NCBI GenBank assembly: GCA_002316675.1
Contig: DCDZ01000028.1
Location: 3,002-67,001 of the forward strand
Source of the DNA: Tyzzerella sp. UBA1042
Lineage (GTDB): Bacteria > Bacillota > Clostridia > Lachnospirales > Anaerotignaceae
DNA length: 64,000 nt
Direction: 5' to 3'
Made by a program: the position numbers and the translations under genes
Notes under the pieces: model-generated
Told to the model about the DNA's origin: nothing
The model's database searches: none
Seen by the model: the letters and a program-made list of their open reading frames with translations, nothing else
Shown: positions 1 to 64,000 of the stretch, one piece after another
Numbering within the stretch: position 1 is the stretch's first letter
How the letters are laid out: the number at the start of each line of letters is the position of its first letter

Positions 1-456
1 ATCCTCTTTTCGCAAGGAATTAGGCTCCTTTTTTGCAATCATTTTGTGAAGCATTGCCATCATTGCTTTATGGATAACACCCAGCTTTTTATAGTCTATG
101 GCTCCCCGCAGATGGAACATCTTGATTTTATCCTGCATTTGCGCCGTAAGAACTTTACCGAGACTTTTTTTAATATGATCTGTATTGCTTGTGTCCGTAG
201 GATCGGCTAATCCGCAGGTAAACAATATCAGATTTTTATGGCACAGCTTATCGAAATTTTTTGTGAACAAATCAATTCCGCTTACACCACCGGCATAGAG
301 CCCTCCGCCAAAAATAATCGTATGATACGATTCCAAATCCGTAGGTTTTATAGTTTCACGATTCAATATATCACAAGATAATTCCTCTGCAATCCACTGT
401 GCATATTGCTTTGAAGAACCATATTTTGATTGAAAGACAACCACCGTTTTATTCAC
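1..456 (-). CDS. flavodoxin-domain protein, 3' end beyond the window edge
   Basis: The minus-strand frame is open from the window edge up to a GTG at 454-456, with AGGAG 5 nt upstream. It translates as VNKTVVVFQSKYGSSKQYAQWIAEEL...IIFGGGLYAGG, which is flavodoxin-like. It is absent from the ORF track because of the GTG start and the edge truncation. Confidence 0.6.
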   Translation of the reverse strand, partial: MNKTVVVFQSKYGSSKQYAQWIAEELSCDILNRETIKPTDLESYHTIIFGGGLYAGGVSGIDLFTKNFDKLCHKNLILFTCGLADPTDTSNTDHIKKSLGKVLTAQMQDKIKMFHLRGAIDYKKLGVIHKAMMAMLHKMIAKKEPNSLRKED

Positions 457-883
457 TGTTCTCCTCTTTTCTCAATCTCGTTTCTCTGATATAGAGATAT
501 TTTTTATGAAGTATACCATGTCTTTTCCATAAAAAAAGACATCTTTTTTTCTGGCGGAGAGCTTATTTTTTTGCGATAAACATTACTGCTTATGCATTCT
601 TATTTGCAGCAATACATTGAAAGGCTCTCCTATCAATTTCTGTGAATCTGTTTGACGGAAGCAATATGAAAACGCTACTACTATGCTTTATGATATAAAA
701 GAAGATGGTTCTTCTCCTTAGAGCAAACTCCATGCCTTTCGTGCAGAAGTTGGTTCATTTAGATTGCACTGTGAATCACAGAACGTTGTCGTTTACCACA
801 AATTTGAACATAAGCCGATGCAATCAAGAAGCATCAGCTTATGTTTTTGTTCTTCGGAAAAAATCCAAGATTCATGAACTTAT

Positions 884-2926
884 TTATCGAAGGGCCTTCA
901 CTGCCTTGATTTTGTTTAGGCCTTCTTCCATCATGCGGATTTGGTATCCGATAATCAGCGCACTTTCATAGCGCATTTCGGCAGAAGTGTCTTGCGTGCT
1001 CAAACCTTCAAGAATGTCTATATTTCTGTGTGTGTCGCAATAATCTCCAAATATATCCTGCAGATTTTTTAATAAAGCAATGGTATCCCCACGTTTAAGC
1101 GTAAGTAGGGGGTCAAGTATGCTGAGGCTGTAACGGAGCTTTTTGATGCGGATGCGCAGCTGGTGGATTGCCGTATACTCATTATCCGTGATTTTTCCAA
1201 CGCCGGCATTTATTTTTTTCAGCTGGCTGCTAATCCGTTTTTGGCAAAAGGCCGCAAACGACGTTTCCTCTTCCTCAGTTGCCGCAACTGCCGCCGAAGG
1301 CAATACATCCTCTACCCATGTTAAAACATGGAAAATAGTCGAGGTGATGGCCGCCTTGTCGGCGCAAACCAGATCCTGCTCCTTTTGGCGCTCGGACAAA
1401 AGGGCAGCACTCAAAACGCTTGCTCCTTCATGTAAAAGCGGATATACTTTTAAGAATTTGCTCCACTTTGATTTTAAAACGTCCAGTTCCCGCAGACGCC
1501 CCATTTGATTTGCAAGCTGCCGCATTTGCGCCTGCACGGCTGTATATTGGGTGGGGTCTAACAATGGTTTCATAAAGGACAGGGCGGCTCGAAACGTTCG
1601 GATGCTTATACGGAACTGATGGACGGTTGCGGGATCACCGGGTGTTTCAAGAAATTTTTGCAGTAACCGAAAGACTTCATGGCAATGGAAGCGCAGAATC
1701 TTCCGAAATTCGGGGACAGCTGCTGCACAGGGCTTGATTTTAAGACCCTTCGGAAGAACGGTCTCGGGTAACAGCGTCCATTCCGGCTGGGCGCCCAAGG
1801 GCTCTTGCGATGTGATGCGAAAGCCTACGGCACCGCCTTTTCCGAAGGGAATCCTAAAGCCGCAAAGTCTACGGCTCCACTCGCTTAGGTGAGGCTCATG
1901 GCCTACCACAACAAGGGTAAAAGGGGGAGCAAGCCTTTGATACGCTTCCAACAACCCTTCGTAATTTCCGCTTTCCACCCAGTCAACCTGTTCAAAGGCT
2001 TCTATTCCCATATGGTTTGCAATGAGCGCGGCAGTTTGGGCGGCACGCGGCAACGCACTTGAAACGAGCTGTAATTTTAGGCCGTCGAAATGGGATTCCA
2101 GTGCCGGGAGTATTTTTTTAAAATCCTTTACACCTTTTTCCGTTAGCTTTCTTTTGGCCTCCTCTGGGACTTCCTCTCGAGGATCTGCTTTTCCGTGGCG
2201 AATCAGAATCAATTTTTTTTCTACCGGCTGGCACCTCCTAATAGCGGGGGCTGTTTTCTCAAACTGTTCCAAACCCCGTCTGTATTTTGATGTTTCAGAA
2301 ACAGTTAAACCATCAATTTTTTTCTCAAGATCCTCTGAAAGCCGTTTTAATTCCGTTCTATGGGAAGAATCAGATTTTAGCTCGATCTCTAATTGAAAAT
2401 CTTGTACGGTTTCGCCGTTTTTCTTATAAACAACGTCATCCAGAGCCATTTCCATGGACAGGCTGCCAGCTGAAATGTTTACAGGCTCTCGATTATTCTC
2501 AATCACTAACGATTCAGTCAAAGCATCAGTTTGTTCTAAAAATGTAAGGTGTCGGCAAATATAATCCCGGTGGTCGCTTAAAGAGGGCTGTTTAATCAGC
2601 TTTTGGATTTCTAAACGCTCCATTTGGCTGCATTCTGCTTGGCCGGGCACCGGTTTTTTGATTGTAAGCTCATACTTACCGGCCTTTTCTCTGATTCTTA
2701 ACGTACAATTATGTTGATCCAAAATTCCGTTATTTGTGTCAAAATAGGTATCGATTTGCTTTTGCTTTGGCTGTATTTCATAGGCATAGCCAAGCTGTTG
2801 GTCTATCGTTTTTAAATACGCCTTTACTTTATCAAAAACGAGCCTGCTTGAAAAATGATATTTCTTTTCAATTTCAATTGGAGCTTCCGCTCTGCACTGC
2901 TTATCCATTTTGTTGATTTTTCTCAC
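884..2926 (-). CDS. three-domain protein: CYTH (triphosphate tunnel) - histidine phosphatase (SixA-like) - CHAD
   Basis: 680-aa ORF. The N-terminus has IEIEKKYHF...FQLEIELK (CYTH-like). The middle has LILIRHGKA...VVVGHEPHL (RHG / GHE histidine-phosphatase motifs). The C-terminus has VHQFRISIRTFRAALSF and IHQLRIRIKKLRYSL (CHAD-type helices). Confidence 0.8.
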   Translation of the reverse strand: MRKINKMDKQCRAEAPIEIEKKYHFSSRLVFDKVKAYLKTIDQQLGYAYEIQPKQKQIDTYFDTNNGILDQHNCTLRIREKAGKYELTIKKPVPGQAECSQMERLEIQKLIKQPSLSDHRDYICRHLTFLEQTDALTESLVIENNREPVNISAGSLSMEMALDDVVYKKNGETVQDFQLEIELKSDSSHRTELKRLSEDLEKKIDGLTVSETSKYRRGLEQFEKTAPAIRRCQPVEKKLILIRHGKADPREEVPEEAKRKLTEKGVKDFKKILPALESHFDGLKLQLVSSALPRAAQTAALIANHMGIEAFEQVDWVESGNYEGLLEAYQRLAPPFTLVVVGHEPHLSEWSRRLCGFRIPFGKGGAVGFRITSQEPLGAQPEWTLLPETVLPKGLKIKPCAAAVPEFRKILRFHCHEVFRLLQKFLETPGDPATVHQFRISIRTFRAALSFMKPLLDPTQYTAVQAQMRQLANQMGRLRELDVLKSKWSKFLKVYPLLHEGASVLSAALLSERQKEQDLVCADKAAITSTIFHVLTWVEDVLPSAAVAATEEEETSFAAFCQKRISSQLKKINAGVGKITDNEYTAIHQLRIRIKKLRYSLSILDPLLTLKRGDTIALLKNLQDIFGDYCDTHRNIDILEGLSTQDTSAEMRYESALIIGYQIRMMEEGLNKIKAVKALR

Positions 2927-3143
2927 CTCAATTTAGTATTCGGCTTGCTTTTTTAAGCAAGCTTTGCATTCAGCTTTTCTAATATAGAGTGACACAAATT
3001 TTCTATAATTATACCATAACCTATCGTATTTTCAAATGTTTGCTATGGTCTGTCTTTGCAGTCTGTATGTTTTGCCTTTTGCCCATGTGTAGGATTCTGT
3101 TGAAGAAAGAAAAAGGTGGATTCCTATCCGCCTTTTTTGATAT

Positions 3144-4729
3144 TCAGAAAGTATAGCACTGTGGTTGTGAATCGTTTCCTTTGCTTTCATCCTTGTCCAA
3201 AGCAAGTGCTCCCCTCGGGATTGCTGTCTGCATTTCAGCCAACAAAGGGAAATCTGTTTCCAAGTCAGCGCGCAGCTTGAACTTGCCTATTTCCTCCCGC
3301 AAGGCGGCGGATTGCGCCGACATTTTCTCGCTAGTGGCAGAGTTTTCCTCTGCTGTGGCGGCGTTGGACTGCACCACGTCGGAAACTTGATGCAGTCCCT
3401 GACGGATTTGCTCAATGCCACTGGCCTGTCCGGAGGAAGCCTCCTCGATGGTTTTGATAATATTGACACTCTGACGGGCAGGGGAATCAATATTCATATA
3501 GACTGCGCCAGCATTTTCATATGCTCATTGCCCGAATGGACTGCTTCTCTTGCTTGCTTGGTATATTGGGTTACAGACTGCACGTTTTCTAGGTTCTTTT
3601 GCGCTTGCTGTGCCAACATGGCAACAGAGGTACCACCTGTCCGGTTTCGTCGGCGGAATTTATGCTGATCTGTGCGCTTAAATTCCCACGGGACATCTGG
3701 TCTGCCACATCGGTCAGCCGGCGCAGCGGGCGTGCCGCGCTCCGAGAGAAGAACAAAATCAAGATACCGATCAACACCTCGGTAATGATAAAAATAGCAG
3801 TGGTTGTTGTACGCATGGCAGTGATGGGAGCCTCAAATTCGGTGTTGGGCAGGCCGGAGATCACAAGCCAGCCGATATCCCCAATGGGGGCGACATAGCC
3901 ATGGCTGCTTTGCCTGTGGGAGGCGTATTGCAGACTGATGGGCGTTTTTTCGGCTACGGTTTTTTTCAGGTTATCCGAAAGGTCGGTTTCAGCCGCCTGC
4001 TTGCCCACATAGCTTTCATCCGGATGATATAGAATCTGCCCAGAGCCGGATACCAAAATATAAAAGCCCCGTTCTCCCAGTTTATGGGCTTGGATGATCT
4101 CGGTCAGATGGTTCATTGCGGTATCCGCACCTGCCACACCCGCCCACCGGGCGTTGCCGTCGTAGATGGGCATTACCATGGTAACAACGTTAAGGTTCAC
4201 GGTATCGTCCGAATACAGGTCGGTCAAATCACCCGGTGGTCTGATCGGCATTTATCACCGACCGATACCAGCCCCGCTGCGCTATGTCCCAGTTTTCGTC
4301 CGAAATAAAGCCGTCCAAGGCCCAGAATTGGCTTGAATCAATGTCCGCAAGTCATGTGCTCAGAATACTTTCATTCGTTTTTACAAGGCTGATCATTGTA
4401 TCTGTGGCCTGTGCAAAGCTTTCCGCCTCGGCAATGAGGCTACCCTTTTGGGTGTCCGACAGAATTTTCCGAAACTGCTCATTGGCGGCCATATCCTTCA
4501 CAAGTTGGGAAAAGGGTTCAATCTTCCCATCAATTCGATAGGAGACCGCCTTGAAGGTGGTTGCCAGCTCATCGTTCGGAAGGCTATAAATACTTGCTCG
4601 GGCACTGTTCGTTGTTAGAATGCCCGCAATCAGAAAGGCAATGATTACCGGAAGAGCGATGATGACCAATATTTTTGTCCGAAGGCGTTTCAGCCTTATC
4701 TTTTTTTCGCCTTTCGTAATACTCTTCAT
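3144..4729 (-). pseudogene. methyl-accepting chemotaxis protein, degraded by frameshifts, a stop and an internal deletion
   Basis: Three collinear minus-strand ORF pieces. 4352-4729 carries an N-terminal TM segment and the start of the sensor. 3589-4251 carries a Cache-like sensor, a second TM and HAMP (ARPLRRLTDVADQMSRGNL). 3144-3497 carries only the C-terminal arm of the signalling domain (...EENSATSEKMSAQSAALREEIGKFKL). The pieces are in different frames, and the conserved hairpin core (QTNLLALNAAIEAARAGE-type) is missing. Confidence 0.7.
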
Positions 4730-5194
4730 AAATTACCGTCCGTCGCTTTTTGTTTTCGTCATAGTTACCATAAATATGACTGTTATTATCGAAAAAAATA
4801 AACTTTTATATATTATTTCAGTTTAGTTATTCTCCATGACATATTCTAGCGCAAGACAGTAAAAAATAAGTAAAGCCAACTTCTTGTATCCCTTAGAAGA
4901 GATATTGCAGAGAGCTTTTGATTCTTGAGGTTTCCGTGAAATTTTGACACCGTTTCATCATAGCATCCTCTGGTGTAAGGCGTAGATTCAAGCCGTCTGC
5001 ATGGATCGGCTTCGTCACCACAGAGGGAACTGCGCAAAGCCATAGTATTCAAGCCTATACTGAATAGAATCATTGCCCGTATAGAGAAGGATGAATGAGC
5101 ATGAATGAAATGTGTGCAATTGCTTTGGCAGAACAAAGTTTTATCAAAAGAAGTCGATGGAAGTTGATAGACTTCTTTTGATCCATATGCTAAA

Positions 5195-5992
5195 ATGAAA
5201 AAGAAATTCATGTCGTTTGCATTGGAGAGAGCTATGGAGAAAAGAATGCAAAAACATATTGTTTTCATATGGTATCTTACAACCTTGATCGTTACGGGGG
5301 GCTTGCTCTGTTTGCACTTTGTTTGGAAAAGTGTAGGGGAGTATTCCGTCTCCTTCACCCAATTCGGGCCAATGCTTGCAACATTGCTGCTCCTCTGTAT
5401 TACTAAGGATAAGCTTGCTTTGTCAGACCTACAAAACGGATTATTGTTCCGTAGGAAATATGTTGTTTTTTATGTAGCGGCGGCAATTTTACCCCTTGGG
5501 TTTATGGCCATGAACGGTTGGCTGCTAGCAGTGCTTTTTCACAGTCCGTATCTTCCTTGGAAGGGAGACACAATTTTTTATACTCTAAATTTTGCGGCAA
5601 TTCTGCTCGGAAGTATGGGGGAAGAAGTGGGCCGGCGTGGATATTTGCTGCCGAAACTAAATAAAAAATTCACACCTTTTTTCGCCAGCATCCTTGTGGG
5701 CTGCTTGTGGGGATTTTGGCATCTAAACTATGCGGGAGATATTCTTTTTTGGATTCTGTTCACTATAACTACGATAGAACTTTCCGTTATCTTTACATTT
5801 TTTATGTACAGAACAAAGGGAAACTTATGGACAGTTATCCTACTGCATACTTTTTTTAACGTTGCAAATCGTGTGTTTGTCTGGGAGCGGTTTCACGCAA
5901 TGCTTTTGTTCACAGAAATGATTTTATTGGGATTGGTTTGCATGATTATTGTGATAGGAAGCAGGGGATGGATATTCCAAAAACTAAGATAG
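5195..5992 (+). CDS. CPBP family intramembrane glutamic endopeptidase (CAAX protease / Abi-like)
   Basis: Polytopic membrane ORF with GEEVGRRGYLLP, FWHL and LLHTFFN motifs. The true start may be an internal Met. Confidence 0.75.
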   Translation: MKKKFMSFALERAMEKRMQKHIVFIWYLTTLIVTGGLLCLHFVWKSVGEYSVSFTQFGPMLATLLLLCITKDKLALSDLQNGLLFRRKYVVFYVAAAILPLGFMAMNGWLLAVLFHSPYLPWKGDTIFYTLNFAAILLGSMGEEVGRRGYLLPKLNKKFTPFFASILVGCLWGFWHLNYAGDILFWILFTITTIELSVIFTFFMYRTKGNLWTVILLHTFFNVANRVFVWERFHAMLLFTEMILLGLVCMIIVIGSRGWIFQKLR

Positions 5993-6118
5993 ATATGCTT
6001 CAAAATAGAGCCTGTATCTATGGTTACGAATGGGAAATATTTAGAAAAATGCAGATAAAGTTTAGTTTGGTAATGGGGCTGGCATATCTTACAGTCCTTT
6101 TTTCTTGAAACACCGAAA

Positions 6119-6164
6119 ATAGCCGTTGCAAAGAGGTCAAGCCTTCATTGCAACGGCTATTTTT
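6119..6164. terminator. bidirectional stem-loop between convergent genes
   Basis: atagccgttgcaa (6119-6131) pairs perfectly with ttgcaacggctat (6148-6160), a 13-bp stem. It is flanked by an A-run and a T-run. Confidence 0.5.
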
Positions 6165-6196
6165 ACAGTGTAGCCATGCTAACTATACATTCAAGT

Positions 6197-7609
6197 TTAT
6201 TCTGTAATTTGAGAGAGCGCGTTTTCGGCATTGGCCAACTGGTTCGAGTCAGGGTATTCGGTAATAACCTTTTGATAGTAGGTTTTTGCCTGCTCTATAT
6301 CTTCTGCATTTTCGGCAATTTTTGCCAAATAATAGTAGGCATCATCAATAAAGTTTTCGTCGGAGGCATAGTTCAATGCGCTCTCCAGATTTGCCTTTGC
6401 TTCTGTAAATTTGTTACTTAAAAAGTCACTTTTCCCCTTCGTATAAAGGCTATCTGCGGCTTTTGGATAAGCCGTTGCCTTCAGTGTGTTATATTTTGCC
6501 ATATCTTCTTCACTAAAGCCCATGGTATCAATCCGATCCAGAGTGGCAACACAGGCCTCAAAGTCAGAATCTGTCATCTGAGAAACTGCTGTCTGCAATA
6601 ATTCAAGATTTGCCTGTTTCGTTTCCTCACTGCGCAAGCGTTTATTTTCATTTTGCAATGTTTCCAGTTCCGTTCGCATGGCCAAAACTTCCTCTGGCGT
6701 CATTTGTGTTTCACCGGCATAGGTATCTACCTTTGCTTGCAGCTCTTGCATTGTTTTATCCTTTACCTCGTTTATGGCGGGCATAATTAAAACCAGAATG
6801 ACAATGGCCGCAGAGGCAATACCAATTAAAAAGGAAATAATATCCCTTTTTTCCAAAATGCCAAGCTTCTTTTCCTTCCTTTTATATCTGGGCATGGGCG
6901 GAGCACTATCGGTTTTTTTGGGAGAAACCGTTTTTTGAGAAGAGTCCTCTTTGTTTTCCTGGGCACGCAACGCTTTTTTGCGAAGGTTATTGGCACCGCC
7001 ATTGATCATACTTTCGTATTTTAACGCCTTCAGATTTTTCCGATCCTTTTTTAAAACAATATCAATAAAATGCTGCGCCCGCTTATAGTTATTTTCTTCT
7101 ATACAGCACAGAATTAATAGGTTATAGGCATCAATAAAATCCGGGTTGCTGTCTATGGCTTTTTTTAATTGAATGATTGCCATATCATCGCTGCCATGAT
7201 TTAGGTATAAAAGGGCTTGGTTGTACATTCTTACGGCATCATTATACCGTTCCATTTCCCTGCCGTTTTTTTGCAAAAAGTCCATATATCCAACGGCGGG
7301 ATTTTTCTCCTTCACAATGGAGGTACTAATAATCCAATGCTTCAGAGCATCTGCAATTTTGCCTGTTTCACAATAAATCAAGCCCAACAGGTTTCGGGCC
7401 TGCATATTATTTTTATCAAAAAGGAGGCTCTGCTCCAGTTTTTCTGCTGCACCGGAAAGATCCAGACCCTTCGCCATTTCCAAGGCTTCGTTATACAGTC
7501 GAACGGAAAGCTTTCTGGTTTTTAATAAAACAAAGGCATCCATTCCGCACTTGGGGCAGAGATAACCTTCGGAAAATTCAAATCCACAATTCGGGCATCT
7601 CATTCTCAT
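6197..7609 (-). CDS. zinc-ribbon / TPR-repeat membrane-anchored protein
   Basis: 470-aa ORF with N-terminal CPNCG...CPKCG, several TPR-like repeats, a central TM segment (IISFLIGIASAAIVILVLIM), a coiled coil and C-terminal TPR repeats. Confidence 0.8.
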   Translation of the reverse strand: MRMRCPNCGFEFSEGYLCPKCGMDAFVLLKTRKLSVRLYNEALEMAKGLDLSGAAEKLEQSLLFDKNNMQARNLLGLIYCETGKIADALKHWIISTSIVKEKNPAVGYMDFLQKNGREMERYNDAVRMYNQALLYLNHGSDDMAIIQLKKAIDSNPDFIDAYNLLILCCIEENNYKRAQHFIDIVLKKDRKNLKALKYESMINGGANNLRKKALRAQENKEDSSQKTVSPKKTDSAPPMPRYKRKEKKLGILEKRDIISFLIGIASAAIVILVLIMPAINEVKDKTMQELQAKVDTYAGETQMTPEEVLAMRTELETLQNENKRLRSEETKQANLELLQTAVSQMTDSDFEACVATLDRIDTMGFSEEDMAKYNTLKATAYPKAADSLYTKGKSDFLSNKFTEAKANLESALNYASDENFIDDAYYYLAKIAENAEDIEQAKTYYQKVITEYPDSNQLANAENALSQITE

Positions 7610-7620
7610 CGCTCCTTTGC

Positions 7621-7773
7621 TTATTCCGGGGAAGCACCGATTTTTTTATCTTTTGCAATATGCTCTAAAATATCAACCAGGTCTTTTAATTGATTGGGCT
7701 GCAATGCCTCTTCAATTTGGTCTAACTCGAGAATGGGTTGATATCTGGAAAGTTCATCTTTAAAGTTGAACAT
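7621..7773 (-). CDS. small hypothetical protein (50 aa)
   Basis: ATG at 7771-7773 (rc) with GGAGG 7 nt upstream. It translates as MFNFKDELSRYQPILELDQIEEALQPNQLKDLVDILEHIAKDKKIGASPE and is too short for the ORF track. It sits directly upstream of the TPR gene. Confidence 0.35.
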   Translation of the reverse strand: MFNFKDELSRYQPILELDQIEEALQPNQLKDLVDILEHIAKDKKIGASPE

Positions 7774-7784
7774 AGTTGACCTCC

Positions 7785-9080
7785 TTATTCAAATGACAAT
7801 ATATAGGAACGTAAAGCACCAATCATATACAGGGAACCGCAGCACAGAATCAGTTCATCCTTTTCTGTGATTTCCAATGCTTTTTGATATGCCTGCTCCA
7901 GCTCCGGTTCAATATAGCAAGGGATGCTGCCGCAGGATATGGCAGTTGCCAAAGCACCAGCCTCTAGCTTACGGGCATTATGAGGCTCGCTAAAAATCAC
8001 ACGATGGGCAAGGGGAAGAATCAGCTCCGCCATTTTTTCATATTCTTTATCCCCTAAAATGCCTAAAATCAGGGTTATTTTCTTTTTTGTAAAATAAATG
8101 GGAATGCTTTCTGCTAAGCGGCGTATTCCATCCACATTGTGAGCACCGTCTAAAATAAGCATAGGCTCTTTTTTGCAAATTTCCATTCTTCCGGCCCAAG
8201 CGGTTTTTTGGATACCGGCACGAATTTGCTGGGGCGTGAAGGAAAGCCCGTTTTTTTTCAGCACCTCACAGGCAGCCAAAACAGTAATGCAATTTTGAAT
8301 TTGGTGCTGCCCTGCCAAAGGCAGAAATATGTTTTCATACTGAAAGGATGCACAGGCTACATCGAAGACGGTTCCCTCTATGGTTTGAGAGGAAACTTTG
8401 ATGCGGGCATCCTTAGGGCAATAAAAGGGCGCTTCCAGAGAATGGGCTTTGTTTTTTACAATATTATATACTACTTCATCCTGAGAATACAACACAACAG
8501 GACAATTTTTCTTTATAATACCGGCCTTTTCTTCTGCAATTTGGGCAATGGTGTTGCCCAAAAACTCCGTATGGTCCATGCTAATCGACATAATGATGCT
8601 CAAAAGGGGGTTTTCAATGATGTTTGTGGCATCATATTTTCCGCCCAGTCCTACCTCCAAAACAAGAACATCCACTTGCTCATTTGCAAAATAGAGGAAA
8701 GCGGCGCCTGTAATGACCTCAAACAGGGTGGGGCATTCCTTTCCCTCTGCAACCAGCTGTTCACAAGCGGCTCGTATTTTGGTAATACTATCGGCAAAGG
8801 CAGCGCCGGTAATTTGCTGCCCATTGATGACAAACCGCTCATTATAGCGTGCAAGGTGGGGGGAGGTGTATCCTCCGGCACGATAGCCCCCTTCCTGCAA
8901 AATGGAACAAAGCATTGCAGTGGCAGAACCTTTTCCGTTGGTTCCTGCAATATGTATCATTTTAAGGTTTTTTTCCGGATTTCCCAGCTTTTCCATTAAA
9001 TTAGAAATTCTTTCAAGGCCGGGACAAGAGGCAAACCCGATTTCCTGTTCTAAATATGCTATACTTTCTCGATAATTCAT
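7785..9080 (-). CDS. folC: bifunctional folylpolyglutamate synthase / dihydrofolate synthase
   Basis: Contains HIAGTNGKGS (P-loop) and a Mur-ligase-like layout. The start is taken at MNYRESIAYLEQ (cat at 9078-9080) rather than the upstream Met in the ORF track. Confidence 0.9.
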   Translation of the reverse strand: MNYRESIAYLEQEIGFASCPGLERISNLMEKLGNPEKNLKMIHIAGTNGKGSATAMLCSILQEGGYRAGGYTSPHLARYNERFVINGQQITGAAFADSITKIRAACEQLVAEGKECPTLFEVITGAAFLYFANEQVDVLVLEVGLGGKYDATNIIENPLLSIIMSISMDHTEFLGNTIAQIAEEKAGIIKKNCPVVLYSQDEVVYNIVKNKAHSLEAPFYCPKDARIKVSSQTIEGTVFDVACASFQYENIFLPLAGQHQIQNCITVLAACEVLKKNGLSFTPQQIRAGIQKTAWAGRMEICKKEPMLILDGAHNVDGIRRLAESIPIYFTKKKITLILGILGDKEYEKMAELILPLAHRVIFSEPHNARKLEAGALATAISCGSIPCYIEPELEQAYQKALEITEKDELILCCGSLYMIGALRSYILSFE

Positions 9081-9439
9081 TGTTGACTCCAATCTTTGAT
9101 ACAAACCCAAACGGGTCCCCAACAGAGACAGTACAGTGCATGAAACCCGCTGTTTTCGGGGAAGTTGGATTTGTCAGTTGCAAATTAAGGGATTTCCAGA
9201 TAAAGAAGGAGAATGGCTTTTTCGGTATTGTTGCATCTTAAGAGGCTGTAAAAATAAAGAAGTGCCATCGTTCTTTTATAATCTTTATCTATTATACCAA
9301 GAATATTCCATTCTGCAAGAAGATTAAGAAAAGTGAAAAAGAAAATTACGATCGCATTTAGATTCTAAATTTTAGTTGTCTGAAAGAGAATAAAATTGTA
9401 TAATAGAACAGATTTGTGGGGAATGAAAGGAGTACTACC

Positions 9440-10540
9440 ATGAGGGAAAATATGGATTACAATAGAAAAAGGCAACAGGAAAGAAGGCAGCTTCGGGAGA
9501 AAAAACGCCGACGGGACAAAAGGATTCGTCTGGGAATGTTTTTGATTATTGCGGTGATCGTTGGACTTCTTTCTTTTGGAATGTCAAAAAATTTTATGAT
9601 GGCTTCGGCGGAGGAGCCTGTCTTAACGGGTGAGACGGTCATTGTGACCATTCCCGAGGGCGCATCAACGGCGGATATTGCAGATATTTTAAAGGAAAAT
9701 AAATTGATCAAAAGTGCGTTTTCCTTTCGTTTGAGCAGTAAAATGAATGGCTTTGACGGAACCTATCAGCAAGGCATCTACGAAGTGGATAAAGGGCTAA
9801 ATGCCACACAAATTATGGAACTATTGCAAACCGGCATTGTTTTTAATGATATAAAATTCACTGTTCCCGAAGGGTATAACACCCAACAGATTGCCGCAAA
9901 GGCAGAGGAAACGGGAATTTGCACCGCCGAAGAATTTATAGAGGCGTGCAATACAGGCACCTATGAATTTGATTTTCTAAAGGATATACCCGATAGAGAA
10001 TTCAAATTAGAGGGCTATCTTTTTCCCGATACTTACTATATGAAGGAAGAAACAACGGCAACAGAGTTGATTCAGAATATGCTCAGCCGTTTTGACCAAA
10101 TGTATACGAAGGAGTATCAGGATGTAGTGGCTTCCGGCGGATACACCTTAGATCAGCTTGTTACCATGGCATCTATCATTGAGAAAGAAATCAAGGTGGA
10201 GGAGGAGCGTCCCCGGGCCGCAGGAGTTATTTACAATAGGCTGGAGGAGAAAATGCCTTTGCAGATGGACGCTACCGTTTTATATGCCATGGGCATTGTA
10301 AAAGAGGACATTTCTACCGTTGATTTGCAGTATGATTCTCCATATAATACCTATCAAGTGTCAGGGCTTCCCATAGGGCCGATTTCTAACCCCGGAGAAT
10401 TGTCGTTTCAAGCGGCTCTTTACCCAGAGGAGAACAACTATATTTATTATGTAGTTGAGGCAAAAGGGAAGGATAACCATGTGTTCTGCGAAACCTATGA
10501 GGAATTTTTAAAAGCCAAGGAGAAATATAAGGCAAGTTGA
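9440..10540 (+). CDS. mltG: endolytic murein transglycosylase MltG (YceG family)
   Basis: Basic N-terminus, a single TM segment, and YceG-like motifs (LEGYLFPDTY, ASIIEKE, VIYNRL, LQMDATV). GAAAGGAG RBS lies before the ATG at 9440. Confidence 0.9.
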   Translation: MRENMDYNRKRQQERRQLREKKRRRDKRIRLGMFLIIAVIVGLLSFGMSKNFMMASAEEPVLTGETVIVTIPEGASTADIADILKENKLIKSAFSFRLSSKMNGFDGTYQQGIYEVDKGLNATQIMELLQTGIVFNDIKFTVPEGYNTQQIAAKAEETGICTAEEFIEACNTGTYEFDFLKDIPDREFKLEGYLFPDTYYMKEETTATELIQNMLSRFDQMYTKEYQDVVASGGYTLDQLVTMASIIEKEIKVEEERPRAAGVIYNRLEEKMPLQMDATVLYAMGIVKEDISTVDLQYDSPYNTYQVSGLPIGPISNPGELSFQAALYPEENNYIYYVVEAKGKDNHVFCETYEEFLKAKEKYKAS

Positions 10541-10557
10541 TTTTAGGAGAGAATAGA

Positions 10558-11238
10558 ATGAATTATGTAACGGATGAAGAGATGAGCAGCTTTTTGCGCA
10601 CCATACAGCCTATGTATGATGGCGCTTTGGGAGAAGTACAAAGAGAAGCAAATGCAGCAAATGTGCCCATTATACCCTTAGAAACAGCAAGACTGCTTAG
10701 TGTTTTGCTATCTATGAAAAAGCCTAAGCATATTTTGGAAATTGGAACGGCGGTGGGCTTTTCCGCGGGCTTGATGAGCAGATATTTGCAGCCGGGGGGG
10801 ACGGTAACCACCATTGACCGTTTTGAGGTGATGCTGCAGGAAGCCCGTCCGAATATCAAACGTATGGGTCTTGAGGACACAATTACGATTTTGGAAGGGG
10901 ATGCGGCGGATATTCTGCCAACGCTGGCGGGCCCTTATGATGTGATATTTTTGGATGCCGCCAAAGGGCAGTATCATAGCTTTTTGTCCCATTGCCTGCG
11001 GCTGATGCCCGTGGGGGGGCTTTTGATTGTGGATGATGTTTTGCAGGGAGGCACCATTGCTCAAACCCGCTATAGTGTGCCCAGAAGGCAGCGCACCATT
11101 CATAAGCGCTTGAGAGCCTTTTTGTGGGATATTACCCATCATGAAGGACTGGAGACTTCCATCATTCCCATCGGGGATGGCATGGCGCTTTGCTATAAAA
11201 CAAAGGAAACAGAAGGAGAAAAAAATCATGGGAAATAA
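10558..11238 (+). CDS. class I SAM-dependent O-methyltransferase (YrrM/TrmR-like)
   Basis: ILEIGTAVGFS SAM-binding motif and FLDAAKGQY. It sits between mltG and a U32 peptidase, matching the B. subtilis yrrL-yrrM-yrrN/O gene order. Confidence 0.8.
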   Translation: MNYVTDEEMSSFLRTIQPMYDGALGEVQREANAANVPIIPLETARLLSVLLSMKKPKHILEIGTAVGFSAGLMSRYLQPGGTVTTIDRFEVMLQEARPNIKRMGLEDTITILEGDAADILPTLAGPYDVIFLDAAKGQYHSFLSHCLRLMPVGGLLIVDDVLQGGTIAQTRYSVPRRQRTIHKRLRAFLWDITHHEGLETSIIPIGDGMALCYKTKETEGEKNHGK

Positions 11239-12472
11239 ACCTGAACTGTTGGCTCCGGCAGGAGATTTGGAAAAACTGAAAATCGCAGTTCTATATGGTG
11301 CCGATGCAGTCTATATCGGCGGCGAGGCTTATGGCCTGCGGGCAAAAGCAAAAAACTTTGATTTGGATACCATGGCCGAAGGCATTCGTTTTGCCCACGA
11401 CCATGGAGCAAAGGTTTATATTACCGCAAATATATTTGCCCATAATGCGGATTTTGAAGGCATGGCGGAATACTTTCAAGCGGTGGAGAAAATCGGGGCA
11501 GATGCTCTGATTATTTCTGATTTGGGGGTGTTTTCTGTGGCGAAAAAGGCTGTCCCCACGATGGAAATACACGTTTCAACCCAAGCCAACAATACTAATT
11601 ATATGAGTGCGGCCATGTGGTATCAGCTGGGGGCGAAGCGTATTGTTGTGGCAAGAGAGCTTTCCTTTCAAGAAGTAAAGGAGATGCGGGAAAAAATCCC
11701 CCGGGATATGGATATTGAGGCCTTTGTCCATGGGGCTATGTGCATTTCTTATTCCGGCAGGTGCCTGCTCAGCAATTATTTGAGCGGCAGAGATGCCAAT
11801 AAGGGTGCTTGTTCCCATCCCTGCCGATGGAAGTACCATCTGGTTGAGGAAACAAGACCTGGTGAATATATGCCCATTGAGGAGAATGAAAGAGGAACCT
11901 ATATTTATAACTCTAAGGATCTTTGTATGATTGAGCATATCCCAGATATTATAGAAGCGGGTATTATGAGCCTCAAAATTGAGGGACGGATGAAAACGCC
12001 GTTTTATGTGGGCACAGTGGTAAAGGCCTATCGCAAGGCCATTGATGATTATTTGGAATCCCCTGCACTTTACCAAGAAAACCTGCCCCACTATTTGGAA
12101 GAGGTCTCCAAGGCCAGTCATCGAGATTATACAGAAGGGTTTTATTATGAAAAGCCCGATGGAAATCAGCAAATATATGATAAAAACACCTATATTCGGG
12201 GATTTGATTTTATTGGCGTGGTAAAAGAGGATTGGAATCCGGAAAACGGCATTGCCATCGTGGAGCAGCGCAATAAATTTTCCGTGGGAGATACCATAGA
12301 GGTTATGCCTGCAAAGGGAGAGTCCTTTACAATGACCGTTGCCAAAATGTGGGACGAAGCCGGAGAGCCCGTGGAATCCGCCCCCCATCCTCAGCAAATT
12401 CTACAAATTTTGTTCGACAAACCTGTGAAGAAATTTGATATGTTGCGCAAAAATGTGTTGGATGCAAAATAA
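11228..12472 (+). CDS. peptidase U32 family protein (YrrN/YrrO, TrhP-like)
   Basis: PELLAPAGDLEKLKIAVLYGADAVYIGG, SLKIEGRMK and a cysteine cluster. The start is taken at MGNKPELL, which overlaps the end of the methyltransferase gene. Confidence 0.85.
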   Translation: MGNKPELLAPAGDLEKLKIAVLYGADAVYIGGEAYGLRAKAKNFDLDTMAEGIRFAHDHGAKVYITANIFAHNADFEGMAEYFQAVEKIGADALIISDLGVFSVAKKAVPTMEIHVSTQANNTNYMSAAMWYQLGAKRIVVARELSFQEVKEMREKIPRDMDIEAFVHGAMCISYSGRCLLSNYLSGRDANKGACSHPCRWKYHLVEETRPGEYMPIEENERGTYIYNSKDLCMIEHIPDIIEAGIMSLKIEGRMKTPFYVGTVVKAYRKAIDDYLESPALYQENLPHYLEEVSKASHRDYTEGFYYEKPDGNQQIYDKNTYIRGFDFIGVVKEDWNPENGIAIVEQRNKFSVGDTIEVMPAKGESFTMTVAKMWDEAGEPVESAPHPQQILQILFDKPVKKFDMLRKNVLDAK

Positions 12473-12544
12473 ATAACTTGATTTTTGTCAGAATTACAGC
12501 TATTCTATAAATAGAGAATCGAGAAAAGGGAAAAGGATAAGCAT

Positions 12545-12976
12545 ATGGAATTGACACAATGTATTAATTATTTATTGACCACGGCGCAGCACTCTGTTTT
12601 TCAGCATCTTAGTGCAAAATTGACAGAATACGATATTACACCGTCCCAATACGGTGTATTAAGTTGCTTATGGCAAAGGGAATTTGCCACACCGAAGCAA
12701 ATTTCTGAAATTCTTTGCTTGGAAACTTCAACGATTTCAGGAGTATTAGACCGTATGCAAAAAAAAGGCCTTATAGATCGAGTGATCAATAAGGAGGATC
12801 GGCGTGAAGTTCGTGTTGTTCCTACGGAAAAGGGCAAGGCTCTGGAAGTGCCGATTACGAAAATTATTGATGATGTGAACGATGAGGTTTTGAAATGTTT
12901 TTCCGGAGATGAGATTGCAGTGTTAAAAAATAATTTGCGCATTATTGCGGATGGAAGTCATTTTGCAGAAGGGTAA
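12545..12976 (+). CDS. MarR family transcriptional regulator
   Basis: 143-aa winged-helix layout (ITPSQYGVLSCLW..., LDRMQKKGLIDRV...DRREV). Confidence 0.85.
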   Translation: MELTQCINYLLTTAQHSVFQHLSAKLTEYDITPSQYGVLSCLWQREFATPKQISEILCLETSTISGVLDRMQKKGLIDRVINKEDRREVRVVPTEKGKALEVPITKIIDDVNDEVLKCFSGDEIAVLKNNLRIIADGSHFAEG

Positions 12977-13064
12977 GTAGGAAAGGTAGGTCATTTGGCC
13001 TGCTTTTTTTATGTTTGGTTGCAAGTGCAGCTTGAATGCTGTTATGTATCAGGGCAAAGCCCTG

Positions 13065-13124
13065 TTAATCCTTTAAAGCGTTGTTGAGCTTTTTTAAAGC
13101 TTTTTTTTCTATGCGTGATACGTA
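13065..13124 (-). CDS. sigK: sigK 3' segment: end of the region 4.2 recognition helix plus C-terminal tail
   Basis: The minus strand reads (Y)VSRIEKKALKKLNNALKD-stop. This is exactly the sequence missing after ...GISRSY in the sigK 5' segment at 47677-48318. It has no start codon of its own. A CAGGGC-AAA-GCCCTG hairpin (13050-13064) follows the stop. Confidence 0.8.
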   Translation of the reverse strand, partial: YVSRIEKKALKKLNNALKD

Positions 13125-13342
13125 CTCTCCTGAGAGAGAAGGGGTAAATGTATCAGCCTTACTTATTTTGCTGGCAAAATATGTGAAAGGAATGAATTTT
13201 TTGTAAAATTTTGATAAATCCTGTGCAATTGTATGCTTTTCTTATTGTTTTATGTAATTAAGTTTGTTACAATATTTAAGATGAAAATGTAATCTGCGGT
13301 TCGGACAACATAGAGCTTATAAGTGTGTATTAGAAAAAGAGA

Positions 13343-16300
13343 GTGAATGTGATGAGAGAAAAAATATCATTAAAAAATCACAAGGGATATACATTGGTTG
13401 AAGTGCTGATTGCAGTGGCGATTATCATTATTATTAGTATCATTGCCATACCCGCAGTAGGCAGTTTGAAAAAAAGTCTGACATTAACGAAATATGATGA
13501 TACTGCACGGCAGATTTATCTGGTTTCTCAAAATAAGCTTACAACAATGAAATCCACAGGAACGTTGGGTGTTTTTTTAGATGCAGTAGAAAAAGACTAT
13601 GCAGCCCAGAAGCTTACGCAAGAGCCACAGGATTATAACGATGAAAAAACGGATTGGAAAGATCTATACTATTTTACCGATTCCGATACTGTTTTTGTAA
13701 ATTATATCATGGGTACCAGTTCTGTTTTAACGGCTTCCATGGAAAACGAAGGGCATTTTTTGGTTGAGTTGAACCCGAAAACAGGAGATGTTTACGGTGT
13801 CTTTTATGCGGAGAAAGCGTTTACATATGATGACATACAAGAACTTTTTTCCAGAGCGAAAAAAGCCCGCAAAACAAAAATGCTTGGCTATTATGGAGGT
13901 ATTTCGGAATTTTCCGCAGGGGAGGAACTGCCGACAGAGTTTACACCCACGGCAGGTATTGTGAATAAAGAGGATTTATATCTCAATATTGAATTAACGG
14001 GTATGCGACCGTTTATTAAAACACAAAATAAGCTTTTGGTATCCGTGACCGTAACGGACGAAAGCTATGATGCTGCAAAGCCCACAGAACATACCTTTAC
14101 CAAAGAATTAAAAGGCGGAACAGATTTTACAATTCAAAAGGCAAATTGCCAAATTCCGGTGCTTTTGGATAGTATCGAAGGCGGCAAGAACAGTTTTAGC
14201 AACATTACCGAGGGTAAGTTGACAGCAGGGGATAATATTCATATAACGGTATCTGTCACCTATGATGATGGAGAGGATATTCATATTACCGGCAATACCA
14301 TTGCCTCCACAAATAGTCTTTTTGCGAAAAAAGAGGTGGAAGGCGATTTAGAGGTGCAGTATGTACGTCATTTGAGGAATTTGGATGAGTCTGTTTATGA
14401 AGTAAATAAAAGTGAGGAAAGTAAGCCGATTACTGTTACCCAGACAAAACCCATTGATTATGATTATACCCAATGGGAAGATGACGCAAGAATTCCCGGA
14501 AATACAGGTGACAATCCTTATTCCGCTGACTTTGCACCTCTGAAAAACCTAAAATTATTTGACGGCATGACGTTTGATGGAAATAACAATGAAATTTTGA
14601 ACTTTAAGATATCCGGAGGCCATTATACCGGTTTATTTTCTAAATTAATAAATTCCCATATGAAAAACATGAAATTAGTCAATTTCAGTGTTACAGGGAA
14701 TTCTTATGTTGGTGCGTTGACCGGTCAGATCACAGGGGGAAGCATTACGAACTGCGGCGTATACCTAACAACGAGAAATGAATTTAATCAGCCGCTTCCG
14801 GATATGCCCGAGCGGGTTCAGCGTTATCAAGTAAAAGGGTCTCCTGAAGATTCTAGTTATGTAGGCGGCATGGTGGGGCAAGCAACCCAGCGTACTGTTA
14901 CCAAAGATTCCTTTGCTGCAATAAATGTTTCCGGTACAGCTTCTTTTATAGGAGGTTTTTGCGGACGATATGATAATGGTTCTATTACAAATTCTTATTC
15001 CTCAGGCGACGTTACCGGAGGACTTTGGTATACAGGCGGCTTTCTGGGAGAACTGAATAATTCTTCCATCAGCCAATGCTATTCTACCTCCGATGTAGTT
15101 TATGTGCTTGGTTCTGCAGGAGGGTTCGTTGGTCGTGCAGTTAACGGAAGTATTTCTGATTCCAATTCCTATGGCCTTGTGAAAAAAAAGGATGGCACTT
15201 CGGTTGTCGGGACCTCCGGAGGATTTGTAGGTGTTACGACCTCGACGATTCGTAATTGCAACTTTCTGAGGCAGCCGAACTACAATGCTGCTTATGAAAT
15301 AAGCCCTGCAGGTGTGAAGGGGCAAGGATTTTCTGGTTTAAAACCAGAAAAAGGTAATTCACCAAGTGATTGCTATCCTTATAAGGATGAATTGGTAGGC
15401 AACAGTATTCCTTTTAAAATGCTGGCGAGAGAGGGCGGGGCAATCATACCCCATTATGGTGATTGGCCGGGAGAGATGAAGCTGCAGACCTCTTTGGTAT
15501 ATTATGAAAAATATGCCACTGCCGATCAGGATGGGAATTATTACGGCTATTATGCCGAAACAAGCTTAACTGATGATGGGAGCGCATATGATTCAGGGAA
15601 AATCAATGGCTGGAGGCTAAATACTTTACGGCAGGAGCCTTGTGTTGAGGATGGGTATGCATTGATGACGATTTACGAACTAGGCGGTTTCCAATATGAG
15701 TTAAATGGGGATTTACCTAATCCAAAGAGAAATTCGGTGAAAGTTACAGATTCAGCAACGCCCACAGCCGAAGAAGCAACAAAAATTATGAATAGGGTTT
15801 CTTTGGTGTTCACCAATATTGAAGAAAGCAATATAAAGTATACCATTTCCAATGCAAGGGTTTATCGTCTGCCGTTTGCTTTGCAGATGACAGATAGAAA
15901 TACTGCGGCAAGGTTTTATGACCGGTTGGAAATCAGCTATGAAGGCAAGGGCAAAAAGACAGAAGAGTATACATTCTTCTATTGCCCTGACTTTGCAAAG
16001 AACGCCATCAATCCGGATATTAGTAGTACTGCGGCGGACACACCGCTGAATCCAACAGGGGATAAAAACCCGATTTCGGTTAGAAGCCCTCGTCATATAA
16101 ATGCTTTGGCGCGTGCGGCTTATTATTGGAACACCACAAAATGGACAGAGAGCACCGATATAAGGTATCATTTTGTGCAGGAAAATGACATTGATTTTGA
16201 ACTTTATACGAAAGAATACTGCGGAAAAAGCTATAATTTAATGGATGCTTCCAGCAAAAACACCTATAGAAACAGACCCATTGGCCGCCCTAATTCTCAG

Positions 16301-17374
16301 GCTTTTACGGATCCCAATGGGGATACCTATACACCCAGTAATTTTAGAAATCGTTATAATGGTCAAGGGTATAAGATTATAGACTATAGATGTATTACCA
16401 CAAAGGCAGATAGTTATCAGTTTACAGGGCTGTTTGGAGAAGTTCAGCAGGCAACCCTAAAAAACATTGTGATGATTGCCTCTGATCCCGAGAATGAGAG
16501 TGGATACGTTATTTCCCAATATAATGATGATAAGCATCCCGGCGTGGGAGCCTTAGTTGGTTTGGTTTATGTGGATATAGGAGGGAAGGATTACGAGGAC
16601 GGAACCCCCGCAACGGTGTCCAATTGTTCCGTGTCTGGCTACGTGGTGAGGTACGAGCCAGCTGGCGATGCAAACCATCCCAGTGCAGTGGGTGGTTTAG
16701 CAGGCTATAACTTCGGGAAAATTGAAAACAGCAGCGCAGTGAATAAGCTGGTAACTGCATCTGAAAAAGCTGGCAGACAGAACCGATATATTGGCGGTTT
16801 GGTTGGTTCTATGAATGGTCAGGGAAGTATCACAAATTGTTATGCAGGTGGTCTGGTTACAGTTGCAGATACTGGAAGACGGTCAACAAAAACAAACTTG
16901 GCAGGTATTTGTGCAGGTTTTGAAAATATCTATGGTGCATTTGATAGCAGTAGCGATAAAAGAAAAATGCTTATTAAAAACGTCTATTCCTATTGTAACC
17001 TGGAAAAAAATGAAAGAAATATGAGGACGTATGCTGTAGTAAATACCGAGGATAAGATAACTTTGTTCAGTAGAAGTGGCTATTATCTCTCCTCCAATGT
17101 GGAGAATATCACATCCTTAGAGGATAGAACTATCTCTCGAGGAATGAGCTTTGATGAATTGCGTGGGCTATCCTTCCAGGCCAGCGGCACTGCTGCGGCC
17201 TCAGGACGTGCCTCCGCAGACAATACCCATCCTTGGTCCAAGGATTTGGAATCCATTGCCTATTCTTACCCTGCAGTGGTAGTTGACCCAAGAAAGAACA
17301 ATACCACCTATGTTCATTATGGCGATTGGTCTTTGGCTAGGGATAGTGCTAGGGAGGAAAGGTTGGTACAGTGA
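13343..17374 (+). CDS. giant modular type IV pilin-like protein with a GLUG-type repeat module (candidate pilus adhesin)
   Basis: The N-terminus ...SLKNHKG|YTLVEVLIAVAIIIIISIIAIP is a prepilin cleavage/methylation motif with Glu at +5. It is followed by about 1300 aa containing about 10 spaced (Y/F)xGG(L/F/M)(V/C/L)G units (YVGALTGQ, YVGGMVGQ, FIGGFCGR, YTGGFLGE, AGGFVGR, SGGFVGV, AVGGLAGY, YIGGLVGS). The start could be GTG 13343 or ATG 13352. Confidence 0.85.
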   Translation: MNVMREKISLKNHKGYTLVEVLIAVAIIIIISIIAIPAVGSLKKSLTLTKYDDTARQIYLVSQNKLTTMKSTGTLGVFLDAVEKDYAAQKLTQEPQDYNDEKTDWKDLYYFTDSDTVFVNYIMGTSSVLTASMENEGHFLVELNPKTGDVYGVFYAEKAFTYDDIQELFSRAKKARKTKMLGYYGGISEFSAGEELPTEFTPTAGIVNKEDLYLNIELTGMRPFIKTQNKLLVSVTVTDESYDAAKPTEHTFTKELKGGTDFTIQKANCQIPVLLDSIEGGKNSFSNITEGKLTAGDNIHITVSVTYDDGEDIHITGNTIASTNSLFAKKEVEGDLEVQYVRHLRNLDESVYEVNKSEESKPITVTQTKPIDYDYTQWEDDARIPGNTGDNPYSADFAPLKNLKLFDGMTFDGNNNEILNFKISGGHYTGLFSKLINSHMKNMKLVNFSVTGNSYVGALTGQITGGSITNCGVYLTTRNEFNQPLPDMPERVQRYQVKGSPEDSSYVGGMVGQATQRTVTKDSFAAINVSGTASFIGGFCGRYDNGSITNSYSSGDVTGGLWYTGGFLGELNNSSISQCYSTSDVVYVLGSAGGFVGRAVNGSISDSNSYGLVKKKDGTSVVGTSGGFVGVTTSTIRNCNFLRQPNYNAAYEISPAGVKGQGFSGLKPEKGNSPSDCYPYKDELVGNSIPFKMLAREGGAIIPHYGDWPGEMKLQTSLVYYEKYATADQDGNYYGYYAETSLTDDGSAYDSGKINGWRLNTLRQEPCVEDGYALMTIYELGGFQYELNGDLPNPKRNSVKVTDSATPTAEEATKIMNRVSLVFTNIEESNIKYTISNARVYRLPFALQMTDRNTAARFYDRLEISYEGKGKKTEEYTFFYCPDFAKNAINPDISSTAADTPLNPTGDKNPISVRSPRHINALARAAYYWNTTKWTESTDIRYHFVQENDIDFELYTKEYCGKSYNLMDASSKNTYRNRPIGRPNSQAFTDPNGDTYTPSNFRNRYNGQGYKIIDYRCITTKADSYQFTGLFGEVQQATLKNIVMIASDPENESGYVISQYNDDKHPGVGALVGLVYVDIGGKDYEDGTPATVSNCSVSGYVVRYEPAGDANHPSAVGGLAGYNFGKIENSSAVNKLVTASEKAGRQNRYIGGLVGSMNGQGSITNCYAGGLVTVADTGRRSTKTNLAGICAGFENIYGAFDSSSDKRKMLIKNVYSYCNLEKNERNMRTYAVVNTEDKITLFSRSGYYLSSNVENITSLEDRTISRGMSFDELRGLSFQASGTAAASGRASADNTHPWSKDLESIAYSYPAVVVDPRKNNTTYVHYGDWSLARDSAREERLVQ

Positions 17375-17580
17375 GACTGTATGAGCAAGAGCGATGGAAT
17401 AATTGGAATTATTATGGAAACGGTGTCCTGTTTGACATTGGGAATACAAGCATTACAGAACTTGAAGCTCGGGGTAATCCGGTAGGAGAATATTCCTACT
17501 ATGAGTATTATGGATATGGCATTGTGTTTGACAGCGCCTTTGCAGAGTATTTATCTGATTGGGAAGCGGAATCTGTGTAG
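17371..17580 (+). CDS. small acidic Tyr/Asn/Gly-rich hypothetical protein, translationally coupled to the giant pilin gene
   Basis: The GTG start overlaps the TGA stop of the upstream gene (GTGA). It is 69 aa with no signal peptide and no recognisable motif. Confidence 0.4.
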   Translation: MRLYEQERWNNWNYYGNGVLFDIGNTSITELEARGNPVGEYSYYEYYGYGIVFDSAFAEYLSDWEAESV

Positions 17581-17832
17581 TCATTTGAATACACATCTGG
17601 ATGGAAAAAAAGAGACTGTACGGAGGCCAGTGTCGTTATCAAATTTAACATCATATACGTTGTCAAATAAAAATGCAAATGGTATAATTGTCAAAGCTTT
17701 TAGGGTTGACAGTGGATATTTAGAAAGCGTTACTGCGCGCAATCAAGAAGATGGTTCAGAGTATAAGTTTGTATGTTGTATATAGCAACAATACGTTCAC
17801 CTTCCAGTCTTAAAGAAACAGAGGTGCCTTTT

Positions 17833-18600
17833 ATGAAAAATATAAACAAAAAACTTAAAAGTGAAAAAGGTGCCTCTATCCTTCTTGCCCTCATGCTTTT
17901 TCTTGTCTGCTTTATGGTGGCCTCCGTTATTTTAAGCTCTGCCACAGCAAATGCAGATAAGCTTCACCAGCGGGAGGATAACCAAAGGGAGTATCTGTCT
18001 GTCAGTTCGGCTGCAACCCTTCTGCGGGATGTTTTGGGTGGAATAGAATATACCGGTTGGGAAAACAATAAGGTGTTTTATTATCAAGATGAGTCGGCAA
18101 TAAATTTGGGAACGCAAGAGGATATACCGGAAAAATGTGAGGCCATGGTGTATACTGAGGAGAAAGAAGCCAGAATGAGGGCAGAGCTGGAAAGAGCAAT
18201 TTATCAAGCATTTTCCTCTCATACGAAATGGTATACGAAAGTACCCGTTGCTGATGTATTGACAAAGGAGTTCGTAATATCCGGAGAGGGTATGGAGGAG
18301 ATTAAGGTTGTATTGTCTTTAGATACAAAAACCTATTATGTGACCTGCGAGCTCACGCAAAACGATAGTTCGGGAACGAACAATGCAATGACAGTGCTAT
18401 TTAAGGCGGCGGTTCACAAGGATGACTCTCCCCAAAGCCGTGAATATACGGATGAAAATTTTACATATTGGGAAGCAGTTCCTAATGCTGATGGGGAAGG
18501 CACCCACTGGGAAAGCAGGCTGTATAGAATTGTGGAATATAAAATTGTGACTAAAATCAGCTATGATGCAGGAACCATCACAAAGGGGGTATACCCTTGA
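17833..18600 (+). CDS. pilin-like minor component lacking Glu5 (PilX/GspK-like role possible)
   Basis: MKNINKKLKSEKG|ASILLALMLFLVCFMVASVIL has a basic leader, a Gly and a hydrophobic helix but no Glu at +5. The gene sits inside the pilin gene cluster. Confidence 0.6.
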   Translation: MKNINKKLKSEKGASILLALMLFLVCFMVASVILSSATANADKLHQREDNQREYLSVSSAATLLRDVLGGIEYTGWENNKVFYYQDESAINLGTQEDIPEKCEAMVYTEEKEARMRAELERAIYQAFSSHTKWYTKVPVADVLTKEFVISGEGMEEIKVVLSLDTKTYYVTCELTQNDSSGTNNAMTVLFKAAVHKDDSPQSREYTDENFTYWEAVPNADGEGTHWESRLYRIVEYKIVTKISYDAGTITKGVYP

Positions 18601-18908
18601 AATTAGAAAAAAAACGTAGAAGCATAAAAGGAGAAACACTGCTGGAAACCTTGGTCGCCATTCTTATTCTTACTATTTCCGCCATGATGCTGGCAGAGAT
18701 GACGGCTTCTTCAGTGAGAATTAACCGCACTGTAGAGAAGATAGACAAAGAATACCGGGAAAATGTGTCTGCAGCTGAAAAAAGGAAATTCTATAAAAAT
18801 GAAACGGTTACAATCAAAACAACTGATAAAGAATATACCTATAAGGTTGAATATTATGGAAAAGCAGATGGGCTAACCTCCTATAAAGCGGAGGAAGGGG
18901 AGATATGA
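18597..18908 (+). CDS. minor (pseudo)pilin
   Basis: MKLEKKRRSIKG|ETLLETLVAILILTISAMML has a prepilin-type leader with Glu at +5. The start overlaps the previous stop. Confidence 0.7.
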   Translation: MKLEKKRRSIKGETLLETLVAILILTISAMMLAEMTASSVRINRTVEKIDKEYRENVSAAEKRKFYKNETVTIKTTDKEYTYKVEYYGKADGLTSYKAEEGEI

Positions 18909-18909
18909 A

Positions 18910-19407
18910 ATGAAGGTGCTTCAAAAAATTGCAAATTGCAAGGGGTTCTCTTTGTTAGAATCTATGGCGGCATTACTCATTATCTCCATTCTAACCGTGG
19001 GAATTACCACCGGGGTAAACGCCGCATCTAAAATTTATCAACAATCCCTTTTTGTTTCCGAGGGAGACATATTGGCGGCTACGGTGGATACGGCACTATC
19101 CGATGTTCTGCGCTTTTCCTCAGAAATTAGTGAGGAAGATGGTGTGGTCAGCTTTACCAACGCAAACTACAGCGTAAAAAAGGGCCATTTGCTGTCGGAA
19201 AGCGGTTGGCTGTATTTAAATTTGCGGGGAGAGGAGGATGCACCTTTGGTTTTATTGCTGAATAATGGGGTTTATTCTTCTATGGAAATTAATTCTTTTC
19301 AACTAAGCTATGCGGAAGGTGTTTTTTCCGGCAGCTATGAAATAAAAAGCAAGAAGGATGATACGCTGGTAAAAAAGTACGCTTTTCATTTCCGCACGCT
19401 AAGCTGA
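18910..19407 (+). CDS. minor (pseudo)pilin
   Basis: MKVLQKIANCKG|FSLLESMAALLIISILTVG has the canonical G|F...E5 prepilin motif. Confidence 0.75.
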   Translation: MKVLQKIANCKGFSLLESMAALLIISILTVGITTGVNAASKIYQQSLFVSEGDILAATVDTALSDVLRFSSEISEEDGVVSFTNANYSVKKGHLLSESGWLYLNLRGEEDAPLVLLLNNGVYSSMEINSFQLSYAEGVFSGSYEIKSKKDDTLVKKYAFHFRTLS

Positions 19408-19444
19408 TTCCGGTCAATGCGCTGACAAGGAGGCGAAAGAGAAA

Positions 19445-21160
19445 ATGAAATTCAAACGACTTGGAGATATGCTGACCTCTACGGGAATGATTACGGAGGA
19501 ACAGCTGAAAGTTGCATTAAATAAACAAAGGGATACGAAAAACCGCTTGGGGAAAGAGTTAATTGAAGAAGGCGTTATTTCTGAGGAGCAATTAATTCAT
19601 ACGCTAAAGCTTCAGCTTGGATTGGATTCCATTGATCTGTCCACGGTCAATATACCCAGTGCGCTTTCTGAAATCATTCCGAAAAAAATGGCCAATAATT
19701 ATGGCCTTGTACCTGTAAAGCAGGAGGGGGACTCTCTGTATGTGGCAATGAGCGACCCCTTGAACTTTGTTGCCCTGGAGGATGTAAAGGCAGTAAGCAA
19801 AAAGCGCATTATACCCTTAATTGCCACGGAGGAATCCATACAAAGAAATATTGGCTCCTTATATGGCAATGAGGGTGCCGCCAGAGCCATTGAAGAAATG
19901 AAGCGAGAGATGAATGATGCCCCTGCGGCCGTTATTTTTGGCGATTCGTTCCTTTCCAATAACATAGATAACGATGAACAGTCTGCCCCAACCATTCGTT
20001 TGGTGAACTCCTTAATTGAACGTGCGGTATCGGAGCGTGCCAGTGATATTCATATTGAGCCTGCGGAAAATGAGGTTCGTGTGAGAATGCGTATTGACGG
20101 CTTGCTTCGTCAGATTATGATTGTGCCGAAGGATTTACAGTCCTCGGTCATTTCCCGCCTTAAAATTATGGGCGGCATGGATATTACAGAACGCAGAATC
20201 CCCCAAGACGGACGCTCTAACGCTAAGGTGAAAAAAGCGGATATCGACTTGCGTATGTCGACCTTGCCCACCATTTACGGAGAAAAACTGGTAATCCGTC
20301 TTTTGGATAAAAACACACAGCTTTTGGATAAAGCGAAAATCGGCTTGACAGGGGAGGATTTGGAGAAATATATGCGGCTGATCAACCAAAAGGGCGGCGG
20401 CGTGGTTTTGATTGCCGGTCCCACAGGCTCCGGTAAATCCTCCACACTGTATACAATGATTCGTGAACTAAATACAGAGCAAAGCAATCTGATTACATTG
20501 GAAGATCCTGTGGAATATAATATTGCCGGCATCAATCAAGTGCAAATTAACGAAAAAACAGGAATGACCTTTAGCGGAGGCCTGCGGGCAATCCTAAGGC
20601 AGGATCCGGATATTATTGCGGTGGGCGAAATCCGTGACGGCGAAACGGCGGAAATTGCCATGCGTGCGGCAATTACGGGGCATTTGGTATTATCTACCAT
20701 CCATACCAATAGCTCCATAGCCACCTTGGACCGCCTTTTGGATATCGGTGTTGAGCCCTATCTTATTTCCAGTGCCCTCAATGGCGTTGTTTCCCAGCGT
20801 CTTGTGCGTAGAATCTGCCCCCATTGCCGTAAGGAATATGAGCCTACCCAAGAGGAGCTGGCCAGCATTGGCCTTTCCCATGAAAACCACGGTTTTTATC
20901 ATGGCGAGGGCTGTCCCATGTGCTTTGGTACGGGATATCGGGGGAGAGTGGCAGTTTTTGAAATTTTGGTTATGGATAGAAAAGTAAAGAATGCCATATC
21001 AAGCGGTGCAAAAAGAGAAGAATTGGCGGAAATTATACACAGCCATAAAGGCTTTGTTGCCCTAGCAGATAATTGTCGCAGGCTTGTTTTGGAAGGTGTA
21101 ACCACTGTTGAGGAGGCAAAAAGAATTACGAATTCAGAGGATTATGAATATGAAAGTTAA
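19445..21160 (+). CDS. pilB: type IV pilus assembly ATPase PilB (GspE family)
   Basis: N-terminal T2SSE_N-like repeat (ITEEQLKVAL...), Walker A GPTGSGKSST, Asp and His boxes, and a CPHC...CPMC tetracysteine motif. Confidence 0.92.
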   Translation: MKFKRLGDMLTSTGMITEEQLKVALNKQRDTKNRLGKELIEEGVISEEQLIHTLKLQLGLDSIDLSTVNIPSALSEIIPKKMANNYGLVPVKQEGDSLYVAMSDPLNFVALEDVKAVSKKRIIPLIATEESIQRNIGSLYGNEGAARAIEEMKREMNDAPAAVIFGDSFLSNNIDNDEQSAPTIRLVNSLIERAVSERASDIHIEPAENEVRVRMRIDGLLRQIMIVPKDLQSSVISRLKIMGGMDITERRIPQDGRSNAKVKKADIDLRMSTLPTIYGEKLVIRLLDKNTQLLDKAKIGLTGEDLEKYMRLINQKGGGVVLIAGPTGSGKSSTLYTMIRELNTEQSNLITLEDPVEYNIAGINQVQINEKTGMTFSGGLRAILRQDPDIIAVGEIRDGETAEIAMRAAITGHLVLSTIHTNSSIATLDRLLDIGVEPYLISSALNGVVSQRLVRRICPHCRKEYEPTQEELASIGLSHENHGFYHGEGCPMCFGTGYRGRVAVFEILVMDRKVKNAISSGAKREELAEIIHSHKGFVALADNCRRLVLEGVTTVEEAKRITNSEDYEYES

Positions 21161-22196
21161 TGAACTGATTGTATATGCAAATAATAAAAAGGCCTCGGAT
21201 ATTCACTTGATTTTCGGGCTGCCGCCCAAATGCCGTGTGGCAGGCCGCTTGGAATCTATGGCTGATTTTATTCTAAATGATGATGACTGTGACAATTACG
21301 CTATGGAATTAGCTAGATATAGATATGACGATTTTTTGGAAATCGGCGAAATGGACTTAGCAAGAACCATTGAAGGGGTGCGTGTGCGTATCAATTTATT
21401 CAGACAGCAGGATCATACCTCTGTAGTAATCCGCCTTTTGAATGATAAAATCCCCATGCTGGAAAGCTTGGGCTTGCCCGACGGCGTAGAAAGATTAACC
21501 GAGTTAAAAAGAGGCATTGTAATTGTAACAGGGCAGACGGGTTCGGGTAAATCCACCACCCTTGCCTCCCTCATTGACCGCATCAATCACACAAGGGATT
21601 GTCATGTCATTACCCTGGAAGACCCCATAGAATATATCTATGAGCCGGATTTATCTATTTTTAACCAAAGGGAAATCGGGCGGGATACAAAATCCTATGA
21701 ATCCGGGCTTCGTTCTGTTTTGAGAGAAGACCCCGATGTTATCCTAATCGGGGAAATGCGGGATACCATTACCATGGAAACTGCCCTAAAGGCGGCGGAA
21801 ACAGGGCATCTTGTGCTGACTACATTGCATACCGGCTCTGCCTCGGAGGTGGTGGATCGAATTGTGGATTCCTTCCCCGAAGCAAGGCAGCAGCAAATAC
21901 GTTTACAGCTGTCTCTGACGTTAATGGCGGTTTTGGCACAACAGCTTTTGCCGAAAAAAGACGGAACAGGGCGCATTGCCGCCTGCGAATTTATGCCCAT
22001 CAATGCCGCCATCAGAAATCTGATTCGTGAGGGGAAATCCCCCCAGATTGATAACGTGATTTCTACCTCGGCGGAGAAAGGCGCCGTTACCATGGATAAT
22101 GCAATCATTAAGCTGTACCGGGATAAAAAAATCTCTAGCAGAACGGCGTTGTTTGCGGCAAAAAACTTAGAGTTTGTGAAACGAAACATCACTTAA
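21144..22196 (+). CDS. pilT: type IV pilus retraction ATPase PilT
   Basis: ASDIHL, Walker A GQTGSGKSTT, IGEMRD, and GHLVLTTLHT. It is short and lacks the GspE N-domain. The start overlaps the pilB end. Confidence 0.9.
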   Translation: MNMKVNELIVYANNKKASDIHLIFGLPPKCRVAGRLESMADFILNDDDCDNYAMELARYRYDDFLEIGEMDLARTIEGVRVRINLFRQQDHTSVVIRLLNDKIPMLESLGLPDGVERLTELKRGIVIVTGQTGSGKSTTLASLIDRINHTRDCHVITLEDPIEYIYEPDLSIFNQREIGRDTKSYESGLRSVLREDPDVILIGEMRDTITMETALKAAETGHLVLTTLHTGSASEVVDRIVDSFPEARQQQIRLQLSLTLMAVLAQQLLPKKDGTGRIAACEFMPINAAIRNLIREGKSPQIDNVISTSAEKGAVTMDNAIIKLYRDKKISSRTALFAAKNLEFVKRNIT

Positions 22197-22230
22197 ACGG
22201 CCTTTGCCGTAAAGGAAAGGGGAGATATCC

Positions 22231-23427
22231 TTGCTTACCTATAAATATAAGGCGGTTTCAAAAAAAGGCGCAGAAATTGAAGGTTATATAGAGGCTTTTA
22301 ATGAGTATGAGGCAATCAATAAAATTAAAGAAAGCTGTGATATTGTAACAAGCATTTCCGAGGTTCGTATGGGGAAGGGCATTGAGGTTACAGGTAAAAT
22401 CAATGAAAAAGCTCTGGCCATTCTTTGCTCTCAGCTCTCCATCATTGTGGGGGCGGGGCTTCCGGTGCTTCGTGCCGTGGAAATGATTGCCGCCCAAACG
22501 GAGAATAAAAAATTGAAAACAATCATGGAGGGTGTCTCCAAGGATGTGGCATCGGGGGGAAGCCTTGCTAAAAGCTTTGAGACAAAAGGCCCGGGCTTGC
22601 CCATCACCTTTGTGGAAACCATTCGCTCCGGCGAGGAATCGGGTACTTTGGAGCATTCCTTCAACCGCTTGCATGATTATTATGATAAAACGGCAAAAAT
22701 GAAGGGTAAAGTAAAAAATGCTATGGTTTATCCCACCTTTACCATGATTGTCGCCATTGCAGTTATTGTCATTATCATGGTGAAGGCGGTGCCTGTTTTT
22801 ACCAGCAGCTTTGGAGAGATGGGGGTAGAGCTTCCCCTCCCCACAAGAATGCTGATTGGTATATCCAATTTCTTTGTGGAATATTGGCTTGCCTTGGTGG
22901 CGGTAATCGCCTTTGCCCTTGTGATATATAAGCTGTATGAGAAGCGAAAGGAAAACCGCTTGAAGCTAGAGCGCTTGAAGCTTCGCATCCCTTTGTTTGG
23001 AAAGCTTGCAGCCCTCAAGCAGGCCTCCCAATTTGCGGCAACCATGTCTACCCTTTTGGGAGCGGGCTTGCCTGTGGTAGAGGCAGTTTCTATCACGGGA
23101 AAGGTCATTGATAACGAATATATCGGCAATCAAGTGCTGGAAACGGTGTCTATGCTGGAGGAAGGCAAACGCCTTGGCGATAGCTTACATACCCGAACGG
23201 AGCTGCCCCAGCTGTTGGTGGAAATGACGGCGGTGGGGGAGGAAACTGGTTCCCTTGAGACAACCTTGGATACCATTGGGGACTTTTACGACAATGAAAT
23301 TGATACAGCCACCTCAAGGATGGTAACCCTTCTGGAGCCTATCATCATTTGTGTGCTGGCGGTCATCGTTTTGTTTATCCTCATTTCCGTTTATGCCCCT
23401 ATGTTCTCTCTCTATGGAGGGATATAA
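22231..23427 (+). CDS. pilC: type IV pilus platform protein PilC (GspF family)
   Basis: Two GspF-like repeats (GLPVLRAVEM... / GLPVVEAVSI...) and three TM segments. TTG start. Confidence 0.9.
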   Translation: MLTYKYKAVSKKGAEIEGYIEAFNEYEAINKIKESCDIVTSISEVRMGKGIEVTGKINEKALAILCSQLSIIVGAGLPVLRAVEMIAAQTENKKLKTIMEGVSKDVASGGSLAKSFETKGPGLPITFVETIRSGEESGTLEHSFNRLHDYYDKTAKMKGKVKNAMVYPTFTMIVAIAVIVIIMVKAVPVFTSSFGEMGVELPLPTRMLIGISNFFVEYWLALVAVIAFALVIYKLYEKRKENRLKLERLKLRIPLFGKLAALKQASQFAATMSTLLGAGLPVVEAVSITGKVIDNEYIGNQVLETVSMLEEGKRLGDSLHTRTELPQLLVEMTAVGEETGSLETTLDTIGDFYDNEIDTATSRMVTLLEPIIICVLAVIVLFILISVYAPMFSLYGGI

Positions 23428-23601
23428 GGCTTTCCTAAACTTACCAGTGCAAACCGGCATCCTTTGCATTGCCAAAAGTAGGCACTGCACGTAAACTATA
23501 AAAGCACCATTGCCCTCTAAGGGGTATTAAGTTGGTATTTTTTGTGAGAACCCGCTCACAAATGATATATTTAATGTTGATGAATTAAGGAGGTACATAA
23601 T

Positions 23602-23997
23602 ATGAAGAGTATGTTGAAAAGAAAAAATAAAAAAGGCTTTACGCTGATGGAGATGCTGATTGTTGTGGGTATTATTGCGATTTTGGTAGCAATTGCCATC
23701 CCGACGTTCGGCGGCGCACAGAAGAAGGCAAAATATGCTGCAGACATAGCGAATGTTAGGGCATGGTATGCGGAACAGCTGGTGAATGATATGACAGAGG
23801 GAGATGGCTTCACTGAAAAATCATTTTCGGAAGAGAATTCAGATACTGATGAACTCAAGCTCCAGATGAAGGGTGCTACTGCAGAGGCAACTGGCACGAC
23901 TGCTGAAACATTCAAGGTGGTTTATGATCCAAATGGCGACGGAACAGAGGATGAGGGAGACTTCCCATCGGTTACATTCCCTTCGGATGCTGACTAA
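23602..23997 (+). CDS. pilA: major type IV pilin
   Basis: MKSMLKRKNKKG|FTLMEMLIVVGIIAILVAIAIPTF has the canonical motif. The protein is small (131 aa), has a strong AAGGAGG RBS, and is followed by a strong terminator. Confidence 0.9.
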   Translation: MKSMLKRKNKKGFTLMEMLIVVGIIAILVAIAIPTFGGAQKKAKYAADIANVRAWYAEQLVNDMTEGDGFTEKSFSEENSDTDELKLQMKGATAEATGTTAETFKVVYDPNGDGTEDEGDFPSVTFPSDAD

Positions 23998-24080
23998 TGA
24001 TCTGATTAAAGCAGAAAAGCAGCCTATTTGCATCTAAAGGCAGCGGGTGATTTTACCCTCTAACCCCAATCCGATTACCA

Positions 24081-24120
24081 CGATAGAACTGGGGCGGGTT
24101 GCAGTTCTATCGTCGTTTTT
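24081..24120 (+). terminator. rho-independent terminator after pilA
   Basis: cgatagaactg (24081-24091) pairs perfectly with cagttctatcg (24102-24112), followed by tcgttttt. Confidence 0.6.
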
Positions 24121-24141
24121 GGTTGAAGGAGAGAAGCGATT

Positions 24142-24951
24142 ATGCTTTTGTTTGAACAATTCAATTTTATTTATGTATACATATTCGTCCTAGCCTTTAT
24201 GATTGGGGCAGTTATGGGCAGTTTCATCAACTGCGTGGCGTGGCGCATATCCCATGGGGAGGATTTCATCCATGGCAGAAGTCATTGCACCACTTGCGGA
24301 CACACCCTCACACCCTTGGAACTGATGCCTATTGTATCTTTTCTGATACAGAAGGGGCGAAGCCGTTGTTGTAATGAAAAAATTTCTTTGCGCTATCCTG
24401 CTACGGAGCTTTTGACGGCTCTGGTGTTTGTGGCTTTGGTTTTTAAATTTGGCTTCAGCTTAGACACCCTGCAATTTATGGTGTTATCCCTGCTTTTGCT
24501 GGCGGTTTCCTTGGTGGATTTGGAAACAGGGCTGATTCCCGATGGTTTTATTTTAGCTGGAATTCTAAATTTTGTTTTGTTTACTATCCTAAAGGGTGGT
24601 ATGATTTTTACAGGGCTTCTGCACGGTGCCCTTGGCGGTTTCTCCATCTCCGTACCCATTTTACTCCTTTCCCTTTTGATGGATAAGGTGTTGCAAAAAG
24701 AGAGCATGGGCGGCGGAGACATTAAGCTGTATTTTATGACAGGGCTTTATTTCAGTATCAAGGCCAATGTTTTGTTGGTTTTGCTGTCTTGTGTTTTTGG
24801 GATTGCCTTTACCCTTATTTTTCAAAGCATTCGGGTGGGGGAGAAGGAAAATCCACTGGCGTTTCCCTTTGGGCCGTCCATCGCCATGGCGGCAATGGTT
24901 TCTGTGTTTTTGGCAGAGCCGATTTTGCAATTTTATATGAGTTTATTTTAA
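24142..24951 (+). CDS. pilD: prepilin peptidase (A24 family) PilD
   Basis: Polytopic membrane protein with CxxC...CxxC near the N-terminus and a GGGDIKL active-site motif. Confidence 0.9.
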   Translation: MLLFEQFNFIYVYIFVLAFMIGAVMGSFINCVAWRISHGEDFIHGRSHCTTCGHTLTPLELMPIVSFLIQKGRSRCCNEKISLRYPATELLTALVFVALVFKFGFSLDTLQFMVLSLLLLAVSLVDLETGLIPDGFILAGILNFVLFTILKGGMIFTGLLHGALGGFSISVPILLLSLLMDKVLQKESMGGGDIKLYFMTGLYFSIKANVLLVLLSCVFGIAFTLIFQSIRVGEKENPLAFPFGPSIAMAAMVSVFLAEPILQFYMSLF

Positions 24952-25066
24952 ATACATCAATTTGAAAATGACCGGTCTGTTGGCCGGATGAGTATAAAGT
25001 ATCTTTTGAAAGGGTACATAATTTTGAAGAAATGACTTAGAGAGCTGGATATAAGGGAGGTTTCAT

Positions 25067-26062
25067 ATGTCCAAGGGATATACGGCAATACAAATTGGGG
25101 AGAGTACCATTAAGATGGTTCAAGTTAGTGATGGCAAGGCAGTAAAAACTGTTCTGGAAGCTACCCCGGACAATTTGGTGCGGGACGGGCATATCTTGTC
25201 CTTTGAAGCACTGGCGGAAATTTTGAAAAGCATGGCAAGGGATAATCAAATGCGAAACCGCAATGCGGTGGTGGTTTTGCCCTTGGAAAATTGTTATTTG
25301 CGGCGCACCAGTATGCCCTATATGACGGTAGACCAATTAAAATTGAACCTGCCCTATGAATTCAGAGATTATATTCATGCCGACCGCGAGGATTATTTTT
25401 ATGACTATGCCGTTGTAGGGCAGGAAACCGACGAAGCGGGTGAAATGAAATCACTGGATTTGCTCATTGCGGCGGTAAAAAATGAATTGATCGAAAAATA
25501 TATGAAGATTTTGACCTTTGCCGGCTTTAAGCTGAAAATCGCATTGCCCGATGCCTGTGCCTTTCGCAATATCATCCGGCAGTATGAGGAAAATAATGAA
25601 GAACACCCGGCGGCGTATTGCATTGTAGACTTGGGACATTCCTCCATTCGGGTACATTTATATAACGGGAGCGTTTACGAAACCACCAGAGTCATTGAAT
25701 ATGGCGGCGTCACCCTAGATTCTCTGATTGCAGAGGAGATGGATGTGGATGTACATATTGCTTCTTCCTATAAAGTGAAAAACTATAATCAGGTGCAGGA
25801 ATTAGAGGCCTGCAAAGAAATTTATGATAAAATGATTGTGGAGCTTTTCCGCTCCATCAATTTTTACAATTATAATAACCCCGACAGCGAATTGAAGGAT
25901 ATTTATTTTTGTGGCGGCTTGGCAAAGATCACACCCTTTATGGATATGGTGCGTTCCGCCTTGGAGGTGCGATGCCATACCATTGGCGAACTGATGGAGG
26001 AAGCAGAACAGGATGATACTTTGGAGTTGATTTGTGCCGCAATTGGCGCAACGCTGCAGTAG
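25067..26062 (+). CDS. pilM: type IV pilus assembly protein PilM (actin-like ATPase fold)
   Basis: 331 aa. Position and size match PilM, and it has IVDLGHSSIRV and FCGGLAKI motifs typical of the FtsA/PilM fold. Confidence 0.8.
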   Translation: MSKGYTAIQIGESTIKMVQVSDGKAVKTVLEATPDNLVRDGHILSFEALAEILKSMARDNQMRNRNAVVVLPLENCYLRRTSMPYMTVDQLKLNLPYEFRDYIHADREDYFYDYAVVGQETDEAGEMKSLDLLIAAVKNELIEKYMKILTFAGFKLKIALPDACAFRNIIRQYEENNEEHPAAYCIVDLGHSSIRVHLYNGSVYETTRVIEYGGVTLDSLIAEEMDVDVHIASSYKVKNYNQVQELEACKEIYDKMIVELFRSINFYNYNNPDSELKDIYFCGGLAKITPFMDMVRSALEVRCHTIGELMEEAEQDDTLELICAAIGATLQ

Positions 26063-26065
26063 GGG

Positions 26066-26677
26066 GTGAGAGCTTTGCAGTTAAATAAAAAAATTGGTGT
26101 GAGATATCCCACAAAAACGAATATGAACCTTGCCGTGCGGGAGACAAAGGGTGTTGATAGAAGGTCGGTGCTTCCGATCGGCATTTTTCTGGCAATCGCA
26201 GTGCTGGCTTTTGCAAAATTGGCTGTTTTTGATTTGTTCCATGCCGTGGATTTGGCGGAGGAAAACGTGCGTCTGACCCAGCAGCAGCTTGACCAAATGA
26301 AAGAGGCAAACTCCATTTATGATGAAGTTTTGAAGGAATATAACGAAAGTGTTTCTTTGAGTATTTCTTCACCGGTGATTGCAACGCTTTCCGAAAGGCT
26401 TGAAATTGTGAATCAGTATTTGATTTCCAATGCCAAGGTGGAATCCTTTAATGTTTTGGATGATGTGATTACGGCGCAAATTTCCGGCGTTACCTTAAAT
26501 CAAGTTTCCGGCATTTATACAGCCTTGATGGCCAATGAATTTGTTTCCAATGTACAGTTTTATACGGCAAGTACGGAGAATGAAACCGGCTCTCTGACAA
26601 CTGCAACAATGACCATTATCCTTACGGCCAATGAAGCTGTAGCCGAGGAACAGGCGGAAGGAGGCGAGGCACAATGA
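26066..26677 (+). CDS. PilN-like bitopic pilus alignment protein
   Basis: Short cytoplasmic N-terminus, one TM segment ([21 protein letters not shown]), then a coiled coil. It lies immediately after pilM. Assigned by architecture and position only. Confidence 0.55.
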
Positions 26678-27231
26678 TCTCCAAGTCTTTTACAAAACGG
26701 GAAAAGGTTTTGCTTGTCATTTTAATTGTTATTTTGCTTTCTGCGGTGTATTATTTTGCCGTGGCACGCCCTTCCATGAACCGTATTTCCGTAGCAGGCG
26801 ACCAAACAATGGCATTGCAGGATGAAATTACACTGGAAATGGCAAAGCTTACGAAAATAAAAGAGATGCAGGCAAAAATTGAAGAGGCAGCCTTAACGGA
26901 GCGCTTTAAAACCAGTATTCCCGATTACGATAATTTGGAAAATGTGATGAAGCAGTTGGATACAGTTTTAAGCAGCTCCACAGACTATAAGCTTTCGTTT
27001 TCACCAACCACGGAGGAAAGCGGCTTGCTTTATCGGCCCATTGATGTGGAGTTTGACTGTGCAAATTATGGGACTGCCCGAAGCATTATAGATAAAATTT
27101 ATGCCAGTCCGTTTAAAAGCATGATTGATACCCTCAGTGTGGATAATACGGAATATAAGGAAACGGATATTACCACTTCTCCCGTAAAGGTTACCATGAC
27201 GGTAATTTTTATCGAAAAGAAGACAAGCTAG
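26674..27231 (+). CDS. PilO-like bitopic pilus alignment protein
   Basis: One TM segment ([19 protein letters not shown]) plus a coiled coil. The start overlaps the previous stop. Assigned by architecture and position only. Confidence 0.5.
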
Positions 27232-27268
27232 GTTGATAAATACTATAAAAGAGATGTTTTGTATTTTC

Positions 27269-27294
27269 GCAGGCGAGATTCGCCTGCTTTTTTT
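27269..27294 (+). terminator. rho-independent terminator ending the pilus operon
   Basis: gcaggcga-gat-tcgcctgc is a perfect 8-bp stem followed by a T7 run. Confidence 0.6.
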
Positions 27295-27456
27295 ATACGC
27301 ATTTGAACAGAACTGACGGTATTGCAGTGTCTGAAATAGGCATGAGAAGGGTGAAACCCCTTTCAATACACAGTTTTTAAGGAGTATTAGGTTGCCGTAA
27401 GGGAAGGTTTTGAAAAAAAAGAAAGAATTCTGCAAAATTTTCATTTAGACAGCATA

Positions 27457-27487
27457 TTGACATTCCAGTGATTGTATGGGCTATAAC
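27457..27487 (+). promoter_or_regulatory. candidate promoter with 19-nt spacer upstream of the acyl-CoA dehydrogenase operon
   Basis: TTGACA (27457-27462), a 19-nt spacer, then TATAAC (27482-27487). It shares ATTGACATTCC...GCTATAA with the promoter at 35315-35345. Confidence 0.45.
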
Positions 27488-27596
27488 TAAGATATGCCTA
27501 ATTAAAACCTTCTTGAGGTGACCTTTTGGTGAAAAGGCATATACGCCTAATAAAGCACAATGTAAGTGTTGCTATTTTAAATTTAAGGGAGAGAGG

Positions 27597-28751
27597 ATGA
27601 AAAGAATGGATTTTTCATTAACGAGAGAACAAGAAATGTTAAAAAAACTTGCTCGCCAATTCGCCGAAGCAGAATTGGAGCCCGTTGCAGAAGAAGTTGA
27701 TCGAGAGCATATTTTCCCGGCTGAAAACTTTAAAAAGATGGCAGCCATTGGTTTGACAGGAATCGGCGTTCCCAAAGAGTATGGCGGTTCCTGCGGAGGT
27801 ACATTGGAAAAAGTCATTGCAGTTTCCGAATTTGCGAAAAAATGTATGGCCTCCGCATCTATTTTATCAATTCATTTGATTGCTCCCCAAGCAATCTACA
27901 AATATGGCACCAGAGAGCAAAAGGAAAAATATCTTCCTCGTTTGACCAAAGGCGGAGAATTGGGTGCCTTTGCTTTAACGGAACCCAATGCAGGTTCTGA
28001 TGCTGCCGGCGTGAAAACAACAGCCATTTTTGATCCAAATACCAATGAATATGTTTTAAACGGAACAAAATGCTTTATTTCCGGCGGAAGCAGAGCAGGT
28101 GTTTTGGTCGTTTTTGTGTTGACTGCGCCGAAAAAAGGCTTGAAAGGAATGTCTGCGTTAATTGTGGAAAAAGGAACCCCCGGTTTCACCATTGGTAAAA
28201 TTGAATCCAAAATGGGTATTGCCGGTTCGGAAACAGCGGAGCTTATTTTTGAGGACTGTCGTGTTCCTGCGGAGAACCTTTTGGGAAAGGAAGGCAAAGG
28301 CTTTAAAATTGCTATGGAAGCCTTGGACGGTGCCAGAATCGGCGTAGGTGCACAGTCAATCGGCATTGCGGAAGGCGCCATTGATTTATCTGTAAAATAT
28401 GTTTACGAACGGATTCAATTTGGTAAGCCCATTGCGAATTTACAGGGCATTCAATGGTATATTGCAGATATGGCAACAAAGACCGCAGCAGCAAGGGCGC
28501 TGGTAGAATATGCGGCTTATCTTGAGGATGCAGGCAAGCCTTTTACAATGGAATCCGCCATGTGTAAGCTGAATGCATCAGAAAATGCACGCTTCGTTAC
28601 CAACTTGGCATTACAAATTCATGGCGGCTATGGATATATGAAGGATTATCCTTTGGAGCGGATGTATCGTGATGCAAAGATTACGGAGATTTATGAAGGA
28701 ACCTCGGAAATACATAAGGTTGTAATTGCCAGAGAGGTAATGAAAAGATAA
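27597..28751 (+). CDS. acyl-CoA dehydrogenase (butyryl/propionyl-CoA dehydrogenase type)
   Basis: 384 aa with FALTEPNAGSD, a GFKIAM..LDGARIG layout and a YEGTSEI C-terminal motif. EtfB and EtfA follow directly. Confidence 0.9.
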   Translation: MKRMDFSLTREQEMLKKLARQFAEAELEPVAEEVDREHIFPAENFKKMAAIGLTGIGVPKEYGGSCGGTLEKVIAVSEFAKKCMASASILSIHLIAPQAIYKYGTREQKEKYLPRLTKGGELGAFALTEPNAGSDAAGVKTTAIFDPNTNEYVLNGTKCFISGGSRAGVLVVFVLTAPKKGLKGMSALIVEKGTPGFTIGKIESKMGIAGSETAELIFEDCRVPAENLLGKEGKGFKIAMEALDGARIGVGAQSIGIAEGAIDLSVKYVYERIQFGKPIANLQGIQWYIADMATKTAAARALVEYAAYLEDAGKPFTMESAMCKLNASENARFVTNLALQIHGGYGYMKDYPLERMYRDAKITEIYEGTSEIHKVVIAREVMKR

Positions 28752-28766
28752 GAAGGAGTGTATAGG

Positions 28767-29570
28767 ATGAGAATTTATGTTTGTGTAAAACAGGTTCCGG
28801 ACACATCCGGAAAGGTTGCCGTAAACCCCGATGGAACATTAAACCGTGCCTCCATGACAGCAATCATCAATCCGGATGATATGAGTGCCATTGAGCAGGC
28901 CTTAAAATTAAAGGATGAAACGGGATGTCAAGTGACTGCTGTTACCATGGGGCCGCCTCCTGCGGAAGGAATGCTGCGAGAAATGATTGCTATGGGTGCT
29001 GATGACGGGGTTTTAATTTCCGCCAGAGAATTTGGCGGTTCCGATACTTTCGCAACATCTCAGATCATTGCAGCGGCTCTTTGCAAATTAGGACTTGGCA
29101 AGGAAGATATGATTTTCTGCGGCAGACAGGCTATTGATGGCGACACGGCACAGGTTGGCCCACAGATTGCTGAGAAATTAGATATTCCTCAGGTGACTTA
29201 TGCCTCGGCCATTAAAAAAAGCGGAAACAGCATTTTGGTGAAACGGATGCTGGAGGACGGATACATGATGATCGAGGTGAATACACCTTGCTTAATTACC
29301 TGTATTAAAGATAAAACGGTGACACCGCGCTATATGACATTGAATGGAATTATGGAATGCTATAGCAAGCCCCTTGCGGTTTTGGATTTTGAGGCCCTTA
29401 AGGATGAACCGCTGATTGAGCTGGATACCATTGGTCTGAAAGGATCCCCTACAAATATTTTCAAGTCCTTCACCCCGCCGCAAAAGGGTGTGGGCGTTAT
29501 GCTGCAGGGCACAGACAAAGAAAAAGTTGATGATTTGGTGGACAGATTGATGAAGAAGTATGTCATTTAA
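28767..29570 (+). CDS. etfB: electron transfer flavoprotein beta subunit
   Basis: MRIYVCVKQVPDTSGKVAV is the typical EtfB N-terminus. CGRQAIDGDTAQVGPQIAEKLDIPQVTY is also present. Confidence 0.9.
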   Translation: MRIYVCVKQVPDTSGKVAVNPDGTLNRASMTAIINPDDMSAIEQALKLKDETGCQVTAVTMGPPPAEGMLREMIAMGADDGVLISAREFGGSDTFATSQIIAAALCKLGLGKEDMIFCGRQAIDGDTAQVGPQIAEKLDIPQVTYASAIKKSGNSILVKRMLEDGYMMIEVNTPCLITCIKDKTVTPRYMTLNGIMECYSKPLAVLDFEALKDEPLIELDTIGLKGSPTNIFKSFTPPQKGVGVMLQGTDKEKVDDLVDRLMKKYVI

Positions 29571-29591
29571 CCGAAGGGAGATGGGCGAAGT

Positions 29592-30695
29592 ATGGCTTTC
29601 AATAGTGCGGATATAAATTCGTTTCAGGATATTTGGGTATTTTGTGAGCAGAGAGAGGGAAAGCTGGTAAACACGGATTTTGAATTAATCTCAGAAGGCA
29701 GAAAATTGGCTGACGAACGTGGGTCTAAGCTTGTCGGCATTTTGCTTGGGCACAAGGTAGGAGAGATTGCCAAGGAATTGGGTGGATATGGCGCGGATAA
29801 AATCATTGTTTGTGACCATCCGGACTTGAAATTTTACACCACAGATGCATATGCAAGGGTGCTTTGTGATGCGGTTATGGAGGAAAAGCCCGAAGTTATT
29901 TTAATCGGCGCTACCAATATTGGGCGTGATCTGGGGCCAAGATGCGCGGCACGCTTACATACCGGCTTGACAGCGGATTGTACGCATCTGGATATTGATA
30001 TGAAGAAATATGTGGATTTTCTTTCTACATCCTCTACCTTGGATGTCGCATCTATGTCGTTCCCCATGGCGGACACAAATTTGAAAATGACACGTCCGGC
30101 GTTCGGCGGACATTTGATGGCAACGATTATTTGCCCTCGTTTTCGTCCTTGTATGTCTACAGTGCGTCCGGGGGTAATGAAGAAATCAGAGTTTAGTCAG
30201 GCAAAGGCGGATGCGTGTGAAATTGAATTGCGTCAGGTTGCTCTTTCTAAAGAGGATTTGAAAACAAAGGTAGTCGACATCGTGAAGGAAGCGAAAAAAA
30301 TCGTTGATTTAATCGGTGCAGAAATCATTGTCTCCGTAGGACGTGGTATCAGTAAGGATGTGGAAGGAGGCATTGCTCTGGCAGAAAAGCTGGCTGATGC
30401 CTTTGGAAATGGCGTTGTGGGCGGTTCTCGTGCGGTAATTGATTCCGGTTGGCTTCCTGCGGATCATCAGGTTGGTCAAACGGGAAAGACTGTTCACCCG
30501 AAGGTATATGTTGCGCTAGGTATTTCCGGTGCAATTCAGCATAAAGCAGGTATGCAGGATTCTGAATTGATTATTGCGGTGAATAAAGATGAAACAGCAC
30601 CTATTTTTGACTGTGCGGATTATGGAATAACAGGAGATTTGTTTCAGATCGTTCCGATGATGATCGAGGCAGTAATAGAAGGAAAAAATGCATAA
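29592..30695 (+). CDS. etfA: electron transfer flavoprotein alpha subunit
   Basis: Contains the FAD-binding C-terminal motifs VGQTGKTVHPKVYVALGISGAIQH and IIAVNKDETAPIF. Confidence 0.9.
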   Translation: MAFNSADINSFQDIWVFCEQREGKLVNTDFELISEGRKLADERGSKLVGILLGHKVGEIAKELGGYGADKIIVCDHPDLKFYTTDAYARVLCDAVMEEKPEVILIGATNIGRDLGPRCAARLHTGLTADCTHLDIDMKKYVDFLSTSSTLDVASMSFPMADTNLKMTRPAFGGHLMATIICPRFRPCMSTVRPGVMKKSEFSQAKADACEIELRQVALSKEDLKTKVVDIVKEAKKIVDLIGAEIIVSVGRGISKDVEGGIALAEKLADAFGNGVVGGSRAVIDSGWLPADHQVGQTGKTVHPKVYVALGISGAIQHKAGMQDSELIIAVNKDETAPIFDCADYGITGDLFQIVPMMIEAVIEGKNA

Positions 30696-30947
30696 GTGTA
30701 CAAAAGGATAAAATGCTAGGTATTGGTAATGTTTCGGCTGATAGAAGCATTACCGGTGCAGCTAAAAATTTTCATTTTAGATTAGATGGCAATCAATGCA
30801 TTCCATGAAAAAAGGGAAATGGTTTCTGATTGCAGGACATGGAAAACCATGGTTTTACAAAAAATTCTTTCTGCATTTTAAGGAGTGCGATTGTAAGCCC
30901 AAGGGGGTTGTCCTCTAAAAGAGTTCTTTTGCAAAAAGAAAAGGGGA

Positions 30948-31328
30948 ATGACTATGAAGGAAGAAAATGTAACATTTCGTTATAGGATGTCGGATAGAGA
31001 TGTGTTTTACGGCGGCGGTGTAGTCAATGGCGCAAGAAGCATTACCCTTGCCAATGATGCTGCAAACCGACTGATGGCAAAGGTATTTCAAAATACAGGG
31101 CATTGCGTTGAGGTGAAAAAGGTGAGACTTTACGATCCTTGTTTTGCTGGGGATTATATGGAATTTATAGCAAGAGTGAAAAAAATGGAGGGAAACCGGG
31201 CTGTGATTGAAGTACGCTCCTTTAAAATTATTGAGGTGCCGGAAAATCCACTATATCCCAGCTCTATTGATGTACTTTCCAAGCCACCATTGTCTACGGT
31301 AGTGCAATTTGTTTATGAATCATACTAA
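30948..31328 (+). CDS. hotdog-fold protein, aminoacyl-CoA ammonia-lyase-like (copy 1)
   Basis: 126 aa with FRYRMSDRDVFYGGGVVNGARSITLAND...GDYMEFIARVKKMEGNRAVIEVRSFKI. Its size and pattern resemble, from memory, the small hotdog beta-alanyl-CoA / 3-aminobutyryl-CoA ammonia-lyases. The function is tentative. Confidence 0.6.
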   Translation: MTMKEENVTFRYRMSDRDVFYGGGVVNGARSITLANDAANRLMAKVFQNTGHCVEVKKVRLYDPCFAGDYMEFIARVKKMEGNRAVIEVRSFKIIEVPENPLYPSSIDVLSKPPLSTVVQFVYESY

Positions 31329-31355
31329 GCATTGTATTGACAGGAGAGAAAAATT

Positions 31356-32537
31356 ATGAAAAAAGCGCTGGAGGGTTTGAAGGTAATTGATCTTACAACG
31401 GCATTAAACGGGCCTTTTTGCACCATGATATTAGCAGACTATGGCGCAGAGGTTTTAAAAATTGAGCCGATTGAAGGGGAGCAATGTCGTTTTTGGGGCC
31501 CCTTGGATGAAAAAAGCGGTGAAAGCGGATTCTACAATTATGTAAACCGAAATAAAAAGGGTGCCACGTTGAATTTGAAGACGGAAAAAGGATTGCAGTT
31601 GTTTTATGATATTGTAAAAGATGCAGATATTCTGGTGGAAAATTTCAGGGGCGGCGTCACAAAAAAACTGAAAATTGATTATGAAATAATTAAAAAAATA
31701 AATCCTAACATTATTTATGCATCCGGCTCCGGTTTTGGGCAGTATGGTCCCGTTACCCACCGCCCATGCTATGACATTGTTGCCCAAGCTATGGGCGGGA
31801 TGATCAATTTAACGGGCTTTAAGGATAGAGACCCCGTGAAGGTTGGGCCGTCTGTGGCGGATCACGTTGCCGGAATTTATTTGGCGCTGGGGGTTATGAT
31901 AGCGCTTTACAACCGTAAGGTGACAGGGGTAGGACAGCAGGTGGACGTGGCAATGTTTGACACCATTTTCAGCATTTTGGAGAATGCTTTGGTGAACTAT
32001 ACCATGGGCGGAGTAATTACCGAAAGAAATGGCAATGTTGACCCATCCATTTCACCCTTTGATGTGTACGATTGTAAGGATGGGTTTGTGGCACTGGGCG
32101 TAGGGAATGACAGACTGTTCAATACGTTTTGCAATACCATTGGCCACCCGGAGCTTCTAGAAGACCCTCGTTATGCCACAAATCATTTGCGCTGTAATAA
32201 CTATATCCCGGAATTACAAAATACCATTCGCCGGTGGTGCGAAGGATATACCAAAAGTGAAATCGAAAACATCATGGATCAAGCGGGGATTCCCTGCGGC
32301 CCTGTTTTAAACGTGAAGGAGGCCATTGAGCATCCTCACATTCAGGCAAGAGAAATGATGGTGCATTGTCAACATCCCACGGCGGGAGATCAGTATTTTC
32401 AAGGCTGTGTGATTAAGCTTTCCGAGACACCCGGAGAGGTATATACATCATCTCCGCTGTTAGGCCAGCATAATAAAGAAATTTTTGGATTAACAGAAGA
32501 AGCGGTTAAAAAGCTGAAAAAAGAAGGCGTTATGTAA
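31356..32537 (+). CDS. family III CoA-transferase (CaiB/BaiF family)
   Basis: The N-terminus LEGLKVIDLTTALNGPFCTMILADYGAEVLKIEP is typical of the family. Length is 393 aa. Confidence 0.9.
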   Translation: MKKALEGLKVIDLTTALNGPFCTMILADYGAEVLKIEPIEGEQCRFWGPLDEKSGESGFYNYVNRNKKGATLNLKTEKGLQLFYDIVKDADILVENFRGGVTKKLKIDYEIIKKINPNIIYASGSGFGQYGPVTHRPCYDIVAQAMGGMINLTGFKDRDPVKVGPSVADHVAGIYLALGVMIALYNRKVTGVGQQVDVAMFDTIFSILENALVNYTMGGVITERNGNVDPSISPFDVYDCKDGFVALGVGNDRLFNTFCNTIGHPELLEDPRYATNHLRCNNYIPELQNTIRRWCEGYTKSEIENIMDQAGIPCGPVLNVKEAIEHPHIQAREMMVHCQHPTAGDQYFQGCVIKLSETPGEVYTSSPLLGQHNKEIFGLTEEAVKKLKKEGVM

Positions 32538-32590
32538 TCTTTAACTAGGAAATTTTATTTATAAAATAAAGAAGGGCGAGGTGTAGTTTT

Positions 32591-33049
32591 ATGAGAAAGG
32601 TATCTATTTTAAGTTATAACATGACCACAGCCGACGGCGCAAATCAGGATGGGTTAATTCCCATTGGCCGCCAGTTTGATTTTATTGGAGATGTGGAAAC
32701 GGAGGAAATGATCCTGGTAGACGGGGACGAATCTCTTTGCTTAGGCTACGAGGATGTAAAATGCTACAAGGATGTTTATGTTGGCGATATGATTGATTTT
32801 AAAGCGACGCTAACCAATGTGGGGAACACCTCCCGCGATTGCTGGATTGAGGTATTTAAGCTGGCAACTCCTGCATTCCGGGAAGGAAAAACTGATTGTA
32901 TGCCGGGAGAGATGGTTTGGTTTGACGAACCTATTTTATGCACCGAAGGAAAGGTACGTTTAGTTGTAAAGAAGCACTTGCAGCGTGGGGCACAGCCGGA
33001 AGGCAAAGTGATAGAGCCGTGGCGCCCATTGTCAGATTTTCCGGAATAA
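32591..33049 (+). CDS. hotdog-fold protein, aminoacyl-CoA ammonia-lyase-like (longer paralog)
   Basis: 152 aa with ...EEMILVDGDESLCLGYEDVKCYKDVYVGDMIDFKATLTNVGNTSRDCWIEVFKL. It is distantly similar in pattern to the two 126-aa proteins. The function is tentative. Confidence 0.55.
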   Translation: MRKVSILSYNMTTADGANQDGLIPIGRQFDFIGDVETEEMILVDGDESLCLGYEDVKCYKDVYVGDMIDFKATLTNVGNTSRDCWIEVFKLATPAFREGKTDCMPGEMVWFDEPILCTEGKVRLVVKKHLQRGAQPEGKVIEPWRPLSDFPE

Positions 33050-33074
33050 GCGATATATTCTGATAGAAAGGGGA

Positions 33075-33455
33075 ATGAATATGAATGAGCAAATTGTAAC
33101 CTATCGTTACAGAATGTCGGATAGAGATGTTTTTTACGGCGGCGGTGTAGTAAATGGCGCAAGAAGCATTACCCTTGCCAATGATGCTGCAAACCGTTTG
33201 ATGGCAAAGGTATACCAAAATACCGGACATTGCATTGAAGTGAAAAAAGTAAGGCTGTATGAGCCCTGTTTTGCGGGGGATTATATGGAATTTATAGCAA
33301 GAGTGAAAAAAATGGAGGGAAACCGGGCTGTGATTGAAGTACGTTCCTTTAAAATTATTGAAGTGCCGGAAAATCCGCCGTATCCCAGTTCTATTGATGT
33401 ACTACCTGAGCCGCCCCTGTCTACGGTGGTACAGTTTGTTTACGAAACATATTGA
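33075..33455 (+). CDS. hotdog-fold protein, aminoacyl-CoA ammonia-lyase-like (copy 2)
   Basis: 126 aa, about 90 percent identical to the product of 30948-31328, with long stretches of identical nucleotides. Confidence 0.6.
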   Translation: MNMNEQIVTYRYRMSDRDVFYGGGVVNGARSITLANDAANRLMAKVYQNTGHCIEVKKVRLYEPCFAGDYMEFIARVKKMEGNRAVIEVRSFKIIEVPENPPYPSSIDVLPEPPLSTVVQFVYETY

Positions 33456-33459
33456 ACAA

Positions 33460-33996
33460 ATGAATACCATAGCGTGTATTAAATCCAGAAGAAGTATCCG
33501 CCGGTATTTACCCAGGAAGGTTGCGCACGAGATCATTGAAGAGTTGATTGCGTGTGCTAAGTGGGCACCTTCATGGAATAATTGCAAGGCTGTGCGGTAT
33601 ACGGTTGTGGAGCGGGAGGAAGATTTAAAAGAACTTGCAGATACTCTGGTTGCATCAGAAAATATCCATATTGTTAGAAATGCACCGCTGATATTTATTA
33701 TTTCCAATGTGAAAAAGCGTTCTGGATATGAACGGGACGGACATACCTCTTCTGCCAAAGGGGATAGCTGGGAAATGTTTGATGCGGGTGCGGCATGCCA
33801 AACCTTATGCCTTGCAGCAGCGGAGCTGGGGCTGGGAACGGTGATTATGGGTACTTTTGATGAGATTGGTATTGGAAGGTTTGCAGGCATACCGGAGAAT
33901 GAAGAAATCATTGCGTTGGTTGCCTGCGGATATGCCGATGAAACACCCAAAGCACCACGAAGAAAAGAGGTAGCAGAGATACTGCGGTATTTATAA
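33460..33996 (+). CDS. nitroreductase family protein
   Basis: MNTIACIKSRRSIRRYL...APSWNNCKAVRY is the typical nitroreductase N-terminus. The start is taken at an internal Met (33460), not the ORF-track start that overlaps the previous gene. Confidence 0.85.
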   Translation: MNTIACIKSRRSIRRYLPRKVAHEIIEELIACAKWAPSWNNCKAVRYTVVEREEDLKELADTLVASENIHIVRNAPLIFIISNVKKRSGYERDGHTSSAKGDSWEMFDAGAACQTLCLAAAELGLGTVIMGTFDEIGIGRFAGIPENEEIIALVACGYADETPKAPRRKEVAEILRYL

Positions 33997-34227
33997 TTGC
34001 TACAAAAAGTATATAGTTTGGGATTGATATAATGAATATGCTCCTCGGTCAAAGCGGCTGGGGGGCATTTGCTTTTAGGGGGAAATACAGTATGGCAGCG
34101 AACTGTTTTAAAATATGGAAATGCTTGCATTTAAGGATGCCGAAAGTTTCATAGCGCCATTACAAGAGTAAAGGACAACGCTCAGATAGTATGGTAAAAT
34201 CCGGGCGTTGTCTGTATGTAGGCATGA

Positions 34228-35091
34228 TTATTTTTCTTGCTTTTTTTCAATCGGAACAATTATTTTGGTAACATGCTCGTCGATGTTATTAATGTCTAAG
34301 GGAGAGATTATAAATTCTTCAGAAACAGGACCAACAACTTTGTATTGGTTTTGGTTAATCCACTGAACCAGACGAATATGTGTATGAATAATATCGGCAT
34401 AATTTCCCGTATGAATCGCAGTAGCAGCAGTAAAGTTTCCAAAATCTCTGAAGCAGTTTTCTTCCTCCTGATTATCTACAGTAATGCCGAATTCAATATC
34501 TATATCAGAATATAGAAATTGCTCAAGAAGATTACAGTAATAGGTTACAATAATTGTCCCTTTACTTTTTACTTTTAGATTGTCGCATAAATCAAGAATT
34601 TCCACCCAACGATGCACTGAAACATCAATGTTAGAATAGTTTGACATAGTTTTTCGTGTGAAAACCAAATGCATTTGCGGAACTTCCTCCAGTTTAATAT
34701 CCTCCAGCGAAATGGATTCCTTTAAATTTAAAAGGTGTACCCCTGTTTTCAAACGCTGTAAAAAAGCACTGGTAGATGCATATTTTCGCTGCATACAGTT
34801 GATTTCTTCCAAGAGCTCGTTCAGTTTGGTTTCAATATTTTTTTCAAGATCACCTGCTTTGTTGCCTGTAATAATACATTGAATTTCTTTTAAGCTAAAA
34901 TCCATGGAACGAAGCTTTCGTATGATACATAATGTTACCAGTTGGTCCTTACTGTAATATCTATATCTGTTCACTTCATCTCGAAATTCAGGAACCACAA
35001 GTTCTATTTCGTCATAGTAGCGCAAAGTTTTGCTGGGAATGTTACAAATTTCAGAAACTTCTCTAATTGAGAATTTGTAATCATGGCTCAT
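34228..35091 (-). CDS. MerR family transcriptional regulator with a GyrI-like effector-binding domain
   Basis: MSHDYKFSIREVSEICNIPSKTLRYYDEIELVVPE is a MerR HTH, followed by a coiled coil and a C-terminal domain of about 150 aa. GGGAGGGTGAG RBS lies before the ATG at 35091. Confidence 0.85.
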   Translation of the reverse strand: MSHDYKFSIREVSEICNIPSKTLRYYDEIELVVPEFRDEVNRYRYYSKDQLVTLCIIRKLRSMDFSLKEIQCIITGNKAGDLEKNIETKLNELLEEINCMQRKYASTSAFLQRLKTGVHLLNLKESISLEDIKLEEVPQMHLVFTRKTMSNYSNIDVSVHRWVEILDLCDNLKVKSKGTIIVTYYCNLLEQFLYSDIDIEFGITVDNQEEENCFRDFGNFTAATAIHTGNYADIIHTHIRLVQWINQNQYKVVGPVSEEFIISPLDINNIDEHVTKIIVPIEKKQEK

Positions 35092-35314
35092 TTTCTCACC
35101 CTCCCCATAAAAGATATAAATTAGTATAGCATATTTGGTTAAATATATCAAATTTAAAGGAGGGAATATAGTAAAATTATTTTTAAGCATGATTTTTTTG
35201 TACACTTTCTGTTTGAACTATGTATATAAGGAATAAAAAATACGTTAGAATCCTGCAACAGGAATGTTTTGATAAAAAAATTTTTTTTTATCGGAAATTT
35301 ATGTTTATTTATTA

Positions 35315-35345
35315 TTGACATTCCCCCAACTGCAATTGCTATAAT
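35315..35345 (+). promoter_or_regulatory. consensus sigma-A-type promoter with 19-nt spacer (MerR-type architecture)
   Basis: TTGACA (35315-35320), a 19-nt spacer ttcccccaactgcaattgc, then TATAAT (35340-35345). It is divergent from the MerR gene and points toward the dihydropyrimidinase operon. Confidence 0.5.
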
Positions 35346-35728
35346 TTGATTATAGAAATTGTTAATTTAGGATATTTTTAGATTTGTTTACATTAAAATT
35401 TTGATGTTAATTTGCAAAATTTCATTATGATAGATAAGGAATTCGGAAAAAACTAATAATAAAATTCAATTGTCAGCACTATATTTTTACTTAATTATTT
35501 GTCTGACAATATAAAGAAAAAGCTTAATTGCATAGAATTTGTGAAAAAAAATACTGAATTGTGTGAATGAAAACTCAAGGTACTAAGCTTATTGCTATGC
35601 TTTATAATAAAACATAGTGCGAAATAAGTGTAAACATAATAACCATATAACATTATCTGGAAAGGGGGATGTGAATTTAAGGAAAAGTCAAATAAATGTC
35701 TATTTACTAACAAGGAAGGTGAGTGTTC

Positions 35729-37087
35729 ATGGACTTATTAATTAAAAATGGTACGATTGTAACAGAAAAAGAAATGTTCCAAGGCGATATTGCAGTAAAA
35801 GATGGAATTATAGCAGAAATTGGAAAAGATCTCTCAGACATTTCTTGTAAAAATGTTGTAGATGCAAAGGGAAAGCTTGTTTTGCCCGGCGCAATTGATG
35901 CACATACACATCTTGCTATGCCTTTTGGTGGAACGGTTTCTGCTGATGGCTATTATGCGGGCACCAGAGCAGCTGCTTGTGGCGGCACTACCACAGTATT
36001 TGATTTTGCTTTGCAGGATTTTGACGAAAGAATGATGGATGTCGTTAGAAGAAGAGATGCTCTTGCTGCACCGGAGGCCGCTGTGGATTATGCTTTTCAT
36101 ATCGGCGTAAAGGATGTTCATTGTGATCTTTTGGATTCCATGAAAGAGGCTGTTGAATTTGGCGTTCCCTCCTTTAAGGTTTTTATGGTTTACGATTTTG
36201 GTGTAACAGACGGTGTATTTTATAGAGTGCTTGAAAAAGCAAAAGAAATTGGTGCACTCATTTGTGTTCATGCGGAAAATAATGAATTAATCAACACCCT
36301 TGTAGAGAGATATATTTCAGAGGGAAAAACAAGCCCTTGGTATCATTATATGTCCCGTCCCGAATTTGTAGAGGCGGAGGCGGATTTCAGAGCAATTTCA
36401 TGGGCAAAATCTCTGGATGCTCCACTTTACATAGTACATTTAGCGAATGAAAAAGGTGTTGAATATGTAGCGAAGGCAAGAGAAGAAGGATATCGCATTT
36501 ATGCGGAAACTTGTCCTCAATATTTGCACTTCACCAGTGATGTTTATAAAAGAGAAGACGGCAGAAATTTTGTTTGTTCTCCTCCTATGAAGGGGCAAAA
36601 AAGTCAGGATGCACTTTGGAAGGCAGTGAAACAGGGTATCATCGATACGATTGCCACAGACCATTGCCCATTCCAACAGTCTGAAAAAGATTGGGGCAAG
36701 GATGATTTTAGAAAAATTCCCAATGGCTGTGCAGGCGTGGAAAATATGTATCCTTATATGCTTGACAAGGCAAACAAAGGAGACATAACTTTTATGAAAG
36801 CTGTTGAAATATGCTCCTCCAATCCGGCACGGATTTTTGGATGTACACAAAAAGGCAGTTTAACGGTAGGCAAGGATGCGGATATTGTTATTTATGATAC
36901 AGAAAAAGATTTTACAATCAAATGCGAAAATATGCATTCTGATTATGACCATACAATTTGGGAAGGAACAAAACTTCATGGCTATCCTGTGAAAACCTTC
37001 TCAAGAGGACGCCTTGTTTATGATGAAGGTGAATTTAAGGGCGAACCCGGATGGGGCAAGTTGATCAAAAGAAGGTTGAGCGAATAA
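35729..37087 (+). CDS. dihydropyrimidinase / D-hydantoinase
   Basis: MDLLIKNGTIVT...LVLPGAIDAHTHLAMPFGG...GGTTTVFDF, plus VHAEN and ATDHCPF motifs of cyclic amidohydrolases. Confidence 0.9.
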   Translation: MDLLIKNGTIVTEKEMFQGDIAVKDGIIAEIGKDLSDISCKNVVDAKGKLVLPGAIDAHTHLAMPFGGTVSADGYYAGTRAAACGGTTTVFDFALQDFDERMMDVVRRRDALAAPEAAVDYAFHIGVKDVHCDLLDSMKEAVEFGVPSFKVFMVYDFGVTDGVFYRVLEKAKEIGALICVHAENNELINTLVERYISEGKTSPWYHYMSRPEFVEAEADFRAISWAKSLDAPLYIVHLANEKGVEYVAKAREEGYRIYAETCPQYLHFTSDVYKREDGRNFVCSPPMKGQKSQDALWKAVKQGIIDTIATDHCPFQQSEKDWGKDDFRKIPNGCAGVENMYPYMLDKANKGDITFMKAVEICSSNPARIFGCTQKGSLTVGKDADIVIYDTEKDFTIKCENMHSDYDHTIWEGTKLHGYPVKTFSRGRLVYDEGEFKGEPGWGKLIKRRLSE

Positions 37088-37112
37088 AATCTAATAAGAT
37101 GGAGAGGGTTAT

Positions 37113-38711
37113 ATGAGTAAATATACGCAGCAGGAAAAGAACGGGCTTTACGAATTAACGCCGGAAGCTGCTTCCGAACTGAGTAACTCTGAGTATTACA
37201 ATCAGGATTTAGCTCCCACCACGGTAAATGAAAGAACATGGAATGCGGTAAGCATCTGTAACCTTTGGGTAGGTATGTCGATTTGTGTTCCATCCTTGGC
37301 ATTGGCCTCCTCCTTGGTTGCATTGGGCATTTCACCCTTACTTGCAGTTTTTAATGTTATTTTGGGAAACTTGATTGTGTTAATTCCAATTCAGTTAAAT
37401 TCTAAAATCGGAACCAAATATGGCATTCCGTTTCCCATTTTTTCCAGAATGACATTTGGAAATAAGGGAACACAGCTGCCGACATTTTCCCGGTCAATCA
37501 TCGCTTGCGGTTGGACCGCAGTACAAAGCTGGGTTGGCGGCGGTGCGGTTGCTGCTTTAATTGGTGTTGCAATTCCAATGTTTGCTGATCAAAGTATAAA
37601 GGTTTCTCTTCCCGGAAACGACGGTGTTGTTGTAGGACAGTTGATTGGATTCTTCCTGTTTATGCTTTTTGTATTTTTGGTTGCATACAACGGGATTGAA
37701 AAGGTAAAATGGGTTCAAAATATTGGCGGTCCTATTCTGATTATTGTAATTTTAGGCTTGCTGTTATGGTCTTTAAATGCAATTTCAACCTCGGGCCATT
37801 CTATGGCAGATGTATTTGCTGTTGGCAATGATGAGGTACTGATTGAACAAAATGGTGGATTTGCCTTTGTATATATGGCTGGGCTAACGGGTAACATTGC
37901 CTTTTGGGCAACCATGGCTCTCAATATTCCTGACTTCTCAAGATATGCAAAGAGCCAGAAAAGCCAGTTTATGGGTCAGTTGACAGGTATGCCTATTCCT
38001 ATGGCATTATGCGCTTTTGTTGGTGCACTGTTTGCTCAGGCTACAAAATATACAGTTGGCGAAGCTTTATTTGACCCCACAAGTGTTTTCTACTATGTAG
38101 ACAATAAGCTGATGGTTATCATCTGTGCCATAGGTGTAATTATGGCTACCATTACAACTTGTGTTGCGGCCAATGTGGTTGCTCCTGCCAATGGTTTCTC
38201 CAATATTGCACCTAAGAAAATCAGCTATAAGAAGGGTGTAATCATTACTTGCCTTATCGCAACCTTTATCACACAGCCTTGGTGGATTTATGGTTCCGGA
38301 TCCAGCTATATTTTCAATTGGCTGAATAATTATGGAACCATCATTGCGCCGGTTGCCGCAATTTTAATTGCTGACTACTTTATCTGTAAAAAGCAGCTGG
38401 TTGATGTTGCTGGGTTATATCAGGGTGAAGGCGGAAGATATTGGTATAGCGGTGGATGGAACAAAAATGCAATGATTGCATGGGTAGTTTCCTTTATTAT
38501 TCCACTGGTGGGCAATACTGCATTGAAATATCAAGCAGGTTCAGGCTTAAAGCCAAACTTCATACAATTCTTGGCTGCAAATGGGTACGCTGTATCTTTC
38601 ATCATTGCCATTGTTGTTTATGTAGCTTTGATGAAATCCACGGTAGGCAAGGATCACTATGGATTTGTATCAGAAGAAGAGCATGAGAGTTTTACAATGA
38701 ACGGAAATTAA
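37113..38711 (+). CDS. NCS1 family nucleobase (uracil/cytosine/allantoin-type) permease
   Basis: 532 aa with about 12 TM segments. The N-terminal motif NQDLAPTTVNERTWN is typical of NCS1 transporters. Confidence 0.88.
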   Translation: MSKYTQQEKNGLYELTPEAASELSNSEYYNQDLAPTTVNERTWNAVSICNLWVGMSICVPSLALASSLVALGISPLLAVFNVILGNLIVLIPIQLNSKIGTKYGIPFPIFSRMTFGNKGTQLPTFSRSIIACGWTAVQSWVGGGAVAALIGVAIPMFADQSIKVSLPGNDGVVVGQLIGFFLFMLFVFLVAYNGIEKVKWVQNIGGPILIIVILGLLLWSLNAISTSGHSMADVFAVGNDEVLIEQNGGFAFVYMAGLTGNIAFWATMALNIPDFSRYAKSQKSQFMGQLTGMPIPMALCAFVGALFAQATKYTVGEALFDPTSVFYYVDNKLMVIICAIGVIMATITTCVAANVVAPANGFSNIAPKKISYKKGVIITCLIATFITQPWWIYGSGSSYIFNWLNNYGTIIAPVAAILIADYFICKKQLVDVAGLYQGEGGRYWYSGGWNKNAMIAWVVSFIIPLVGNTALKYQAGSGLKPNFIQFLAANGYAVSFIIAIVVYVALMKSTVGKDHYGFVSEEEHESFTMNGN

Positions 38712-38883
38712 AGGCTTTAGAAATTTTGAACGCAATGCTTGTTCATAACGGACAGTGTTTTATAACACATATGTATTGCATTGCGGTGCAATACACTTTG
38801 GACTATCCCCTTGGCGTAAAGCCAAGAATCCAAACGCCCGTTTCATAAAGGTTGAAAAGATAAGTGATAGAAAGAAGGAATGA

Positions 38884-40149
38884 ATGATGTACAGAAGCAG
38901 TTTAAAGAGAACAAGTGAAAAAATCCATACTTTTTCTAAGTTTGGCGATGCCGGCCACGGCGGAATTACAAGATATTCTTTATCCGACGAGGCGAAACAA
39001 GCAAGACAGTACTATGTAGAAAGAATGACGAAAATAGGAGCAACCATCGAAACAGACGATTTTGCCAATATGTATGCCACATTGCCGGGCAGCGATTCCA
39101 ATGCAAAAAGAATTGTTATGGCTTCCCATGCAGACTCTGTTAAAAACGGCGGAAACTATGACGGTATCTTGGGTGTTATCGGTGCCATGGAGGTTTTGGA
39201 AACAGTTGCGGCGGAGAAAATTCCCCATAAGCATCCTTTGACGGCAATGATCTGGACAAATGAGGAGGGGTCTCTTTATCCCCCTGCAATGATGAGCTCC
39301 GGTGTTGTTTGCAATGCGTATTTGCCAAAAGAAATTGCAAAAAATTTCAAGGAAGAAAATATGCTTGCATCTAAGAGTGTTTTAGATAAAGTTTCTACCT
39401 TTGGTGAAGCTTTGGAGAAAAGCGGTTTGAAAGGTGCAAAGGAAAACCGTTTGTCACCCGATAAATACAAAGCAATGTTTGAATTACATATTGAGCAGGG
39501 CCCTATTTTGGAGAATGCCGGCTTAGATGTTGGCGTGGTAACTTGTGTTTTGGGTATGTTTAACACCAGAATAAAATTCTATGGTCAGGCAGCTCATGCA
39601 GGCACATTCCCCATGGAATTCCGCCAAGATGCACTTTTTGCGGCAGCACAGGTACTTTGCTATCTTCATGCAGAAATCGATAAGCTTGGACATCCGGAAT
39701 TGGTATATACTACAGGCGAAATGGTTGTACATCCTTGTGTACATACGGTAATTCCTGATTATGTAGATTTCTCCATTGATGTGCGTCATGAAGATCCGGA
39801 GGTTCTGAAAAAGGTTTACCAGATTGTAAGAAGCCTGGAAGGAAAAGAATGGGCAAAATGCCGTTGTGAAGTTGTGGATCAATGGAATCGTGATACCGTT
39901 TATTTTGACAAGAAGCTAGTAGGTTATGTGAAAGAGGCCGCCGAAGAGTTGCATACCAAGCATCAATATATCAATAGTGGTGCGGGGCATGATGCACAGT
40001 TTGCGGCTTATGTATTACCGACAACCATGATATTTGTATCTTCTGAAAAAGGATTGTCTCATTGTGAACCAGAGCATACAAGTGATGAGGTTTGTAATGA
40101 AGGAATCAGCGTATTGCTGAATGCAGTTTTAAAGTGTGATAAAGAATAG
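38884..40149 (+). CDS. M20-family Zn-dependent amidohydrolase (N-carbamoyl-amino-acid / beta-ureidopropionase type)
   Basis: GGITRYSLSDE..., ASHADSVKNGGNYDGILGV, WTNEEG and HIEQGPILE motifs match the allantoate amidohydrolase / AmaB family. Confidence 0.85.
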   Translation: MMYRSSLKRTSEKIHTFSKFGDAGHGGITRYSLSDEAKQARQYYVERMTKIGATIETDDFANMYATLPGSDSNAKRIVMASHADSVKNGGNYDGILGVIGAMEVLETVAAEKIPHKHPLTAMIWTNEEGSLYPPAMMSSGVVCNAYLPKEIAKNFKEENMLASKSVLDKVSTFGEALEKSGLKGAKENRLSPDKYKAMFELHIEQGPILENAGLDVGVVTCVLGMFNTRIKFYGQAAHAGTFPMEFRQDALFAAAQVLCYLHAEIDKLGHPELVYTTGEMVVHPCVHTVIPDYVDFSIDVRHEDPEVLKKVYQIVRSLEGKEWAKCRCEVVDQWNRDTVYFDKKLVGYVKEAAEELHTKHQYINSGAGHDAQFAAYVLPTTMIFVSSEKGLSHCEPEHTSDEVCNEGISVLLNAVLKCDKE

Positions 40150-40188
40150 TTTTGTGAAAACAGAAAATTTTTATGACTAAGACTGCTG

Positions 40189-40223
40189 GGAGGCGTCTGA
40201 ACTTTGGGACGTCTCCTTCTTTC
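40189..40223 (+). terminator. candidate terminator after the amidohydrolase gene
   Basis: ggaggcgtc (40189-40197) pairs with gacgtctcc (40208-40216) with one mismatch, followed by a T-rich ttctttc. Confidence 0.4.
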
Positions 40224-40430
40224 ATCACATTTTGAATAAGAAACAATGGAAAGAAGGTTGATTTGAAAAGAAAAACGCAATTTGGGGATGAGGAATTTAA
40301 CAAAAAAGTTCTTGTTCATTTCGGCTTCTGAAGATAACAGAGACAAAAATAAGTTTTGGTTTGCCGTAAAAAGGAATCGGTGAAAGTTTAGGTGATACTA
40401 TGCAGATTGATCCTGAACAGATGAGAGGAG

Positions 40431-41717
40431 TTGAAGAATTTGAGTAAAGTAATTAAATCAACATATGTTTCTGAGGCTGTTGATGGCTTTACCCCAAGAA
40501 CCGCTATGGAGGAAGCTTCAAGGTGCTTATTATGCCATGATGCCCCTTGCAGCAAAAGCTGTCCAGCCGGCACAGATCCTGCAAAATTTATTCGCTCTAT
40601 TCGGTTTAGAAATGTTAAGGGTGCGGCGGAAACGATCAGAGAGAACAATGTTTTGGGTGGCAGCTGTGCCAGAGTCTGTCCTTATGATCGGCTTTGTGAA
40701 GAAGCTTGCAGCAGATGCGGCATTGATAAACCCATTGAGATTGGAAAATTACAAAGATTTGCTGTGGAGCAGGAGGAAGCTTTACATATGAATGTACTGC
40801 AGGTTCCCGCTACAAAGAAGGGTGTAAAGGTTGCCTGTGTTGGCTCCGGCCCCGCCTCTCTTGCTTGTGCGGCAATGCTTGCGCAAGAGGGATATGAGGT
40901 TACGATTTATGAAGCTGAGGAAAAGGCCGGCGGCGTTTTAACTTATGGGATTGCCCCCGCCAGATTGCCGCAGTATGTTGTTGATCATGATATTAGTACA
41001 GTGAAAAATTTAGGCGTAAAGTTCATTTTCAATACAAAGATTGGAAAAGATATTTCCATGGAAGCACTGCAAAAAGAATACGGTGCAATATTTATCGGTG
41101 TCGGCTTATGGCAGGAAAAACTTCCGGAAATCCCCGGTGTGGGCCTTCCCGGTGTTCTGGCGGCGGCAGATTTTTTGAAAAAAGCAAGAAAGTCAGGGGG
41201 TTCGTATCATCCCGGTAACAGGGTTGTTGTAATCGGCGGCGGCAACGTTGCTATGGACTGCGCTGTTTCTGCAAAACTATTGGGCGCAGAAAAGGTGGAT
41301 ATTTATTACAGAAGAACCATTGAGGAAGCACCCGCTGATATGGCGGAATTCCAGTATGTGCTGTCTCTGGGTGTTTCCATTACAACTAACTTTGCGCCTG
41401 CTGAGGTGCTTGGCACAGACAAAGTGGAAGCAATGCGCTTTAAAGGCAGAGACGGTGTATCTGAGGCAAAGGTTATGGTGGATACAGTTATTTTTGCAAT
41501 CGGACAAGGTGCAGATGATATGACAGAGTTAGCGCCCTTTGCACTGAATGAAAAAGGTTTAATTAAAGTTGATGATTTCTGCAAAACAAATATTGACGGT
41601 ATTTTTGCAGGTGGTGACGTGGCTTTAGGCGGGAAGACTGTTGTGGAAGCTGTTGCATCGGGTAAAATTGCGGCGGTACATATGATGAATTATCTTGCTA
41701 AGAAAGAGGTGAAGTAA
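40431..41717 (+). CDS. preT: NAD-dependent dihydropyrimidine dehydrogenase subunit PreT-like (glutamate synthase small-subunit fold)
   Basis: [23 protein letters not shown] (Fe-S) then [14 protein letters not shown] and [14 protein letters not shown] dinucleotide folds. TTG start after a GAGAGGAG RBS. Confidence 0.85.
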
Positions 41718-41718
41718 A

Positions 41719-42972
41719 ATGGGGATCAAAAAAGACTTATCTATTGATTATTTAGGTGTGAGATGTGAAAATCCTTTTTTCTTGTCCTCATCTCCTGTAG
41801 GCAGTAATTACGAAATGGTTGCCAAGGCTTTTGAAGCCGGCTGGGGCGGTGTTTTTTACAAGACAATCGGTATTTTCGTTGCGGATGAGTGCTCACCTCG
41901 TTTTGACCATGTGCAAAAAGAAGGGATGCCTTGGCTGGGCTTTAAGAATATGGAGCAGATTTCCGATAAGCCTACGGAAGTCAACTTTGAAAATATGTAT
42001 AAGCTAAAAAAGGCTTATCCCGAAAAAATCATGGTTGCTTCTATTATGGGCTCCAATGAGGAAGAGTGGCGTAAGCTGGCAAAAATGTGTGATGAAGTTG
42101 GTGTGGATTTAATTGAAGGAAACTTCTCTTGTCCTCAGATGACTTCCCATGCTATGGGCTCCGACGTTGGTACAAACCCAGACTTGGTGCGGGCGTATTC
42201 CAAGGCTGTGGCGGAAACCACAAAAATTCCTTTTATCGCAAAAATGACACCGAATATTACAGATATGACCATTCCTGCCATAGCAGCAATTGAAGGCGGC
42301 GCAAAGGGCATTTCTGCAATCAATACCATTAAATCCATCACAAATATTGACTTGGAAAATATGACGGCGATGCCCGTTGTAAACGGAAAATCCTCCATTT
42401 CCGGCTATTCCGGTGCGGCGGTGAAACCCATTGCCCTGCGCTTTGTGGCACAGCTGCTGCAAAATGAGAAGCTGAAAAATGTGCCTCTTTCCGGCATTGG
42501 CGGTATTGAAACATGGAGAGACTGCTTGGAATTCCTGCTGCTTGGATGCAGAAATCTGCAGGTAACTACATCTGTGATGCAGTATGGTTACAGAGTGGTT
42601 GAAGATATGTCTAATGGTCTGATGCACTGGATGGATGAAAGGGGCTATCATAAGCTGGATGATTTCATCGGATCAGCATTGGGCAACATCATTCCTGCGG
42701 AAGATTTGAACCGTGATTTTAAAATTTTGCCTGACTTTAGCCAGACAAAATGTGTTGGTTGCGGCAGATGCTACATTTCTTGCTACGATGCAGGCCATCA
42801 GGCAATTGATTGGAATGCGGATAAGCGCAGACCGGAATTAAACGAAAAATGCGTTGGCTGCCATCTCTGTCTGAATGTATGTCCTGTTGCAAATTGTATT
42901 ACACCGGGCGAAATCAAATGGAAAGACGGCAGAGAAAAAGTAGGCGTTGCTTTAAAGAAGTCTTATGAATAA
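41719..42972 (+). CDS. preA: dihydropyrimidine dehydrogenase subunit PreA-like (DHOD-fold plus two 4Fe-4S motifs)
   Basis: DHOD/DHPD-like barrel ([29 protein letters not shown]) and C-terminal [11 protein letters not shown] and [12 protein letters not shown] clusters. Confidence 0.9.
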
Positions 42973-43029
42973 TCAGAATAAAAAGTTATAAATCTCTTTT
43001 CCCTCAAACATAAAACATACTTAAGAAGG

Positions 43030-43067
43030 CATCCCGTTTTGCAAAATGCAGACGGGGTGTTTTTTTG
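43030..43067 (+). terminator. candidate terminator after preA
   Basis: An imperfect stem catcccgttttgca...tgcagacggggtg is followed by a T7 run. Confidence 0.5.
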
Positions 43068-43133
43068 CGTTGTCATTGACCATCGGTTCCGAATAGGACG
43101 AGAGCATTTTTTATATAAATAAAAAAGGGGGGG

Positions 43134-43397
43134 ATGGAGGTGCTTGTATTGACGTTAGCCGAATTGGAAGAAATGAAGAAGGTCAATCCGTGGGAAATAG
43201 ACCCGGAGGAGCTAATTGATATTAATGATGTGGTGATTCGTACAGATTTGCCAAGGGAAGAAAGAATTGCCGATTTTATTCAGCAAATCAAAAATCCGTA
43301 CCTGTTTCGCTGCGGAGATTTGGTAGTCAAGGTAGAATTTACCGGAGAGGAAATTACGCTGTCAGATCGGATTCAGCAGTATATGAGGTTGATGTGA
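43134..43397 (+). CDS. small conserved hypothetical protein preceding the recombinase genes
   Basis: 87-aa ORF (LAELEEMKKVNPWEIDPEELIDINDV...NPYLFRCGDLVVKVEF). From memory, proteins of this kind often precede clostridial large serine recombinase genes. Its function is unknown. Confidence 0.6.
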   Translation: MEVLVLTLAELEEMKKVNPWEIDPEELIDINDVVIRTDLPREERIADFIQQIKNPYLFRCGDLVVKVEFTGEEITLSDRIQQYMRLM

Positions 43398-43450
43398 GCA
43401 TTGGAACCGTAGGAAAGTAGAGTACCTTTGTAGCTTTGAGAGGGTTGCGT

Positions 43451-45052
43451 ATGAAAGAAGACAAGGTGTATCGGGCGGGGATTTATCTACGGCTATCCCG
43501 GGAAGATGGGGATAAGGCAGAAAGCAATAGCGTACAGACACAAAGAACGCTGATTCAATCCTTTTTGAAGAAGAAAAAGGATATTTTTGTTGTGAGCGAA
43601 AAAATTGACGATGGTTTTAGCGGTGTAAGCTTTGAACGGCCGGCCTTTCGTGCGCTGATGGAGGAAATCAAAAGGGGTACCATCAATTGCGTGGTGGTAA
43701 AGGACCTTTCCCGTTTTGGCAGAAATTATTTGGAAGCGGGAAGGTATATTGAACAAATTTTCCCCTTTTTGGGTGTTCGTTTCATTGCTGTAAACGACAA
43801 TATCGATACTGCCCAAGATACTGCATATGAAAATTATATGATTGTACCCTTTAAAAATTTGTTAAATGACGCCTATAGTCGGGATATTTCCATAAAGGTG
43901 CGTTCTCAATTGGAGGCACGGCAAAAAAACGGTGAATTTGTGGGAGCCTTTCCTGTTTACGGATACCGCCGTTCTTCGGGAAATAAGCATAGGCTGGTGA
44001 TGGACGCCTCCGCCGCAGATATGGTAAAAAAGATATTTGCAATGCGTATTGGGGGATGGAATAATTTATACATAGCCCGGTATTTAAACCATCTGGGTAT
44101 CCCCTCCCCTGTAGAATATAAGGAAGGCTGTGCTTCAAACTATGCCACACCCTTCAAATTAAACCCCAAGGCAAAATGGTCCCCCGGGACAGTGGATCGG
44201 ATATTAAAAAATGCAATATACACGGGGGATTTGATACAAGGGAAGGAAACAACATTCAGCTATAAACTGAAAAAAAGAGTAAAAAAACCGGAAGAGGCTT
44301 GGATCAAAAGGGTGAATACCCATGAAGCCATTATACCAAGGGAGGACTTTGAAATTGCACAGCAAATTATGCAAAATGATACGAGAACAGCCCCCCAACA
44401 AAAAAGGCTTTATCCGCTGTCCGGGATGCTGAAATGCGGAGACTGCGGCAGTAATATGGTGCGTAAAACCGCAAGGGCCGGCGGAAAGGCCTATACCTAC
44501 TATATATGTGGGACAAATAAAGCAAATAAATGGGAATGCTCCAGCCATAGAATTCGGGAAGCTTTGGCAGAGGAAGCATTGCAGACGTTTTTTCAAAAAC
44601 AGATCACGTTATTTGAGCAATCGGTTCGGCTCCGGGAGAGAGAAATTCAGACAAAAAGAAATGAGAAAGAAGCAATGGAGAAGCTGCTAAATTCTCAGAA
44701 AGAAGAATTGTCTCGTAATAAAGAATTAATCAGATATTTATATGAGGATTTTTGCCGTGGCCTTCTTACTGAAGAGGAATATTTTTCTATGAAATTCGGC
44801 TATGAGGAAATTTGCAGTGCGCTTGCAAAGAGCTTGGAGGCTTTACTGTGCAAAAAAAAGGAGCTAGAAGCAGTGAAAGAGGGCGGTCATGAGAACGCTT
44901 CCGCTAAAAATAACAATGTTCAAATGGAACGCACTGCTGTGGTCGTATTCTTTGAAAAATTGATCGTGCTGGATAGCAAAACAATTCGGGTGATTCCTCG
45001 ATTTCAAGATGAACTCATGCTGTTTGCTAAGAGGAAAGAAGAACTGCGTTGA
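43451..45052 (+). CDS. large serine recombinase 1
   Basis: Catalytic N-domain YRAGIYLRLSREDGD...QTQR, VVKDLSRFGRNYLE, a recombinase domain, a Cys-rich zinc ribbon (CGDCGSNM...YYICG...C) and a coiled-coil tail. Confidence 0.9.
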   Translation: MKEDKVYRAGIYLRLSREDGDKAESNSVQTQRTLIQSFLKKKKDIFVVSEKIDDGFSGVSFERPAFRALMEEIKRGTINCVVVKDLSRFGRNYLEAGRYIEQIFPFLGVRFIAVNDNIDTAQDTAYENYMIVPFKNLLNDAYSRDISIKVRSQLEARQKNGEFVGAFPVYGYRRSSGNKHRLVMDASAADMVKKIFAMRIGGWNNLYIARYLNHLGIPSPVEYKEGCASNYATPFKLNPKAKWSPGTVDRILKNAIYTGDLIQGKETTFSYKLKKRVKKPEEAWIKRVNTHEAIIPREDFEIAQQIMQNDTRTAPQQKRLYPLSGMLKCGDCGSNMVRKTARAGGKAYTYYICGTNKANKWECSSHRIREALAEEALQTFFQKQITLFEQSVRLREREIQTKRNEKEAMEKLLNSQKEELSRNKELIRYLYEDFCRGLLTEEEYFSMKFGYEEICSALAKSLEALLCKKKELEAVKEGGHENASAKNNNVQMERTAVVVFFEKLIVLDSKTIRVIPRFQDELMLFAKRKEELR

Positions 45053-45067
45053 TATTTTTAAGGAGCA

Positions 45068-46051
45068 ATGAATATGGCAAGAAAAAGCAGAAAAATAAAG
45101 CAAGCCCCCCTCCTTGTAAATGAAAATAAAACGAAGTGCTACCGGGCAGGAATTTATGCAAGGATTTCTGTACCAGACGGGGAGTTGGATGGCACTTCGA
45201 TTGCCAATCAAATATGCATCGCAAAAAATTATCTGGACGAACAGAAGGATATGGTTTTAGCCGGGATTTATATCGACCATGGACAAACAGGCACCCATTT
45301 TGAGCGGCCTGCTTTTTTTAGACTTTTGCAGGATATTGAGGAGAAAAAAATAAATTGTATTCTCGTAAAAGATTTTTCTCGTTTTGGCAGAAACTATTTG
45401 GAGGTAGGGGAGTATCTGGAAAATTATTTTCCCCAAAAAAATATAAGATTTATTGCGGTGAACGACCATTTTGACAGCGTTCATAAGAGGAAGCAGGAGG
45501 ATTTGATTGTTTCCTTGAAAGCCATCGTCAACGATAGCTATGCAAAAGATATTTCAAAAAAAGTAAGTACGGCCATTACCGCAAAAAAGAAGGCGGGTAA
45601 ATTTATGAGCAGCAAGCTGCCTTATGGCTACAAACGCTCCGACACAGACAAATATCAGCTGGAAATCGTGGAGGCCCAGGCGGTAGTGGTAAGAAAAATA
45701 TATGAGCTGTACTTGGAAGGCTTTAGCGGGGCTGCCATTGCACGACGGCTGAATGATATGGGTGTGCCGTCGTGGCGGAAGCTGCGTTTTTTAGAAGGGT
45801 ACGGCGATGGCACAGAAAATGCCCTTTGGCATAGTGGGGCAGTCATTGGGATTTTAAGAAATCCGTGCTATTTGGGCTGCCTTGTGGAACGAAAAACGGA
45901 AAAAGTGCTGTATAAAGGCGGACAACTGCGGGCTTTTCCCAGAGAAAGCTGGAATATCATCGAAAATACCCATGAACCCATTATATCGCGGGAAACGTTT
46001 GACCGGGTTCAGTGTCTGTTAATGGGGCGAAATGGGGTGGTGAAAAAATAG
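45068..46051 (+). CDS. serine recombinase 2, short form without zinc-ribbon or coiled-coil
   Basis: YRAGIYARISVPDG..., LVKDFSRFGRNYLE and a recombinase domain. It ends after 327 aa, only 10 nt before the next gene. Confidence 0.8.
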   Translation: MNMARKSRKIKQAPLLVNENKTKCYRAGIYARISVPDGELDGTSIANQICIAKNYLDEQKDMVLAGIYIDHGQTGTHFERPAFFRLLQDIEEKKINCILVKDFSRFGRNYLEVGEYLENYFPQKNIRFIAVNDHFDSVHKRKQEDLIVSLKAIVNDSYAKDISKKVSTAITAKKKAGKFMSSKLPYGYKRSDTDKYQLEIVEAQAVVVRKIYELYLEGFSGAAIARRLNDMGVPSWRKLRFLEGYGDGTENALWHSGAVIGILRNPCYLGCLVERKTEKVLYKGGQLRAFPRESWNIIENTHEPIISRETFDRVQCLLMGRNGVVKK

Positions 46052-46061
46052 GGGGAGTATT

Positions 46062-47630
46062 ATGAAACTTGGTATCTATCTTCGTGTTTCTGATGAGGAT
46101 CTGCAGGGGGAAGAAAGCAATAGCATAGACGGACAAAGGGAAGTGCTGCATGGCTATATTCATAAAACGGAAGCGTTGTCAAAATGTGAGATTTTAGAGT
46201 TTTGCGACGATGGGTATAGTGGCACAAGCTTTCAAAGACCGGCGGTGCAGGCTCTGCTGCAAAAAGCCCGGGCGGGAGAAATTCATTGCATACTGGTGAA
46301 GGATTTCTCTCGTTTTGGCCGAAACTATATCGAGGTTGGAACATATGTGGAACAGCTTTTTCCAAATCTTGGTGTGCGCTTTATTTCCGTAAATGAACAT
46401 TTTGACAGCGGTGCATCCCAAGGGGAAGATACCTTCATAAGCACTGCATTTCAAAACCTTGTGTATGATCTTTACAGCAGAGATTTGTCACAAAAAATTA
46501 TCAGTGCGAAACGGGCTGCCGCCGGAGCCGGAAAGTTTGTCACAGCGTTTGCACCCTATGGCTATCGTAAAGATAAGGGACAGAGACTTTTCATTGATGA
46601 AGAGGCGGCCTTTGTGGTGAGAAGGATTTTTGCTGCAGCGGCCCAAGATGTATCCAAAACCGAAATTGCGGAAATGCTGAATCGTGAGAGGGTTCCCAGC
46701 CCCTTATGCCTTCGCAAGATGCGGGGGGAGCCTTTTCCTTCCTCCTTTGGGGGAAGAACCTATTTCTGGAACGCAGTCGCCATAAGCCGTATTTTAAAGG
46801 ACAGAAGATATGTGGGGGATGGGGTATACGGAAAAACACGAAGAACAGCCGTGGGCAGTATCGTAGAAGAAAAGGTGCCCAAAGAGGAATGGCTCCTTGT
46901 GCCCCACGCCCAGGAAGCCATTGTAAGCCGGGATATTTTTGAGGCGGTCAATGCCCAGTGTAAGACATACCGGAGGAGAAGAAAAACAGAAAGATATCCC
47001 CTTTCAAAAAAGGTGCACTGTGGTGTATGCAAGGGTAGAATACCCGGGAAAAGTGTAAGAGCAAAAAATGGAGAGGATGTAAGGGTTTTTTATCAATGCA
47101 GTACCTTGGCTTGTTCAAAAACCTGCGGCTGTTATGGGGGAAAATTTGAGGAAATGCAGCTTTCCAATATGATTTTAAGTGTTTTGAATCATTTTTCTAT
47201 CATTGCAGAGGGGAACCGCTGGAAAATAGAAAAGAAAAGGCAGGTGCAAACAGAAATAAACGGTATACAGGAATTTTTTATACAGCAGGAAAAGTTGCAA
47301 AAAAATCTTAACGTGACCATGCTCCGATTGTATGAAAGGTACCGAGAGAATGGGCTGAATGAAAAAACATTTTTAGAAAAAAAACGGAAAATACTGCATT
47401 TGACGGAAAAAAGCAAAGAAGAGATGGAAGAAAAGAAAAAAAGACTACATTTGCTATATGCAAATTTCAATAAAGAGTCTTACGAAGAGAACCAAAACTC
47501 TTTCTCTGCTTTCACAAGGAAGGAGGCAGAAAATTTTATTGATGCTGTGGTCATTGAGCAAGATGGTTCCATAAAAGTGATAGTTCCGTTTCGGGATGTT
47601 TTCACCAAACAGGGAGAGGCCCAGGAATAA
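46062..47630 (+). CDS. large serine recombinase 3
   Basis: MKLGIYLRVSDEDL...IDGQREV, LVKDFSRFGRNYIE, a recombinase domain, a Cys-rich motif (CGVCKGR...YQCS...C) and a coiled-coil tail. Its stop lies 47 nt from the shared GTA core at the right junction (about 49 nt from the element's right end). Confidence 0.9.
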   Translation: MKLGIYLRVSDEDLQGEESNSIDGQREVLHGYIHKTEALSKCEILEFCDDGYSGTSFQRPAVQALLQKARAGEIHCILVKDFSRFGRNYIEVGTYVEQLFPNLGVRFISVNEHFDSGASQGEDTFISTAFQNLVYDLYSRDLSQKIISAKRAAAGAGKFVTAFAPYGYRKDKGQRLFIDEEAAFVVRRIFAAAAQDVSKTEIAEMLNRERVPSPLCLRKMRGEPFPSSFGGRTYFWNAVAISRILKDRRYVGDGVYGKTRRTAVGSIVEEKVPKEEWLLVPHAQEAIVSRDIFEAVNAQCKTYRRRRKTERYPLSKKVHCGVCKGRIPGKSVRAKNGEDVRVFYQCSTLACSKTCGCYGGKFEEMQLSNMILSVLNHFSIIAEGNRWKIEKKRQVQTEINGIQEFFIQQEKLQKNLNVTMLRLYERYRENGLNEKTFLEKKRKILHLTEKSKEEMEEKKKRLHLLYANFNKESYEENQNSFSAFTRKEAENFIDAVVIEQDGSIKVIVPFRDVFTKQGEAQE

Positions 47631-47676
47631 AATGTTTGTGGCGATTTTTAAGATTTCGCCCTAAAATCACAGGAGA

Positions 47677-48318
47677 GTATGATCGTGATATTCCTAAGCG
47701 CTCGGCGATTTCTTGCTGTGTCAAAATATCCTGATTGCACAATCCGTATCGAAGGATGATAACTGCCCGTTCTCTGGGTGTGAGGGTACTCTGGATTGCC
47801 GCCATCATCTTTTCCGATTTCATGGAAAAATCAATGGTTTCCACAAAATCCGGTGTGTCGCTGTTGATGATGTCCAGCATGACGATTTCGTTTCCGTCCC
47901 GGTCGGTACCGATGGGTTCGTGCAGTGAAATATCGTTCTGATATTTTTTACCGCTTCTGAGCCACATGAGCAATTCGTTTTGCACACATTTTGCGGCGTA
48001 GGAGACAAGGCGGACGTTTTTATCTGCGTTATACGAATCCACGGCCTTGATTAACCCGATGATGCCGATTGAGATGAGCTCCTCCGGTTCTTTTACGCTG
48101 CTTGAATATTTTTTTGCAATGTGCGCCACCAGCCGCAGATTATGAAGTATCAATTTATCTTTTGCTTCCTTTTTTTCGCTTTCGTTTCCTGACTGATATT
48201 GTTTTAAGTAGTAGGCTTCTTCTTCTTTGGATAATGGTTTTGGAAAAGCACCGGAAGAAGAAAAGCCAAATAAGAAAGGCAAAGCGGCGAAGAGAAGGAA
48301 CACACATACACCCCCCAA
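47677..48318 (-). CDS. sigK: sigK 5' segment: pro-sequence and regions 1.2 to 4.2, up to GISRSY
   Basis: ...FGFSSSGAFPKPLSKEEE matches the pro-sigma-K AFPxPLS processing region. HNLRLVAHIAKKY, DLISIGIIGLIKAVDSY, YAAKCVQNELLM and TQQEIAERLGISRSY follow. The track ORF then continues for 24 non-sigma codons (SPVILGRNL...) into the element. The start is TTG 48318 or an in-frame GTG 48303. Confidence 0.85.
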
Positions 48319-48510
48319 AAAAGTTTGAACCCATAATGAAATTGTGGTATAGAGCTATTGTATGAGGATTTTTATGTTATGTGCGTGTCTGAAATAAAGT
48401 TTTTTTGTCCTTTTTTTCGAGGACATGACGGGTGAAGGGAGAATTTGATGATGGATTTTGCAAGCGCGGGTCAAAAAATCATGTATAGTTATTTAGGAAG
48501 GAGGAGTTTT

Positions 48511-48861
48511 ATGGAGCTAAAATTCTTAAAACGCAACAAAACCTTGATTATCAAAATAGACGGAGAAATTGACCATCATACTTGTGAGACTTTGCGGGGA
48601 GAAACGGATCGAGCATTTGAAAAAATGGGAGGAAAAAATATTATTTTCCGCATGAGCGGCGTTTCTTTTATGGACAGCTCCGGCATTGGGGCAATCATCG
48701 GACGGTATAAAAATATCCAAAGGCTGGGGGGCAGAATTGCAGTTGCAGAGGCCAACGAAAGAGTGGAGCAGATTTTTCGGCTTTCTGCCATGCAATCCCT
48801 TATTCCATCATTCCCGAATATAGATTTGGCTTTGGAATATGTGGAAGGAGGAAAGGAATAA
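48511..48861 (+). CDS. spoIIAA: anti-sigma F factor antagonist SpoIIAA (STAS domain)
   Basis: MELKFLKRNKTLIIKIDGEIDHHT...VSFMDSSGIG has a phosphorylatable Ser in a DSSG context. AGGAAGGAGG RBS. Followed by spoIIAB and sigF. Confidence 0.85.
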   Translation: MELKFLKRNKTLIIKIDGEIDHHTCETLRGETDRAFEKMGGKNIIFRMSGVSFMDSSGIGAIIGRYKNIQRLGGRIAVAEANERVEQIFRLSAMQSLIPSFPNIDLALEYVEGGKE

Positions 48862-49289
48862 TGGAATATCAGAATGCGTTTCGTGTGTTTTTCGCCGCAA
48901 AATCTCAAAATGAAGGCTTCGCAAGAATTATGACAGCGGCATTTTTATCCCAATACGACCCCACGCTGTCTGAGTTGACGGATGTAAAAACGGCAGTTTC
49001 AGAGGCCGTTACAAATGCAATCATCCATGGGTATGAAGAAAAGACGGGGGAGGTTGAGCTTTTTTGTGGCTATCAAGACGGTAAAATTTACATAGAGGTT
49101 GCAGATCAGGGCATGGGCATTACAGACATCAGCCAGGCAAGGGAGCCTCTGTTTACATCAAAGCCTGAGCTGGAGCGCTCGGGCATGGGCTTTACCATCA
49201 TGGAAACCTTTATGGAGGCTGTGCGTGTAGAAAGCAGGCAAGGGGAAGGCACCAGAATTTTTATGGAGAAGACATTGACTACGGAATGA
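48861..49289 (+). CDS. spoIIAB: anti-sigma F factor SpoIIAB (serine kinase)
   Basis: GHKL-type motifs EAVTNAIIHGY, DQGMGI and GMGFTIME. Position is between spoIIAA and sigF. Confidence 0.9.
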   Translation: MEYQNAFRVFFAAKSQNEGFARIMTAAFLSQYDPTLSELTDVKTAVSEAVTNAIIHGYEEKTGEVELFCGYQDGKIYIEVADQGMGITDISQAREPLFTSKPELERSGMGFTIMETFMEAVRVESRQGEGTRIFMEKTLTTE

Positions 49290-49298
49290 GGGGATGCC

Positions 49299-50012
49299 AT
49301 GGATAGGACACGGGAACTCATTCAGCAGGCAAAAGAGGGAGATCGACAGGCAAAGGAAACCCTTTTGCAGGAAAATACAGGGTTGGTCTGGAGTGTTGCC
49401 AGACGGTTTCAAGGCCGTGGTGTGGATATGGAGGACCTATATCAAATAGGGGCAATCGGACTGTTAAAATGCATTGAAAAATTCGATTTCTCTTATGACG
49501 TAAAATTTTCAACCTATGCCGTTCCCATGATTATTGGGGAGATTCGTCGGTTCCTGAGAGATGATGGAACAATTAAAGTCAGCCGCAGCTTAAAGGAACT
49601 TGCCACAAAGGCAAAAAGGATGCAGGAAAAGCTTCAGCAGGAAACAAGCAGAGACGTAACCCTCCAGGAGCTTGCCGACGCCCTTTCCGTTGAGGTTGAA
49701 CAGCTCATTCCTGCATTGGAGGCAAAAACAGAGGTGGAGAGTTTGAATGCGCCTATTGCCCATGAAGAGGATTTGCAGGTGCAGGACAAGCTTGCGGCCA
49801 AGGAAGACGGGGAGCAGGTAATCAACCGAATTTGCCTAATGGAAGCCTTGGATAGCCTTGAGGTGAAAGAGCGTCAGATTATTGTCCTTCGTTATTTTGA
49901 GGACCGCACACAAACGGAGGTTGCGAAGCGAATGGGTATTTCGCAGGTTCAGGTTTCAAGAATTGAAAAAAAGGTTTTAGAGCGGATGCGGAAACGGCTG
50001 TCTAATGAATAA
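49299..50012 (+). CDS. sigF: sporulation sigma factor SigF
   Basis: Sigma-70 regions 2-4 (NTGLVWSVARRF, DLYQIGAIGLLKCIEKFD, TQTEVAKRMGISQVQVSRIEKKVL). It is the third gene of a spoIIA-type operon. Confidence 0.9.
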   Translation: MDRTRELIQQAKEGDRQAKETLLQENTGLVWSVARRFQGRGVDMEDLYQIGAIGLLKCIEKFDFSYDVKFSTYAVPMIIGEIRRFLRDDGTIKVSRSLKELATKAKRMQEKLQQETSRDVTLQELADALSVEVEQLIPALEAKTEVESLNAPIAHEEDLQVQDKLAAKEDGEQVINRICLMEALDSLEVKERQIIVLRYFEDRTQTEVAKRMGISQVQVSRIEKKVLERMRKRLSNE

Positions 50013-50130
50013 CTTTTAAAATTTATTTTAAACGCAGTAGTAAAAATTGCATGAAGATGCAAAGAGAAGCATGGGAATCCTGTTAAAAATCAGCCAATTG
50101 TGGTAATAATAAATTTGTTAGAGAAAAAAA

Positions 50131-50166
50131 CTCATGATTCGCATACTATGCTATCATGAGTTTTTT
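50131..50166. terminator. bidirectional terminator between sigF and a convergent gene
   Basis: ctcatgat (50131-50138) pairs with atcatgag (50153-50160), with an A-run before and a T6 run after. Confidence 0.6.
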
Positions 50167-50174
50167 GAATAGGC

Positions 50175-50537
50175 TTATATTTTTCGCCCGCACTTGGGAC
50201 AATAGGCGTATTCAGGAGATACTAAAAACCCACATTCAGGGCAATGGGAAGAGTCTGCACTGCCCAGTATCTCTAAGTCTTCTTCCCGCAAGGTGATGGG
50301 CTCTCTCCGTTCAATGGCCTTGCCCACCTCGTCGGGAATGGCAAATGTAGTTTGACAGCAGCTGGAAACAGCATAATATTTTTTGCCCCATTTGAATAAT
50401 GGAATAAAGAAAAAGCTAAAATAGGTGTAAACCATAAATACGGAGACACTGCCATAGCGTCCGCATTTTTTGCAAATCAGTGTTTGTAAAAAGCCTAAAT
50501 CCTTTTGCCCCTGCCCGATACCGCCGATAAAAATCAT
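50175..50537 (-). CDS. zinc-ribbon domain membrane protein
   Basis: 120 aa with CKKCG, a hydrophobic segment and C-terminal CPECG...CPKCG. Confidence 0.6.
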   Translation of the reverse strand: MIFIGGIGQGQKDLGFLQTLICKKCGRYGSVSVFMVYTYFSFFFIPLFKWGKKYYAVSSCCQTTFAIPDEVGKAIERREPITLREEDLEILGSADSSHCPECGFLVSPEYAYCPKCGRKI

Positions 50538-50912
50538 AAAAAGAGCACATCCTTTGCAAAATTTGATAAATATGTTTTACTTCTTATGGGTAACATGATA
50601 AAATATTTCCATATAATTTGCAAGTATTTCCGAAAGGAGGTAATTTTGGTGAAGGTATCCCGTTTAGTCATCAGTGCGGTTTCTCTTGCGGTATCTGCTG
50701 CGCTTTTAACATTATCAATCATTGATATGCTGTGTTCAGAAGAATATTAATTCGTATTTTTTTTGCACAGCGGGGCATGATGAAATGGAGTTATTTGTGT
50801 CAAAAAGAAATTAGGGGGATTTTGACAGTTTTTCTTCTTTCGGCCCCAAAATTGTGATATACTGGTAAAAGATAATTGCTCTGCCGAAATAGCAATTATC
50901 TATTACAATTGA

Positions 50913-51932
<1,020 letters not shown>

Positions 51933-51972
51933 CCGTTTTTTTCATACTGAAAAGTGTAGTGTGATAAAAGTG

Positions 51973-52008
51973 CCCCTTCTGTTTTTAAGAAAGAAGGGGT
52001 ATTTTTTT
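51973..52008 (+). terminator. rho-independent terminator after gap paralog 1
   Basis: ccccttct (51973-51980) pairs with agaagggg (51992-51999), followed by a T7 run. Confidence 0.6.
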
Positions 52009-52177
52009 GAGTTTTAAAGATGAGCGGCTTCCCTAACTGCGAAAATGAATCCGCTATTTTATTTGCAAAGCGAGGATGGAAAATCCTTTGGCGCAGAAGA
52101 AAATCAATGAAAAAACGTAGGATTTTCCTGTTTTATGGCTGTTGGTGAAAATGCTTTCAAAGGGAAAATATAATATA

Positions 52178-52237
52178 GGACAAAAAACGTCCCGCAAATT
52201 TATGCAATAATTAAGAATAGGACGAAAAACGTCCCAC
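52178..52237. promoter_or_regulatory. two GGAC-N7-GTCC repeats, candidate CggR/SorC-type operator
   Basis: ggacaaaaaacgtcccgc (52178-52195) and ggacgaaaaacgtcccac (52220-52237) are 42 bp apart. On the opposite strand they read GCGGGACGTTTTTTGTCC and GTGGGACGTTTTTCGTCC. Confidence 0.35.
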
Positions 52238-52396
52238 GGAAGTATCAAGAATTCATAAACTTAAAAACACAAAGAGTTGAGAATCTGGTTAGAGTTCTGA
52301 ATTTTACTTTTTTGTCCAATTCCGAATTTTTTTGGGCGTAAGTATGCTACAATATTCTTTGCAGGATAGTTTTCAAACGATGAGAGGGGATACACT

Positions 52397-53416
52397 ATGG
52401 CAATAAAAGTTGGTATCAATGGTTTTGGTCGTATCGGCAGAGTGGTTTTCAGAGTTTTAATGAACCGTCAGGATGAATTTGAGCTTTGTGGCATTAATCT
52501 AAGAAATGCCGAATTAGACTATATGGTTTATCAGTTAAAATACGATAGTGTTTTTGGGCGTTTCAATGGCGAAATTGAGGTTGGCGAAAATTGTATTATT
52601 GCCAATGGCAAAAAAATTCGTGTTTTTAGTGAAAGCGATGCAGGCTTAATTCAATGGGCAGAATGCGGTGCTGAATATATCATTGAATCTACAGGTGCCT
52701 TTAATACTGTTTTAAAGGCTGGATTACATAAAATTGGCGGTGCAAAAAAAGTCATTCTCACCGCACCCTCCAAGGATGATGTGATGCCCACGTTTGTTAT
52801 GGGTGTAAATCATATGGAATATAAAAAAGAGCAAGATATTGTATCCAATGCATCTTGTACAACAAATTGTCTGGCACCCCTGGTGAAGGTTGTGCATGAT
52901 AACTTTGGAATTGTGCAGGGCTTAATGTCTACCATTCATTCCGCAACGGCAAAGCAGAAGGCTGTGGATGCCAGAGCAGGGAGAGACTGGAGGACAGGAC
53001 GCTCGGTGTTTAATAACATTATTCCCTCTACAACAGGGGCTGCAAAGGCTGTTGGCCGGGTTATTCCCGAATTGCAGGGGAAAATGACGGGGATGTCCTT
53101 CCGCGTGCCCACAAATGATGTTTCTGTTGTAGATTTAACAGTACGCTTAAAAAATCCTACCACTTATGAAAAAATATGTGAAAAGGTGAAAGAGGCTTCC
53201 GAAACCTCTATGAAGGGCATTATCAGCTATATGAACGATGATATTGTATCCTCTGACCTTTTGGGAGACCCCAATACCTGTATTTTTGATGAAAAGGCAG
53301 GAATTATATTAGACGACAACTTTGTAAAATTAATTGCTTGGTATGACAATGAGTGGGGCTATAGCAATAAGGTTGTTGACTTAATTGCACATATGTATCA
53401 GGTAGATAATGCATAA
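52397..53416 (+). CDS. type I glyceraldehyde-3-phosphate dehydrogenase (paralog 2)
   Basis: [27 protein letters not shown] and WYDNEWGYS. It is clearly diverged from paralog 1. Confidence 0.9.
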   Translation: MAIKVGINGFGRIGRVVFRVLMNRQDEFELCGINLRNAELDYMVYQLKYDSVFGRFNGEIEVGENCIIANGKKIRVFSESDAGLIQWAECGAEYIIESTGAFNTVLKAGLHKIGGAKKVILTAPSKDDVMPTFVMGVNHMEYKKEQDIVSNASCTTNCLAPLVKVVHDNFGIVQGLMSTIHSATAKQKAVDARAGRDWRTGRSVFNNIIPSTTGAAKAVGRVIPELQGKMTGMSFRVPTNDVSVVDLTVRLKNPTTYEKICEKVKEASETSMKGIISYMNDDIVSSDLLGDPNTCIFDEKAGIILDDNFVKLIAWYDNEWGYSNKVVDLIAHMYQVDNA

Positions 53417-53583
53417 GCAAAGGGTTTCCTGAGTATTTGTAAACTATTTGTTTAAGATATTAAACCTCTGTTATGACAATCATTCGTTTAGTATGATAAG
53501 CATGGTATATGACTAAAAATCTAGTATGACAATGAAAACTCCTTTCTTTTACTTGAAATAAATAAGAGAAAGGAATTTTTTTG

Positions 53584-54488
53584 ATGAAGATAAGAACTAT
53601 TGCAGATGAATATTTATTTGAATGCGAATACAAAAAATTCGCTCCAAGAACACTAAGAATTTATAGGCAGCATATTAATTTTTTACTTGATTTCTTAGAG
53701 CAAAAAGGAATTACAGAAATTGAAGATGTAAAACCCCTACACTTAAAACAATACCTAATGGCAAAACAGAAAGCAAAAAATAAACCAAATTATATTAACG
53801 GCATTTTAAGTACCTATAAGACTATGTTCCGCTATTTTTATAATGAAGGATATACAGATAAAATATTAACGCAAGATGTAGGAAATGTAAGAAAAGAAAA
53901 AGTTATTATTAGAACTTTTACCAAAGAGAACATAAAAAAATGCTTGAATACTATAATGACAGGACTTTTTTAGATGTTAGAAATAAAACTATCATTGCAA
54001 TGTTTTTTGATACTGGAATAAGGTTATCTGAATTAATAAATTTAAAAGAGGATGATATTAAAGAGGATTATTTACTTATCAAATGTGGTAAGGGTAGCAA
54101 AGATAGAGTTGTTCCTAAAAGCCCATTTCTTGCAAAGCATATCTTTAAATATCAAGTAATTAGGGAAGAGCGTTTTGTGGACAGAAATTTAATTGATAAA
54201 AATTTTTTTCTGAGTAAGAATTGTCGCACACTTTCCCGAGAAATGGTTGAAAGAATTGTAAAAGATGCAGGAGAATTTGCAAATGTATCAAAAGATATAA
54301 GAATCTCCCCTCATACTTGCAGACATACTTTTGCCCATATGCAGCTTATGAATGGATTGGATATATATTCCCTTAGTAGATTAATGGGACATGAAAATGT
54401 TTCAATCACACAAATATATCTGAATGGCATTAAAGACGATGATGTTATTTGTCAGAGTAAGAAAACAAGTGTACTGATGAATTTATAA
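53584..54488 (+). pseudogene. tyrosine recombinase (phage integrase family) split by a 1-nt frameshift in an A7 run
   Basis: ORF 53581-53973 has the N-terminal SAM-like domain. ORF 53940-54488 has the catalytic domain (GIRLSEL..., SPHTCRHTFA, LMGHENVSITQIY). The frames join if A7 at 53934-53940 is read as A8, giving ...TKENIKKMLEYYND. Confidence 0.8.
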
Positions 54489-54633
54489 GTGGTAAATACC
54501 ATACCCCTTTTAAGCTTAAATTTAGCTTTCTAAGGGGTTATTTTTTTAGCCAATGAATTAGTCAAGTTATCTAATAAAGTGTCTGTAATCTTTGTAGATT
54601 GCAAATATCCCCTTATAAATGGTATGTGGTGTT

Positions 54634-54879
54634 TTACCACCCACCTTTTGCACCTGCTACCATAGCAATTTCTTTAGCCGTAGAAACTTTGATATTATAA
54701 ATATGTTCTTTGACGTTTTTACGAATCCCTTTGAAGTGAAACGTTAAAATGTAATCATATCCTTCTTCTAAATCCATATCTTCAATTTGCTGTTTAATCC
54801 AATCAGTATATTGTTTTGCAACACCTAACTGTTCCCAAAGTAATCTACCGTCTACCCAATTCTCATTGTCATCTTGCAA
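54634..54879 (-). CDS. phage antirepressor-like C-terminal fragment
   Basis: VDGRLLWEQLGVAKQYTDWIKQQIEDMDLEEGYDY resembles the AntA/KilAC-type pattern (ELHxxL...F.DWIK..I....F.EG.D). The gene is short and probably truncated at its 5' end. Confidence 0.45.
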   Translation of the reverse strand: MQDDNENWVDGRLLWEQLGVAKQYTDWIKQQIEDMDLEEGYDYILTFHFKGIRKNVKEHIYNIKVSTAKEIAMVAGAKGGW

Positions 54880-55564
54880 TACTGGTAATTTCTTTTATCG
54901 GCAAAACCGATATCTAAACTTGTTTTCTAAAGTGCATATCTGGAACAATTCAAAAAGGTAACACTAATTAAACCTCTATATATAACTCTTACTTATATAG
55001 ACATTTAAAAGGTGTTACCTTTTTTAACTCCACCCGTGAAAAAACAACTGAACAGAAAGCCAGAGAAGCTAAAGCTTTGAAGGAAGTTGAGAGTGTTTTA
55101 GCTAATAAACGACAGTCTTTATTAAATGGGAAGAATGTGCTTACGCCAGTTTCGGCGGAAGCTACAATCATCCAAACTAAAGGCGAATCACGTAATATTG
55201 TAGCCAAAAAGGTGGGTTTGAAATCTGGACATGAAGTGGACAGGTCTATTAAAGCTATTAATACTATTGATTCCCTTTACCTATATCCTTAGGAAAAATG
55301 CACGTTTTTCACCTCTATTTTCAACGATAATACTTTTCTTGAGCAATTCTTCACCTAAGATATTACAATCAATTCTAAAGTGCATATCATGCATTTTAAG
55401 CCTAGGTATATGAGCATTAAATTGTCGTCGTTCTGAACGACCACCTTTAAATTTACCCCTTCAAAAGGGAAAACCACAATACTTGGCGGTAGACGTGGAA
55501 GATAAGCTGACAAGGCGTTTTACCGACTCAGGTCTACCCTAAAACAAAGTAAACCTCTTGCAAA

Positions 55565-55858
55565 CTATTTTATCATTTTCAATCTGGTAATTTCCTCTGT
55601 GTTATGAAGGATTGCATTTTTCAATAGCCTAATATCTAAACTAATATTATTTACATCTTCCGAAATAGAATCTATCTTTTCAATTTTATTACTATTCTGC
55701 ATATATCCTTCTACCAATAATTGGATATTCTTATTCGTTTGATTCTCTAAAGTTGCTTCAATTTTGATAACCTTCTGTTTTACTTCTGATATTTCCTGCT
55801 TCAAGTCCATATACATATCTTTCATTGCTGATAATAATTCTTTATTTTCGTCTGTCAT
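55565..55858 (-). CDS. coiled-coil hypothetical protein
   Basis: 97-aa ORF with an AGGAGGG RBS, heptad-like and Lys/Glu rich. Confidence 0.5.
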   Translation of the reverse strand: MTDENKELLSAMKDMYMDLKQEISEVKQKVIKIEATLENQTNKNIQLLVEGYMQNSNKIEKIDSISEDVNNISLDIRLLKNAILHNTEEITRLKMIK

Positions 55859-56288
55859 GGTAAAGCCCTCCTTTTTAGGTAACCATAAAATTATGGTGAG
55901 TACGCTAATAGTATTTTAGTATAGTTGGGGAGCATATTCAATAGCAAAGTTGTTTTTAGTTTAACTAAAGGATATCCTAAAACAGGGTATAGGGTATGCC
56001 AAGAACCGAGTACCCCAAAACGGGGGTGTCGGTGTGGACGGGCACGTTGAAACAACCAAATGGTAGTCTCCGATTCAACAGGTGCAAGATTGGATTGGTT
56101 GAATTGTTACCCTAAGCAGGGGTATCACTAAGCACGAAGCTGTGCATCAGACGCACAACAACGTGGTGAGTAGGTTTGTATTTGCCCATATAAAAACCTT
56201 CCATCTCTATGTAATATGGTAAATAATTCATATTAAATCATTATATACCATAAATTAACAAAATATAAGATAGAAAATGTGTTCTAGT

Positions 56289-56501
56289 CTATTCCACTTC
56301 ATCCGGCACATATTCAAGTATATCTCCCGGTTGACAGTCTAGCAGCCTGCAAAGTGTATCAATAGTTTTGGTATCCATACCTTTAGTACCATCTTTCAAG
56401 CCGTAATAAGTTGCCTGTCCCATTATTTTTTCTTCTTTAATCCTACTTATTTTATATCCCTTTGCATCTAACAAAGCAAATAGTTTGTCATATTTAAGCA
56501 T
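56289..56501 (-). CDS. XRE-family helix-turn-helix regulator (Cro/CI-type)
   Basis: 70 aa with ...ISRIKEEKIMGQATYYGLKDG...TIDTLCRLLDCQPGDILEY, typical of short XRE repressors. It is divergent from an operator-rich region. Confidence 0.75.
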   Translation of the reverse strand: MLKYDKLFALLDAKGYKISRIKEEKIMGQATYYGLKDGTKGMDTKTIDTLCRLLDCQPGDILEYVPDEVE

Positions 56502-56528
56502 AATTTACACACTCCTTTTTACAATTAT

Positions 56529-56629
56529 ATTCCCTAAATTAAGTGAAATATTACACAAAAAATAGCAATATAAATTCCCTAAATTAAGTGATTAAGTCAA
56601 TAGTAATTCACTTAATTAAGTGATATAAT
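56529..56629. promoter_or_regulatory. operator repeats and a -10 box of the prophage switch region
   Basis: attccctaaattaagtga occurs twice (56529-56546 and 56574-56591). A 16-bp perfect palindrome tcacttaattaagtga (56608-56623) abuts TATAAT (56624-56629). Confidence 0.45.
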
Positions 56630-56886
56630 AAACTCATAAGTAAAGCAACACACACTTAGTATTAAAGCATATCACATTCGACTTTAAATTGTCAAATGCA
56701 TCAAAGTGGTAACAAAGTTTCAACCAAAACAGAATATTAAATCAACCAACTATCACTCTTTAGTCTTATTCAGTAGTAGGTGTCAAAGTATTTTGGCAAT
56801 AAGAAAAGACAAGTATTTTAGCTGTCGTGTTTCACGACATCACAAAAATATCCCATTCAAATGTAAACACATAAGGAGGTTATACC

Positions 56887-57090
56887 ATGAATCAAAACAT
56901 AGCACCCAACCAAGAACCAACCACACCAACCTATGAGGATTTATTGGACATTATTGAAGCCCAAAATTTCCTCATTACAGAATTGCAGATTGATAACATT
57001 AAGCTGCGTAAGGAGCGAGAGAAATTACTATCAGCACCACCAGTAATTGAAAATGGTGTAGTAGTCAAATTAGGAAGGAGTTTTTATTGA
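56887..57090 (+). CDS. hypothetical phage protein
   Basis: 67-aa ORF with an AAGGAGG RBS. It is the first gene rightward of the switch region. Confidence 0.45.
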   Translation: MNQNIAPNQEPTTPTYEDLLDIIEAQNFLITELQIDNIKLRKEREKLLSAPPVIENGVVVKLGRSFY

Positions 57091-57425
57091 TGCTTAATAG
57101 AAAGTACAAAATACCCGCCAAAGCTTGGTCGCCAAGTCGGGAAACCTCCCATAAACACATGTAAGATGAATGTTGCAAGAAGTAAATAGGGGTGGACGTT
57201 TCGGCTACCCCTTTACATGCTGATGGGAACAATGTTCCTATGTGATAAGAATATTTGTTCGTAAAACCTATATTTAATATACTGGCAGCCTAGCCACTCA
57301 CCATAGGATGAATGATATGTATTAATTTCTCTAGTAAAGTCATTATAGCATATCAATTCATCATATGGAAGATTAAAACGATAAAAATTTGAAACCTTAA
57401 AACTGCAATTTCAAACGGGGGTACA

Positions 57426-58034
57426 ATGGAAATACAAGAAACTTGGAAACCAATAAAAAACGTAGAATTGCTGGAAGGATTTTCAGCAAGTAATAAAGGT
57501 AAAATCAGATGTGATAAAGGTTACAAAAAGAAAGGTGCAAAAAGATATACATTTATTATAGAACAGCATCTTGAAAAATCATCATGTAAAAATGACACTT
57601 ATATTCTTTTTAAACGTAAAAAATTTTGGGTGAAAAGTTTAGTTGCCAATGCTTTTGGGTTGGCAGGAACAAAAGAAAAATATATTCTGAAACAGATAGA
57701 TATGAACCCATGGAACAATTCATTAGATAATTTAATCTTTGTTGATACTTGTACCAATATTGCGATTATAAGGATAAATCCTTCTAATATAGATTTGAAT
57801 GATACAAAGTTGAAGGAGGAAATAGAGGAAGTAAAACATGAATTACATGAATTTTTGGGTTATAGAAAAAGAAGAGCAAAGGATACAGATGTAAGATATA
57901 AATTTCAGCCAAAGCATCCTCTAACAAGTAATTTTAAGTATGTTTTACTAGGGAATTTCTTTAATAATTATGATGATTGTGATTCATGGGACGGCGATGA
58001 TGAAATGATGAATCCATATAATGGGGATTTCTAA
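57426..58034 (+). CDS. NUMOD4-motif protein (homing-endonuclease-like N-terminus)
   Basis: MEIQETWKPIKNVELLEGFSASNKGKI matches the E-x-WKPI NUMOD4 pattern of phage HNH-type endonucleases. I did not see a clear HNH catalytic motif. Confidence 0.5.
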   Translation: MEIQETWKPIKNVELLEGFSASNKGKIRCDKGYKKKGAKRYTFIIEQHLEKSSCKNDTYILFKRKKFWVKSLVANAFGLAGTKEKYILKQIDMNPWNNSLDNLIFVDTCTNIAIIRINPSNIDLNDTKLKEEIEEVKHELHEFLGYRKRRAKDTDVRYKFQPKHPLTSNFKYVLLGNFFNNYDDCDSWDGDDEMMNPYNGDF

Positions 58035-58620
58035 AAAGTCTTATAAACGTTGAAAATACAAGGAAAACTAATGTTTTTGTTTCCCTACATATTGTGGAAA
58101 GCAAGTAATCCGAGAGTTTTGTTAGCTTTCTGAATTTAATTTTTAATGCTTGAAACCCTTGATTTTACGGGCTTTTTGGGACATACTGTTTCAAATTGAG
58201 ATTTTCCTATATGGTAATGGTATATAAAAATTCTCGTAATTAGAAAACTGAACGAACCCAGTAATATCAATAGTTCTGAGTGTTTTTGAAATTTTCTATA
58301 TTATGGAGAAGAATATAAAAATCCGAAAATTAGAAAATTATTTTGAACCCCTATAAACCATTGATTTCTCTAGCTTTACAGGTATCACCTAACAGGGCTG
58401 AGATTTTACTATATGGTAGAGAGGTATAAAATGTGCACTTATGTGGGTTTTAAAATACCACTACTATGGAGGACAAACCTACAAAATTTAATAATGTTCA
58501 TCAAGCTCATAAGAGCATTTGGCTGTAACAGGCTTTTTCTAAAGCCATTAAGAGAAGTAATTCTTAGTGGTTTTTTTATTGCAACAAACCAAACTCACAC
58601 GAAAGGAGGACTCCATTCTA

Positions 58621-58796
58621 TGATTTCCAAAGACAAGGCTGTTGTAATTTTCACAGCAAAAGCAGCCCGTAAGTTATTGAAGTCTGGATTTACCATGATT
58701 GATGTTAAACCAGATAAAAATGATATTGACGGCAAACGTAGTGTATTTGTATTCAAGTACCAAGATGGAATTTTTGAAATGTTAAACGAGAAGTAA
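58621..58796 (+). CDS. small phage protein (58 aa)
   Basis: MISKDKAVVIFTAKAARKLLKSGFTMIDVKPDKND...VFVFKYQDG after an AAAGGAGG RBS. The longer ORF-track start (58413) has no RBS and reads as low-complexity sequence. Confidence 0.5.
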
Positions 58797-58825
58797 TTGT
58801 AAAGCACAAAAGGAGCGAATTGAGA

Positions 58826-59965
58826 ATGACCGGTAGATATTTAGATACAAGTAATTTTAAAATTGACAAGGAATTTCAAGAATTATTACCACCATTGGCA
58901 CCAGATGAATATGAAAAATTACAGCAAAATATCCTTGCTTATGGGTTACTAGACCCGATTAAAATTTGGTGTTCTCCTGACGGTAATAACATTATTGTTG
59001 ATGGACATAACCGTTATAGAGTTATCCAAGAGAACAACTTAGAGTTGAATTCATGGACTGATTATAAGATTATGTCTGAATTGCAAACAAGAGAAGATGT
59101 AAAAGAATGGATGTTAGAACAGCAATTAGGGCGAAGAAATTTGTCTGATGTAGAGAAATATGAAATTGTCCAAAGGTTTAAATCCCTAATTCAGAATAAG
59201 GCAAAACAGAATAATTCTGATGGTGGTAAAGGTTTGACAAATTTGTCAAAGGTTAATACCAGAAAAGAATTAGCTGAAAAAGTTGGTGTCTCTGAAGGTA
59301 CATATTCAAAGTTGGACAAGGTTATGCAATCTGATAATGAAGAGATAAAGCAGAATTTGCGTAAAAAAGAAATCTCTACGGACAAAGCTTTCAAAATTGT
59401 AAATAATGTGCCAACCAAGAAAGAACCAGAGATAAGAACACCAAAAATTCAAATTGAAGTAATGGACACTAGAATCAGTGAAATTGAAACAGAAGAACAG
59501 AGACTTCAACAGGAAAAAGAAAATATTTTGAAAAGAAGAAAATTTGTATTTGAATCTTTAGATATTCAATGCCCTGTAAAGTATCGGTGGACAGATAGCA
59601 GGACGATGTTTATTGGTATGAATATCACTTTTTACATTGAATATGAAGGACATGAAGAAATCCTACACGAGCAAACCATAATCGAGAAAGTACCAAGTAG
59701 ATATACCCTCAATGAAATACCAGAAAAATATAAAAATGATTTTTTGATGATGTGGGAAAAAGCATACCAAGAACACCTTAAGAGCAAAAATGAATACGAA
59801 AATTTTATAAAAGAATTGTCTACAGCCCCTAAGCCAAGCAATCCGCTAAAAGATGAACTTCTCAAAGCAGGATTCAAGCAACTGGCTAAAATATATCACC
59901 CTGATAATGGCGGTGATGCTAATAAGATGAAAGAATTAAACCAATTAATGGAGGAACTATTATGA
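58826..59965 (+). CDS. ParB/Srx-like N-terminal domain protein with a C-terminal J-domain-like HPD segment
   Basis: LLPPLAPDEYEKLQQNILAYGLLDPIKIW...IVDGHNRYRV is a ParB-like nuclease/NTPase fold. The C-terminus FKQLAKIYHPDNGGDANKMKELNQLMEEL is a DnaJ-type helix II-HPD-helix III segment. Confidence 0.7.
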   Translation: MTGRYLDTSNFKIDKEFQELLPPLAPDEYEKLQQNILAYGLLDPIKIWCSPDGNNIIVDGHNRYRVIQENNLELNSWTDYKIMSELQTREDVKEWMLEQQLGRRNLSDVEKYEIVQRFKSLIQNKAKQNNSDGGKGLTNLSKVNTRKELAEKVGVSEGTYSKLDKVMQSDNEEIKQNLRKKEISTDKAFKIVNNVPTKKEPEIRTPKIQIEVMDTRISEIETEEQRLQQEKENILKRRKFVFESLDIQCPVKYRWTDSRTMFIGMNITFYIEYEGHEEILHEQTIIEKVPSRYTLNEIPEKYKNDFLMMWEKAYQEHLKSKNEYENFIKELSTAPKPSNPLKDELLKAGFKQLAKIYHPDNGGDANKMKELNQLMEELL

Positions 59966-60159
59966 TGAACAACGTGAAGTATATCTACAATCCAACGCAA
60001 GCAAAATTTTATATTCAAAATGGAGTATTACCTTTAGATGTAGACTTAAACATTAAAACTATGAAAAAATTCTGGGTATTTGACACAGCAAGCAGTGCCG
60101 TTATTTATGACAAATGGTGTAAACAATGTGAAGAATATAGAAAACAGAAACAAGCATAG
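59962..60159 (+). CDS. hypothetical phage protein
   Basis: 65-aa ORF whose start overlaps the previous stop (ATGA). Confidence 0.5.
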   Translation: MMNNVKYIYNPTQAKFYIQNGVLPLDVDLNIKTMKKFWVFDTASSAVIYDKWCKQCEEYRKQKQA

Positions 60160-60181
60160 TTAGGAGGTTTATTTAAAAATT

Positions 60182-60712
60182 ATGGTAATATCAGAAAAAG
60201 TTAAGACGGGTCATAAAGTAATTGACGATACTGGCGAAATCATCATGGAATTATGCGAGGGTGACAGAATTGTTACCAAACAACAAGATGAACATGCGGT
60301 TGAGCATATTATTAATTTTAATAAAACAGTTCCATTTGTCAAAGTATATTTATGTGAACATAATGACTTATATGAGGAATTATCTGGAACAGAAGTTATT
60401 ACAATTAGCACACTAATTAATTACATATCATATAAAGATAATATCCTTAGAATTAATGATAAGCCTATGAAGATTAAAGATATTTCCGAGGTCACTCGCA
60501 AAGACTATGATAATATGAAAAAATTAATTTCGTCTTTAGAGAAAAAAGAAGTTGTGAAGAAAATAAAATGGTTTGATGAAAAATGCAATAAGGAAATGAA
60601 CTGTATTGTAGTCAATCCATTCTTATTTTTTCGTGGCAGAGATATTAAAAAAGATATTGTAGAGTTATTCAAAGATAGTAAATGGAGTAAAATTTCTTAC
60701 AAAAAGGGGTAA
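60182..60712 (+). CDS. hypothetical phage protein
   Basis: 176-aa ORF with an AGGAGG RBS upstream. No motif recognised. Confidence 0.55.
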   Translation: MVISEKVKTGHKVIDDTGEIIMELCEGDRIVTKQQDEHAVEHIINFNKTVPFVKVYLCEHNDLYEELSGTEVITISTLINYISYKDNILRINDKPMKIKDISEVTRKDYDNMKKLISSLEKKEVVKKIKWFDEKCNKEMNCIVVNPFLFFRGRDIKKDIVELFKDSKWSKISYKKG

Positions 60713-61178
60713 AAATTACCCCCTAAATTTTCAAAGAAATCCTGTATTTATAGGGTTTTCGGGCATTTTTGCTCTTCTTATATCTCCCTGAATAACTCAG
60801 AGTGGTAACAGGTGAAAGTTATAGTGGTACAAGGTTAGAATACTTTACAGGATATTGCTAAAATTAAGGAATCGTAATATTCAGAAAAATTATTAGTTTC
60901 TAAATAAGATAATTCTGGATTGTGGAACGACAGTGACACAAGACAAGGTGTGAACTTGCTTGCAAGTTTGCAGCTAAAGTTTGCAGCTAAGGGTTTTAAC
61001 ATTCAAAGGTAATCGTGTTCTTGGGGGAAAGTCACAATGTTCGCTACGCTCCATTGTTTCCTTACATTTCCCCCAAACCCCCATTGTAATTTAAATTTTA
61101 ATTTTACTCTTAGTACCTTTTGATTATAGAAGGTACTTTTTTAATTGAAAAAAATAACTATATACACAGAAAGGTAAT

Positions 61179-61715
61179 GTGATAAATAATATGAGTAACT
61201 ATCAATTCAATAAAGACTTAGAGCATGGTAAAATCGGAGAAAAGTGGTTCCATGATTTCTGCATCGACAAAGGAATTGTTTGTATCAATGTGGGTAAGGA
61301 TAATTTTCTTGGCATTGACAGTGGAATTGATTTTATTGTGCAATATCAGGACAACACTATTGCAAAATTTGATGTAAAATTTGATTCTGTTATGCATCGT
61401 ACTGGTAATATGTTTATCGAAATGTATCAGGACACAGGTAAAAAAGGTTGGTATTATAATTCCAAATCGACTTGTTATTGTTACATTGATGGATACAATG
61501 GAATTCTTTGGATGTACACCAAAAAAGCTTTAGAAGAATACATAAATAATCATAAGACTATGCTGAGAAGCACCACCAATCAGATTGATGAACGTATGGT
61601 AACAGGCTTACTTATCAATATTGGAAAATTTGCTGGGTGGTGTAAAGAGAATAATCATACTCTGGTGAAGTATGTGCGGATGCTGGATATTGAGGATATT
61701 GACGAGGTACTATGA
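61179..61715 (+). CDS. hypothetical phage protein, possible PD-(D/E)xK-like fold
   Basis: 178-aa ORF. GIDFIV...AKFDVKFD is a weak D...(D/E)xK pattern only. Confidence 0.5.
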   Translation: MINNMSNYQFNKDLEHGKIGEKWFHDFCIDKGIVCINVGKDNFLGIDSGIDFIVQYQDNTIAKFDVKFDSVMHRTGNMFIEMYQDTGKKGWYYNSKSTCYCYIDGYNGILWMYTKKALEEYINNHKTMLRSTTNQIDERMVTGLLINIGKFAGWCKENNHTLVKYVRMLDIEDIDEVL

Positions 61716-61772
61716 TTTAGCACTAAACATTATTTAGGGGTGGGGTCAAATTGAGCCTACCTCTATTATATT

Positions 61773-61994
61773 ATGGAGGTTATTATGAGTGAAAATTATA
61801 AAATTACAATACAAAATCTATTGACTGTGAAAAGTATCATTACAATATTATTGACTGCTATTTTCAGCTATTTAGCTGTTGTCGGCAGAATCAGCGGAGA
61901 GCAGTTTTTAACCATCTTCAGCGTGGTAATTGCTTTTTATTTTGGCACTCAATACCAAAAAAACTGTGACAGTGGAGGTGAATTAAATGAGTGA
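61773..61994 (+). CDS. holin-like small membrane protein
   Basis: 73 aa with two hydrophobic segments (SIITILLTAIFSYLAVVG, FLTIFSVVIAFYFG). It overlaps the start of the peptidase gene. Confidence 0.5.
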   Translation: MEVIMSENYKITIQNLLTVKSIITILLTAIFSYLAVVGRISGEQFLTIFSVVIAFYFGTQYQKNCDSGGELNE

Positions 61995-62550
61995 TATTAC
62001 TAAAGCTTGTAGAGATATTCAAGAATTATCTGCACAGGCTCAAATAGCTTGTAATCTCTTCATGGCTGAATGTAAAAAGGCTGGGCTGAATGTTCTTATC
62101 ACTGAAACATATCGCTCTCAGTCACGTCAGAATTGGCTATATGAGCAGGGCAGAACTAGAGACGGAAACATTGTCACGTGGACAAAGAACAGTAATCATA
62201 CCGGAAGAATGGCGTGGGATATTTGTAAGAATGTAAGAGGGCAGGAATATTCCGATGCTGCTTTCTTTACCAAGTGCGGCGAGGTTGCTAAAAAGTTGGG
62301 TATCACTTGGGGCGGTACATGGAGTACACCAGATAAGCCACATTTTGAGATTAATAAGCGTTGGAAGTCACCTATTAAGGAGGACACTGAAATGGTTGAA
62401 AAGGATATGCTTATTGTTAATGGTAAAGAATTTACTGTTGAAATGATTCGTAAGGATGGTTATACATATATCAAGACACAGGATATTGGTAAAGCTTTAG
62501 AACTGAAAGTAAGCAATCAAGGTAGAATTCCTGTGTTAGGGAAGAAATAA
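61987..62550 (+). CDS. M15-family cell-wall peptidase (VanY / L-alanyl-D-glutamate peptidase-like endolysin)
   Basis: ITETYRSQSRQNWLYEQGR, NSNHTGRMAWDI and WGGTWSTPDKPHFE are M15 Zn-peptidase motifs. A C-terminal extra domain is present. Confidence 0.8.
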   Translation: MSDITKACRDIQELSAQAQIACNLFMAECKKAGLNVLITETYRSQSRQNWLYEQGRTRDGNIVTWTKNSNHTGRMAWDICKNVRGQEYSDAAFFTKCGEVAKKLGITWGGTWSTPDKPHFEINKRWKSPIKEDTEMVEKDMLIVNGKEFTVEMIRKDGYTYIKTQDIGKALELKVSNQGRIPVLGKK

Positions 62551-62645
62551 TCAATAATTTATATTTTCTATTGACGTACAGAATATTGTACTGTATAATC
62601 TAATTATAAACGTACAGCATATTGTACTAGATGGAGGTGTATATA

Positions 62646-62909
62646 ATGCTGGCTGTGAACTATACAAACTTAAGAGACAATATGAAAGCTTATATGGATA
62701 AGGTGACTGATGATTATGAGACTATGATTGTTACCAGAAAAGATAATAAGAATGTTGTCATGCTGTCAGAGGAAGCTTATAATAATCTTCTTGAAAACAG
62801 TTATATTATGAGCCATAAAATTAATTTTGATTGGTTGATGGAATCTAAAGCCCAGCTGGAAAATGGGAATGTGAAAACTCATGAGTTAGTAGAGGCGGAA
62901 GATGAATAA
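62646..62909 (+). CDS. yefM: Phd/YefM family antitoxin
   Basis: MLAVNYTNLRDNMKAYMDKVTDDYETMIVTRKDNKNVVMLS is typical of YefM. It overlaps the toxin gene start. Confidence 0.85.
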   Translation: MLAVNYTNLRDNMKAYMDKVTDDYETMIVTRKDNKNVVMLSEEAYNNLLENSYIMSHKINFDWLMESKAQLENGNVKTHELVEAEDE

Positions 62910-63165
62910 AGTCTTTACTGATAACGGTTGGAAGGATTATGAATATTGGCAGACAGAGGATAGAAAAACTTTAAAGAAAATAAACCTTCTTTTGCAGGAT
63001 ATCGAGAGAAATGGGAATATTGGCATAGGCAAGCCGGAGCCATTAACAGGTAATTTATCAGGGTTTTGGAGTAGAAGAGTAAGTGATAAGGATAGGCTGA
63101 TTTATAGAATTGATGATAAGAATATTTATATATTGGCTTGTAGGTATCATTACGGAGATAAATAA
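62902..63165 (+). CDS. yoeB: Txe/YoeB family toxin
   Basis: WKDYEYWQTEDRKTLKKINLLLQDIERN...GKPEPL...LSGFWSRRVSDKDRLIYRI...ILACRYHY is typical of YoeB. Confidence 0.85.
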   Translation: MNKVFTDNGWKDYEYWQTEDRKTLKKINLLLQDIERNGNIGIGKPEPLTGNLSGFWSRRVSDKDRLIYRIDDKNIYILACRYHYGDK

Positions 63166-63233
63166 GTTTAAATAAAGGGACTTCTTATGGAGCCCTTTTT
63201 TAATTGGAAAAATTTTAGAGAGGAAGTGATAAT

Positions 63234-63647
63234 ATGGCTAACAATGAAAGAGATGTAAGGGGAAGATTCAAAGTTCATGAGGATTTATCTCCAATTCAAT
63301 TAAAAATGATTGTAGAATTGCTTGATAATGGTGGAAATAAGACTGAAGCCTGTCGTAAATTAGGTGTACCTCGTACAACTCTGTATACATGGATTGACAA
63401 TACAAATTGGCAAGAAGAGTATAAAAGAGCGTGTGAGAGGTTGTATAAGGTAAGTTTAGCTAAATACATGGATAAGCTTGATAAAATGCTGGAATGTAAG
63501 GACAATAGAACGGTTATGAAAGCGTTGGAAACTGGTTTGAGGTTGAATGGGTACTTAAATACCAACTTGAACGTAGAGCAAAACACCACAGAAACTATTA
63601 CAATTAAGCTTATAGATGATAGTAATAATGATGAAAATGAAGAATAA
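63234..63647 (+). CDS. phage terminase small subunit-like HTH protein
   Basis: LSPIQLKMIVELLDNGGNKTEACRKLGVPRTTLYTWI is the HTH typical of terS, with an acidic C-terminal tail. Confidence 0.6.
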   Translation: MANNERDVRGRFKVHEDLSPIQLKMIVELLDNGGNKTEACRKLGVPRTTLYTWIDNTNWQEEYKRACERLYKVSLAKYMDKLDKMLECKDNRTVMKALETGLRLNGYLNTNLNVEQNTTETITIKLIDDSNNDENEE

Positions 63648-64000
63648 TTATTACCGTCATTATTACAATGAAATATGTGTGATATAAGTGTGTGCCTAAT
63701 TGATAAAGCGTTTCAGTGAGAATAACTATTCGCAAAAGAAATGTTATACGAATAGTTGTATAACTTCACAGTGATAAAGGATGCTTGATATTACTGGATT
63801 CGTAGCATATATAAAACTATAGTGTAATCTGCACAATGGTAATTCATAGGTAAATAAGGTAAAACAAAAGTTTTACTTACATTTCATTGTGTAGATTGCA
63901 TAGAAAAATAGCTGTAATTGTGTGCTGATATTAAAGAATTATTATTGTTAATTTGCACAATGAAAACAGGGTAAATGAGGATAAGGGCGCACCCACCCAA

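Follow-up and report, generated by a model that had tools for sequence, protein, structure and literature searches.

A putative skin-like element interrupts sigK near its 3′ end in the Anaerotignum propionicum clade

Introduction

Skin elements are described from Bacillus subtilis, with the recombinase SpoIVCA, and from Clostridioides difficile, with CD1231 and the recombination directionality factor (RDF) CD1234; C. difficile strains without skin are known. A catalogue of 15 split sigK genes is available (Galperin et al. 2022; bioRxiv 10.1101/2022.02.25.481979, Table S7). In all 15 the break is near the middle of the gene, leaving 114–152 aa in the 5′ part and 89–138 aa in the 3′ part. The same study counts Anaerotignum propionicum among the spore-formers and has its strain DSM 1682 in the genome set, yet the species is absent from the list of split sigK genes (10.1101/2022.02.25.481979).

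The gin element of Bacillus cereus ATCC 10987 is a 28.6-kb, non-prophage insertion in gerE, whose excision needs one large serine recombinase (LSR), GirC, and the 6.5-kDa RDF GirX, expressed mid-sporulation (Abe et al. 2017, PMC5595907). This precedent indicates that phage content is not essential to gene-intervening elements. Modules of three serine recombinases reportedly occur in streptococcal ICEs such as ICESp1108 and in a C. difficile RT023 island. TnpX of Clostridium perfringens Tn4451 and SprA (YokA) of SPbeta act as single recombinases, SprA together with the RDF SprB.

Here we analysed a 34,555-bp segment of an uncultured Anaerotignum sp. of the A. propionicum clade, which is probably a sigK-intervening (skin-like) element and would be excised in the mother cell during sporulation. 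As in skin elements, sigK is interrupted, the gene parts are co-oriented, an LSR gene lies at the element edge, the att sites consist of a short core and inverted repeats, relatives have an intact sigK, and reconstitution of sigK by excision is the expected outcome. With gin it shares a similar size, the lack of phage genes, three serine recombinase genes and the interruption of a late mother-cell regulator gene; the target is sigK here and gerE in gin.

Results

sigK is interrupted 18 codons before its stop codon

The window, a stretch of 64,000 nucleotides, contained sigK in two parts, both on the minus strand. The 5′ ORF (47602–48318) encoded pro-sigma-K residues 1–214 (47677–48318), ending ...TQQEIAERLGISRSY, followed by 24 unrelated codons from the element arm and a stop. 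The 3′ fragment (13065–13121) consisted of 18 codons (VSRIEKKALKKLNNALKD) and a stop, without a start codon, and supplied the C-terminal half of the region 4.2 recognition helix and the end of the protein. Exactly 34,555 bp (13122–47676) separated the parts, placing the element between Tyr214 and Val215. The parts could be joined in frame to a 232-aa pro-sigma-K, with the repaired junction predicted from the two junction sequences as gcgtgatacGTAtgatcgtga. A sequence-only reading of the window had proposed this split, and retranslation of 47602–48318 and 13121–13065 found it correct to the base. The flanking genes that it had named were also found, with marR (12545–12976) on one side and spoIIAA, as part of spoIIAA-spoIIAB-sigF (48445–50012), on the other.

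In the truncated ORF, the match to Sigma70_r4 (Pfam) ended at model position 35 of 50, in agreement with the proposed break inside the recognition helix of the region 4.2 helix-turn-helix. The joined protein scored 290.9 bits against NCBIfam NF004471 (SigK subfamily; cut-off 252), versus 263.4 bits for the truncated ORF, and its alignment reached the end of the model. Its score against the SigK equivalog TIGR02846 was 281.5 bits (cut-off 298.65), and its SigK model score was about 80 bits above that for SigE. Intact orthologues were continuous through ...GISRSYVSRIEKKALKKL..., and the joined protein aligned with them end to end, including region 4.2, as the sequence-only reading had expected. 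No second sigK-like sequence was found within the window, the only other match being sigF (24% identity). Upstream of sigK, the region 48340–48420 contained GGACAAA and CATACAAT, which we take to resemble a sigmaE/SpoIIID-type sigK promoter.

Unlike the breaks in skin elements, this one lies 18 codons from the stop and inside the recognition helix. The breaks listed by Galperin et al. are mid-gene in all 15 cases and do not extend to this position, and its description as unusual holds. A 5′ ORF of such length can be annotated as a complete SigK, which is the probable reason for the absence of A. propionicum DSM 1682 from that list. The NCBI annotation carries the truncated ORF as SigK.

The split recurs in the clade and intact genes exist

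sigK was split at the identical codon in at least 10 Anaerotignum genomes: the window, A. propionicum DSM 1682 and DFI.7.94, A. neopropionicum DSM 3847, Anaerotignum sp. MB30-C6 (CP133078, a complete isolate genome) and several metagenome-assembled genomes, thus including both type strains. The recurrence in at least 10 independent genomes argues that the split is not due to chance. The elements measured 22–35 kb. Since the window comes from a metagenome contig (ERZ724031 NODE_106), an assembly artefact or a chimeric contig might be suspected, but it is ruled out by the same architecture in MB30-C6, in two type-strain drafts and in many independent assemblies, and we give it practically no credence.

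If the insertion had inactivated sigK for good, in a lineage without sporulation or without need of sigma-K, the orphan 3′ fragment would be a pseudogene remnant and the recombinases would be decaying. This explanation is helped by the NCBI naming of the truncated ORF, by which nothing was flagged. Across the 10 split genomes, however, the first 13 residues of the orphan fragment were invariant despite 12 variable third-codon positions, variable sites were distributed 6/2/12 over the three codon positions, and nucleotide identity was 85% in the fragment versus 47% in the 57 nt downstream. The orphan 18 codons are thus under clear purifying selection. Such selection on the fragment and on the 5′ part in 10 genomes largely refutes the pseudogene explanation, which we consider very unlikely. 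The neighbouring spoIIAA-spoIIAB-sigF operon was intact and 88–98% conserved, A. propionicum appears among the listed spore-formers, and natural sequences contain the exact repaired junction, all of which speak against it as well.

The uninterrupted marR-sigK-spoIIAA arrangement sought by the sequence-only reading was found in four loci of relatives or near-identical strains (L003, L010, L088 and L095), in the order sigF-spoIIAB-spoIIAA-sigK-marR-U32. In run series SRR81974xx, intact L088 and split L089–L094 were 100.000% identical over the 4,318 bp to the crossover. Intact contig P0127 encoded the same 214 residues as split contig P0123; it ran exactly 55 nt past the repaired junction and then stopped at a k-mer-length contig end. 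Judging from these contigs, intact sigK is evidently restored in nature by precise loss of the element. Instead of mother-cell excision, a mixture of strains or the permanent loss of the element could account for the co-occurrence of intact and split genes in one run series and for the end of P0127. A second, unrelated LSR element of the defence-island type was observed at nearly the same sigK site.

Occupied and empty sites within one species and one run series are also what would be seen with an integrative genomic island for which sigK serves as no more than the attachment site and which is excised sporadically in vegetative cells or lost permanently, uncoupled from sporulation. Spore formation would then need a rare prior excision, or the population would have an on/off switch. 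The use of nearly the same site by a defence-island type element and the existence of C. difficile strains without skin fit this explanation. A spore-former, however, could not retain an only occasionally intact sigK unless excision were reliably induced during sporulation. Together with the evidence on the recombination module and the cargo given below, this makes the island unlikely in our view, and a skin-like element remains the preferred reading.

Element ends

At each end of the element lay a 3-bp core (TAC in sigK sense) and an inverted-repeat arm of about 25 bp. At the left junction (13122–13148), the core GTA (13122–13124), which repeats the Tyr codon TAC, was followed by the left arm GTACTCTCCTGAGAGAGAAGGGGTAAA; at the right junction (47654–47679), the right arm TTTCGCCCTAAAATCACAGGAGA preceded the core GTA (47677–47679), which is the Tyr214 codon of sigK. 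The left arm was kept as TAC TC.CCTGTTACA..AGGGCTAAA in 9 other genomes, and core and palindromic arms were kept at both ends of all elements (10 genomes). Within the window, the arm motif occurred only at the two element ends. Aligned from the core, the arms agreed at 19 of 26 positions in a by-eye count. Joined, they gave the palindrome CAGGAGAGTACTCTCCTG; the predicted attP, likewise palindromic, would measure about 50 bp. At the symmetry centre of this predicted attP stands TA, a dinucleotide that is itself a palindrome. Such a centre is unusual where LSRs depend on polarity, and it counts against skin-like excision. An attP circle junction was found neither in JGI metagenome contigs nor in IMG/VR.

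Recombination module

Four genes at the element end adjoining the 5′ part of sigK, all on the plus strand, formed the recombination module. The first encoded an 87-aa DUF6870 protein (43134–43397; Pfam PF21757, E 2.3e-28). It was followed by the distal LSR 1 (43436–45052, 538 aa), with all three LSR domains (Pfam Resolvase, Recombinase and Zn_ribbon_recom) and the catalytic-serine motif YLRLS. The middle serine recombinase 2 (45068–46051, 327 aa) had only the catalytic and recombinase domains, without zinc ribbon or coiled coil; its length elsewhere was 318 aa (L085, L096) or 472–540 aa (L001, L086, L089). The att-adjacent LSR 3 (46062–47630, 522 aa) matched only Pfam Resolvase and Recombinase in the window copy, the zinc ribbon being weak in orthologues, and the 3′ end of its gene overlapped the foreign tail of the sigK 5′ ORF. 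By its position, LSR 3 is the most likely excisionase-integrase. The three tandem LSRs shared 32–39% mutual identity.

LSR 3 was only 44–49% identical to its orthologues in other elements, and the module evolves much faster than the cargo. Both this fast divergence and the middle recombinase without C-terminal domains in the A. propionicum subclade would suit a permanently inactivated sigK with decaying recombinases. The recombinase and DUF6870 ORFs were, however, open in every element, and both att arms were conserved.

The gene order of the module was the same in every element (L001, L085, L086, L096 and the window). This fixed succession of DUF6870 and distal-, middle- and adjacent-type LSRs was also found in 30 IMG/VR loci, with DUF6870 ahead of the tandem LSRs in all sigK elements and in 30/30 of these loci. 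The conserved small DUF6870 protein is a candidate RDF; no paper mentioning it was found. None of the 30 IMG/VR cassettes lay beside a sigma factor gene, which would suit a generic mobile-element module and hence an integrative island. Upstream of the module, an invariant motif, ATAGGAC-N7-TTTTTTATATAAAT (43093–43120, plus strand), was the only conserved block of an otherwise unalignable intergenic region and was present in one copy per element in 8 elements. The corresponding position of 27 other DUF6870-LSR modules lacked it; a motif peculiar to the sigK-resident modules argues against an island uncoupled from sporulation. The motif may serve as a developmental promoter or as a box of the SpoIIID type.

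The module differs from that of skin elements in having three tandem recombinases and DUF6870 instead of one spoIVCA, and in its location beside the N-terminal fragment, whereas spoIVCA usually lies beside spoIIIC. In gin, girA and girB form an operon and girC stands apart (22–26% mutual identity), unlike the tandem behind DUF6870 here. Triple-LSR modules of Firmicutes likewise have three co-oriented LSR genes at one end of an integrated element, but those elements are conjugative or phage-like and have other target genes. The catalytic domain of LSR 3 was closest to TnpX (2mhc, E 1.6e-24), and full-length LSR 3 aligned weakly to SprA (9dxh, E 1e-8). The similarity to both is distant, and three recombinases are found together here. 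Among phage and plasmid collections, no close relatives were found (all <40% identity).

Cargo

The first cargo block (13343–27231, plus strand; Pfam N_methyl, Glug, T2SSE, Peptidase_A24 and PilM_2) was a type IV pilus cluster. On the plus strand, it encoded a GLUG-repeat pseudopilin of 1343 aa and minor pilins, PilB (19445–21160), PilT (21108–22196), PilC (22231–23427), the major pilin (23602–23997), a prepilin peptidase (24142–24951) and PilM/N/O (25067–27231). The pilus block was variable, being present in the elements of L005, L006, L007, L011 and L013 and missing from L008, L009, L012 and L018.

The second block (27597–30695, plus strand) was acrC-acrB-acrA, encoding acryloyl-CoA reductase (propionyl-CoA dehydrogenase and ETF subunits). 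AcrCBA scored above all three NCBIfam equivalog cut-offs (NF042972, 684 bits with cut-off 640; NF042971, 523/475; NF042970, 696/600) and was 86–92% identical to the copies in other elements. The third block (30948–33996, plus strand) encoded hot-dog proteins, a CoA-transferase and a nitroreductase (Pfam Nitroreductase; plus strand). The hot-dog proteins, two of 126 aa and one of 152 aa, were relatives of beta-alanyl-CoA:ammonia lyase, with E values of 7.5e-7 and 5e-15 against PDB 4mtu (C. propionicum Acl2). The CoA-transferase was of family III (31356–32537, plus strand), its NCBIfam CoA-transferase relatives scoring below the equivalog cut-offs. A MerR/GyrI-like regulator (34228–35205; Pfam MerR_1, GyrI-like) was the sole large cargo gene on the minus strand.

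The fourth block (35723–42972, plus strand) matched NCBIfam models for reductive pyrimidine catabolism and encoded a dihydropyrimidinase, an NCS1 permease, a carbamoylase-family amidase, and PreT-like and PreA proteins (dihydropyrimidine dehydrogenase subunits). Scores were 490 bits for TIGR02033 (cut-off 393), 443 for NF006771 (399) and 608 for NF006183, PreA (335), and identity across elements was 87–95%. Apart from the pilus cluster, the cargo is genus-typical host metabolism, with a predicted route from uracil through beta-alanine and acryloyl-CoA to propionyl-CoA by AcrCBA.

No phage genes were found among element ORFs of at least 120 aa, and no conjugation genes were found in the element. 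The classical description of skin elements as prophage-like thus does not apply here; host-type metabolism and pili with core-like conservation across the clade set the element further apart from skin. The cargo of gin is mostly genes of unknown function and a restriction-modification system, whereas a coherent metabolic pathway is present here. Cargo divergence paralleled that of the core genome across the clade (87–95% versus 88–98% identity), which points to long vertical residence rather than frequent transfer. This parallel and the lack of both conjugation and phage genes speak against an integrative island. The element thus appears to be co-inherited with the chromosome across the A. propionicum clade.

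Discussion

The genome comparison strongly supports the skin-like reading. The proposal that a sigK-intervening element needs to be removed for functional SigK is upheld by the empty sites, the purifying selection, the LSRs, and the core and arms; we infer that excision is specific to the mother cell. Expression of the recombination module would begin in the mother cell during sporulation, and the ATAGGAC...TATATAAAT site may drive it. The LSR next to the att site, perhaps assisted by its partner recombinases, would recombine attL with attR, with DUF6870 or another small protein as the directionality factor. The element would leave as a circle, sigK would be rejoined and pro-sigma-K made, while the forespore chromosome would retain the element and pass it on by vertical inheritance.

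A more far-reaching version, which we hold to be rather unlikely, is that the element represents domesticated programmed DNA elimination. Core metabolism, with or without pili, would be flanked by att sites, and a heteromeric machine of three recombinases, with DUF6870 as the switch, would cut it out of the chromosome of the terminally differentiated mother cell. If so, reversible or sporadic vegetative excision would tie the ability to sporulate to propionate metabolism and piliation through a single genetic switch. That two LSR lineages independently use this hot spot in the recognition helix would then reflect selection for a site at which the 5′ product is inert although the gene still looks intact.

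A skin-like element at this locus adds the Anaerotignum/Lachnospirales lineage to the known range of sigK-intervening elements, together with a new type of insertion site. The stop codon is so near that annotation pipelines name the truncated ORF SigK, and near-terminal splits of this sort may be hidden elsewhere. With A. propionicum DSM 1682 and A. neopropionicum DSM 3847, cultured type strains make the system tractable. The element encodes acryloyl-CoA reductase, the defining enzyme of the acrylate pathway to propionate and one employed in metabolic engineering, so strain stability and the copy state of these genes would be linked to site-specific recombination. The DUF6870 and three-LSR cassette is widespread and uncharacterised, and attL, attR, attB and a predicted attP are now at hand from many species. 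This set of att sites provides comparative data on why three recombinases stay together and what sets directionality.

Split sigK gene and attachment sites

The minus-strand ORF at 47602–48318 encoded 214 residues of a pro-sigma-K factor, followed by 24 unrelated codons and a stop. It carried the marks of pro-sigma-K (a hydrophobic pro-sequence, AFPKPLSKEEE and HNLRLVAHIAKKY), and its SigK part terminated in ...TQQEIAERLGISRSY. On the same strand, 13121–13065 encoded VSRIEKKALKKLNNALKD and a stop, without a start codon. The two parts were separated by 34,555 bp (13122–47676) and gave a 232-aa protein when joined. An initial reading of the sequence only had described both pieces and their spacing, and translation and coordinates confirmed it in all details. 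On the NCBIfam SigK subfamily model (cut-off 252), the score rose from 263.4 bits for the truncated ORF to 290.9 bits for the joined protein, which aligned to the end of the model. The Pfam Sigma70_r4 match in the truncated ORF halted at model position 35 of 50; the break therefore lies within the recognition helix of the region 4.2 helix-turn-helix, where the sequence-only reading had placed it. No further sigK-like sequence was found in the window. The split locus was flanked on the left by genes for an O-methyltransferase, a U32 peptidase and marR, and on the right by spoIIAA-spoIIAB-sigF.

In sigK sense, the 5' junction read ...CGATCA TAC from the sigK 5' part and continued into the element as TCTCCTGTGATTTTAGGGCGAAA, while the 3' junction read TTTACCCCTTCTCTCTCAGGAGAG TAC from the element and continued into the sigK 3' part as GTATCACGC. 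The common core TAC corresponds to GTA on the plus strand at 13122–13124 and 47677–47679. The element-side arms (within 13122–13148 and 47654–47679) were inverted repeats; with the alignment anchored on the core, 19 of 26 positions agreed in the window, as counted by eye. They were conserved in other genomes as TTTAGCCCT-N4-TAACAGGAGAG and CTCTCCTGTTA-N4-AGGGCTAAA, and within the window the arm motif occurred at the two element ends only. Since the arms are inverted repeats, excision would yield a palindromic attP of about 50 bp with the core's TA at its centre. This predicted attP was nearly perfectly palindromic, and its symmetry centre was itself a palindromic dinucleotide, the TA of TAC. 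In known large serine recombinases (LSRs), polarity depends on a central dinucleotide that is not palindromic. When all arms observed were combined into a degenerate 50-nt pattern for attP, it had 0 matches in JGI metagenome contigs and IMG/VR. We do not count this lack of matches to the excised circle as a negative result: circles formed in mother cells are rare and would hardly be expected in an assembly.

Beyond sigF, two tandem glyceraldehyde-3-phosphate dehydrogenase (GAPDH) genes (50925–53416; 335 and 339 aa) were kept at the same position in related genomes; they were assigned from ORF sizes and from Gp_dh Pfam hits on the equivalent genes of contigs L001, L085, L086 and L096. A low-GC (0.33) island at 53900–64000 started with a 182-aa tyrosine-integrase fragment (53940–54488) and held unknown ORFs and an M15 peptidase (61987–62550). 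In L086, a full-length tyrosine integrase occupied the equivalent place after the two GAPDH genes. This region is probably what remains of a prophage or island, unconnected with the sigK element.

Distribution in Anaerotignum

The window lies in the 103-kb metagenome contig ERZ724031 NODE_106, and the SigK proteins nearest to its own were all from Anaerotignum. Eight of the closest 90%-identity SigK clusters were split at the identical codon, reading ...GISRSY and then, from the element arm, S[PSC][VD]I[IL]G[LR]N.... These included A. propionicum DSM 1682 (AMJ41725.1), A. propionicum DFI.7.94, A. neopropionicum DSM 3847 and Anaerotignum sp. MB30-C6, whose proteins are all named 'RNA polymerase sporulation sigma factor SigK' at NCBI. 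More distant Anaerotignum SigK proteins were uninterrupted, reading ...SRSYVSRIEKKALKKL.... When one genome per species was queried with the neighbouring U32 peptidase, the orphan sigK 3' fragment was found directly after marR in nine further species-level genomes, and the same position held an intact sigK in many other species.

Evidence for precise excision

Empty sites were present in contigs L003 and L010, where sigF-spoIIAB-spoIIAA was followed by an intact sigK, marR, the U32 peptidase and the methyltransferase with nothing inserted. Among the SigK proteins compared, the N-terminal 214 residues were identical between intact P0148 and split P0143. Over the 4,318 bp leading to the crossover, the intact contig L088 (run SRR8197463) was 100.000% identical to five split contigs of the same run series (SRR8197461/62/66/69/74). 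Intact P0127 likewise shared its 214 residues with split P0123 of A. propionicum. Its contig stopped exactly 55 nt past the repaired junction, and these 55 nt matched the 3' fragment of A. propionicum without a difference; this contig end resembles a de Bruijn graph branch with two junction types in one sample. A single residue separated intact P0135 from split P0131, with DNA only ~95% identical.

The orphan fragment was compared among ten split genomes. Residues 1–13 of its 18 codons were invariant, and the first, second and third codon positions had 6, 2 and 12 variable sites. Of the pairwise codon differences, 236 were synonymous and 75 non-synonymous, the latter all in the last five codons. 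Nucleotide identity was 85% within the fragment vs 47% in the 57 nt downstream. By these measures the 18 codons are under purifying selection, which for a startless fragment implies that it must be joined to the remainder of sigK. The empty sites, the occurrence of both states within species and the selection on the orphan codons support the initial interpretation of a skin-like intervening element.

A second, unrelated family of elements was found at the same spot. In the Anaerotignum-like contigs L019 (11994–21359) and L027 (12001–16577), the sigK 3' fragment was preceded by another inverted-repeat arm, CGCTTACAATAAACGTG..., and by defence-type cargo (ParA, Fic, type I restriction-modification HsdR/HsdM, GmrSD). 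The matching 5' junction, in P0092 (L099:3649–6067), read ...SRSYVS followed by HHAYCKRCRL and was accompanied by one 522-aa LSR and a 47-aa ORF. This LSR was only 28–39% identical to the three of the window; two recombinase lineages thus cross over within the same three sigK codons (Y-V-S).

Recombination module

At the sigK 5' end of the element, a DUF6870 gene (43134–43397) was followed by three co-oriented recombinase genes. The distal LSR (43436–45052; 538 aa) had catalytic, recombinase and zinc-ribbon domains, and the middle recombinase (45068–46051; 327 aa) had catalytic and recombinase domains only. The adjacent LSR (46062–47630; 522 aa) overlapped the foreign tail of the sigK ORF with its 3' end. 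All three retained the Y-x-R-x-S catalytic motif and were 32–39% identical to each other. The same four-gene order was found in every related element; the middle recombinase measured 318–327 aa in the A. propionicum subclade and 472–540 aa elsewhere. Among solved structures, the TnpX catalytic domain was closest to the adjacent LSR. A phage or plasmid origin of this LSR was considered and set aside, as its tblastn matches in phage and plasmid collections were all <40% identical.

The module is not peculiar to the sigK locus. In 30 of 30 IMG/VR contigs (L183–L212), tandem LSRs followed a DUF6870 relative in the same order, numbering three wherever the contig was long enough, and none of the 30 had a sigma gene beside the module. 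We found no literature on DUF6870. The module was also divergent: between the window and contigs L001, L085, L086, L089 and L096, amino acid identity was 46–76% for DUF6870 and 44–71% for the LSRs, against 87–95% for the cargo proteins PreA/PreT and 88–98% for the flanking SigF/SpoIIAB in the same genome pairs. This may reflect very rapid evolution in situ, or else the repeated exchange of the module for related ones.

Cargo

Among its ORFs of ≥120 aa the element had no phage genes, nor were conjugation genes found. Its leftmost cargo was a 14-kb type IV pilus cluster (13343–27231), followed by acrC-acrB-acrA (27597–30695), all three above the NCBIfam equivalog cut-offs for clostridial acryloyl-CoA reductase. 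To the right of these lay genes for three hot-dog proteins related to the C. propionicum beta-alanyl-CoA:ammonia lyase (PDB 4mtu), grouped with a family III CoA-transferase and a nitroreductase. Two of the hot-dog genes were Acl-like, near-identical and 126 aa long (30948–31328 and 33075–33455), and flanked the CoA-transferase and a 152-aa paralogue; the order of the Acl-like genes differed between elements (L008, L009, L012). A MerR/GyrI regulator was encoded on the opposite strand, and the rightmost cargo comprised a dihydropyrimidinase, an NCS1 permease, a carbamoylase-type amidase and PreT/PreA. In L085 (15541–16768; JGI contig Ga0122086_100044), preA was present as two ORFs of 131 and 268 aa, reflecting either a frameshift or a sequencing error in the cargo of that element.

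Read together, these genes describe a route from uracil via dihydrouracil, N-carbamoyl-beta-alanine, beta-alanine, beta-alanyl-CoA and acryloyl-CoA to propionyl-CoA, in which the CoA-transferase and lyase specificities are putative. For this assignment we rely on the known beta-alanine fermentation of C. propionicum.

The metabolic cargo was 86–92% identical across the other elements, comparable to core genes. Foreign base composition was not apparent: the GC content of the element (0.422) was close to that of its flanks (0.43 and 0.41), without sign of recent acquisition. In more distant relatives (L105, L118), the acr-CoA-transferase-lyase-merR block lay in the chromosome as an ordinary gene cluster, and neither a recombinase nor a piece of sigK was found within 10 kb of it. 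A metagenome scan with AcrC, aimed at such cargo away from sigK elements in close relatives, recovered relatives at ≤81% identity only. Across the window, L005–L013 and L018, six sigK elements carried the pilus cluster and four did not, with differences even between close relatives (L009 vs L011); the MB30-C6 element, of ~22 kb, was without it. Separate accretion of the pilus block as an element of its own was not supported, with no att-like site between pilO and acrC (27232–27596).

Possible regulation

The region upstream of DUF6870 could not be aligned between species except for an invariant block, ATAGGAC-N7-TTTTTTATATAAAT (43093–43120 in the window; also written ATAGGAC...TATATAAAT), ~20 nt ahead of the DUF6870 ribosome-binding site. 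The ATAGGAC-N7 block occurred once per element in eight elements. In 27 other DUF6870-LSR modules the corresponding position lacked it, and we rejected the idea that it is a generic module part. The sequence TAGGACAA matches the SpoIIID box consensus, WWRRACAR. Upstream of sigK itself (48340–48420, minus strand), GGACAAA and CATACAAT were present, which resemble a SpoIIID box and a sigmaE -10 element of the B. subtilis type. Both B. subtilis spoIVCA and C. difficile CD1234 are known to be under mother-cell control; here, the motif is only compatible with the same control of the recombination module, and we treat it as a lead, not a test.

Comparison with known elements

Elements interrupting sigK are well known from B. 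subtilis, C. difficile, C. tetani, C. perfringens and others. Galperin et al. (bioRxiv 10.1101/2022.02.25.481979) catalogued 15 split sigK genes with elements of 2.6–48 kb and a single spoIVCA each, for which the authors inferred a phage origin. All 15 were split mid-gene (5' parts 114–152 aa, 3' parts 89–138 aa), which bears out the earlier remark that the break in the window, only 18 codons from the stop, differs from the mid-gene split of B. subtilis. A. propionicum DSM 1682 was within their 180-genome set and scored as a spore-former, and is missing from their split-sigK table. We found no literature tying propionicum or Anaerotignum to a split sigK. In gene content, the closest functional precedent is gin in gerE of B. 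cereus (PMC5595907), a non-phage element of 28.6 kb with three serine recombinase genes, which is excised in mid-sporulation by GirC and the 6.5-kDa recombination directionality factor GirX. The window element thus shares its target with skin, and is non-phage and multi-recombinase like gin. To these it adds a new, near-terminal site, coherent host-type metabolic cargo and clade-wide vertical inheritance.

We conclude with high confidence that this is a sigK-intervening element capable of site-specific excision, and we regard the overall model presented here as likely. That excision is a programmed mother-cell event seems probable, a more guarded statement because it draws on selection arguments, precedent and the motif. 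The phenomenon is already known, and this case has been overlooked although it is found in cultured type strains. What sets it apart is the unusual site, the uncharacterised three-recombinase cassette and a cargo with the key enzyme of the acrylate pathway.

Follow-up and report, generated by a model that had tools for sequence, protein, structure and literature searches.

Putative attachment sites with a TA crossover at the ends of a skin-like element that divides sigK in Anaerotignum

Introduction

What divides the sporulation sigma-factor gene sigK in this Anaerotignum genome, and could its two pieces be rejoined with the precision that a coding sequence demands? In the window, by which we mean the whole 64-kb stretch of DNA analysed here, the minus-strand sigK gene lies in two pieces that are separated by a 34.6-kb element (Table 1). 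The first-pass annotation had read the two ends as attachment sites, attL and attR, of an element moved by serine recombinases through a very short crossover, and took its excision to restore the gene. Comparison with related genomes, whose loci we denote by L numbers, supports this interpretation. It also allowed us to define the half-sites at the element ends, to place the putative crossover dinucleotide, and to weigh how the element might be moved.

Results

The two pieces of sigK join into a full-length gene

Joining position 13124 to position 47680 yields a SigK of 232 amino acids, whose translation passes across the join from ...GISRSY into VSRIEKKALKKLNNALKD and then reaches the stop codon. 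On the minus strand the joined flanks read ...GGA ATA TCA CGA TCA TAC GTA TCA CGC ATA GAA..., encoding G I S R S Y V S R I E. The reconstituted protein passes the NCBIfam SigK model NF004471 with 290.9 bits (cut-off 252) and scores far higher against this model than against that for SigE; Pfam recognizes Sigma70_r2 and r4 in the 5' fragment. The break falls within codon Tyr214, at nt 640-641 of 699, in region 4.2 of the gene. The insert thus divides sigK and an exact join gives full-length SigK, as in a skin-type element. The gene has spoIIAA-spoIIAB-sigF as neighbours, and a -10 box of mother-cell type, CATACAAT, lies upstream of it.

Genomes scanned with the reconstituted SigK assign the window to Anaerotignum. 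In sister lineages (L001, L011, Chakrabartyella piscis and several gut Anaerotignum species) sigK is uninterrupted and flanked by the same MarR and spoIIAA genes. Where the gene is divided, both halves have kept their reading frame: the 5' part is in frame across at least 10 species, with 81-89% amino-acid identity and dN/dS of 0.04-0.12, and the 3' tail of 18 codons plus stop is in frame in all four genomes with a recovered far junction (the window, L022, L025 and L026).

Table 1. Coordinates of the features discussed in the text, in window positions
Feature	Position	Strand	Description	Basis
sigK 3' fragment	13065..13122	-	third base of Tyr214 codon, V215-D232, stop codon	
B' half-site	13098-13122		first 25 nt of sigK 3' fragment	
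Putative TA crossover dinucleotide, left junction	13123..13124		attL in window terms	symmetry centre of reconstructed attP
Intervening element	13125..47679		34,555 bp counting one TA	Pfam annotation of contents
Recombinase-distal P-type half-site	13125..13148	+	CTCTCCTGAGAGAGAAGGGGTAAA	2 mismatches to family consensus
Giant GLUG pilin-like gene and complete type IV pilus cluster	13343-27231			Pfam
Acyl-CoA dehydrogenase, ETF, CoA-transferase operon	27597-32537			Pfam
MerR regulator	34228-35205	-		Pfam
Reductive pyrimidine catabolism operon	35723-42972			Pfam
Recombination module	43091-47630		DUF6870 and three serine recombinases	Pfam
Promoter-like motif	43091..43120	+	GAATAGGACGAGAGCATTTTTTATATAAAT, upstream of DUF6870-recombinase operon	near-invariant in 9 species
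DUF6870 small acidic protein	43134..43397	+		Pfam PF21757, E = 2.3e-28
Large serine recombinase 1 (rec1)	43436..45052	+	538 aa	Resolvase, Recombinase, Zn-ribbon domains (Pfam)
Serine recombinase 2 (rec2)	45068..46051	+	327 aa	catalytic and recombinase domains only (Pfam)
Large serine recombinase 3 (rec3)	46062..47630	+	522 aa, adjoins attachment site	Pfam
Recombinase-proximal P-type half-site	47654..47677	-	CTCTCCTGTGATTTTAGGGCGAAA	1 mismatch to family consensus
Putative TA crossover dinucleotide, right junction	47678..47679		attR in window terms	as for 13123-13124
B half-site	47680-47704		last 25 nt of sigK 5' fragment	
sigK 5' fragment	47680..48318	-	pro-sequence to ...GISRS and T-A of Tyr214 codon	ORF and translation

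The element ends carry inverted half-sites

Upon re-reading the sequence, we found both junctions as first described: on the plus strand the left one is gcgtgatac-GTA-ctctcctgagag, with GTA at 13122-13124, and the right one is cacaggaga-GTA-tgatcgtgata, with GTA at 47677-47679. A position-by-position comparison likewise bore out that GTA is the sole contiguous identity between the two. The joins made in the first-pass annotation are also correct. The element ends form CAGGAGAGTACTCTCCTG, a perfect palindrome of 18 bp, and the flanks form ...TCA TAC GTA TCA... (S Y V S), which includes the palindrome ATACGTAT.

A perfect palindrome with a half-length of at least 9 arises at random joins of two window positions with P ~ 1e-5, and only one palindrome of the same length occurs elsewhere in the 64 kb. 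The symmetry extends outward: in 27-nt arms around the element-end join 19 of 27 positions match (P <= 5e-6), and the 18-bp palindrome is the core of an imperfect inverted repeat of ~50 bp, the reconstructed attP, arranged around a central dinucleotide. By contrast, the 8-bp attB palindrome ATACGTAT does not exceed chance level and is absent from the other species compared, which read TCC TAC GTT TCA, TCT TAT GTT TCC or TCT TAT GTA TCG at its position. We rejected this dyad symmetry as a functional feature, since it is conserved in no other species. No convincing dyad symmetry is present in attB, and the outer (zinc-ribbon) motif of the A118 model, sought 5 bp inward in the B and B' arms, was matched at best at 5-6/10 positions. 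The 2-bp offset between the symmetry centres of the two joins, to which attention had been drawn earlier, is real. Because ATACGTAT is specific to the window and results from this strain's codon choice, the offset carries no information.

Each element end carries a half-site of the form TA followed by CTCTCCTG-N6-TAGGGCTAAA, in which an inner and an outer conserved block lie within 24-25 bp. This half-site recurs in 23 distinct arms, including those of distant metagenomic Clostridia, from which we derived the full consensus, TA followed by CTCTCCTGnnAnnnTAGGGCTAAA. When up to 3 mismatches are allowed, the consensus has 2 matches in the 64 kb (0.03 expected), namely the two element ends, in inverted orientation. 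The outer motifs of the window, TAGGGCGAAA and AAGGGGTAAA, depart from the family consensus. L002-L010 and L035 retain the proximal half-site in the corresponding location.

Junctions of related genomes place the predicted crossover at TA

The first-pass annotation left the crossover at either GT or TA. To be religated, the partner sites of a serine recombinase require identical 2-nt overhangs. In nine further Anaerotignum genomes (A. neopropionicum DSM 3847, A. propionicum DFI.7.94, the complete MB30-C6 chromosome and six MAGs) the recombinase-side junction is cut after the same Tyr codon, TAC, which is followed directly by TCTyCTGwTATTATAGGGCTAAAC. Far junctions were reached via MarR homologues in L022, L025 and L026, and in each of them an inverted copy of the half-site stands directly before TAY-GTA-TCx. 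The attP reconstructed from L010 and L026, which belong to the same MAG, has the arms TTTAGCCCTAATGTAACAGGTGAGT and ACTCTCCTGATATTATAGGGCTAAA. It is an imperfect inverted repeat of 50 bp, centred between T and A, whose outer 10 bp are perfect.

The most informative pair is L022 and L035, which are opposite ends of a single ENA contig; it belongs to a different species, with ~80-85% nucleotide identity to the window. In sigK sense, its first junction reads ...cacgatct TA C GCTCCTGTAATTATAGGGCTAAAT (TA C GCTCCTG..) and its second ...TTTATCCCTTCTGACGCAGGAGCG TA T gtatcgcgc (in short form, ..CAGGAGCG TA T gta..), so that the identity between them is TA only. As in the window, the attP core of this genome, CAGGAGCGTACGCTCCTG, is perfectly palindromic over 18 bp. 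Compared with the core of the window, it has changed on both arms, with A to C on one mirrored by T to G on the other, as expected of compensatory change.

Identity between partner sites is thus confined to the crossover or its immediate surroundings: 3 bp in the window, where it is TAC in sigK sense, G-TA in metagenome hosts, and TA in L022/L035. No dinucleotide other than TA is shared by all junction sets. Because the L022/L035 junctions share only TA and the overhangs must match, the predicted crossover is TA (13123-13124 / 47678-47679) rather than GT or GTA, with the TA-only overlap coming from one genome pair. Of the two options first put forward, TA therefore stands, whereas GT fails on the L022/L035 junctions and on the symmetry centre of attP. 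Because TA opens a Tyr codon that is invariant, synonymous change cannot make the target drift.

A scan of metagenomes with an attL-type pattern returned 25 hits, 24 of which are junctions of this type, comprising a P-arm, TA and a sigK 3' end; we rejected the remaining one, L040, as a false positive because it is an intact sigma gene. Nearly all of the 24 read TTTTTTAGCCCTAACTTGACAGGAGAG-TA-T-gtgtc... and continue into sigK 3' ends from other Clostridia of higher GC content. In scans of IMG/VR, both the attP core and the half-site were absent.

Three tandem serine recombinases and DUF6870 adjoin one end

[quoted passage not shown] The motifs R-x-S and D-x-SRFGR can be read from the translations of all three. 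Among proteins of solved structure, TnpX and SPbeta SprA are closest to them. For rec3, which combines Resolvase and Recombinase domains with a Cys-rich C-terminal part, the closest is the TnpX catalytic domain (E = 1.6e-24). Rec2 aligns only with SprA residues 68-296 and is without the zinc-ribbon and coiled-coil part; this short form is also found in L004, L006 and L008, with dN/dS of 0.11-0.17. NCBIfam gave only sub-threshold matches, to XisF and Ccr models.

The three genes group by their position in the triplet: in L002-L008, L035, L054 and L058, the best match of each recombinase is the gene that occupies the corresponding position. In L063 this holds for rec1 only; rec1 has positional orthologues in all related loci. 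All nine further Anaerotignum genomes cut at the same codon contain the rec3-rec2-rec1-DUF6870 module, in which the recombinases overall are 42-59% identical and the rec3 orthologues 42-49%.

DUF6870 is always encoded directly upstream of the recombinase triplet, with dN/dS of 0.05-0.21, and the DUF6870-triplet module is also present in an Oscillospiraceae mobilisable element with a relaxase. The AlphaFold model of DUF6870, a confident one (pLDDT 85.8), has no match at E <= 0.001 in a Foldseek search against the PDB, and the literature makes no mention of the family. On these two grounds we rejected its assignment as a known directionality factor. Rather, its gene position makes it a candidate accessory or directionality factor.

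A conserved motif precedes the recombinase operon

Upstream of DUF6870, a motif of the form ATAGGAC[AG]AG-N4-TTTTnTATATAAAT stands out from an intergenic region that is otherwise unalignable across species. It contains a box, TAGGACGAG, that resembles the SpoIIID consensus of B. subtilis, TAGGACAAGC (PMC11180830); within the window, TAGGACRAG occurs once, in this motif. At the same place the distant element L058 has cATAGGACAATcagatattttCATATTTATag, that is ATA-N17-CATA..., which is the layout of mother-cell sigma-E promoters in C. difficile (PMC3789822). The -10 element of the putative Anaerotignum promoter, TATATAAAT, begins with T, and the CATA box of sigK has C. A generic scan of the recombinase region for sigma-70 promoters and terminators yielded nothing informative. 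Judged by these motifs, mother-cell-specific expression of the recombinase operon is plausible.

The element is conserved in one Anaerotignum clade

Within 13125-47679, where five of the scanned ORFs had no Pfam match, Pfam identified neither phage genes (capsid, terminase, tail) nor conjugation genes (relaxase, coupling protein, T4SS), and the GC content of the element equals that of its flanks. We rejected a tyrosine integrase as the mover because the window has a single such gene (53581-54488, split), which is not part of the element.

The same codon is occupied by an element with this module in at least nine other Anaerotignum genomes. The pyrimidine genes lie beyond the module in 7 of the 9, which are those with long enough fetched DNA, and the same giant pilin gene and pilus cluster lie behind the far junction in L022, L025 and L026. 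With module, cargo and junctions shared at both ends, the architecture is conserved in the Anaerotignum clade. Cargo and flanks are equally diverged, at 80-85% nucleotide identity between species; the pyrimidine proteins are 87-96% identical, and SigF and SpoIIAB 88-93% among the Anaerotignum genomes. In close pairs, dN/dS is 0.1-0.3 for DUF6870 and the three recombinases, indicating purifying selection. The equal divergence, together with selection on the recombinases and on sigK, argues for an old element that has been vertically inherited in one Anaerotignum clade and whose excision machinery and target gene would still be in use.

Related elements occur in both orientations

In the window and in all Anaerotignum genomes rec3 adjoins the sigK 5' fragment, and the two genes are convergent. 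In L054 and L058, by contrast, it is the sigK 3' fragment that the DUF6870-rec1-rec2-rec3 module adjoins, and module and fragment are co-directional; in L054 the rec3 stop codon lies 19 bp from TA. The partial loci L057, L060 and L039 show the same arrangement as L054 and L058. A palindromic central dinucleotide is unusual among characterised serine integrases, in which an asymmetric one gives polarity. TA is self-complementary, so that the asymmetric centre typical of phage integrases, though not strictly defining of them, is lacking here. In characterised serine integrases the central dinucleotide fixes the orientation of integration, and the attL x attR complex is asymmetric through the arrangement of the proteins (PMC3783163). 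Given this published role of the dinucleotide, a palindromic TA core predicts that both orientations should occur in sigK. We infer that the two orientations may be a consequence of the TA core.

Discussion

The arrangement of these features suggests how the gene could be restored. Positions 13098-13148 and 47654-47704 are, with good probability, the attL and attR of a 34,555-bp sigK-intervening, skin-like element that is moved by large serine recombinases. Strand exchange would take place at the central TA, the first two bases of the Tyr214 codon, and recombination between attL and attR would release the element as a circle. The chromosomal product, ...TCA TAC GTA TCA..., would be an intact pro-sigma-K gene containing attB, ...GGAATATCACGATCA TA CGTATCACGCATAG..., and the circle would be closed by the junction ...AATCACAGGAGAG TA CTCTCCTGAGAGAG.... 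The inverted half-sites would thereby endow the excised circle with a pseudo-palindromic attP of ~50 bp, and the inner and outer blocks of each half-site would be the expected contacts of the recombinase domain and the zinc-ribbon domain. The conserved promoter with its SpoIIID box and sigma-E-like features would drive the DUF6870-rec1-rec2-rec3 operon, and the reaction would be timed, by analogy with skin, skinCd, SPbeta and gin, to the terminally differentiating mother cell. We infer that excision occurs during sporulation. The five contigs that carry this exact rec3 all show the integrated form, with neither an attP nor an attB product.

That uniformly integrated form would also be expected if the junctions were fossils, the relics of an integration after which the element became fixed and sigK permanently inactive. 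The cargo, which resembles ordinary chromosomal genes with host-like GC and divergence, and the truncation of rec2 would fit such a history. Yet both sigK halves remain in frame and conserved across at least 10 species, DUF6870 and the three recombinases are intact under purifying selection, and conservation extends to the half-sites, where both arms have changed in a compensatory manner. Intact sigK halves, recombinases and half-sites that persist through speciation are not expected of dead DNA, and we consider a fossil very unlikely. It is similarly hard to credit, though for other reasons, that an active phage or conjugative element merely happens to integrate in sigK instead of serving as a domesticated developmental switch. 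The relaxase-bearing Oscillospiraceae element shows that the DUF6870-triplet module can travel on a mobilisable carrier, and the many hosts and both orientations imply repeated integration. Against this, the 34.6 kb contain no phage or conjugation genes by Pfam (5 ORFs without match), IMG/VR lacks the attP core and half-site, and the cargo is syntenic across the clade and has diverged like the flanking core genes; these observations make a merely mobile element very unlikely as well. Least credible of all is a staggered cut of the same sites at GT (13122-13123 / 47677-47678). Taken by itself, the window shares GTA, which makes GT formally possible, and L053-type hosts have a Ser codon with G as its last base, which gives a shared G-TA on that side. 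In L022/L035, however, the base in question differs (C versus T in sigK sense) and a GT overhang could not be religated; moreover, the dyad axis runs between T and A in all three reconstructed attP sites, and only TA is common to every junction set.

If, then, the element is excised by serine recombinases through TA, how many of the three act on these sites? A single one might, most likely the site-adjoining recombinase or the DUF6870-linked rec1, with the other two acting elsewhere. There is precedent in gin, for which GirC plus GirX suffice (PMC5595907); the likeness of the P and P' arms would suit a single homodimer, and outside the sigK family a clear positional orthologue is kept only for rec1, together with DUF6870. 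On the other hand, the tandem triplet and its positional orthology are kept across distant sigK elements, all three genes, the short rec2 included, are under purifying selection, and the half-site consensus recurs nowhere else in the window. We regard a single acting recombinase as a serious possibility, although the balance leans somewhat against it. A further reading, which we put forward as speculation and think rather unlikely, is that the three paralogues form one heteromeric machine, of which one member would read the two near-identical P-type half-sites and two the unrelated B and B' arms of sigK. The palindromic TA would then make integration orientation-neutral, the polarity of excision would be set entirely by the proteins, and DUF6870, as a partner of this machine, would represent a directionality factor of a new class.

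Among known systems, the element is best described as a well-supported variant of the skin theme and not as a new kind of system. Skin-type elements in sigK are known from both Bacilli and Clostridia. As in skin (SpoIVCA) and skinCd (CD1231 with the RDF CD1234), sigK is split, a recombinase lies at the edge, and precise excision restores the gene. SpoIIID participates in mother-cell control of both B. subtilis skin and C. difficile skinCd (PMC5025042), and the orientation of skin elements was variable in a survey of 15 (bioRxiv 10.1101/2022.02.25.481979). The differences lie in the details of site and content. PhiS63 inserts at nt 427 of sigK, with skinCd and skinCt reported at a similar location (PMC3442830), whereas the insertion lies at nt 640-641 here, a different site by the published positions. 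skinCd recombines within conserved 12-bp motifs and the skinBs sites are 5-bp repeats (PMC5025042); against these 5-12 bp, the shared core here is 2 bp (TA). Three tandem recombinases replace the single one of skin and skinCd, and a pilus cluster and metabolic operons take the place of their prophage remnants. This cargo is unusual for a skin-type element, and it would leave the mother-cell genome when sigma-K is made.

The gin element of B. cereus, a non-prophage insertion of 28.6 kb in the late mother-cell regulator gerE, contains three serine recombinase genes (PMC5595907). Its attachment sites form an imperfect inverted repeat around a central dinucleotide, with a 9-bp shared core and a predicted AA crossover, and its recombinases are dispersed, 22-26% identical to one another, and of them GirC alone is needed (PMC5595907). 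The element described here shares the non-prophage character, the similar size, the three serine recombinases and the inverted-repeat sites; like gin, it is free of recognizable phage genes, carries several serine recombinases and interrupts a late sporulation regulator. It differs in that the target is sigK instead of gerE, the recombinases are in tandem and 32-39% identical, and the core is TA.

In gene arrangement, domain make-up and short repeats, likened by description, the triplet resembles those of streptococcal ICEs, whose adjacent, co-oriented edge genes, some of them without a Zn-ribbon, are associated with intragenic insertion and repeats of 2-8 bp (PMC4701971). The streptococcal carriers are conjugative, with mutT, traG or hsdM as targets (Ambroset et al. 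2016; PMC4701971), whereas here the target is sigK and Pfam finds no conjugation module. The attachment sites themselves are closest in layout to those of the phage serine integrases (A118/LI, Bxb1, phiC31, SPbeta SprA) and of clostridial TnpX, with which they share attP size, half-site layout and a 2-bp centre. In these systems attP is a pseudo-palindrome of ~50 bp, composed of 25-bp half-sites with inner and outer motifs around a 2-bp centre of exchange, and the two-block half-site matches the layout given for A118 integrase (PMC3783163). In the characterised integrases the centre is non-palindromic and a single protein acts (plus an RDF for excision), in contrast to the TA centre and three recombinases of the present element.

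These comparisons provide a testable map of a developmental gene rearrangement in propionate-producing Clostridia, for which none has been described before, and define a conserved half-site and a putative TA crossover for serine-recombinase triplet modules, whose sites were previously undissected. A natural palindromic crossover, combined with elements in both orientations, makes it possible to test the rule by which integration polarity depends on the central dinucleotide alone. In annotation practice, split sigK genes are easily mistaken for pseudogenes, and the half-site pattern allows them to be recognized.

A last observation concerns rates of change within the module. The identity of rec3 (49%), set against that of MarR (97%), might point to a recent swap of the recombinase cassette; we rejected this because the genomes concerned are ~80-85% identical throughout. 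The dN of DUF6870 and the recombinases is 3-10x that of PreA or SigF, and the low identity of rec3 is explained by recombinases that evolve 3-10 times faster while remaining under purifying selection.

Intact sigK with an orphan junction copy

In the metagenome contigs L053, L056 and Ga0137308_100116 (the last covered by L055 and L054 together), sigK is intact, and an orphan copy of the junction, consisting of the P-arm (the P-type half-site of the element end), the TA crossover and the last ~63 nt of sigK, lies ~3 kb downstream. The ~3-kb unit between the intact gene and the orphan copy codes for a 562-amino acid protein and a smaller ORF, whose length varies by contig (233 amino acids in L053 versus 162 in L054/L055). 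In L054/L055, a complete element bearing the triplet of tandem recombinase genes (rec1-rec2-rec3) sits in front of the first copy, an insertion that leaves a ~95-bp repeat on both sides of the 3-kb unit. The unit with its orphan copy could be a decayed element by which sigK was restored; alternatively, it could be a mini-element that brings its own sigK 3′ end.

Coordinates of the features discussed
Sequence	Feature	Position
L053	intact sigK and orphan copy	1–6105
Ga0137308_100116	stretch covered by L055 and L054	117953–143423
L063–L066	DUF6870-recombinase module	8001–16258
L016	partial sigK match	about 8500–10363
L016	type IV pilus cluster	12947–18421
L013	type IV pilus cluster	5739–9876
Window	rec2	45068–46051
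Window	glyceraldehyde-3-phosphate dehydrogenase genes	50925–51932; 52397–53416
Window	low-GC block	53500–64000
Window	split tyrosine-integrase gene	53581–53973; 53940–54488
Window	palindrome TTTGACAAATTTGTCAAA	59233–59250

Recombinase modules

Comparison of the window's middle recombinase, rec2, with those of L002, L003, L005, L007 and L035 revealed a short form of 325–347 amino acids, shared by the window and the A. propionicum group, versus 450–550 in other species. The short form cleanly lacks the zinc-ribbon and coiled-coil part, and purifying selection on it persists.

In Oscillospiraceae contigs (L063–L066), DUF6870 precedes a run of three serine recombinases, after which come a 248-amino acid ORF and two further recombinases; only the first recombinase is a clear orthologue of the window's rec1. 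This module adjoins relaxase, MobC and sigma-like genes, and the mobilisable element bearing it is widespread (344 index blocks).

Neighbors of sigK in distant Clostridia

In [Clostridium] ultunense DSM 10521 (L016), the sigK match covers only residues 112–232, with a gene for a different serine recombinase immediately upstream of it; an unrelated skin-type element probably splits this sigK at another point in the gene. In L016 and L013, from two distant Clostridia, sigK is directly adjoined by a type IV pilus cluster, whereas the window's cluster lies within the sigK-intervening element; PilB, PilT and PilC share 43–47% identity with those of the window. This proximity is either coincidence or a hint at the route of cargo acquisition.

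Other features of the window

The tandem glyceraldehyde-3-phosphate dehydrogenase paralogues (~68% nucleotide identity) keep their arrangement in related genomes. At the window's right end, GC content falls to 0.32–0.34 versus about 0.43 elsewhere. This block, which starts with a split tyrosine integrase, followed by AntA and HTH genes in L036 (a contig identical to the window), is probably a second integrated element or prophage remnant unrelated to the sigK-intervening element. It also contains the window's sole other perfect 18-bp palindrome, TTTGACAAATTTGTCAAA, which looks like an operator.

Follow-up and report, generated by a model that had tools for sequence, protein, structure and literature searches.

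The sigK gene in the 64,000-nt stretch of DNA analysed here (the window) is split by what is probably an old, domesticated, skin-like intervening element that has become fixed in the Anaerotignum propionicum clade. sigK is the gene for a late-sporulation sigma factor, and direct reading of the sequence places the interruption at codon Tyr214/Val215, where 34,555 bp are inserted (window 13122–47676). The element is site-specific: it lies in the Tyr214 codon, and at its ends a shared TAC is framed by arms that form an imperfect inverted repeat. An operon of a DUF6870 gene and three large serine recombinase genes makes up one end, and the remaining 30 kb is host-type DNA.

Both sigK halves are on the same (minus) strand. 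The 5′ part reads ...GISRSY and then continues into element-encoded SPVILG.... When the two parts are joined in silico they give a full-length gene that equals, and is colinear with, the intact sigK of relatives L003 and L013, confirming the proposal of an earlier note that the 34.6 kb block is a sigK-intervening element. These two relatives have empty sites, with sigK between spoIIAA-AB-sigF and MarR-U32-OMT-mltG; an intact sigK beside MarR was seen in 34 further metagenomic relatives, together with spoIIA on those of the contigs that extend far enough. A split at the same codon, with conserved inverted-repeat arms, is shared by at least 12 Anaerotignum loci. The break follows ...SRSY in the window and in all of L004–L012 and L034, while L024, L025, L037, L039 and L042 carry the inverted arm and the sigK 3′ piece, the latter again between MarR and the element. 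The insertion point is in region 4.2 (...SRSY/VSRIEK), a position we take to differ from the skin sites.

The arms of attR and attL are imperfect inverted repeats of each other. On the attR side, other species have TTTAGCCC..CAGG.GAG/TAC, and the attL-side arm is TCTYCTGWTATTATAGGGCTAAAC in nine other loci; the arms are conserved across species within fast-evolving surroundings. A short shared core (TAC) with inverted-repeat arms of about 25 bp is the arrangement expected of a skin-type element.

Table 1. Features of the split sigK gene and its intervening element (window coordinates).
Feature	Position	Strand	Support
sigK 3′ segment, (Y)VSRIEKKALKKLNNALKD and stop, region 4.2 C-terminus	13065–13124	−	direct reading
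attR: common core TAC (13124–13122) and ~25 bp element-side arm ...CCCCTTCTCTCTCAGGAGAG	13122–13149	−	
Giant minor pilin, N-terminal methylation motif and GLUG repeats	13343–17374	+	Pfam
Three small pilus-associated/pilin-like genes, two of three with prepilin N_methyl motif	17773–19407	+	Pfam
PilB assembly ATPase, PilT retraction ATPase, PilC platform	19445–23427	+	Pfam T2SSE, MshEN, T2SSF
Major pilin PilA, prepilin peptidase PilD, PilM, PilN, PilO	23602–27231	+	Pfam; PilN by position
acrC-acrB-acrA, predicted acryloyl-CoA reductase (propionyl-CoA dehydrogenase, ETF beta/alpha)	27597–30695	+	NCBIfam NF042972, NF042971, NF042970
Acl-like hot-dog protein, family III CoA-transferase, two further Acl-like proteins, nitroreductase	30948–33996	+	PDB, Pfam
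MerR/GyrI-like regulator, divergent from pyrimidine operon	34228–35205	−	Pfam
Dihydropyrimidinase, NCS1 permease, carbamoylase-type M20 amidohydrolase, PreT, PreA	35723–42972	+	NCBIfam, Pfam
Conserved promoter-like block GAATAGGACGAGAGCATTTTTTATATAAAT with SpoIIID-consensus box (43094–43102)	43091–43120	+	alignment of loci
DUF6870 small protein, first gene of recombinase operon	43134–43397	+	Pfam PF21757
Three tandem large serine recombinases, Rec1, Rec2, Rec3	43436–47630	+	Pfam Resolvase, Recombinase; phrog_95
attL: core TAC (47679–47677) and element-side arm TCTCCTGTGATTTTAGGGCGAAATC	47652–47679	−	
sigK 5′ segment: pro-sequence, regions 2–4.1, up to ...GISRSY	47677–48318	−	comparison with relatives

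The element contains 30 genes, all of which could be assigned (Pfam on all 30 ORFs, NCBIfam, PDB), and none of its intergenic gaps exceeds about 520 bp. Twelve of the genes form a type IV pilus operon (13343–27231, plus strand) that holds the Gram-positive set of PilB, PilC, PilD, major and minor pilins, PilM/N/O and PilT, each with Pfam support except PilN, which was assigned by position and conserved order. Orthologues of the giant GLUG minor pilin range from 1486 to 1932 aa, and the three small pilus-associated genes keep the same order in L024, L025 and L028.

Downstream, the adjacent AcrC, AcrB and AcrA exceed their NCBIfam equivalog cut-offs (684 against 640, 523 against 475 and 696 against 600 bits), and the acr entry of the window is 93% identical to a cluster containing the annotated AcrC of A. 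propionicum and A. neopropionicum; acrCBA is thus predicted to encode an acryloyl-CoA reductase, AcrABC, of the C. propionicum type. The three Acl-like proteins match beta-alanyl-CoA:ammonia lyase (PDB 4mtu; E values 7.5e-7, 5e-15 and 1.7e-7). The genes at 35723–42972 are predicted to be a reductive pyrimidine catabolism operon leading from uracil to beta-alanine. In this operon TIGR02033 and NF006183 were matched above cut-off and NF006771 and TIGR01879 at subfamily level. PreA and dihydropyrimidinase pass equivalog cut-offs, PreT is supported at domain level only, and the M20 enzyme is placed only at the level of the carbamoylase/allantoate-amidohydrolase subfamily.

Searches of the 30 element ORFs against Pfam and PHROGs detected no relaxase, coupling protein, T4SS, replication/partition, packaging, capsid, tail or lysis families. 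PHROGs matched the three recombinases to integrase phrog_95. Its other matches were to families of unknown function: one for the MerR regulator and, marginally (E about 3e-4), two at the GLUG protein's pilin leader. Prophage-derived content was rejected for want of phage structural, lysis and replication genes in these searches, and an integrative conjugative or mobilisable element because relaxase, coupling protein, T4SS and replication/partition genes are absent. The composition is native: GC is 0.40–0.435 in the element and 0.42–0.43 in the flanks, the tetranucleotide correlation is 0.85–0.91 between cargo and flanks and 0.92 between the two flanks, and GC skew has no break at either junction. 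The earlier description of the cargo as a pilus locus and a catabolic island with its own regulator, free of phage or conjugation genes and similar to the flanks in base composition, therefore holds. Elsewhere in the window, a prophage-like island at 53.5–64 kb has a tetranucleotide correlation of 0.51–0.62.

The element is variable in its pilus module, which is present in the elements of the window, L024, L025, L032, L040 and L042 and missing from those of A. neopropionicum and strain MB30-C6 (about 21–22 kb). The recombinase-only version that the earlier note had suggested looking for was seen in no locus. The note's alternative, an old split with a cargo that changed later, fits better than its adaptive gene carrier. 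A small recombinase cassette may have split sigK first, with the host operons being captured chromosome that moved in afterwards, a possibility that we consider real, if somewhat short of even. It concerns origin only and is compatible with an old domesticated element. Besides the variable module and the native composition, two findings elsewhere favour it: Candidatus Metalachnospira carries this 12-gene pilus unit in ordinary chromosomal surroundings, and another taxon has preTA in an ordinary context. However, no cassette-only sigK site was found in the loci examined, all occupied sites carrying acr and pre genes, and no capture mechanism is evident. In the cargo tree, pilus-positive L025 groups with pilus-negative L037 (bootstrap 0.93), which for that pair favours loss of the module over gain.

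The recombinase operon ends within about 50 bp of attL. Rec1 (538 aa) has all three Pfam domains and is the only one with Zn_ribbon_recom, Rec3 (522 aa) has two Pfam domains and a Cys-rich stretch, and Rec2 (327 aa) is short at its C-terminus, lacking the C-terminal domains in this clade. DUF6870 precedes the three recombinases at every locus compared and is possibly a directionality factor; in B. subtilis the directionality factor is encoded by a small gene immediately upstream of spoIVCA (PMC6957869). The promoter-like block upstream of DUF6870 is nearly invariant in 10 of 10 loci, inside spacers that are otherwise unalignable. It includes a box matching the SpoIIID consensus TAGGACAAGC (PMC11180830), and TAGGACRAG occurs once in the whole window, at this box. 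The sigK gene's own promoter has GGACA boxes and CATACAATA; the CATACAAT found there is not matched by the −10-like TATATAAAT of the cassette promoter. The box suggests mother-cell control of the operon; in C. difficile, the skin directionality factor is controlled by SpoIIID/sigmaE (PMC5025042).

For an old domesticated element, the recombinase operon would be turned on in the mother cell during sporulation, probably through SpoIIID working with a mother-cell sigma factor at the conserved TAGGACAAG box. At least one of the recombinases, perhaps aided by DUF6870 as the directionality factor, would join attL to attR, freeing a 34.6 kb circle and restoring sigK, with the element retained in the forespore. 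We infer such an excision, and hence loss of the element from the mother cell, indirectly: from purifying selection on the recombinases and both sigK parts, from the precise empty site of L003 and from the SpoIIID-consensus box. Over its history the element would have shed its original mobility genes, and host operons would have entered or left it.

If the insertion were instead frozen, with no further excision, sigK would be a pseudogene and the lineage asporogenous or using another route. The truncated Rec2 is in keeping with this, and excision junctions (the attP pattern) were found neither in metagenome nor in viral contigs. To our knowledge, sporulation is poorly documented for several Anaerotignum species, and spores are rarely reported for some. 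It is made improbable, however, by several observations: dN/dS between split lineages is 0.02–0.06 for the sigK 5′ part; in every species compared, the detached 3′ part (18 codons, 57 bp) is still in frame, with its sequence and stop codon preserved; the recombinases (dN/dS 0.09–0.25) and DUF6870 (0.06–0.18) are under purifying selection; the att arms and promoter block are conserved amid fast-evolving surroundings; and the neighbouring spoIIA-sigF is intact.

In a second species the entire cargo is colinear on a single 33 kb contig, and for every species pair the dS of the cargo (e.g., 0.46–0.49) equals that of the flanks (0.37–0.54). Recombinase identity matrices match host groups, and the recombinase tree mirrors the host tree. 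By these sequence comparisons, element and chromosome have diverged together, with inheritance alongside the chromosome across the genus. Together with the selection on the recombinases, the empty sites and the shared split codon with its conserved arms, they argue that the element is old, vertically inherited and not recently moving. In trees built from linked genes close to the insertion, L003, whose site is empty, falls within the split genomes in 300 of 300 bootstraps (1151 aa), the alternative receiving 1% (2283 aa); its empty site probably represents precise loss of the whole element in one nested lineage.

The same data count against a currently mobile adaptive island that delivers pilus and catabolic genes between strains and for which sigK is merely the attachment site. 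Such an island would have the integrase cassette and att arms that are present here, the DUF6870 and three-recombinase cassette also turns up next to other metabolic genes on gut contigs that are unrelated, and in a sister species the same sigK codon holds a different element (ParA/ParB/RepA_N/HEPN genes) that is polymorphic between strains. With cargo and flanks equally diverged in all pairs, recombinases that follow the host, a native GC and tetranucleotide signature, and no transfer, replication or packaging genes, it is nonetheless highly improbable, and the earlier notion of an adaptive gene carrier, in the sense of a mobile vehicle, is not sustained. A chromosomal inversion or translocation that parted the sigK halves without any element is refuted by the empty sites and att structure, for although the cargo resembles native chromosome and the distant L015 has a pilus locus beside an intact sigK, the halves share a strand, the flanks are exactly contiguous in empty-site relatives (L003 and L013 lack the pilus and catabolic genes at that site, where their presence would have implied rearrangement), and inverted-repeat arms with a shared core lie at the ends, next to serine recombinases.

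The Anaerotignum element has its nearest precedents in skin, in the non-phage gin element and in the heterocyst excision elements. In Anabaena/Nostoc, the nifD, fdxN (with serine recombinase XisF) and hupL elements are excised developmentally in a terminally differentiated cell, restoring a gene needed late in differentiation; they are not obviously phages and are vertically inherited. We know of no central catabolism among their cargo. They belong to another phylum and have other target genes and recombinases. A related case is described in PMC11249958. Skin (B. subtilis SpoIVCA, Skr; C. difficile CD1231, CD1234) likewise interrupts sigK, which is restored by excision, and has a large serine recombinase gene at one end (PMC5025042, PMC6957869). 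Its directionality factor is encoded by a small upstream or nearby gene and it is under sigmaE/SpoIIID control in the mother cell, whereas in Anaerotignum DUF6870 is a candidate only and the control is predicted from the SpoIIID-consensus box. A skin element is what remains of a prophage and has a single recombinase; the Anaerotignum element is free of phage genes, combines DUF6870 with three recombinases in tandem, carries host-type operons and, unlike skin, has been inherited vertically across a genus.

The gin element in gerE of Bacillus cereus ATCC 10987 (GirC/GirX) is also not a prophage and has three serine recombinase genes and inverted-repeat att sites, and its recombinase and directionality factor are expressed during sporulation (PMC5595907). 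It differs in its target and in being an exogenous island of low GC, in which most genes are unknown and R-M and recJ are also present, compared with the native composition, core-type metabolism and pilus of the sigK element. Its recombinase genes are dispersed (a girAB operon, girC elsewhere) rather than tandem, and it is identical between strains, implying recent transfer, whereas the Anaerotignum element co-diverges with its host. SCC-type cassettes share several serine recombinase genes per cassette (paired or triple, ccrAB/ccrC) and non-phage cargo, and composite SCC elements grow by accretion (PMC5595907), but they sit at the end of rlmH without disrupting it, move horizontally and have no developmental role.

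Elements that interrupt sporulation genes are usually described as prophages or their remnants, and in gin, the only non-phage case published, most genes are unknown. What the Anaerotignum element carries can be recognised as host physiology; it includes the predicted acryloyl-CoA reductase, the defining enzyme of propionate formation in the genus, and has persisted throughout the radiation of the clade. Comparison is possible across three graded states (element complete, element lacking its pilus module, element precisely lost) and, with the conventional mobile element at the same codon in the sister species, they make up a natural series in which to ask how a site-specific parasite turns into a fixed developmental switch. 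Both A. propionicum and A. neopropionicum are in use for producing propionate, and the acr operon of these species is on DNA predicted to be excisable; in A. neopropionicum this appears to be the sole complete acrylate-pathway acrCBA operon (PMC9205015). A more doubtful, though possible, extension is that housekeeping DNA is eliminated by programme from a terminally differentiated cell and that the cargo locks the split sigK in place, since loss of the element from the germ line would delete central energy metabolism. If true, about 1% of the genome (assuming about 3.1 Mb, as in two complete Anaerotignum genomes) would leave the mother-cell chromosome at each sporulation, and a former parasite would have been made irremovable by the host genes it holds hostage.

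The sigK gene is divided into two co-oriented pieces, both on the minus strand. TAC (47679-47677 and 13124-13122) is the only sequence common to both junctions, which sets the size of the insert at 34,555 bp. On the element side, each junction has an arm (TCTCCTGTGATTTTAGGGCGAAATC next to the sigK 5′ piece; next to the 3′ piece, the complement of ...CCCCTTCTCTCTCAGGAGAG), and the two arms form an imperfect inverted repeat.

The genus was identified as Anaerotignum by a scan with the joined SigK. Two relatives (L003 and L013) carry an intact sigK exactly between spoIIAA-AB-sigF and MarR-U32-OMT-mltG. A scan using MarR from the flank as query added 34 metagenomic relatives classified as having intact sigK beside MarR, and the longer contigs among them likewise show the spoIIA arrangement. 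At nine loci of the genome scan (L004-L012), and in a genome reached through an NCBI PreA match (L034), sigK is split at the identical codon; among the occupied loci are those of A. neopropionicum DSM 3847, A. propionicum DFI.7.94 and the complete MB30-C6 genome. The right-end layout, sigK5′-Rec3-Rec2-Rec1-DUF6870-PreA-PreT-M20-NCS1, is constant wherever a contig passes the junction, and the left junction (MarR, sigK 3′ piece, inverted arm) was seen at five loci (L024, L025, L037, L039 and L042). A 33 kb contig from another species (L032/L033) carries the entire cargo with gene order unchanged. The exact empty sites and the att arms rule out a chromosomal rearrangement in place of an element. 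In a distant Lachnospiraceae MAG (L015, 3184-12582), an intact sigK stands immediately downstream of another type IV pilus locus, whose PilB is 43% identical, and U32 and OMT come next; this adjacency may be coincidence or an old linkage.

Positions of features in the window
Feature	Position	Strand	Remark
sigK 3′ piece	13124-13065	minus	translation (Y)VSRIEKKALKKLNNALKD-stop
Type IV pilus operon, 12 genes	13343-27231		Pfam
acrCBA	27597-30695		AcrC, AcrB and AcrA each at NCBIfam equivalog cut-off
Acl-like hot-dog genes	30948-33455		
Rec2	45068-46051		
sigK 5′ piece	48318-47677	minus	ends ...LGISRSY, then runs on into foreign sequence
sigK-spoIIAA spacer	48319-48444		
Glyceraldehyde-3-phosphate dehydrogenase paralogues	50925-51932, 52397-53416		tandem, ~60% identical
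Prophage-like island	53451-64000		GC 0.32
Tyrosine integrase, two ORFs	53581-53973, 53940-54488		within island
M15 peptidase	61987		within island
Small-terminase-like HTH protein	63234		within island

All ORFs of the insert were scanned against Pfam, PHROGs, NCBIfam and PDB, and none belonged to phage structural, lysis, replication, partition or conjugation families, which bears out the earlier note's description of a pilus and catabolic cargo free of phage and conjugation genes. The pilus operon encodes a 1343 aa GLUG-repeat minor pilin (1343 to 1932 aa among loci), three small pilin-type genes, PilB, PilT, PilC, PilA, PilD, PilM, PilN and PilO. The acrCBA products are predicted to form the acryloyl-CoA reductase/ETF complex known from Clostridium (now Anaerotignum) propionicum, and AcrC shares 93% identity with a 90% cluster whose members include the annotated A. 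propionicum, A. neopropionicum and MB30-C6 proteins. According to a genome-scale model, A. neopropionicum has just one complete acrC-acrB-acrA cluster (PMC9205015). Downstream lie a family III CoA-transferase, three hot-dog proteins and a nitroreductase. The three small hot-dog ORFs were rejected as true beta-alanyl-CoA:ammonia lyases and are named Acl-like, because a PDB search found them only distantly similar to the same-genus Acl2; the window has three such genes, A. neopropionicum (L037) two and MB30-C6 (L039) four. A MerR/GyrI regulator is divergent from a pyrimidine operon encoding dihydropyrimidinase, an NCS1 permease, a carbamoylase-type amidohydrolase, PreT and PreA. A combined pathway is plausible, with a link that we infer from uracil through beta-alanine to acyl-CoA metabolism. 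The recombinase module, DUF6870 and three tandem large serine recombinases, forms the last 4.5 kb of the insert. Nowhere in the insert is an intergenic gap longer than ~520 bp. An Rfam scan of the whole window gave no match.

The element is old and vertically inherited, as judged from sequence divergence. In every species pair, synonymous divergence of the cargo equals that of the flanks; between L007 and L009, for example, dS is 0.49 for PreA, 0.49 for PreT and 0.46 for M20, and 0.54 for SigF, 0.40 for SpoIIAB and 0.37 for GapA1. The recombinases and DUF6870 evolve far faster (at 98% identity for SigF and PreA, Rec3 reaches 69%), their identity matrices match the host groupings, and their dN/dS of 0.06-0.25 indicates purifying selection. 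Rec2 is C-terminally short (314-327 aa) in the window and the A. propionicum clade, lacking the zinc ribbon and coiled coil, and is still under purifying selection; in other clades it is longer: the L034 call has 469 aa, and the tblastn matches at L004, L005, L007 and L009 stretch beyond those of the window's clade.

Base composition was described in the earlier note as like that of the flanks, and this held in k-mer and GC-skew analyses: GC and GC skew are unbroken at both junctions, and the tetranucleotide correlation is 0.85-0.91 between cargo and flanks and 0.92 between the flanks. A prophage-like island (53.5-64 kb), serving as an internal control for foreign DNA, reached just 0.51-0.62. 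Together, synonymous divergence and native composition led to the rejection of a recent horizontal carrier, and do not support the 'adaptive gene carrier' of that note in the sense of a mobile vehicle. The island is low in GC, lies 5.8 kb from sigK and carries a tyrosine integrase split in two ORFs, an M15 peptidase and a small-terminase-like HTH protein; in L009, too, sequences homologous to the integrase pieces lie beside the gap genes. Both glyceraldehyde-3-phosphate dehydrogenase paralogues occur in nearly all Anaerotignum loci with contigs reaching that far.

Element size varies among relatives. In A. neopropionicum (L037, overlapping L004, LRVM01000007.1), acrC directly follows the sigK 3′ piece and the element is ~20.8 kb, without the pilus operon; the MB30-C6 element is alike (~22.0 kb). 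Comparing relatives for presence and size of the block, as had been proposed from the first reading, revealed both empty sites (L003, L013) and these smaller, pilus-less forms. The pilus operon is present in the window, in A. propionicum-type contigs and at L024, L025 and L042. The module was likely lost at least once, since the cargo tree joins L025, which has the pilus operon, with L037, which lacks it, as sisters (bootstrap 0.93). The 12-gene pilus unit is found in an ordinary chromosomal setting in Candidatus Metalachnospira, as is preTA in another taxon. In trees built from linked genes only, the empty L003 is nested among split-sigK genomes in 300/300 bootstraps (right flank, 1151 aa), and a clade of split genomes without L003 appears in just 1% of replicates when both flanks are used (2283 aa). 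The most economical reading of these trees would be a precise secondary loss of the entire element in L003.

In split lineages, the 5′ part of sigK has a dN/dS of 0.02-0.06, equal to the values against the intact gene, and the detached 3′ part (18 codons) is undamaged in all species. Because the two-piece gene and the recombinases are constrained and the att arms conserved, the data are most simply read as a sigK that would be rejoined by excision when needed. A search of metagenome and viral contigs for the attP junction of an excised circle, using a degenerate arm-core-arm pattern, gave no match; this negative is weak, since the pattern omits the window's own arms and minority junctions are seldom kept by assemblies. 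The 33 kb contig L032/L033 stops near the right end of the element, yet includes 32 bp of sigK, and so its end is uninformative on excision.

The ten loci examined all have, just ahead of DUF6870, the block G[A/C]ATAGGAC[A/G]A[G/A]-(3-4 nt)-TTTTTTATATAAAT, while the remaining spacer (160-470 bp) is unalignable among them. In the PreA-DUF6870 spacer of A. neopropionicum (L004, ~15925-16376) there are three tandem ~76 bp repeats (CCACTCACTGCCCAAGATAGGGCAGGCAGCGAAGCTGGCTTTTGCAAAGCAAAAGTGATGA), found in none of the other spacers examined. Use of the cassette promoter by sigmaE is possible: its -35-like G[A/C]ATA agrees with the sigmaE consensus, but its -10-like TATATAAAT differs from CATACAAT at sigK's own promoter. 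Throughout the genus, the sigK promoter, in the sigK-spoIIAA spacer, has inverted GGACA boxes (ATGTCC-N10-GGACA) and a CATACAATA -10. Of the 10 positions in the high-affinity SpoIIID site TAGGACAAGC (PMC11180830), 8-9 are present in the conserved block, with TAGGACAAG as the putative SpoIIID box. TAGGACRAG occurs once in the 64 kb window, where 0.43 copies are expected by chance, a count not significant by itself; the case for the box lies in conservation at a fixed position, not in the number of matches. Known systems offer precedents for such control. The B. subtilis recombinase gene spoIVCA requires sigmaE and SpoIIID. Its expression is sporulation-specific (PMC5595907), sigmaE and SpoIIID are likewise needed for the directionality factor CD1234 of C. 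difficile (PMC5025042), and the B. subtilis factor Skr is encoded by a small gene right upstream of the recombinase (PMC6957869). By analogy of position, DUF6870 is a candidate directionality factor.

In its working, with excision as proposed here, the element would resemble skin, but it lacks skin's prophage-remnant feature. It shares with gin (PMC5595907) a non-phage nature and three serine recombinases, and differs in target gene, cassette layout, native composition, vertical inheritance and identifiable core-type cargo. As vertically inherited, non-phage developmental elements, the heterocyst excision elements are the closest analogue. Full-text literature searches turned up nothing relevant on sigK in Anaerotignum or propionicum.

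The DUF6870 and three-recombinase cassette also occurs on unannotated gut 'Bacteriophage sp.' scaffolds. One of these (L041, MT836038.1, 1-14834), deposited as 'UNVERIFIED Bacteriophage sp.', has the cassette beside cobT, cobU, cobS, a cobC-like phosphatase and a deaminase (cobalamin salvage); a scan of ten ORFs revealed no recognisable phage genes, so the scaffold probably represents bacterial DNA within a virome. In a sister species known from gut metagenomes, the identical sigK codon is occupied by another element, whose arms differ (among L061-L082, L092 and L097; e.g., L074, 10420-20420). Its genes encode ParA, ParB, RepA_N/DUF6017, an Apea-like HEPN protein and an AbiEii-like ATPase, and it is strain-polymorphic, sigK being intact (attB form) in L062, L064 and L065. 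Given this second occupant, the sigK codon is a recurrent target of site-specific elements, and the element of the A. propionicum clade looks like one stripped of its mobility genes.

Follow-up and report, generated by a model that had tools for sequence, protein, structure and literature searches.

A predicted giant modular type IV pilin with two GLUG beta-helix modules in a Clostridial pilus operon

The pilus operon and its first gene

Within the window (the whole stretch of DNA that was analysed, 64,000 nucleotides, read on its forward strand for everything described from the hairpin below onward), a coding sequence of 1343 codons runs from the first GTG at 13343 to 17374, as the opening gene of a complete type IV pilus operon of Clostridial kind. 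Its probable start is the ATG at 13352, which has a Shine-Dalgarno-like GAGAG 8 nucleotides upstream and gives a product of 1340 amino acids; the gene callers' product, P0001, is the same 1340-residue protein and is found on 5 public contigs. A MarR-family gene (12545-12976, with a MarR Pfam match) lies upstream, and the terminator-like hairpin at its 3' side (12977..13012; a pattern match only, from a consensus scan) suggests that the giant pilin gene opens a new transcription unit.

Three small genes for pilin-like proteins follow (in the N-termini given here, the slash separates positions -1 and +1). The 255-residue product of 17833..18600 (KG/ASILLALM), conserved 3' of the giant pilin, has no Pfam match and lacks Glu5, as it does in all four lineages inspected; a subunit without Glu5 is the topmost one in a tip complex (PMC9934059), and this protein could be the cap, in the manner of GspK or PilX. 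The 103-residue (18597..18908, KG/ETLLE) and 165-residue (18910..19407, KG/FSLLE) minor pilins are recognised by Pfam N_methyl and conserved linkage, the shorter also by its N-terminus compared across loci, and neither yields anything in Pfam beyond N_methyl. The resulting pattern, with Glu5 present in the giant pilin, absent from the 255-residue protein and present in the other two, is identical at loci L001, L002 and L003, and a minor-pilin set with one subunit devoid of Glu5 is what would be expected for a GspHIJK- or FimU-PilVWX-type tip complex.

The prepilin peptidase and the assembly machinery are encoded in the same operon: the assembly ATPase PilB (19445-21160; Pfam T2SSE and MshEN), the retraction ATPase PilT (21108-22196; T2SSE), the platform protein PilC (22231-23427; T2SSF), a 131-residue pilin (23602..23997; KG/FTLMEML, N_methyl at E = 5e-9) that size and position make the candidate major pilin, PilD (24142..24951; A24_N_bact and Peptidase_A24), PilM (25067-26062; PilM_2), and PilN-like (26066-26677) and PilO-like (26674-27231) alignment proteins, which were assigned by synteny and, for the PilO-like protein, encoded last, by a weak T2SSM match seen in its ortholog. 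All eleven downstream pilus genes are full-length when compared with A. propionicum.

This arrangement recurs. The order of giant pilin, ~255-, ~100- and ~170-residue proteins is kept in A. propionicum and in a relative of 36% identity whose flanks are unrelated; in relatives of 22-25% identity it persists as well, located after pilMNO. The gene was initially described as the first of its locus, which holds for the Anaerotignum-type operon and fails in lineages where the gene follows pilMNO. A genome scan found a homolog of the 255-residue protein directly 3' of the giant pilin, with pilus machinery within 10 kb, at about 35 of 43 loci, and linkage to the three minor-pilin genes and pilus machinery extends over about 35 genomes.

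Signal peptide, pilin module and beta-rich modules

The N-terminus had been read as a class III signal peptide, and profile searches bear this out. The leader MREKISLKNHKG (13352..13387), with Gly-1 as its last residue, is followed by YTLVEVLIAVAIIIIISIIAIPAV, which supplies the ~20 hydrophobic residues and Glu+5 of that class (whose leaders end in Gly or Ala at -1) as well as Pro+22; scores exceed the curated cut-offs of both Pfam N_methyl PF07963 (26.1 bits, cut-off 21.2) and NCBIfam TIGR02532 (16.8, cut-off 16.3). From these matches and the family alignment, PilD cleavage is predicted after Gly-1 and before Tyr+1. The tyrosine remarked on in the initial annotation is indeed there; it is a clade-level F-to-Y substitution, and relatives carry F, H or M at +1.

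Structure prediction, proposed at that stage as a check, was run with AlphaFold, and the models (pLDDT 89 and 86) give the order alpha1 helix, small pilin head, beta-sandwich, beta-helix 1, second beta-sandwich, beta-helix 2. The pilin module (13388..13906) is predicted to have the shape expected of a type IV pilin, an alpha1 helix of ~50 residues jutting from a small alpha-beta head whose sheet is antiparallel: alpha1 spans residues 15-69 (55 residues, numbered from the ATG) and contains the mature protein's Glu5 and Pro22; the head has strands at 106-109, 135-141, 146-153 and 179-182 (block pLDDT mostly 75-90). Invariant columns of the family alignment provide two motifs, GDVYGVFY and GYYGG, that define this pilin-head family. 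In a PDB search the N-terminal module profile matched about twenty solved type IV pilins via alpha1N, among them S. sanguinis PilE1, PpdD and GspG, and the globular head has no detectable sequence similarity to named minor-pilin families in PDB or NCBIfam, the matches ending inside alpha1 with one exception.

A low-confidence linker (residues 185-191) joins the pilin module (residues 1-185) to the first beta-sandwich, an Ig/FN3-like spacer at residues 200-321 (13949..14314; AlphaFold, pLDDT about 90) with secondary Foldseek matches to FN3/Ig-like domains. A pilin module, a linker and an extra non-pilus domain are what make a modular pilin in the sense of Raynaud et al. 2021. The second beta-sandwich, the "LVYYEKY" domain at residues 709-877 (15476..15982; strands 13-181 of its AlphaFold model), has no family in Pfam. 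Each sandwich precedes a beta-helix.

It is in the beta-helices that the GLUG repeats lie. About 10 GLUG-type units had been counted at the outset, and the HMM search then suggested was carried out: the giant pilin matches Pfam Glug PF07581 (the motif that InterPro presumably lists as IPR011493) at E = 3.7e-24 and 83.8 bits (cut-off 20.5), with 6 stretches reaching significance, and a loose motif scan places 10 units at residues 451, 502, 531, 559, 587 and 620 and at 1063, 1111, 1145 and 1181. PF05342 was not reported for the giant pilin at E ≤ 1 in Pfam, though it is found on close homologs. Two details of the initial annotation have to be revised: the spacing of units is 28-36 residues (48-51 at inserted loops) rather than 20-25, and the repeats form two separate modules, about 440 residues apart, rather than one.

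Module 1 (residues about 333-705, 14348..15466) has the N-cap VRHLRNL and 6 GLUG units and ends in HYGDW (701-705); in module 2 (residues about 940-1326, 16169..17329) the N-cap is SPRHINAL, 4 units are present and the final HYGDW lies at 1322-1326. Both start with a GLF-type first rung, both close with the invariant HYGDW motif, and AlphaFold places short regular strands all along 333-660 and 940-1326, so that repeats over the Pfam threshold coincide with a predicted right-handed beta-helix of the GLUG/Peptidase_M26_N kind. At 21.5% identity, module 2 is, judged from sequence, an ancient duplicate of module 1. The best PDB matches of both in Foldseek are chains of the S. pneumoniae IgA1 protease (7uvl, 6xja, 7jgj, 6xjb), specifically its Fab-binding N-terminal beta-helix, led by 7uvl/6xja at E = 1e-4 for module 1 and by 7uvl at E = 2.8e-7 for module 2; the multi-domain make-up of the proteins keeps the TM-scores low (0.26-0.32 over the query).

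Tail decay and extent of the family

The coding sequence had been taken to end at 17374. Three-frame translation, tblastn of ortholog tails and a homopolymer check indicate that the ancestral frame ran further, and on this reading of the sequence the stop at 17372-17374 is secondary and not the ancestral gene end. What follows is the remnant of a C-terminal domain of ~145 residues, intact in orthologs (17345..17810). Its frame is shifted three times, between 17344 and 17356, between 17607 and 17624 (beside an A7 run at 17605) and between 17770 and 17778, and an in-frame stop stands at 17578-17580; the remnant reading runs out at about 17810. The 465-nucleotide tail thus holds four lesions, all after residue 1331, and the 4020-nucleotide body none; no terminator-like site was found in the remnant. 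The domain was lost here by a frameshift exactly at a domain boundary, and the resulting end point is the natural one of some relatives, P0029, P0037, P0040 and P0041, which end shortly past the second HYGDW. Loss of the domain could make the protein of this one strain less functional. The initial annotation had recorded neither the second module nor the internal duplication, nor the decayed tail.

Orthologs are 57-62% identical over 99% of the giant pilin's length, and the family beyond them is large and found in gut Clostridia: at 50% identity, proteins with this pilin head fall into at least 969 clusters, lengths reach 4920 amino acids, and the number of supermodules varies from 1 to at least 3. 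A literature search found no paper on this family. The N_methyl-GLUG design itself is already known, and the giant pilin adds a member to it, since the combination IPR012902-IPR011493 is represented by 6 proteins in Dataset S1 of Raynaud et al. 2021, where it is discussed as an "M26 peptidase" pilin. The domain combination and the modular pilin type are the same; the differences are that an M26 peptidase was predicted there, whereas the present family has neither a catalytic domain nor HExxH, and that the earlier work does not describe how large the family is, its build from two or three modules, the HYGDW cap or the operon linkage. The earlier description of the architecture as unusual therefore needs qualification, given this precedent and the size of the family. 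Tail decay and the size of the pilin-head family are the two new findings.

Proposed role, known systems and alternatives

The core of the initial annotation, a modular type IV pilin with a GLUG beta-helix module, is supported by the signal peptide, the predicted folds, the machinery and the conserved linkage. We propose, with a probability of roughly 0.6, that the protein belongs, as a giant modular minor pilin, to a Clostridial type IV pilus of the Anaerotignum type and serves as a modular adhesin displayed at the pilus tip. After Sec-dependent insertion, PilD would cut off the 12-residue leader behind Gly and methylate Tyr+1, and the 55-residue alpha1 and small head would act as in any pilin. 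Together with the three small minor pilins (255, 103 and 165 residues), the giant pilin would form the priming complex that starts pilus assembly, which would therefore place it at the pilus tip; the 255-residue protein without Glu5 would cap this complex. The C-terminal chain of ~1150 residues, composed of rigid beta domains (sandwich, helix, sandwich, helix), would extend from the tip as the effector. Its modules may bind a ligand, by analogy with the Fab-binding beta-helix of the pneumococcal IgA1 protease, which has no catalytic residues, and retraction driven by PilT would then pull the cell toward the bound target. An observation that speaks against a tip adhesin is that a subunit of ~150 kDa must traverse the Gram-positive cell wall.

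Several known systems offer parallels. ETEC CofB, V. cholerae TcpB, Thermus ComZ and the T2SS protein GspK are large minor pilins of about 300-550 residues, each extended by a single module whose fold is unrelated, and we know of no GLUG beta-helices in any of them. They consist of a pilin module with beta-rich domains, and a tip location with ligand or DNA binding has been proposed (PMC8179133). Closer in organisation are S. sanguinis PilB and PilC, experimentally characterised modular pilins that are modelled as a tip complex showing adhesive modules (PMC8179133, PMC9934059). The giant pilin shares with PilB (vWA) and PilC (lectin) a class III signal peptide, a small pilin module, a short linker and a bulky effector, and in each case the type IV pilus operon is that of a monoderm and also encodes a small minor pilin lacking Glu5; its effector is 2.5-3 times larger (about 1150 residues, in two beta-sandwich plus beta-helix supermodules), the fold is a GLUG/M26_N beta-helix instead of vWA or lectin, similarity is undetectable outside alpha1N, and there are four minor pilin genes here compared with three there. 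The diderm type IVa adhesin PilY1/PilC, with FimU-PilVWX (GspHIJK-like), likewise places a very large tip effector on four minor pilins, one without Glu5. PilY1 itself is no pilin, its hallmark being a C-terminal beta-propeller, whereas here the effector is covalently fused to the pilin and built of beta-helices. PilY1 is absent from monoderms (PMC9934059), so the giant-pilin family may play the same role.

The resemblance to the N-terminal domain of the S. pneumoniae IgA1 protease (6XJA, 6XJB, 7JGJ, 7UVL) extends to GLUG/Peptidase_M26_N motifs and to the layout, in which a compact right-handed beta-helix comes after a small beta subdomain, at only 11-15% identity in structural alignments; the giant pilin has none of the middle and C-terminal catalytic domains, HExxH, LPXTG or G5 regions, and its modules are attached to a pilin, those of the protease to the cell wall. 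A pilus-borne enzyme, whether an M26-like protease or a polysaccharide lyase or hydrolase akin to pectate lyases and phage tailspikes, would be compatible with the Pfam Peptidase_M26_N matches on close homologs, with weaker Foldseek matches to pectate lyases (7xks, 1vbl, 1bn8), and with the reading of IPR012902-IPR011493 as a predicted peptidase that Raynaud et al. 2021 took from the InterPro label. We judge it very unlikely: for the pectate lyases E is 0.01-0.6 and the match probability 0.06-0.57, and the catalytic residues of the IgA1 protease are in its middle and C-terminal domains, the beta-helix only binding and gating substrate (PMC7695701). An M26 IgA1-specific metalloendopeptidase was rejected, because no family member checked has HExxH (0 of 71 homologs) and Peptidase_M26_C has no match in the giant pilin, for which Pfam reports Glug and N_methyl only. 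As the N-terminal beta-helix of the IgA1 protease is an independently folding protein-binding unit that binds IgA1 Fab (PMC7695701), the modules here are, by analogy, probably ligand-binding, adhesive surfaces and not enzymes.

The pilin signal might also serve a surface protein that uses it for PilD-dependent anchoring or in a short pseudopilus only, never on an extended pilus, in the manner of a T2SS pseudopilin or of archaeal "bindosome" proteins with class III signals. The size of the protein (about 150 kDa, with relatives of up to 4920 residues) is poorly compatible with the usual packing of a filament, certain rabbit-gut MAGs have paralogs (L038, L042, L046, L050) located away from pilus genes, and the head matches no named minor-pilin family; however, lateral packing is not required at the tip (PMC9934059), the gene is tightly and repeatedly linked, in two operon layouts, to minor pilins and PilB, PilT, PilC and PilM-O, PilT is typical of retractile pili, and the retained Glu5 and Pro22 both matter for filament incorporation, which leaves this reading unlikely. 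To the suggestion that the gene is on the path to a pseudogene, its frameshifted tail marking a non-functional locus, we give little credence. The clustered lesions invite it, and sequencing error is argued against by the identical truncated product on the 5 contigs (a SPAdes assembly among them) and by the intact adjoining genes. At the lesion density of the tail, however, the body should have gathered about 35 lesions, yet all 1340 preceding codons are intact and conserved among orthologs; the downstream pilus genes are likewise complete, this boundary is the natural end of other family members, and the remnant has no terminator-like site.

Returning to the tip-adhesin reading, its boldest extension is a long shot: the family of roughly 1000 clusters would be the monoderm counterpart of PilY1, with a tip effector shaped like a rod and joined directly to a pilin, its beta-helices binding host IgA or IgA-coated mucus and diversifying under host pressure. 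If so, gut Clostridia would grip or sense secretory IgA with retractile pili, and the varying number of supermodules, together with the domain loss seen here, would reflect diversification driven by the host.

Architecture and predicted fold of the giant pilin

The open reading frame at 13343-17374 on the plus strand, proposed in the initial annotation as a modular type IV pilin with GLUG repeats, is real; the observation is confirmed and that core reading is supported. Its mechanical start is GTG; an ATG at 13352, with a GAGAG purine run 8 nt before it, yields the 1340-aa product of the public gene calls (P0001). Residue numbers here follow the ATG start (ORF numbering minus 3) unless marked otherwise. 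The N-terminus of this giant pilin, MREKISLKNHKG|YTLVEVLIAVAIIIIISIIAIPAV, has Gly at -1, Glu at +5 and Pro at +22, and passes the curated thresholds of both Pfam N_methyl (26.1 bits, threshold 21.2) and NCBIfam TIGR02532 (16.8 bits, threshold 16.3). The Tyr at +1, which had been singled out as odd, is present and is a clade-level variant, with F, H or M in relatives (His in the single giant pilin P0014, Met in P0068); in the Pseudomonas pilin mutagenesis of Strom and Lory, +1 substitutions reportedly left cleavage unblocked. A large sub-clade of giant pilins (P0024-P0043) has Ala, not Gly, at -1 (KQN[SKR]A|FTLMEM).

Pfam Glug (presumably the motif entry IPR011493) matches the giant pilin in six stretches with E = 3.7e-24, and a more permissive motif scan counts ten units, in groups of six (451-620) and four (1063-1181). 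The initial count of about ten copies therefore stands, while the spacing is 28-36 residues (48-51 where loops are inserted) rather than 20-25, and there are two modules in place of the one first described. Self-comparison recovers residues 391-708 and 990-1329 (GTG/ORF numbering) as ancient duplicates at 21.5% identity. Both end in the pentapeptide HYGDW, which closes every GLUG module across the family.

Two AlphaFold2 models, built from alignments of 37-38 family members, are confident (residues 1-708, mean pLDDT 89.1; residues 697-1340, mean pLDDT 85.7 and pTM 0.90). They predict an alpha1 helix of 55 residues (15-69) that leads into a small, four-stranded alpha-beta head ending near residue 182. 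A linker modelled at low confidence (185-191) joins the head to a first beta-sandwich (200-321), which is followed by beta-helix 1 (about 333-705), another beta-sandwich (709-877), another linker and beta-helix 2 (about 940-1326). The head motifs GDVYGVFY and GYYGG are invariant throughout the family. Against the PDB, the pilin-head profile matched pilins through alpha1 alone, except for D. nodosus FimA over 13-136, so the head can be assigned to none of the H, I, J and K types. A PDB sequence search with the whole giant pilin returned only alpha1N matches (Geopilin, PilA) and one marginal match; Pfam scans of the pilin head, both beta-sandwiches and the neighbouring 255-aa protein, taken singly, gave nothing above threshold beyond N_methyl.

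In Foldseek searches of the PDB, pneumococcal IgA1 protease chains (7uvl, 6xja, 7jgj, 6xjb) top the matches of both halves (E = 1e-4 and 2.8e-7), and pectate lyases and Ig/FN3 domains rank far below; the second beta-sandwich also gives weak archaellin matches (9eq7, 5ya6; E = 0.06-0.3). The N-terminal domain of IgA1 protease is an independently folding unit, made of a small subdomain and a compact beta-helix, that touches the IgA1 Fab and gates the active site, with the catalytic residues elsewhere (PMC7695701). Since HExxH occurs in 0 of 71 homologs and Peptidase_M26_C has no Pfam match in the giant pilin, identity as an M26 protease is ruled out, and the protein is predicted to carry the binding-type module only, with no M26 catalytic part. 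The pairing of N_methyl with IPR011493 had already been listed, in six proteins, and read as M26 peptidase (Raynaud et al. 2021); that label for the architecture is thereby corrected.

A decayed C-terminal tail

Orthologs of 1474-1486 aa continue beyond the second HYGDW into a further domain, about 145 residues long (GKVG..KLY ... YG[IV]VFDSAFAE.LS.WEA ... NNTFT[FY]), intact in P0006, P0013 and P0014 as well as at the C-terminus of the 1900-aa forms. In the window, this domain is recognisable at 17345-17810, broken by three frameshifts (17344 to 17356; 17607 to 17624, beside an A7 run at 17605; and 17770 to 17778) and one nonsense codon (17578-17580). The remnant is separated from the next gene by 23 nt, the same distance as behind the intact A. 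propionicum gene. The gene end at 17374 is thus secondary, a point that the initial annotation overlooked.

Sequencing error is an unlikely source of the frameshifts and was rejected, given that the identical truncated product recurs on five public contigs (one a SPAdes assembly) and that all 17 syntenic neighbour genes have their A. propionicum lengths. Phase variation was discarded because a homopolymer accompanies one lesion only and another is a plain nonsense codon; programmed frameshifting was discarded because the three shifts are of mixed sign and are joined by a stop. The 4020-nt body of the gene has zero lesions and several relatives end naturally right behind the second HYGDW, which argues that truncation cut the gene at a domain boundary and cost it a single accessory domain.

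A pattern scan of the tail remnant found no terminator-like site. Within the remnant, at 17660-17688 (+) and about 145 nt 5' of the gene for the 255-aa minor pilin, lies a near-consensus sigma-70-like promoter match (TTGTCA-17-TATAAT, extended -10 TG, 11 of 12 positions), a pattern match only; the pilus genes beyond it might be driven from here, separately from the giant pilin gene.

The pilus operon and the spread of the family

On its 5' side, the giant pilin gene is preceded by a gene of the MarR family and a hairpin resembling a terminator. Downstream, all on the plus strand, are genes for a pilin-like protein of 255 aa that lacks Glu5 (KG|ASILLALM; 17833-18600), a 103-aa small pilin (KG|ETLLE; 18597-18908), a 165-aa small pilin (KG|FSLLE), PilB, PilT and PilC, a 131-aa pilin, PilD, and PilM with PilN-like and PilO-like proteins. 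The conserved Glu5-less protein (about 210-260 aa, G|AS(I/L)L.AL) always lies directly behind the giant pilin, as also in three related loci (L001, 15803-16582; L002, 16111-16875; L003, 16756-17385); it matches no Pfam family and is put forward as a candidate cap. In the 103-aa minor pilin, Glu stands at both +1 and +5, kept in relatives as KG|ESLVE; Glu is unusual at +1. The mechanical PilT frame (TTG at 21108) shares 53 nt with the end of pilB (21108-21160), and the true start is probably an internal Met (MKVNELIVYANNKK...); PilT would then have about 348 aa, like its A. propionicum counterpart.

Synteny with Anaerotignum propionicum extends across the whole pilus region and its flanks; the giant pilin there is 1925 aa long and has a third supermodule (beta-sandwich plus GLUG beta-helix). 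Directly 3' of the operon (27597-30695), an acyl-CoA dehydrogenase gene, called from its L001 ortholog, precedes two frames (28758-29570 and 29592-30695) that were judged by sequence appearance only and that we take to resemble electron-transfer flavoprotein beta and alpha subunits. As a set, the three bring to mind the acryloyl-CoA reductase complex that serves the acrylate pathway in Anaerotignum (Clostridium) propionicum, in line with the taxonomic placement to which synteny points.

A relative at 36% identity has the same operon between unrelated flanks; at 22-25% identity, the giant pilin gene and those of its small partners stand behind pilMNO. Scanning one genome per species gave 49 loci, in Anaerotignum, Ca. 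Metalachnospira, Flintibacter, Lawsonibacter, Agathobacter, other Lachnospiraceae and Oscillospiraceae, and Christensenellaceae, with a few in MAGs labelled Coriobacteriia. In some 35 of the 43 loci analysed, the homolog of the 255-aa protein comes directly behind a giant pilin (984-2200 aa), and pilus machinery genes adjoin; a few additional paralogs are unlinked. Some rabbit-gut MAGs encode two or three paralogs of about 1660-1770 aa (L042, L049 and L050 in one, L046 and L047 in another), one copy beside the pilus operon and the others unlinked; HYGDW was absent from these paralogs under the regular expression used. The pilin-head profile recovers at least 969 cluster representatives at E <= 1e-30, the longest of them 4920 aa. 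Among 21 sampled representatives, 17 match N_methyl and 8 match Glug, and some add Flg_new (the Listeria-Bacteroides repeat), Big_2 or a generic Beta_helix.

Proposed role and its alternatives

From the motifs, predicted folds, operon content and conserved linkage, we favour, with a probability of roughly 0.6, a tip-displayed modular adhesin within a minor-pilin priming complex. PilD would cut after Gly-1 and methylate Tyr+1, and the giant pilin module would assemble with the three small minor pilins into a priming complex, the Glu5-less 255-aa subunit uppermost. As the pilus would grow from tip to base, this complex would stay at the distal end, where the rigid chain of beta-domains would jut outward as an adhesin on which PilT retraction would pull. 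More speculatively, a beta-helix rod, being thin and elongated, may have a shape suited to passing the Gram-positive wall in front of the growing filament. The arrangement mirrors the PilA-PilB-PilC model of S. sanguinis and the GspHIJK/PilY1 logic (PMC8179133, PMC9934059).

Surface anchoring, or a pseudopilus without display on a pilus, is unlikely; pilus machinery adjoins the gene at most loci analysed. An enzymatic beta-helix is improbable, the closest structural matches being to a domain of IgA1 protease whose catalytic residues lie elsewhere. Equally improbable is a locus in decay: the tail is plainly eroded, and the truncated gene, with its intact body, does not look dead. A bolder reading, in which the giant pilin is the monoderm counterpart of PilY1 and its beta-helices bind IgA of the host, we rate as very doubtful.

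Turning back to the tip-displayed adhesin, the modular pilin concept is experimentally established for S. sanguinis PilB and PilC, and the most extreme case highlighted by Raynaud et al. 2021 has 860 residues. A literature search turned up nothing specific on pilins that carry GLUG repeats, on pilins of giant size or on the pili of Anaerotignum. The modular type IV pilin is a known kind of protein, and the window result is the more modest one of a single, C-terminally truncated member of a large uncharacterised family. New are the module type, a non-catalytic IgA1-protease N-domain; a supermodule number that runs from one to three (or more), with HYGDW at the end of every one; the distinctive conserved pilin head that bears them; the size of the family and its linkage to a four-gene minor-pilin block; and the loss of the C-terminal domain from the window copy.

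Many Anaerotignum, Lachnospiraceae and Oscillospiraceae species encode a beta-helix protein of 1000-2000 residues in the minor-pilin set, fused to a conserved pilin head; the type IV pili of gut Clostridia are, to our knowledge, almost unstudied. If the tip-adhesin reading is true, the family would be a catalogue of colonisation factors of commensal anaerobes, and the modular principle would reach cargo far bigger than that known from S. sanguinis. To a pilus specialist, such proteins should be noteworthy, not startling, for how large they are, how abundant in gut Clostridia, and for modules resembling those of IgA1 protease. The largest proteins with the same head, P0126 (4920 aa), P0095 (4537 aa) and P0104 (4052 aa), bring pilins to 4000-4900 residues, far beyond any pilin size that we know of in the literature.
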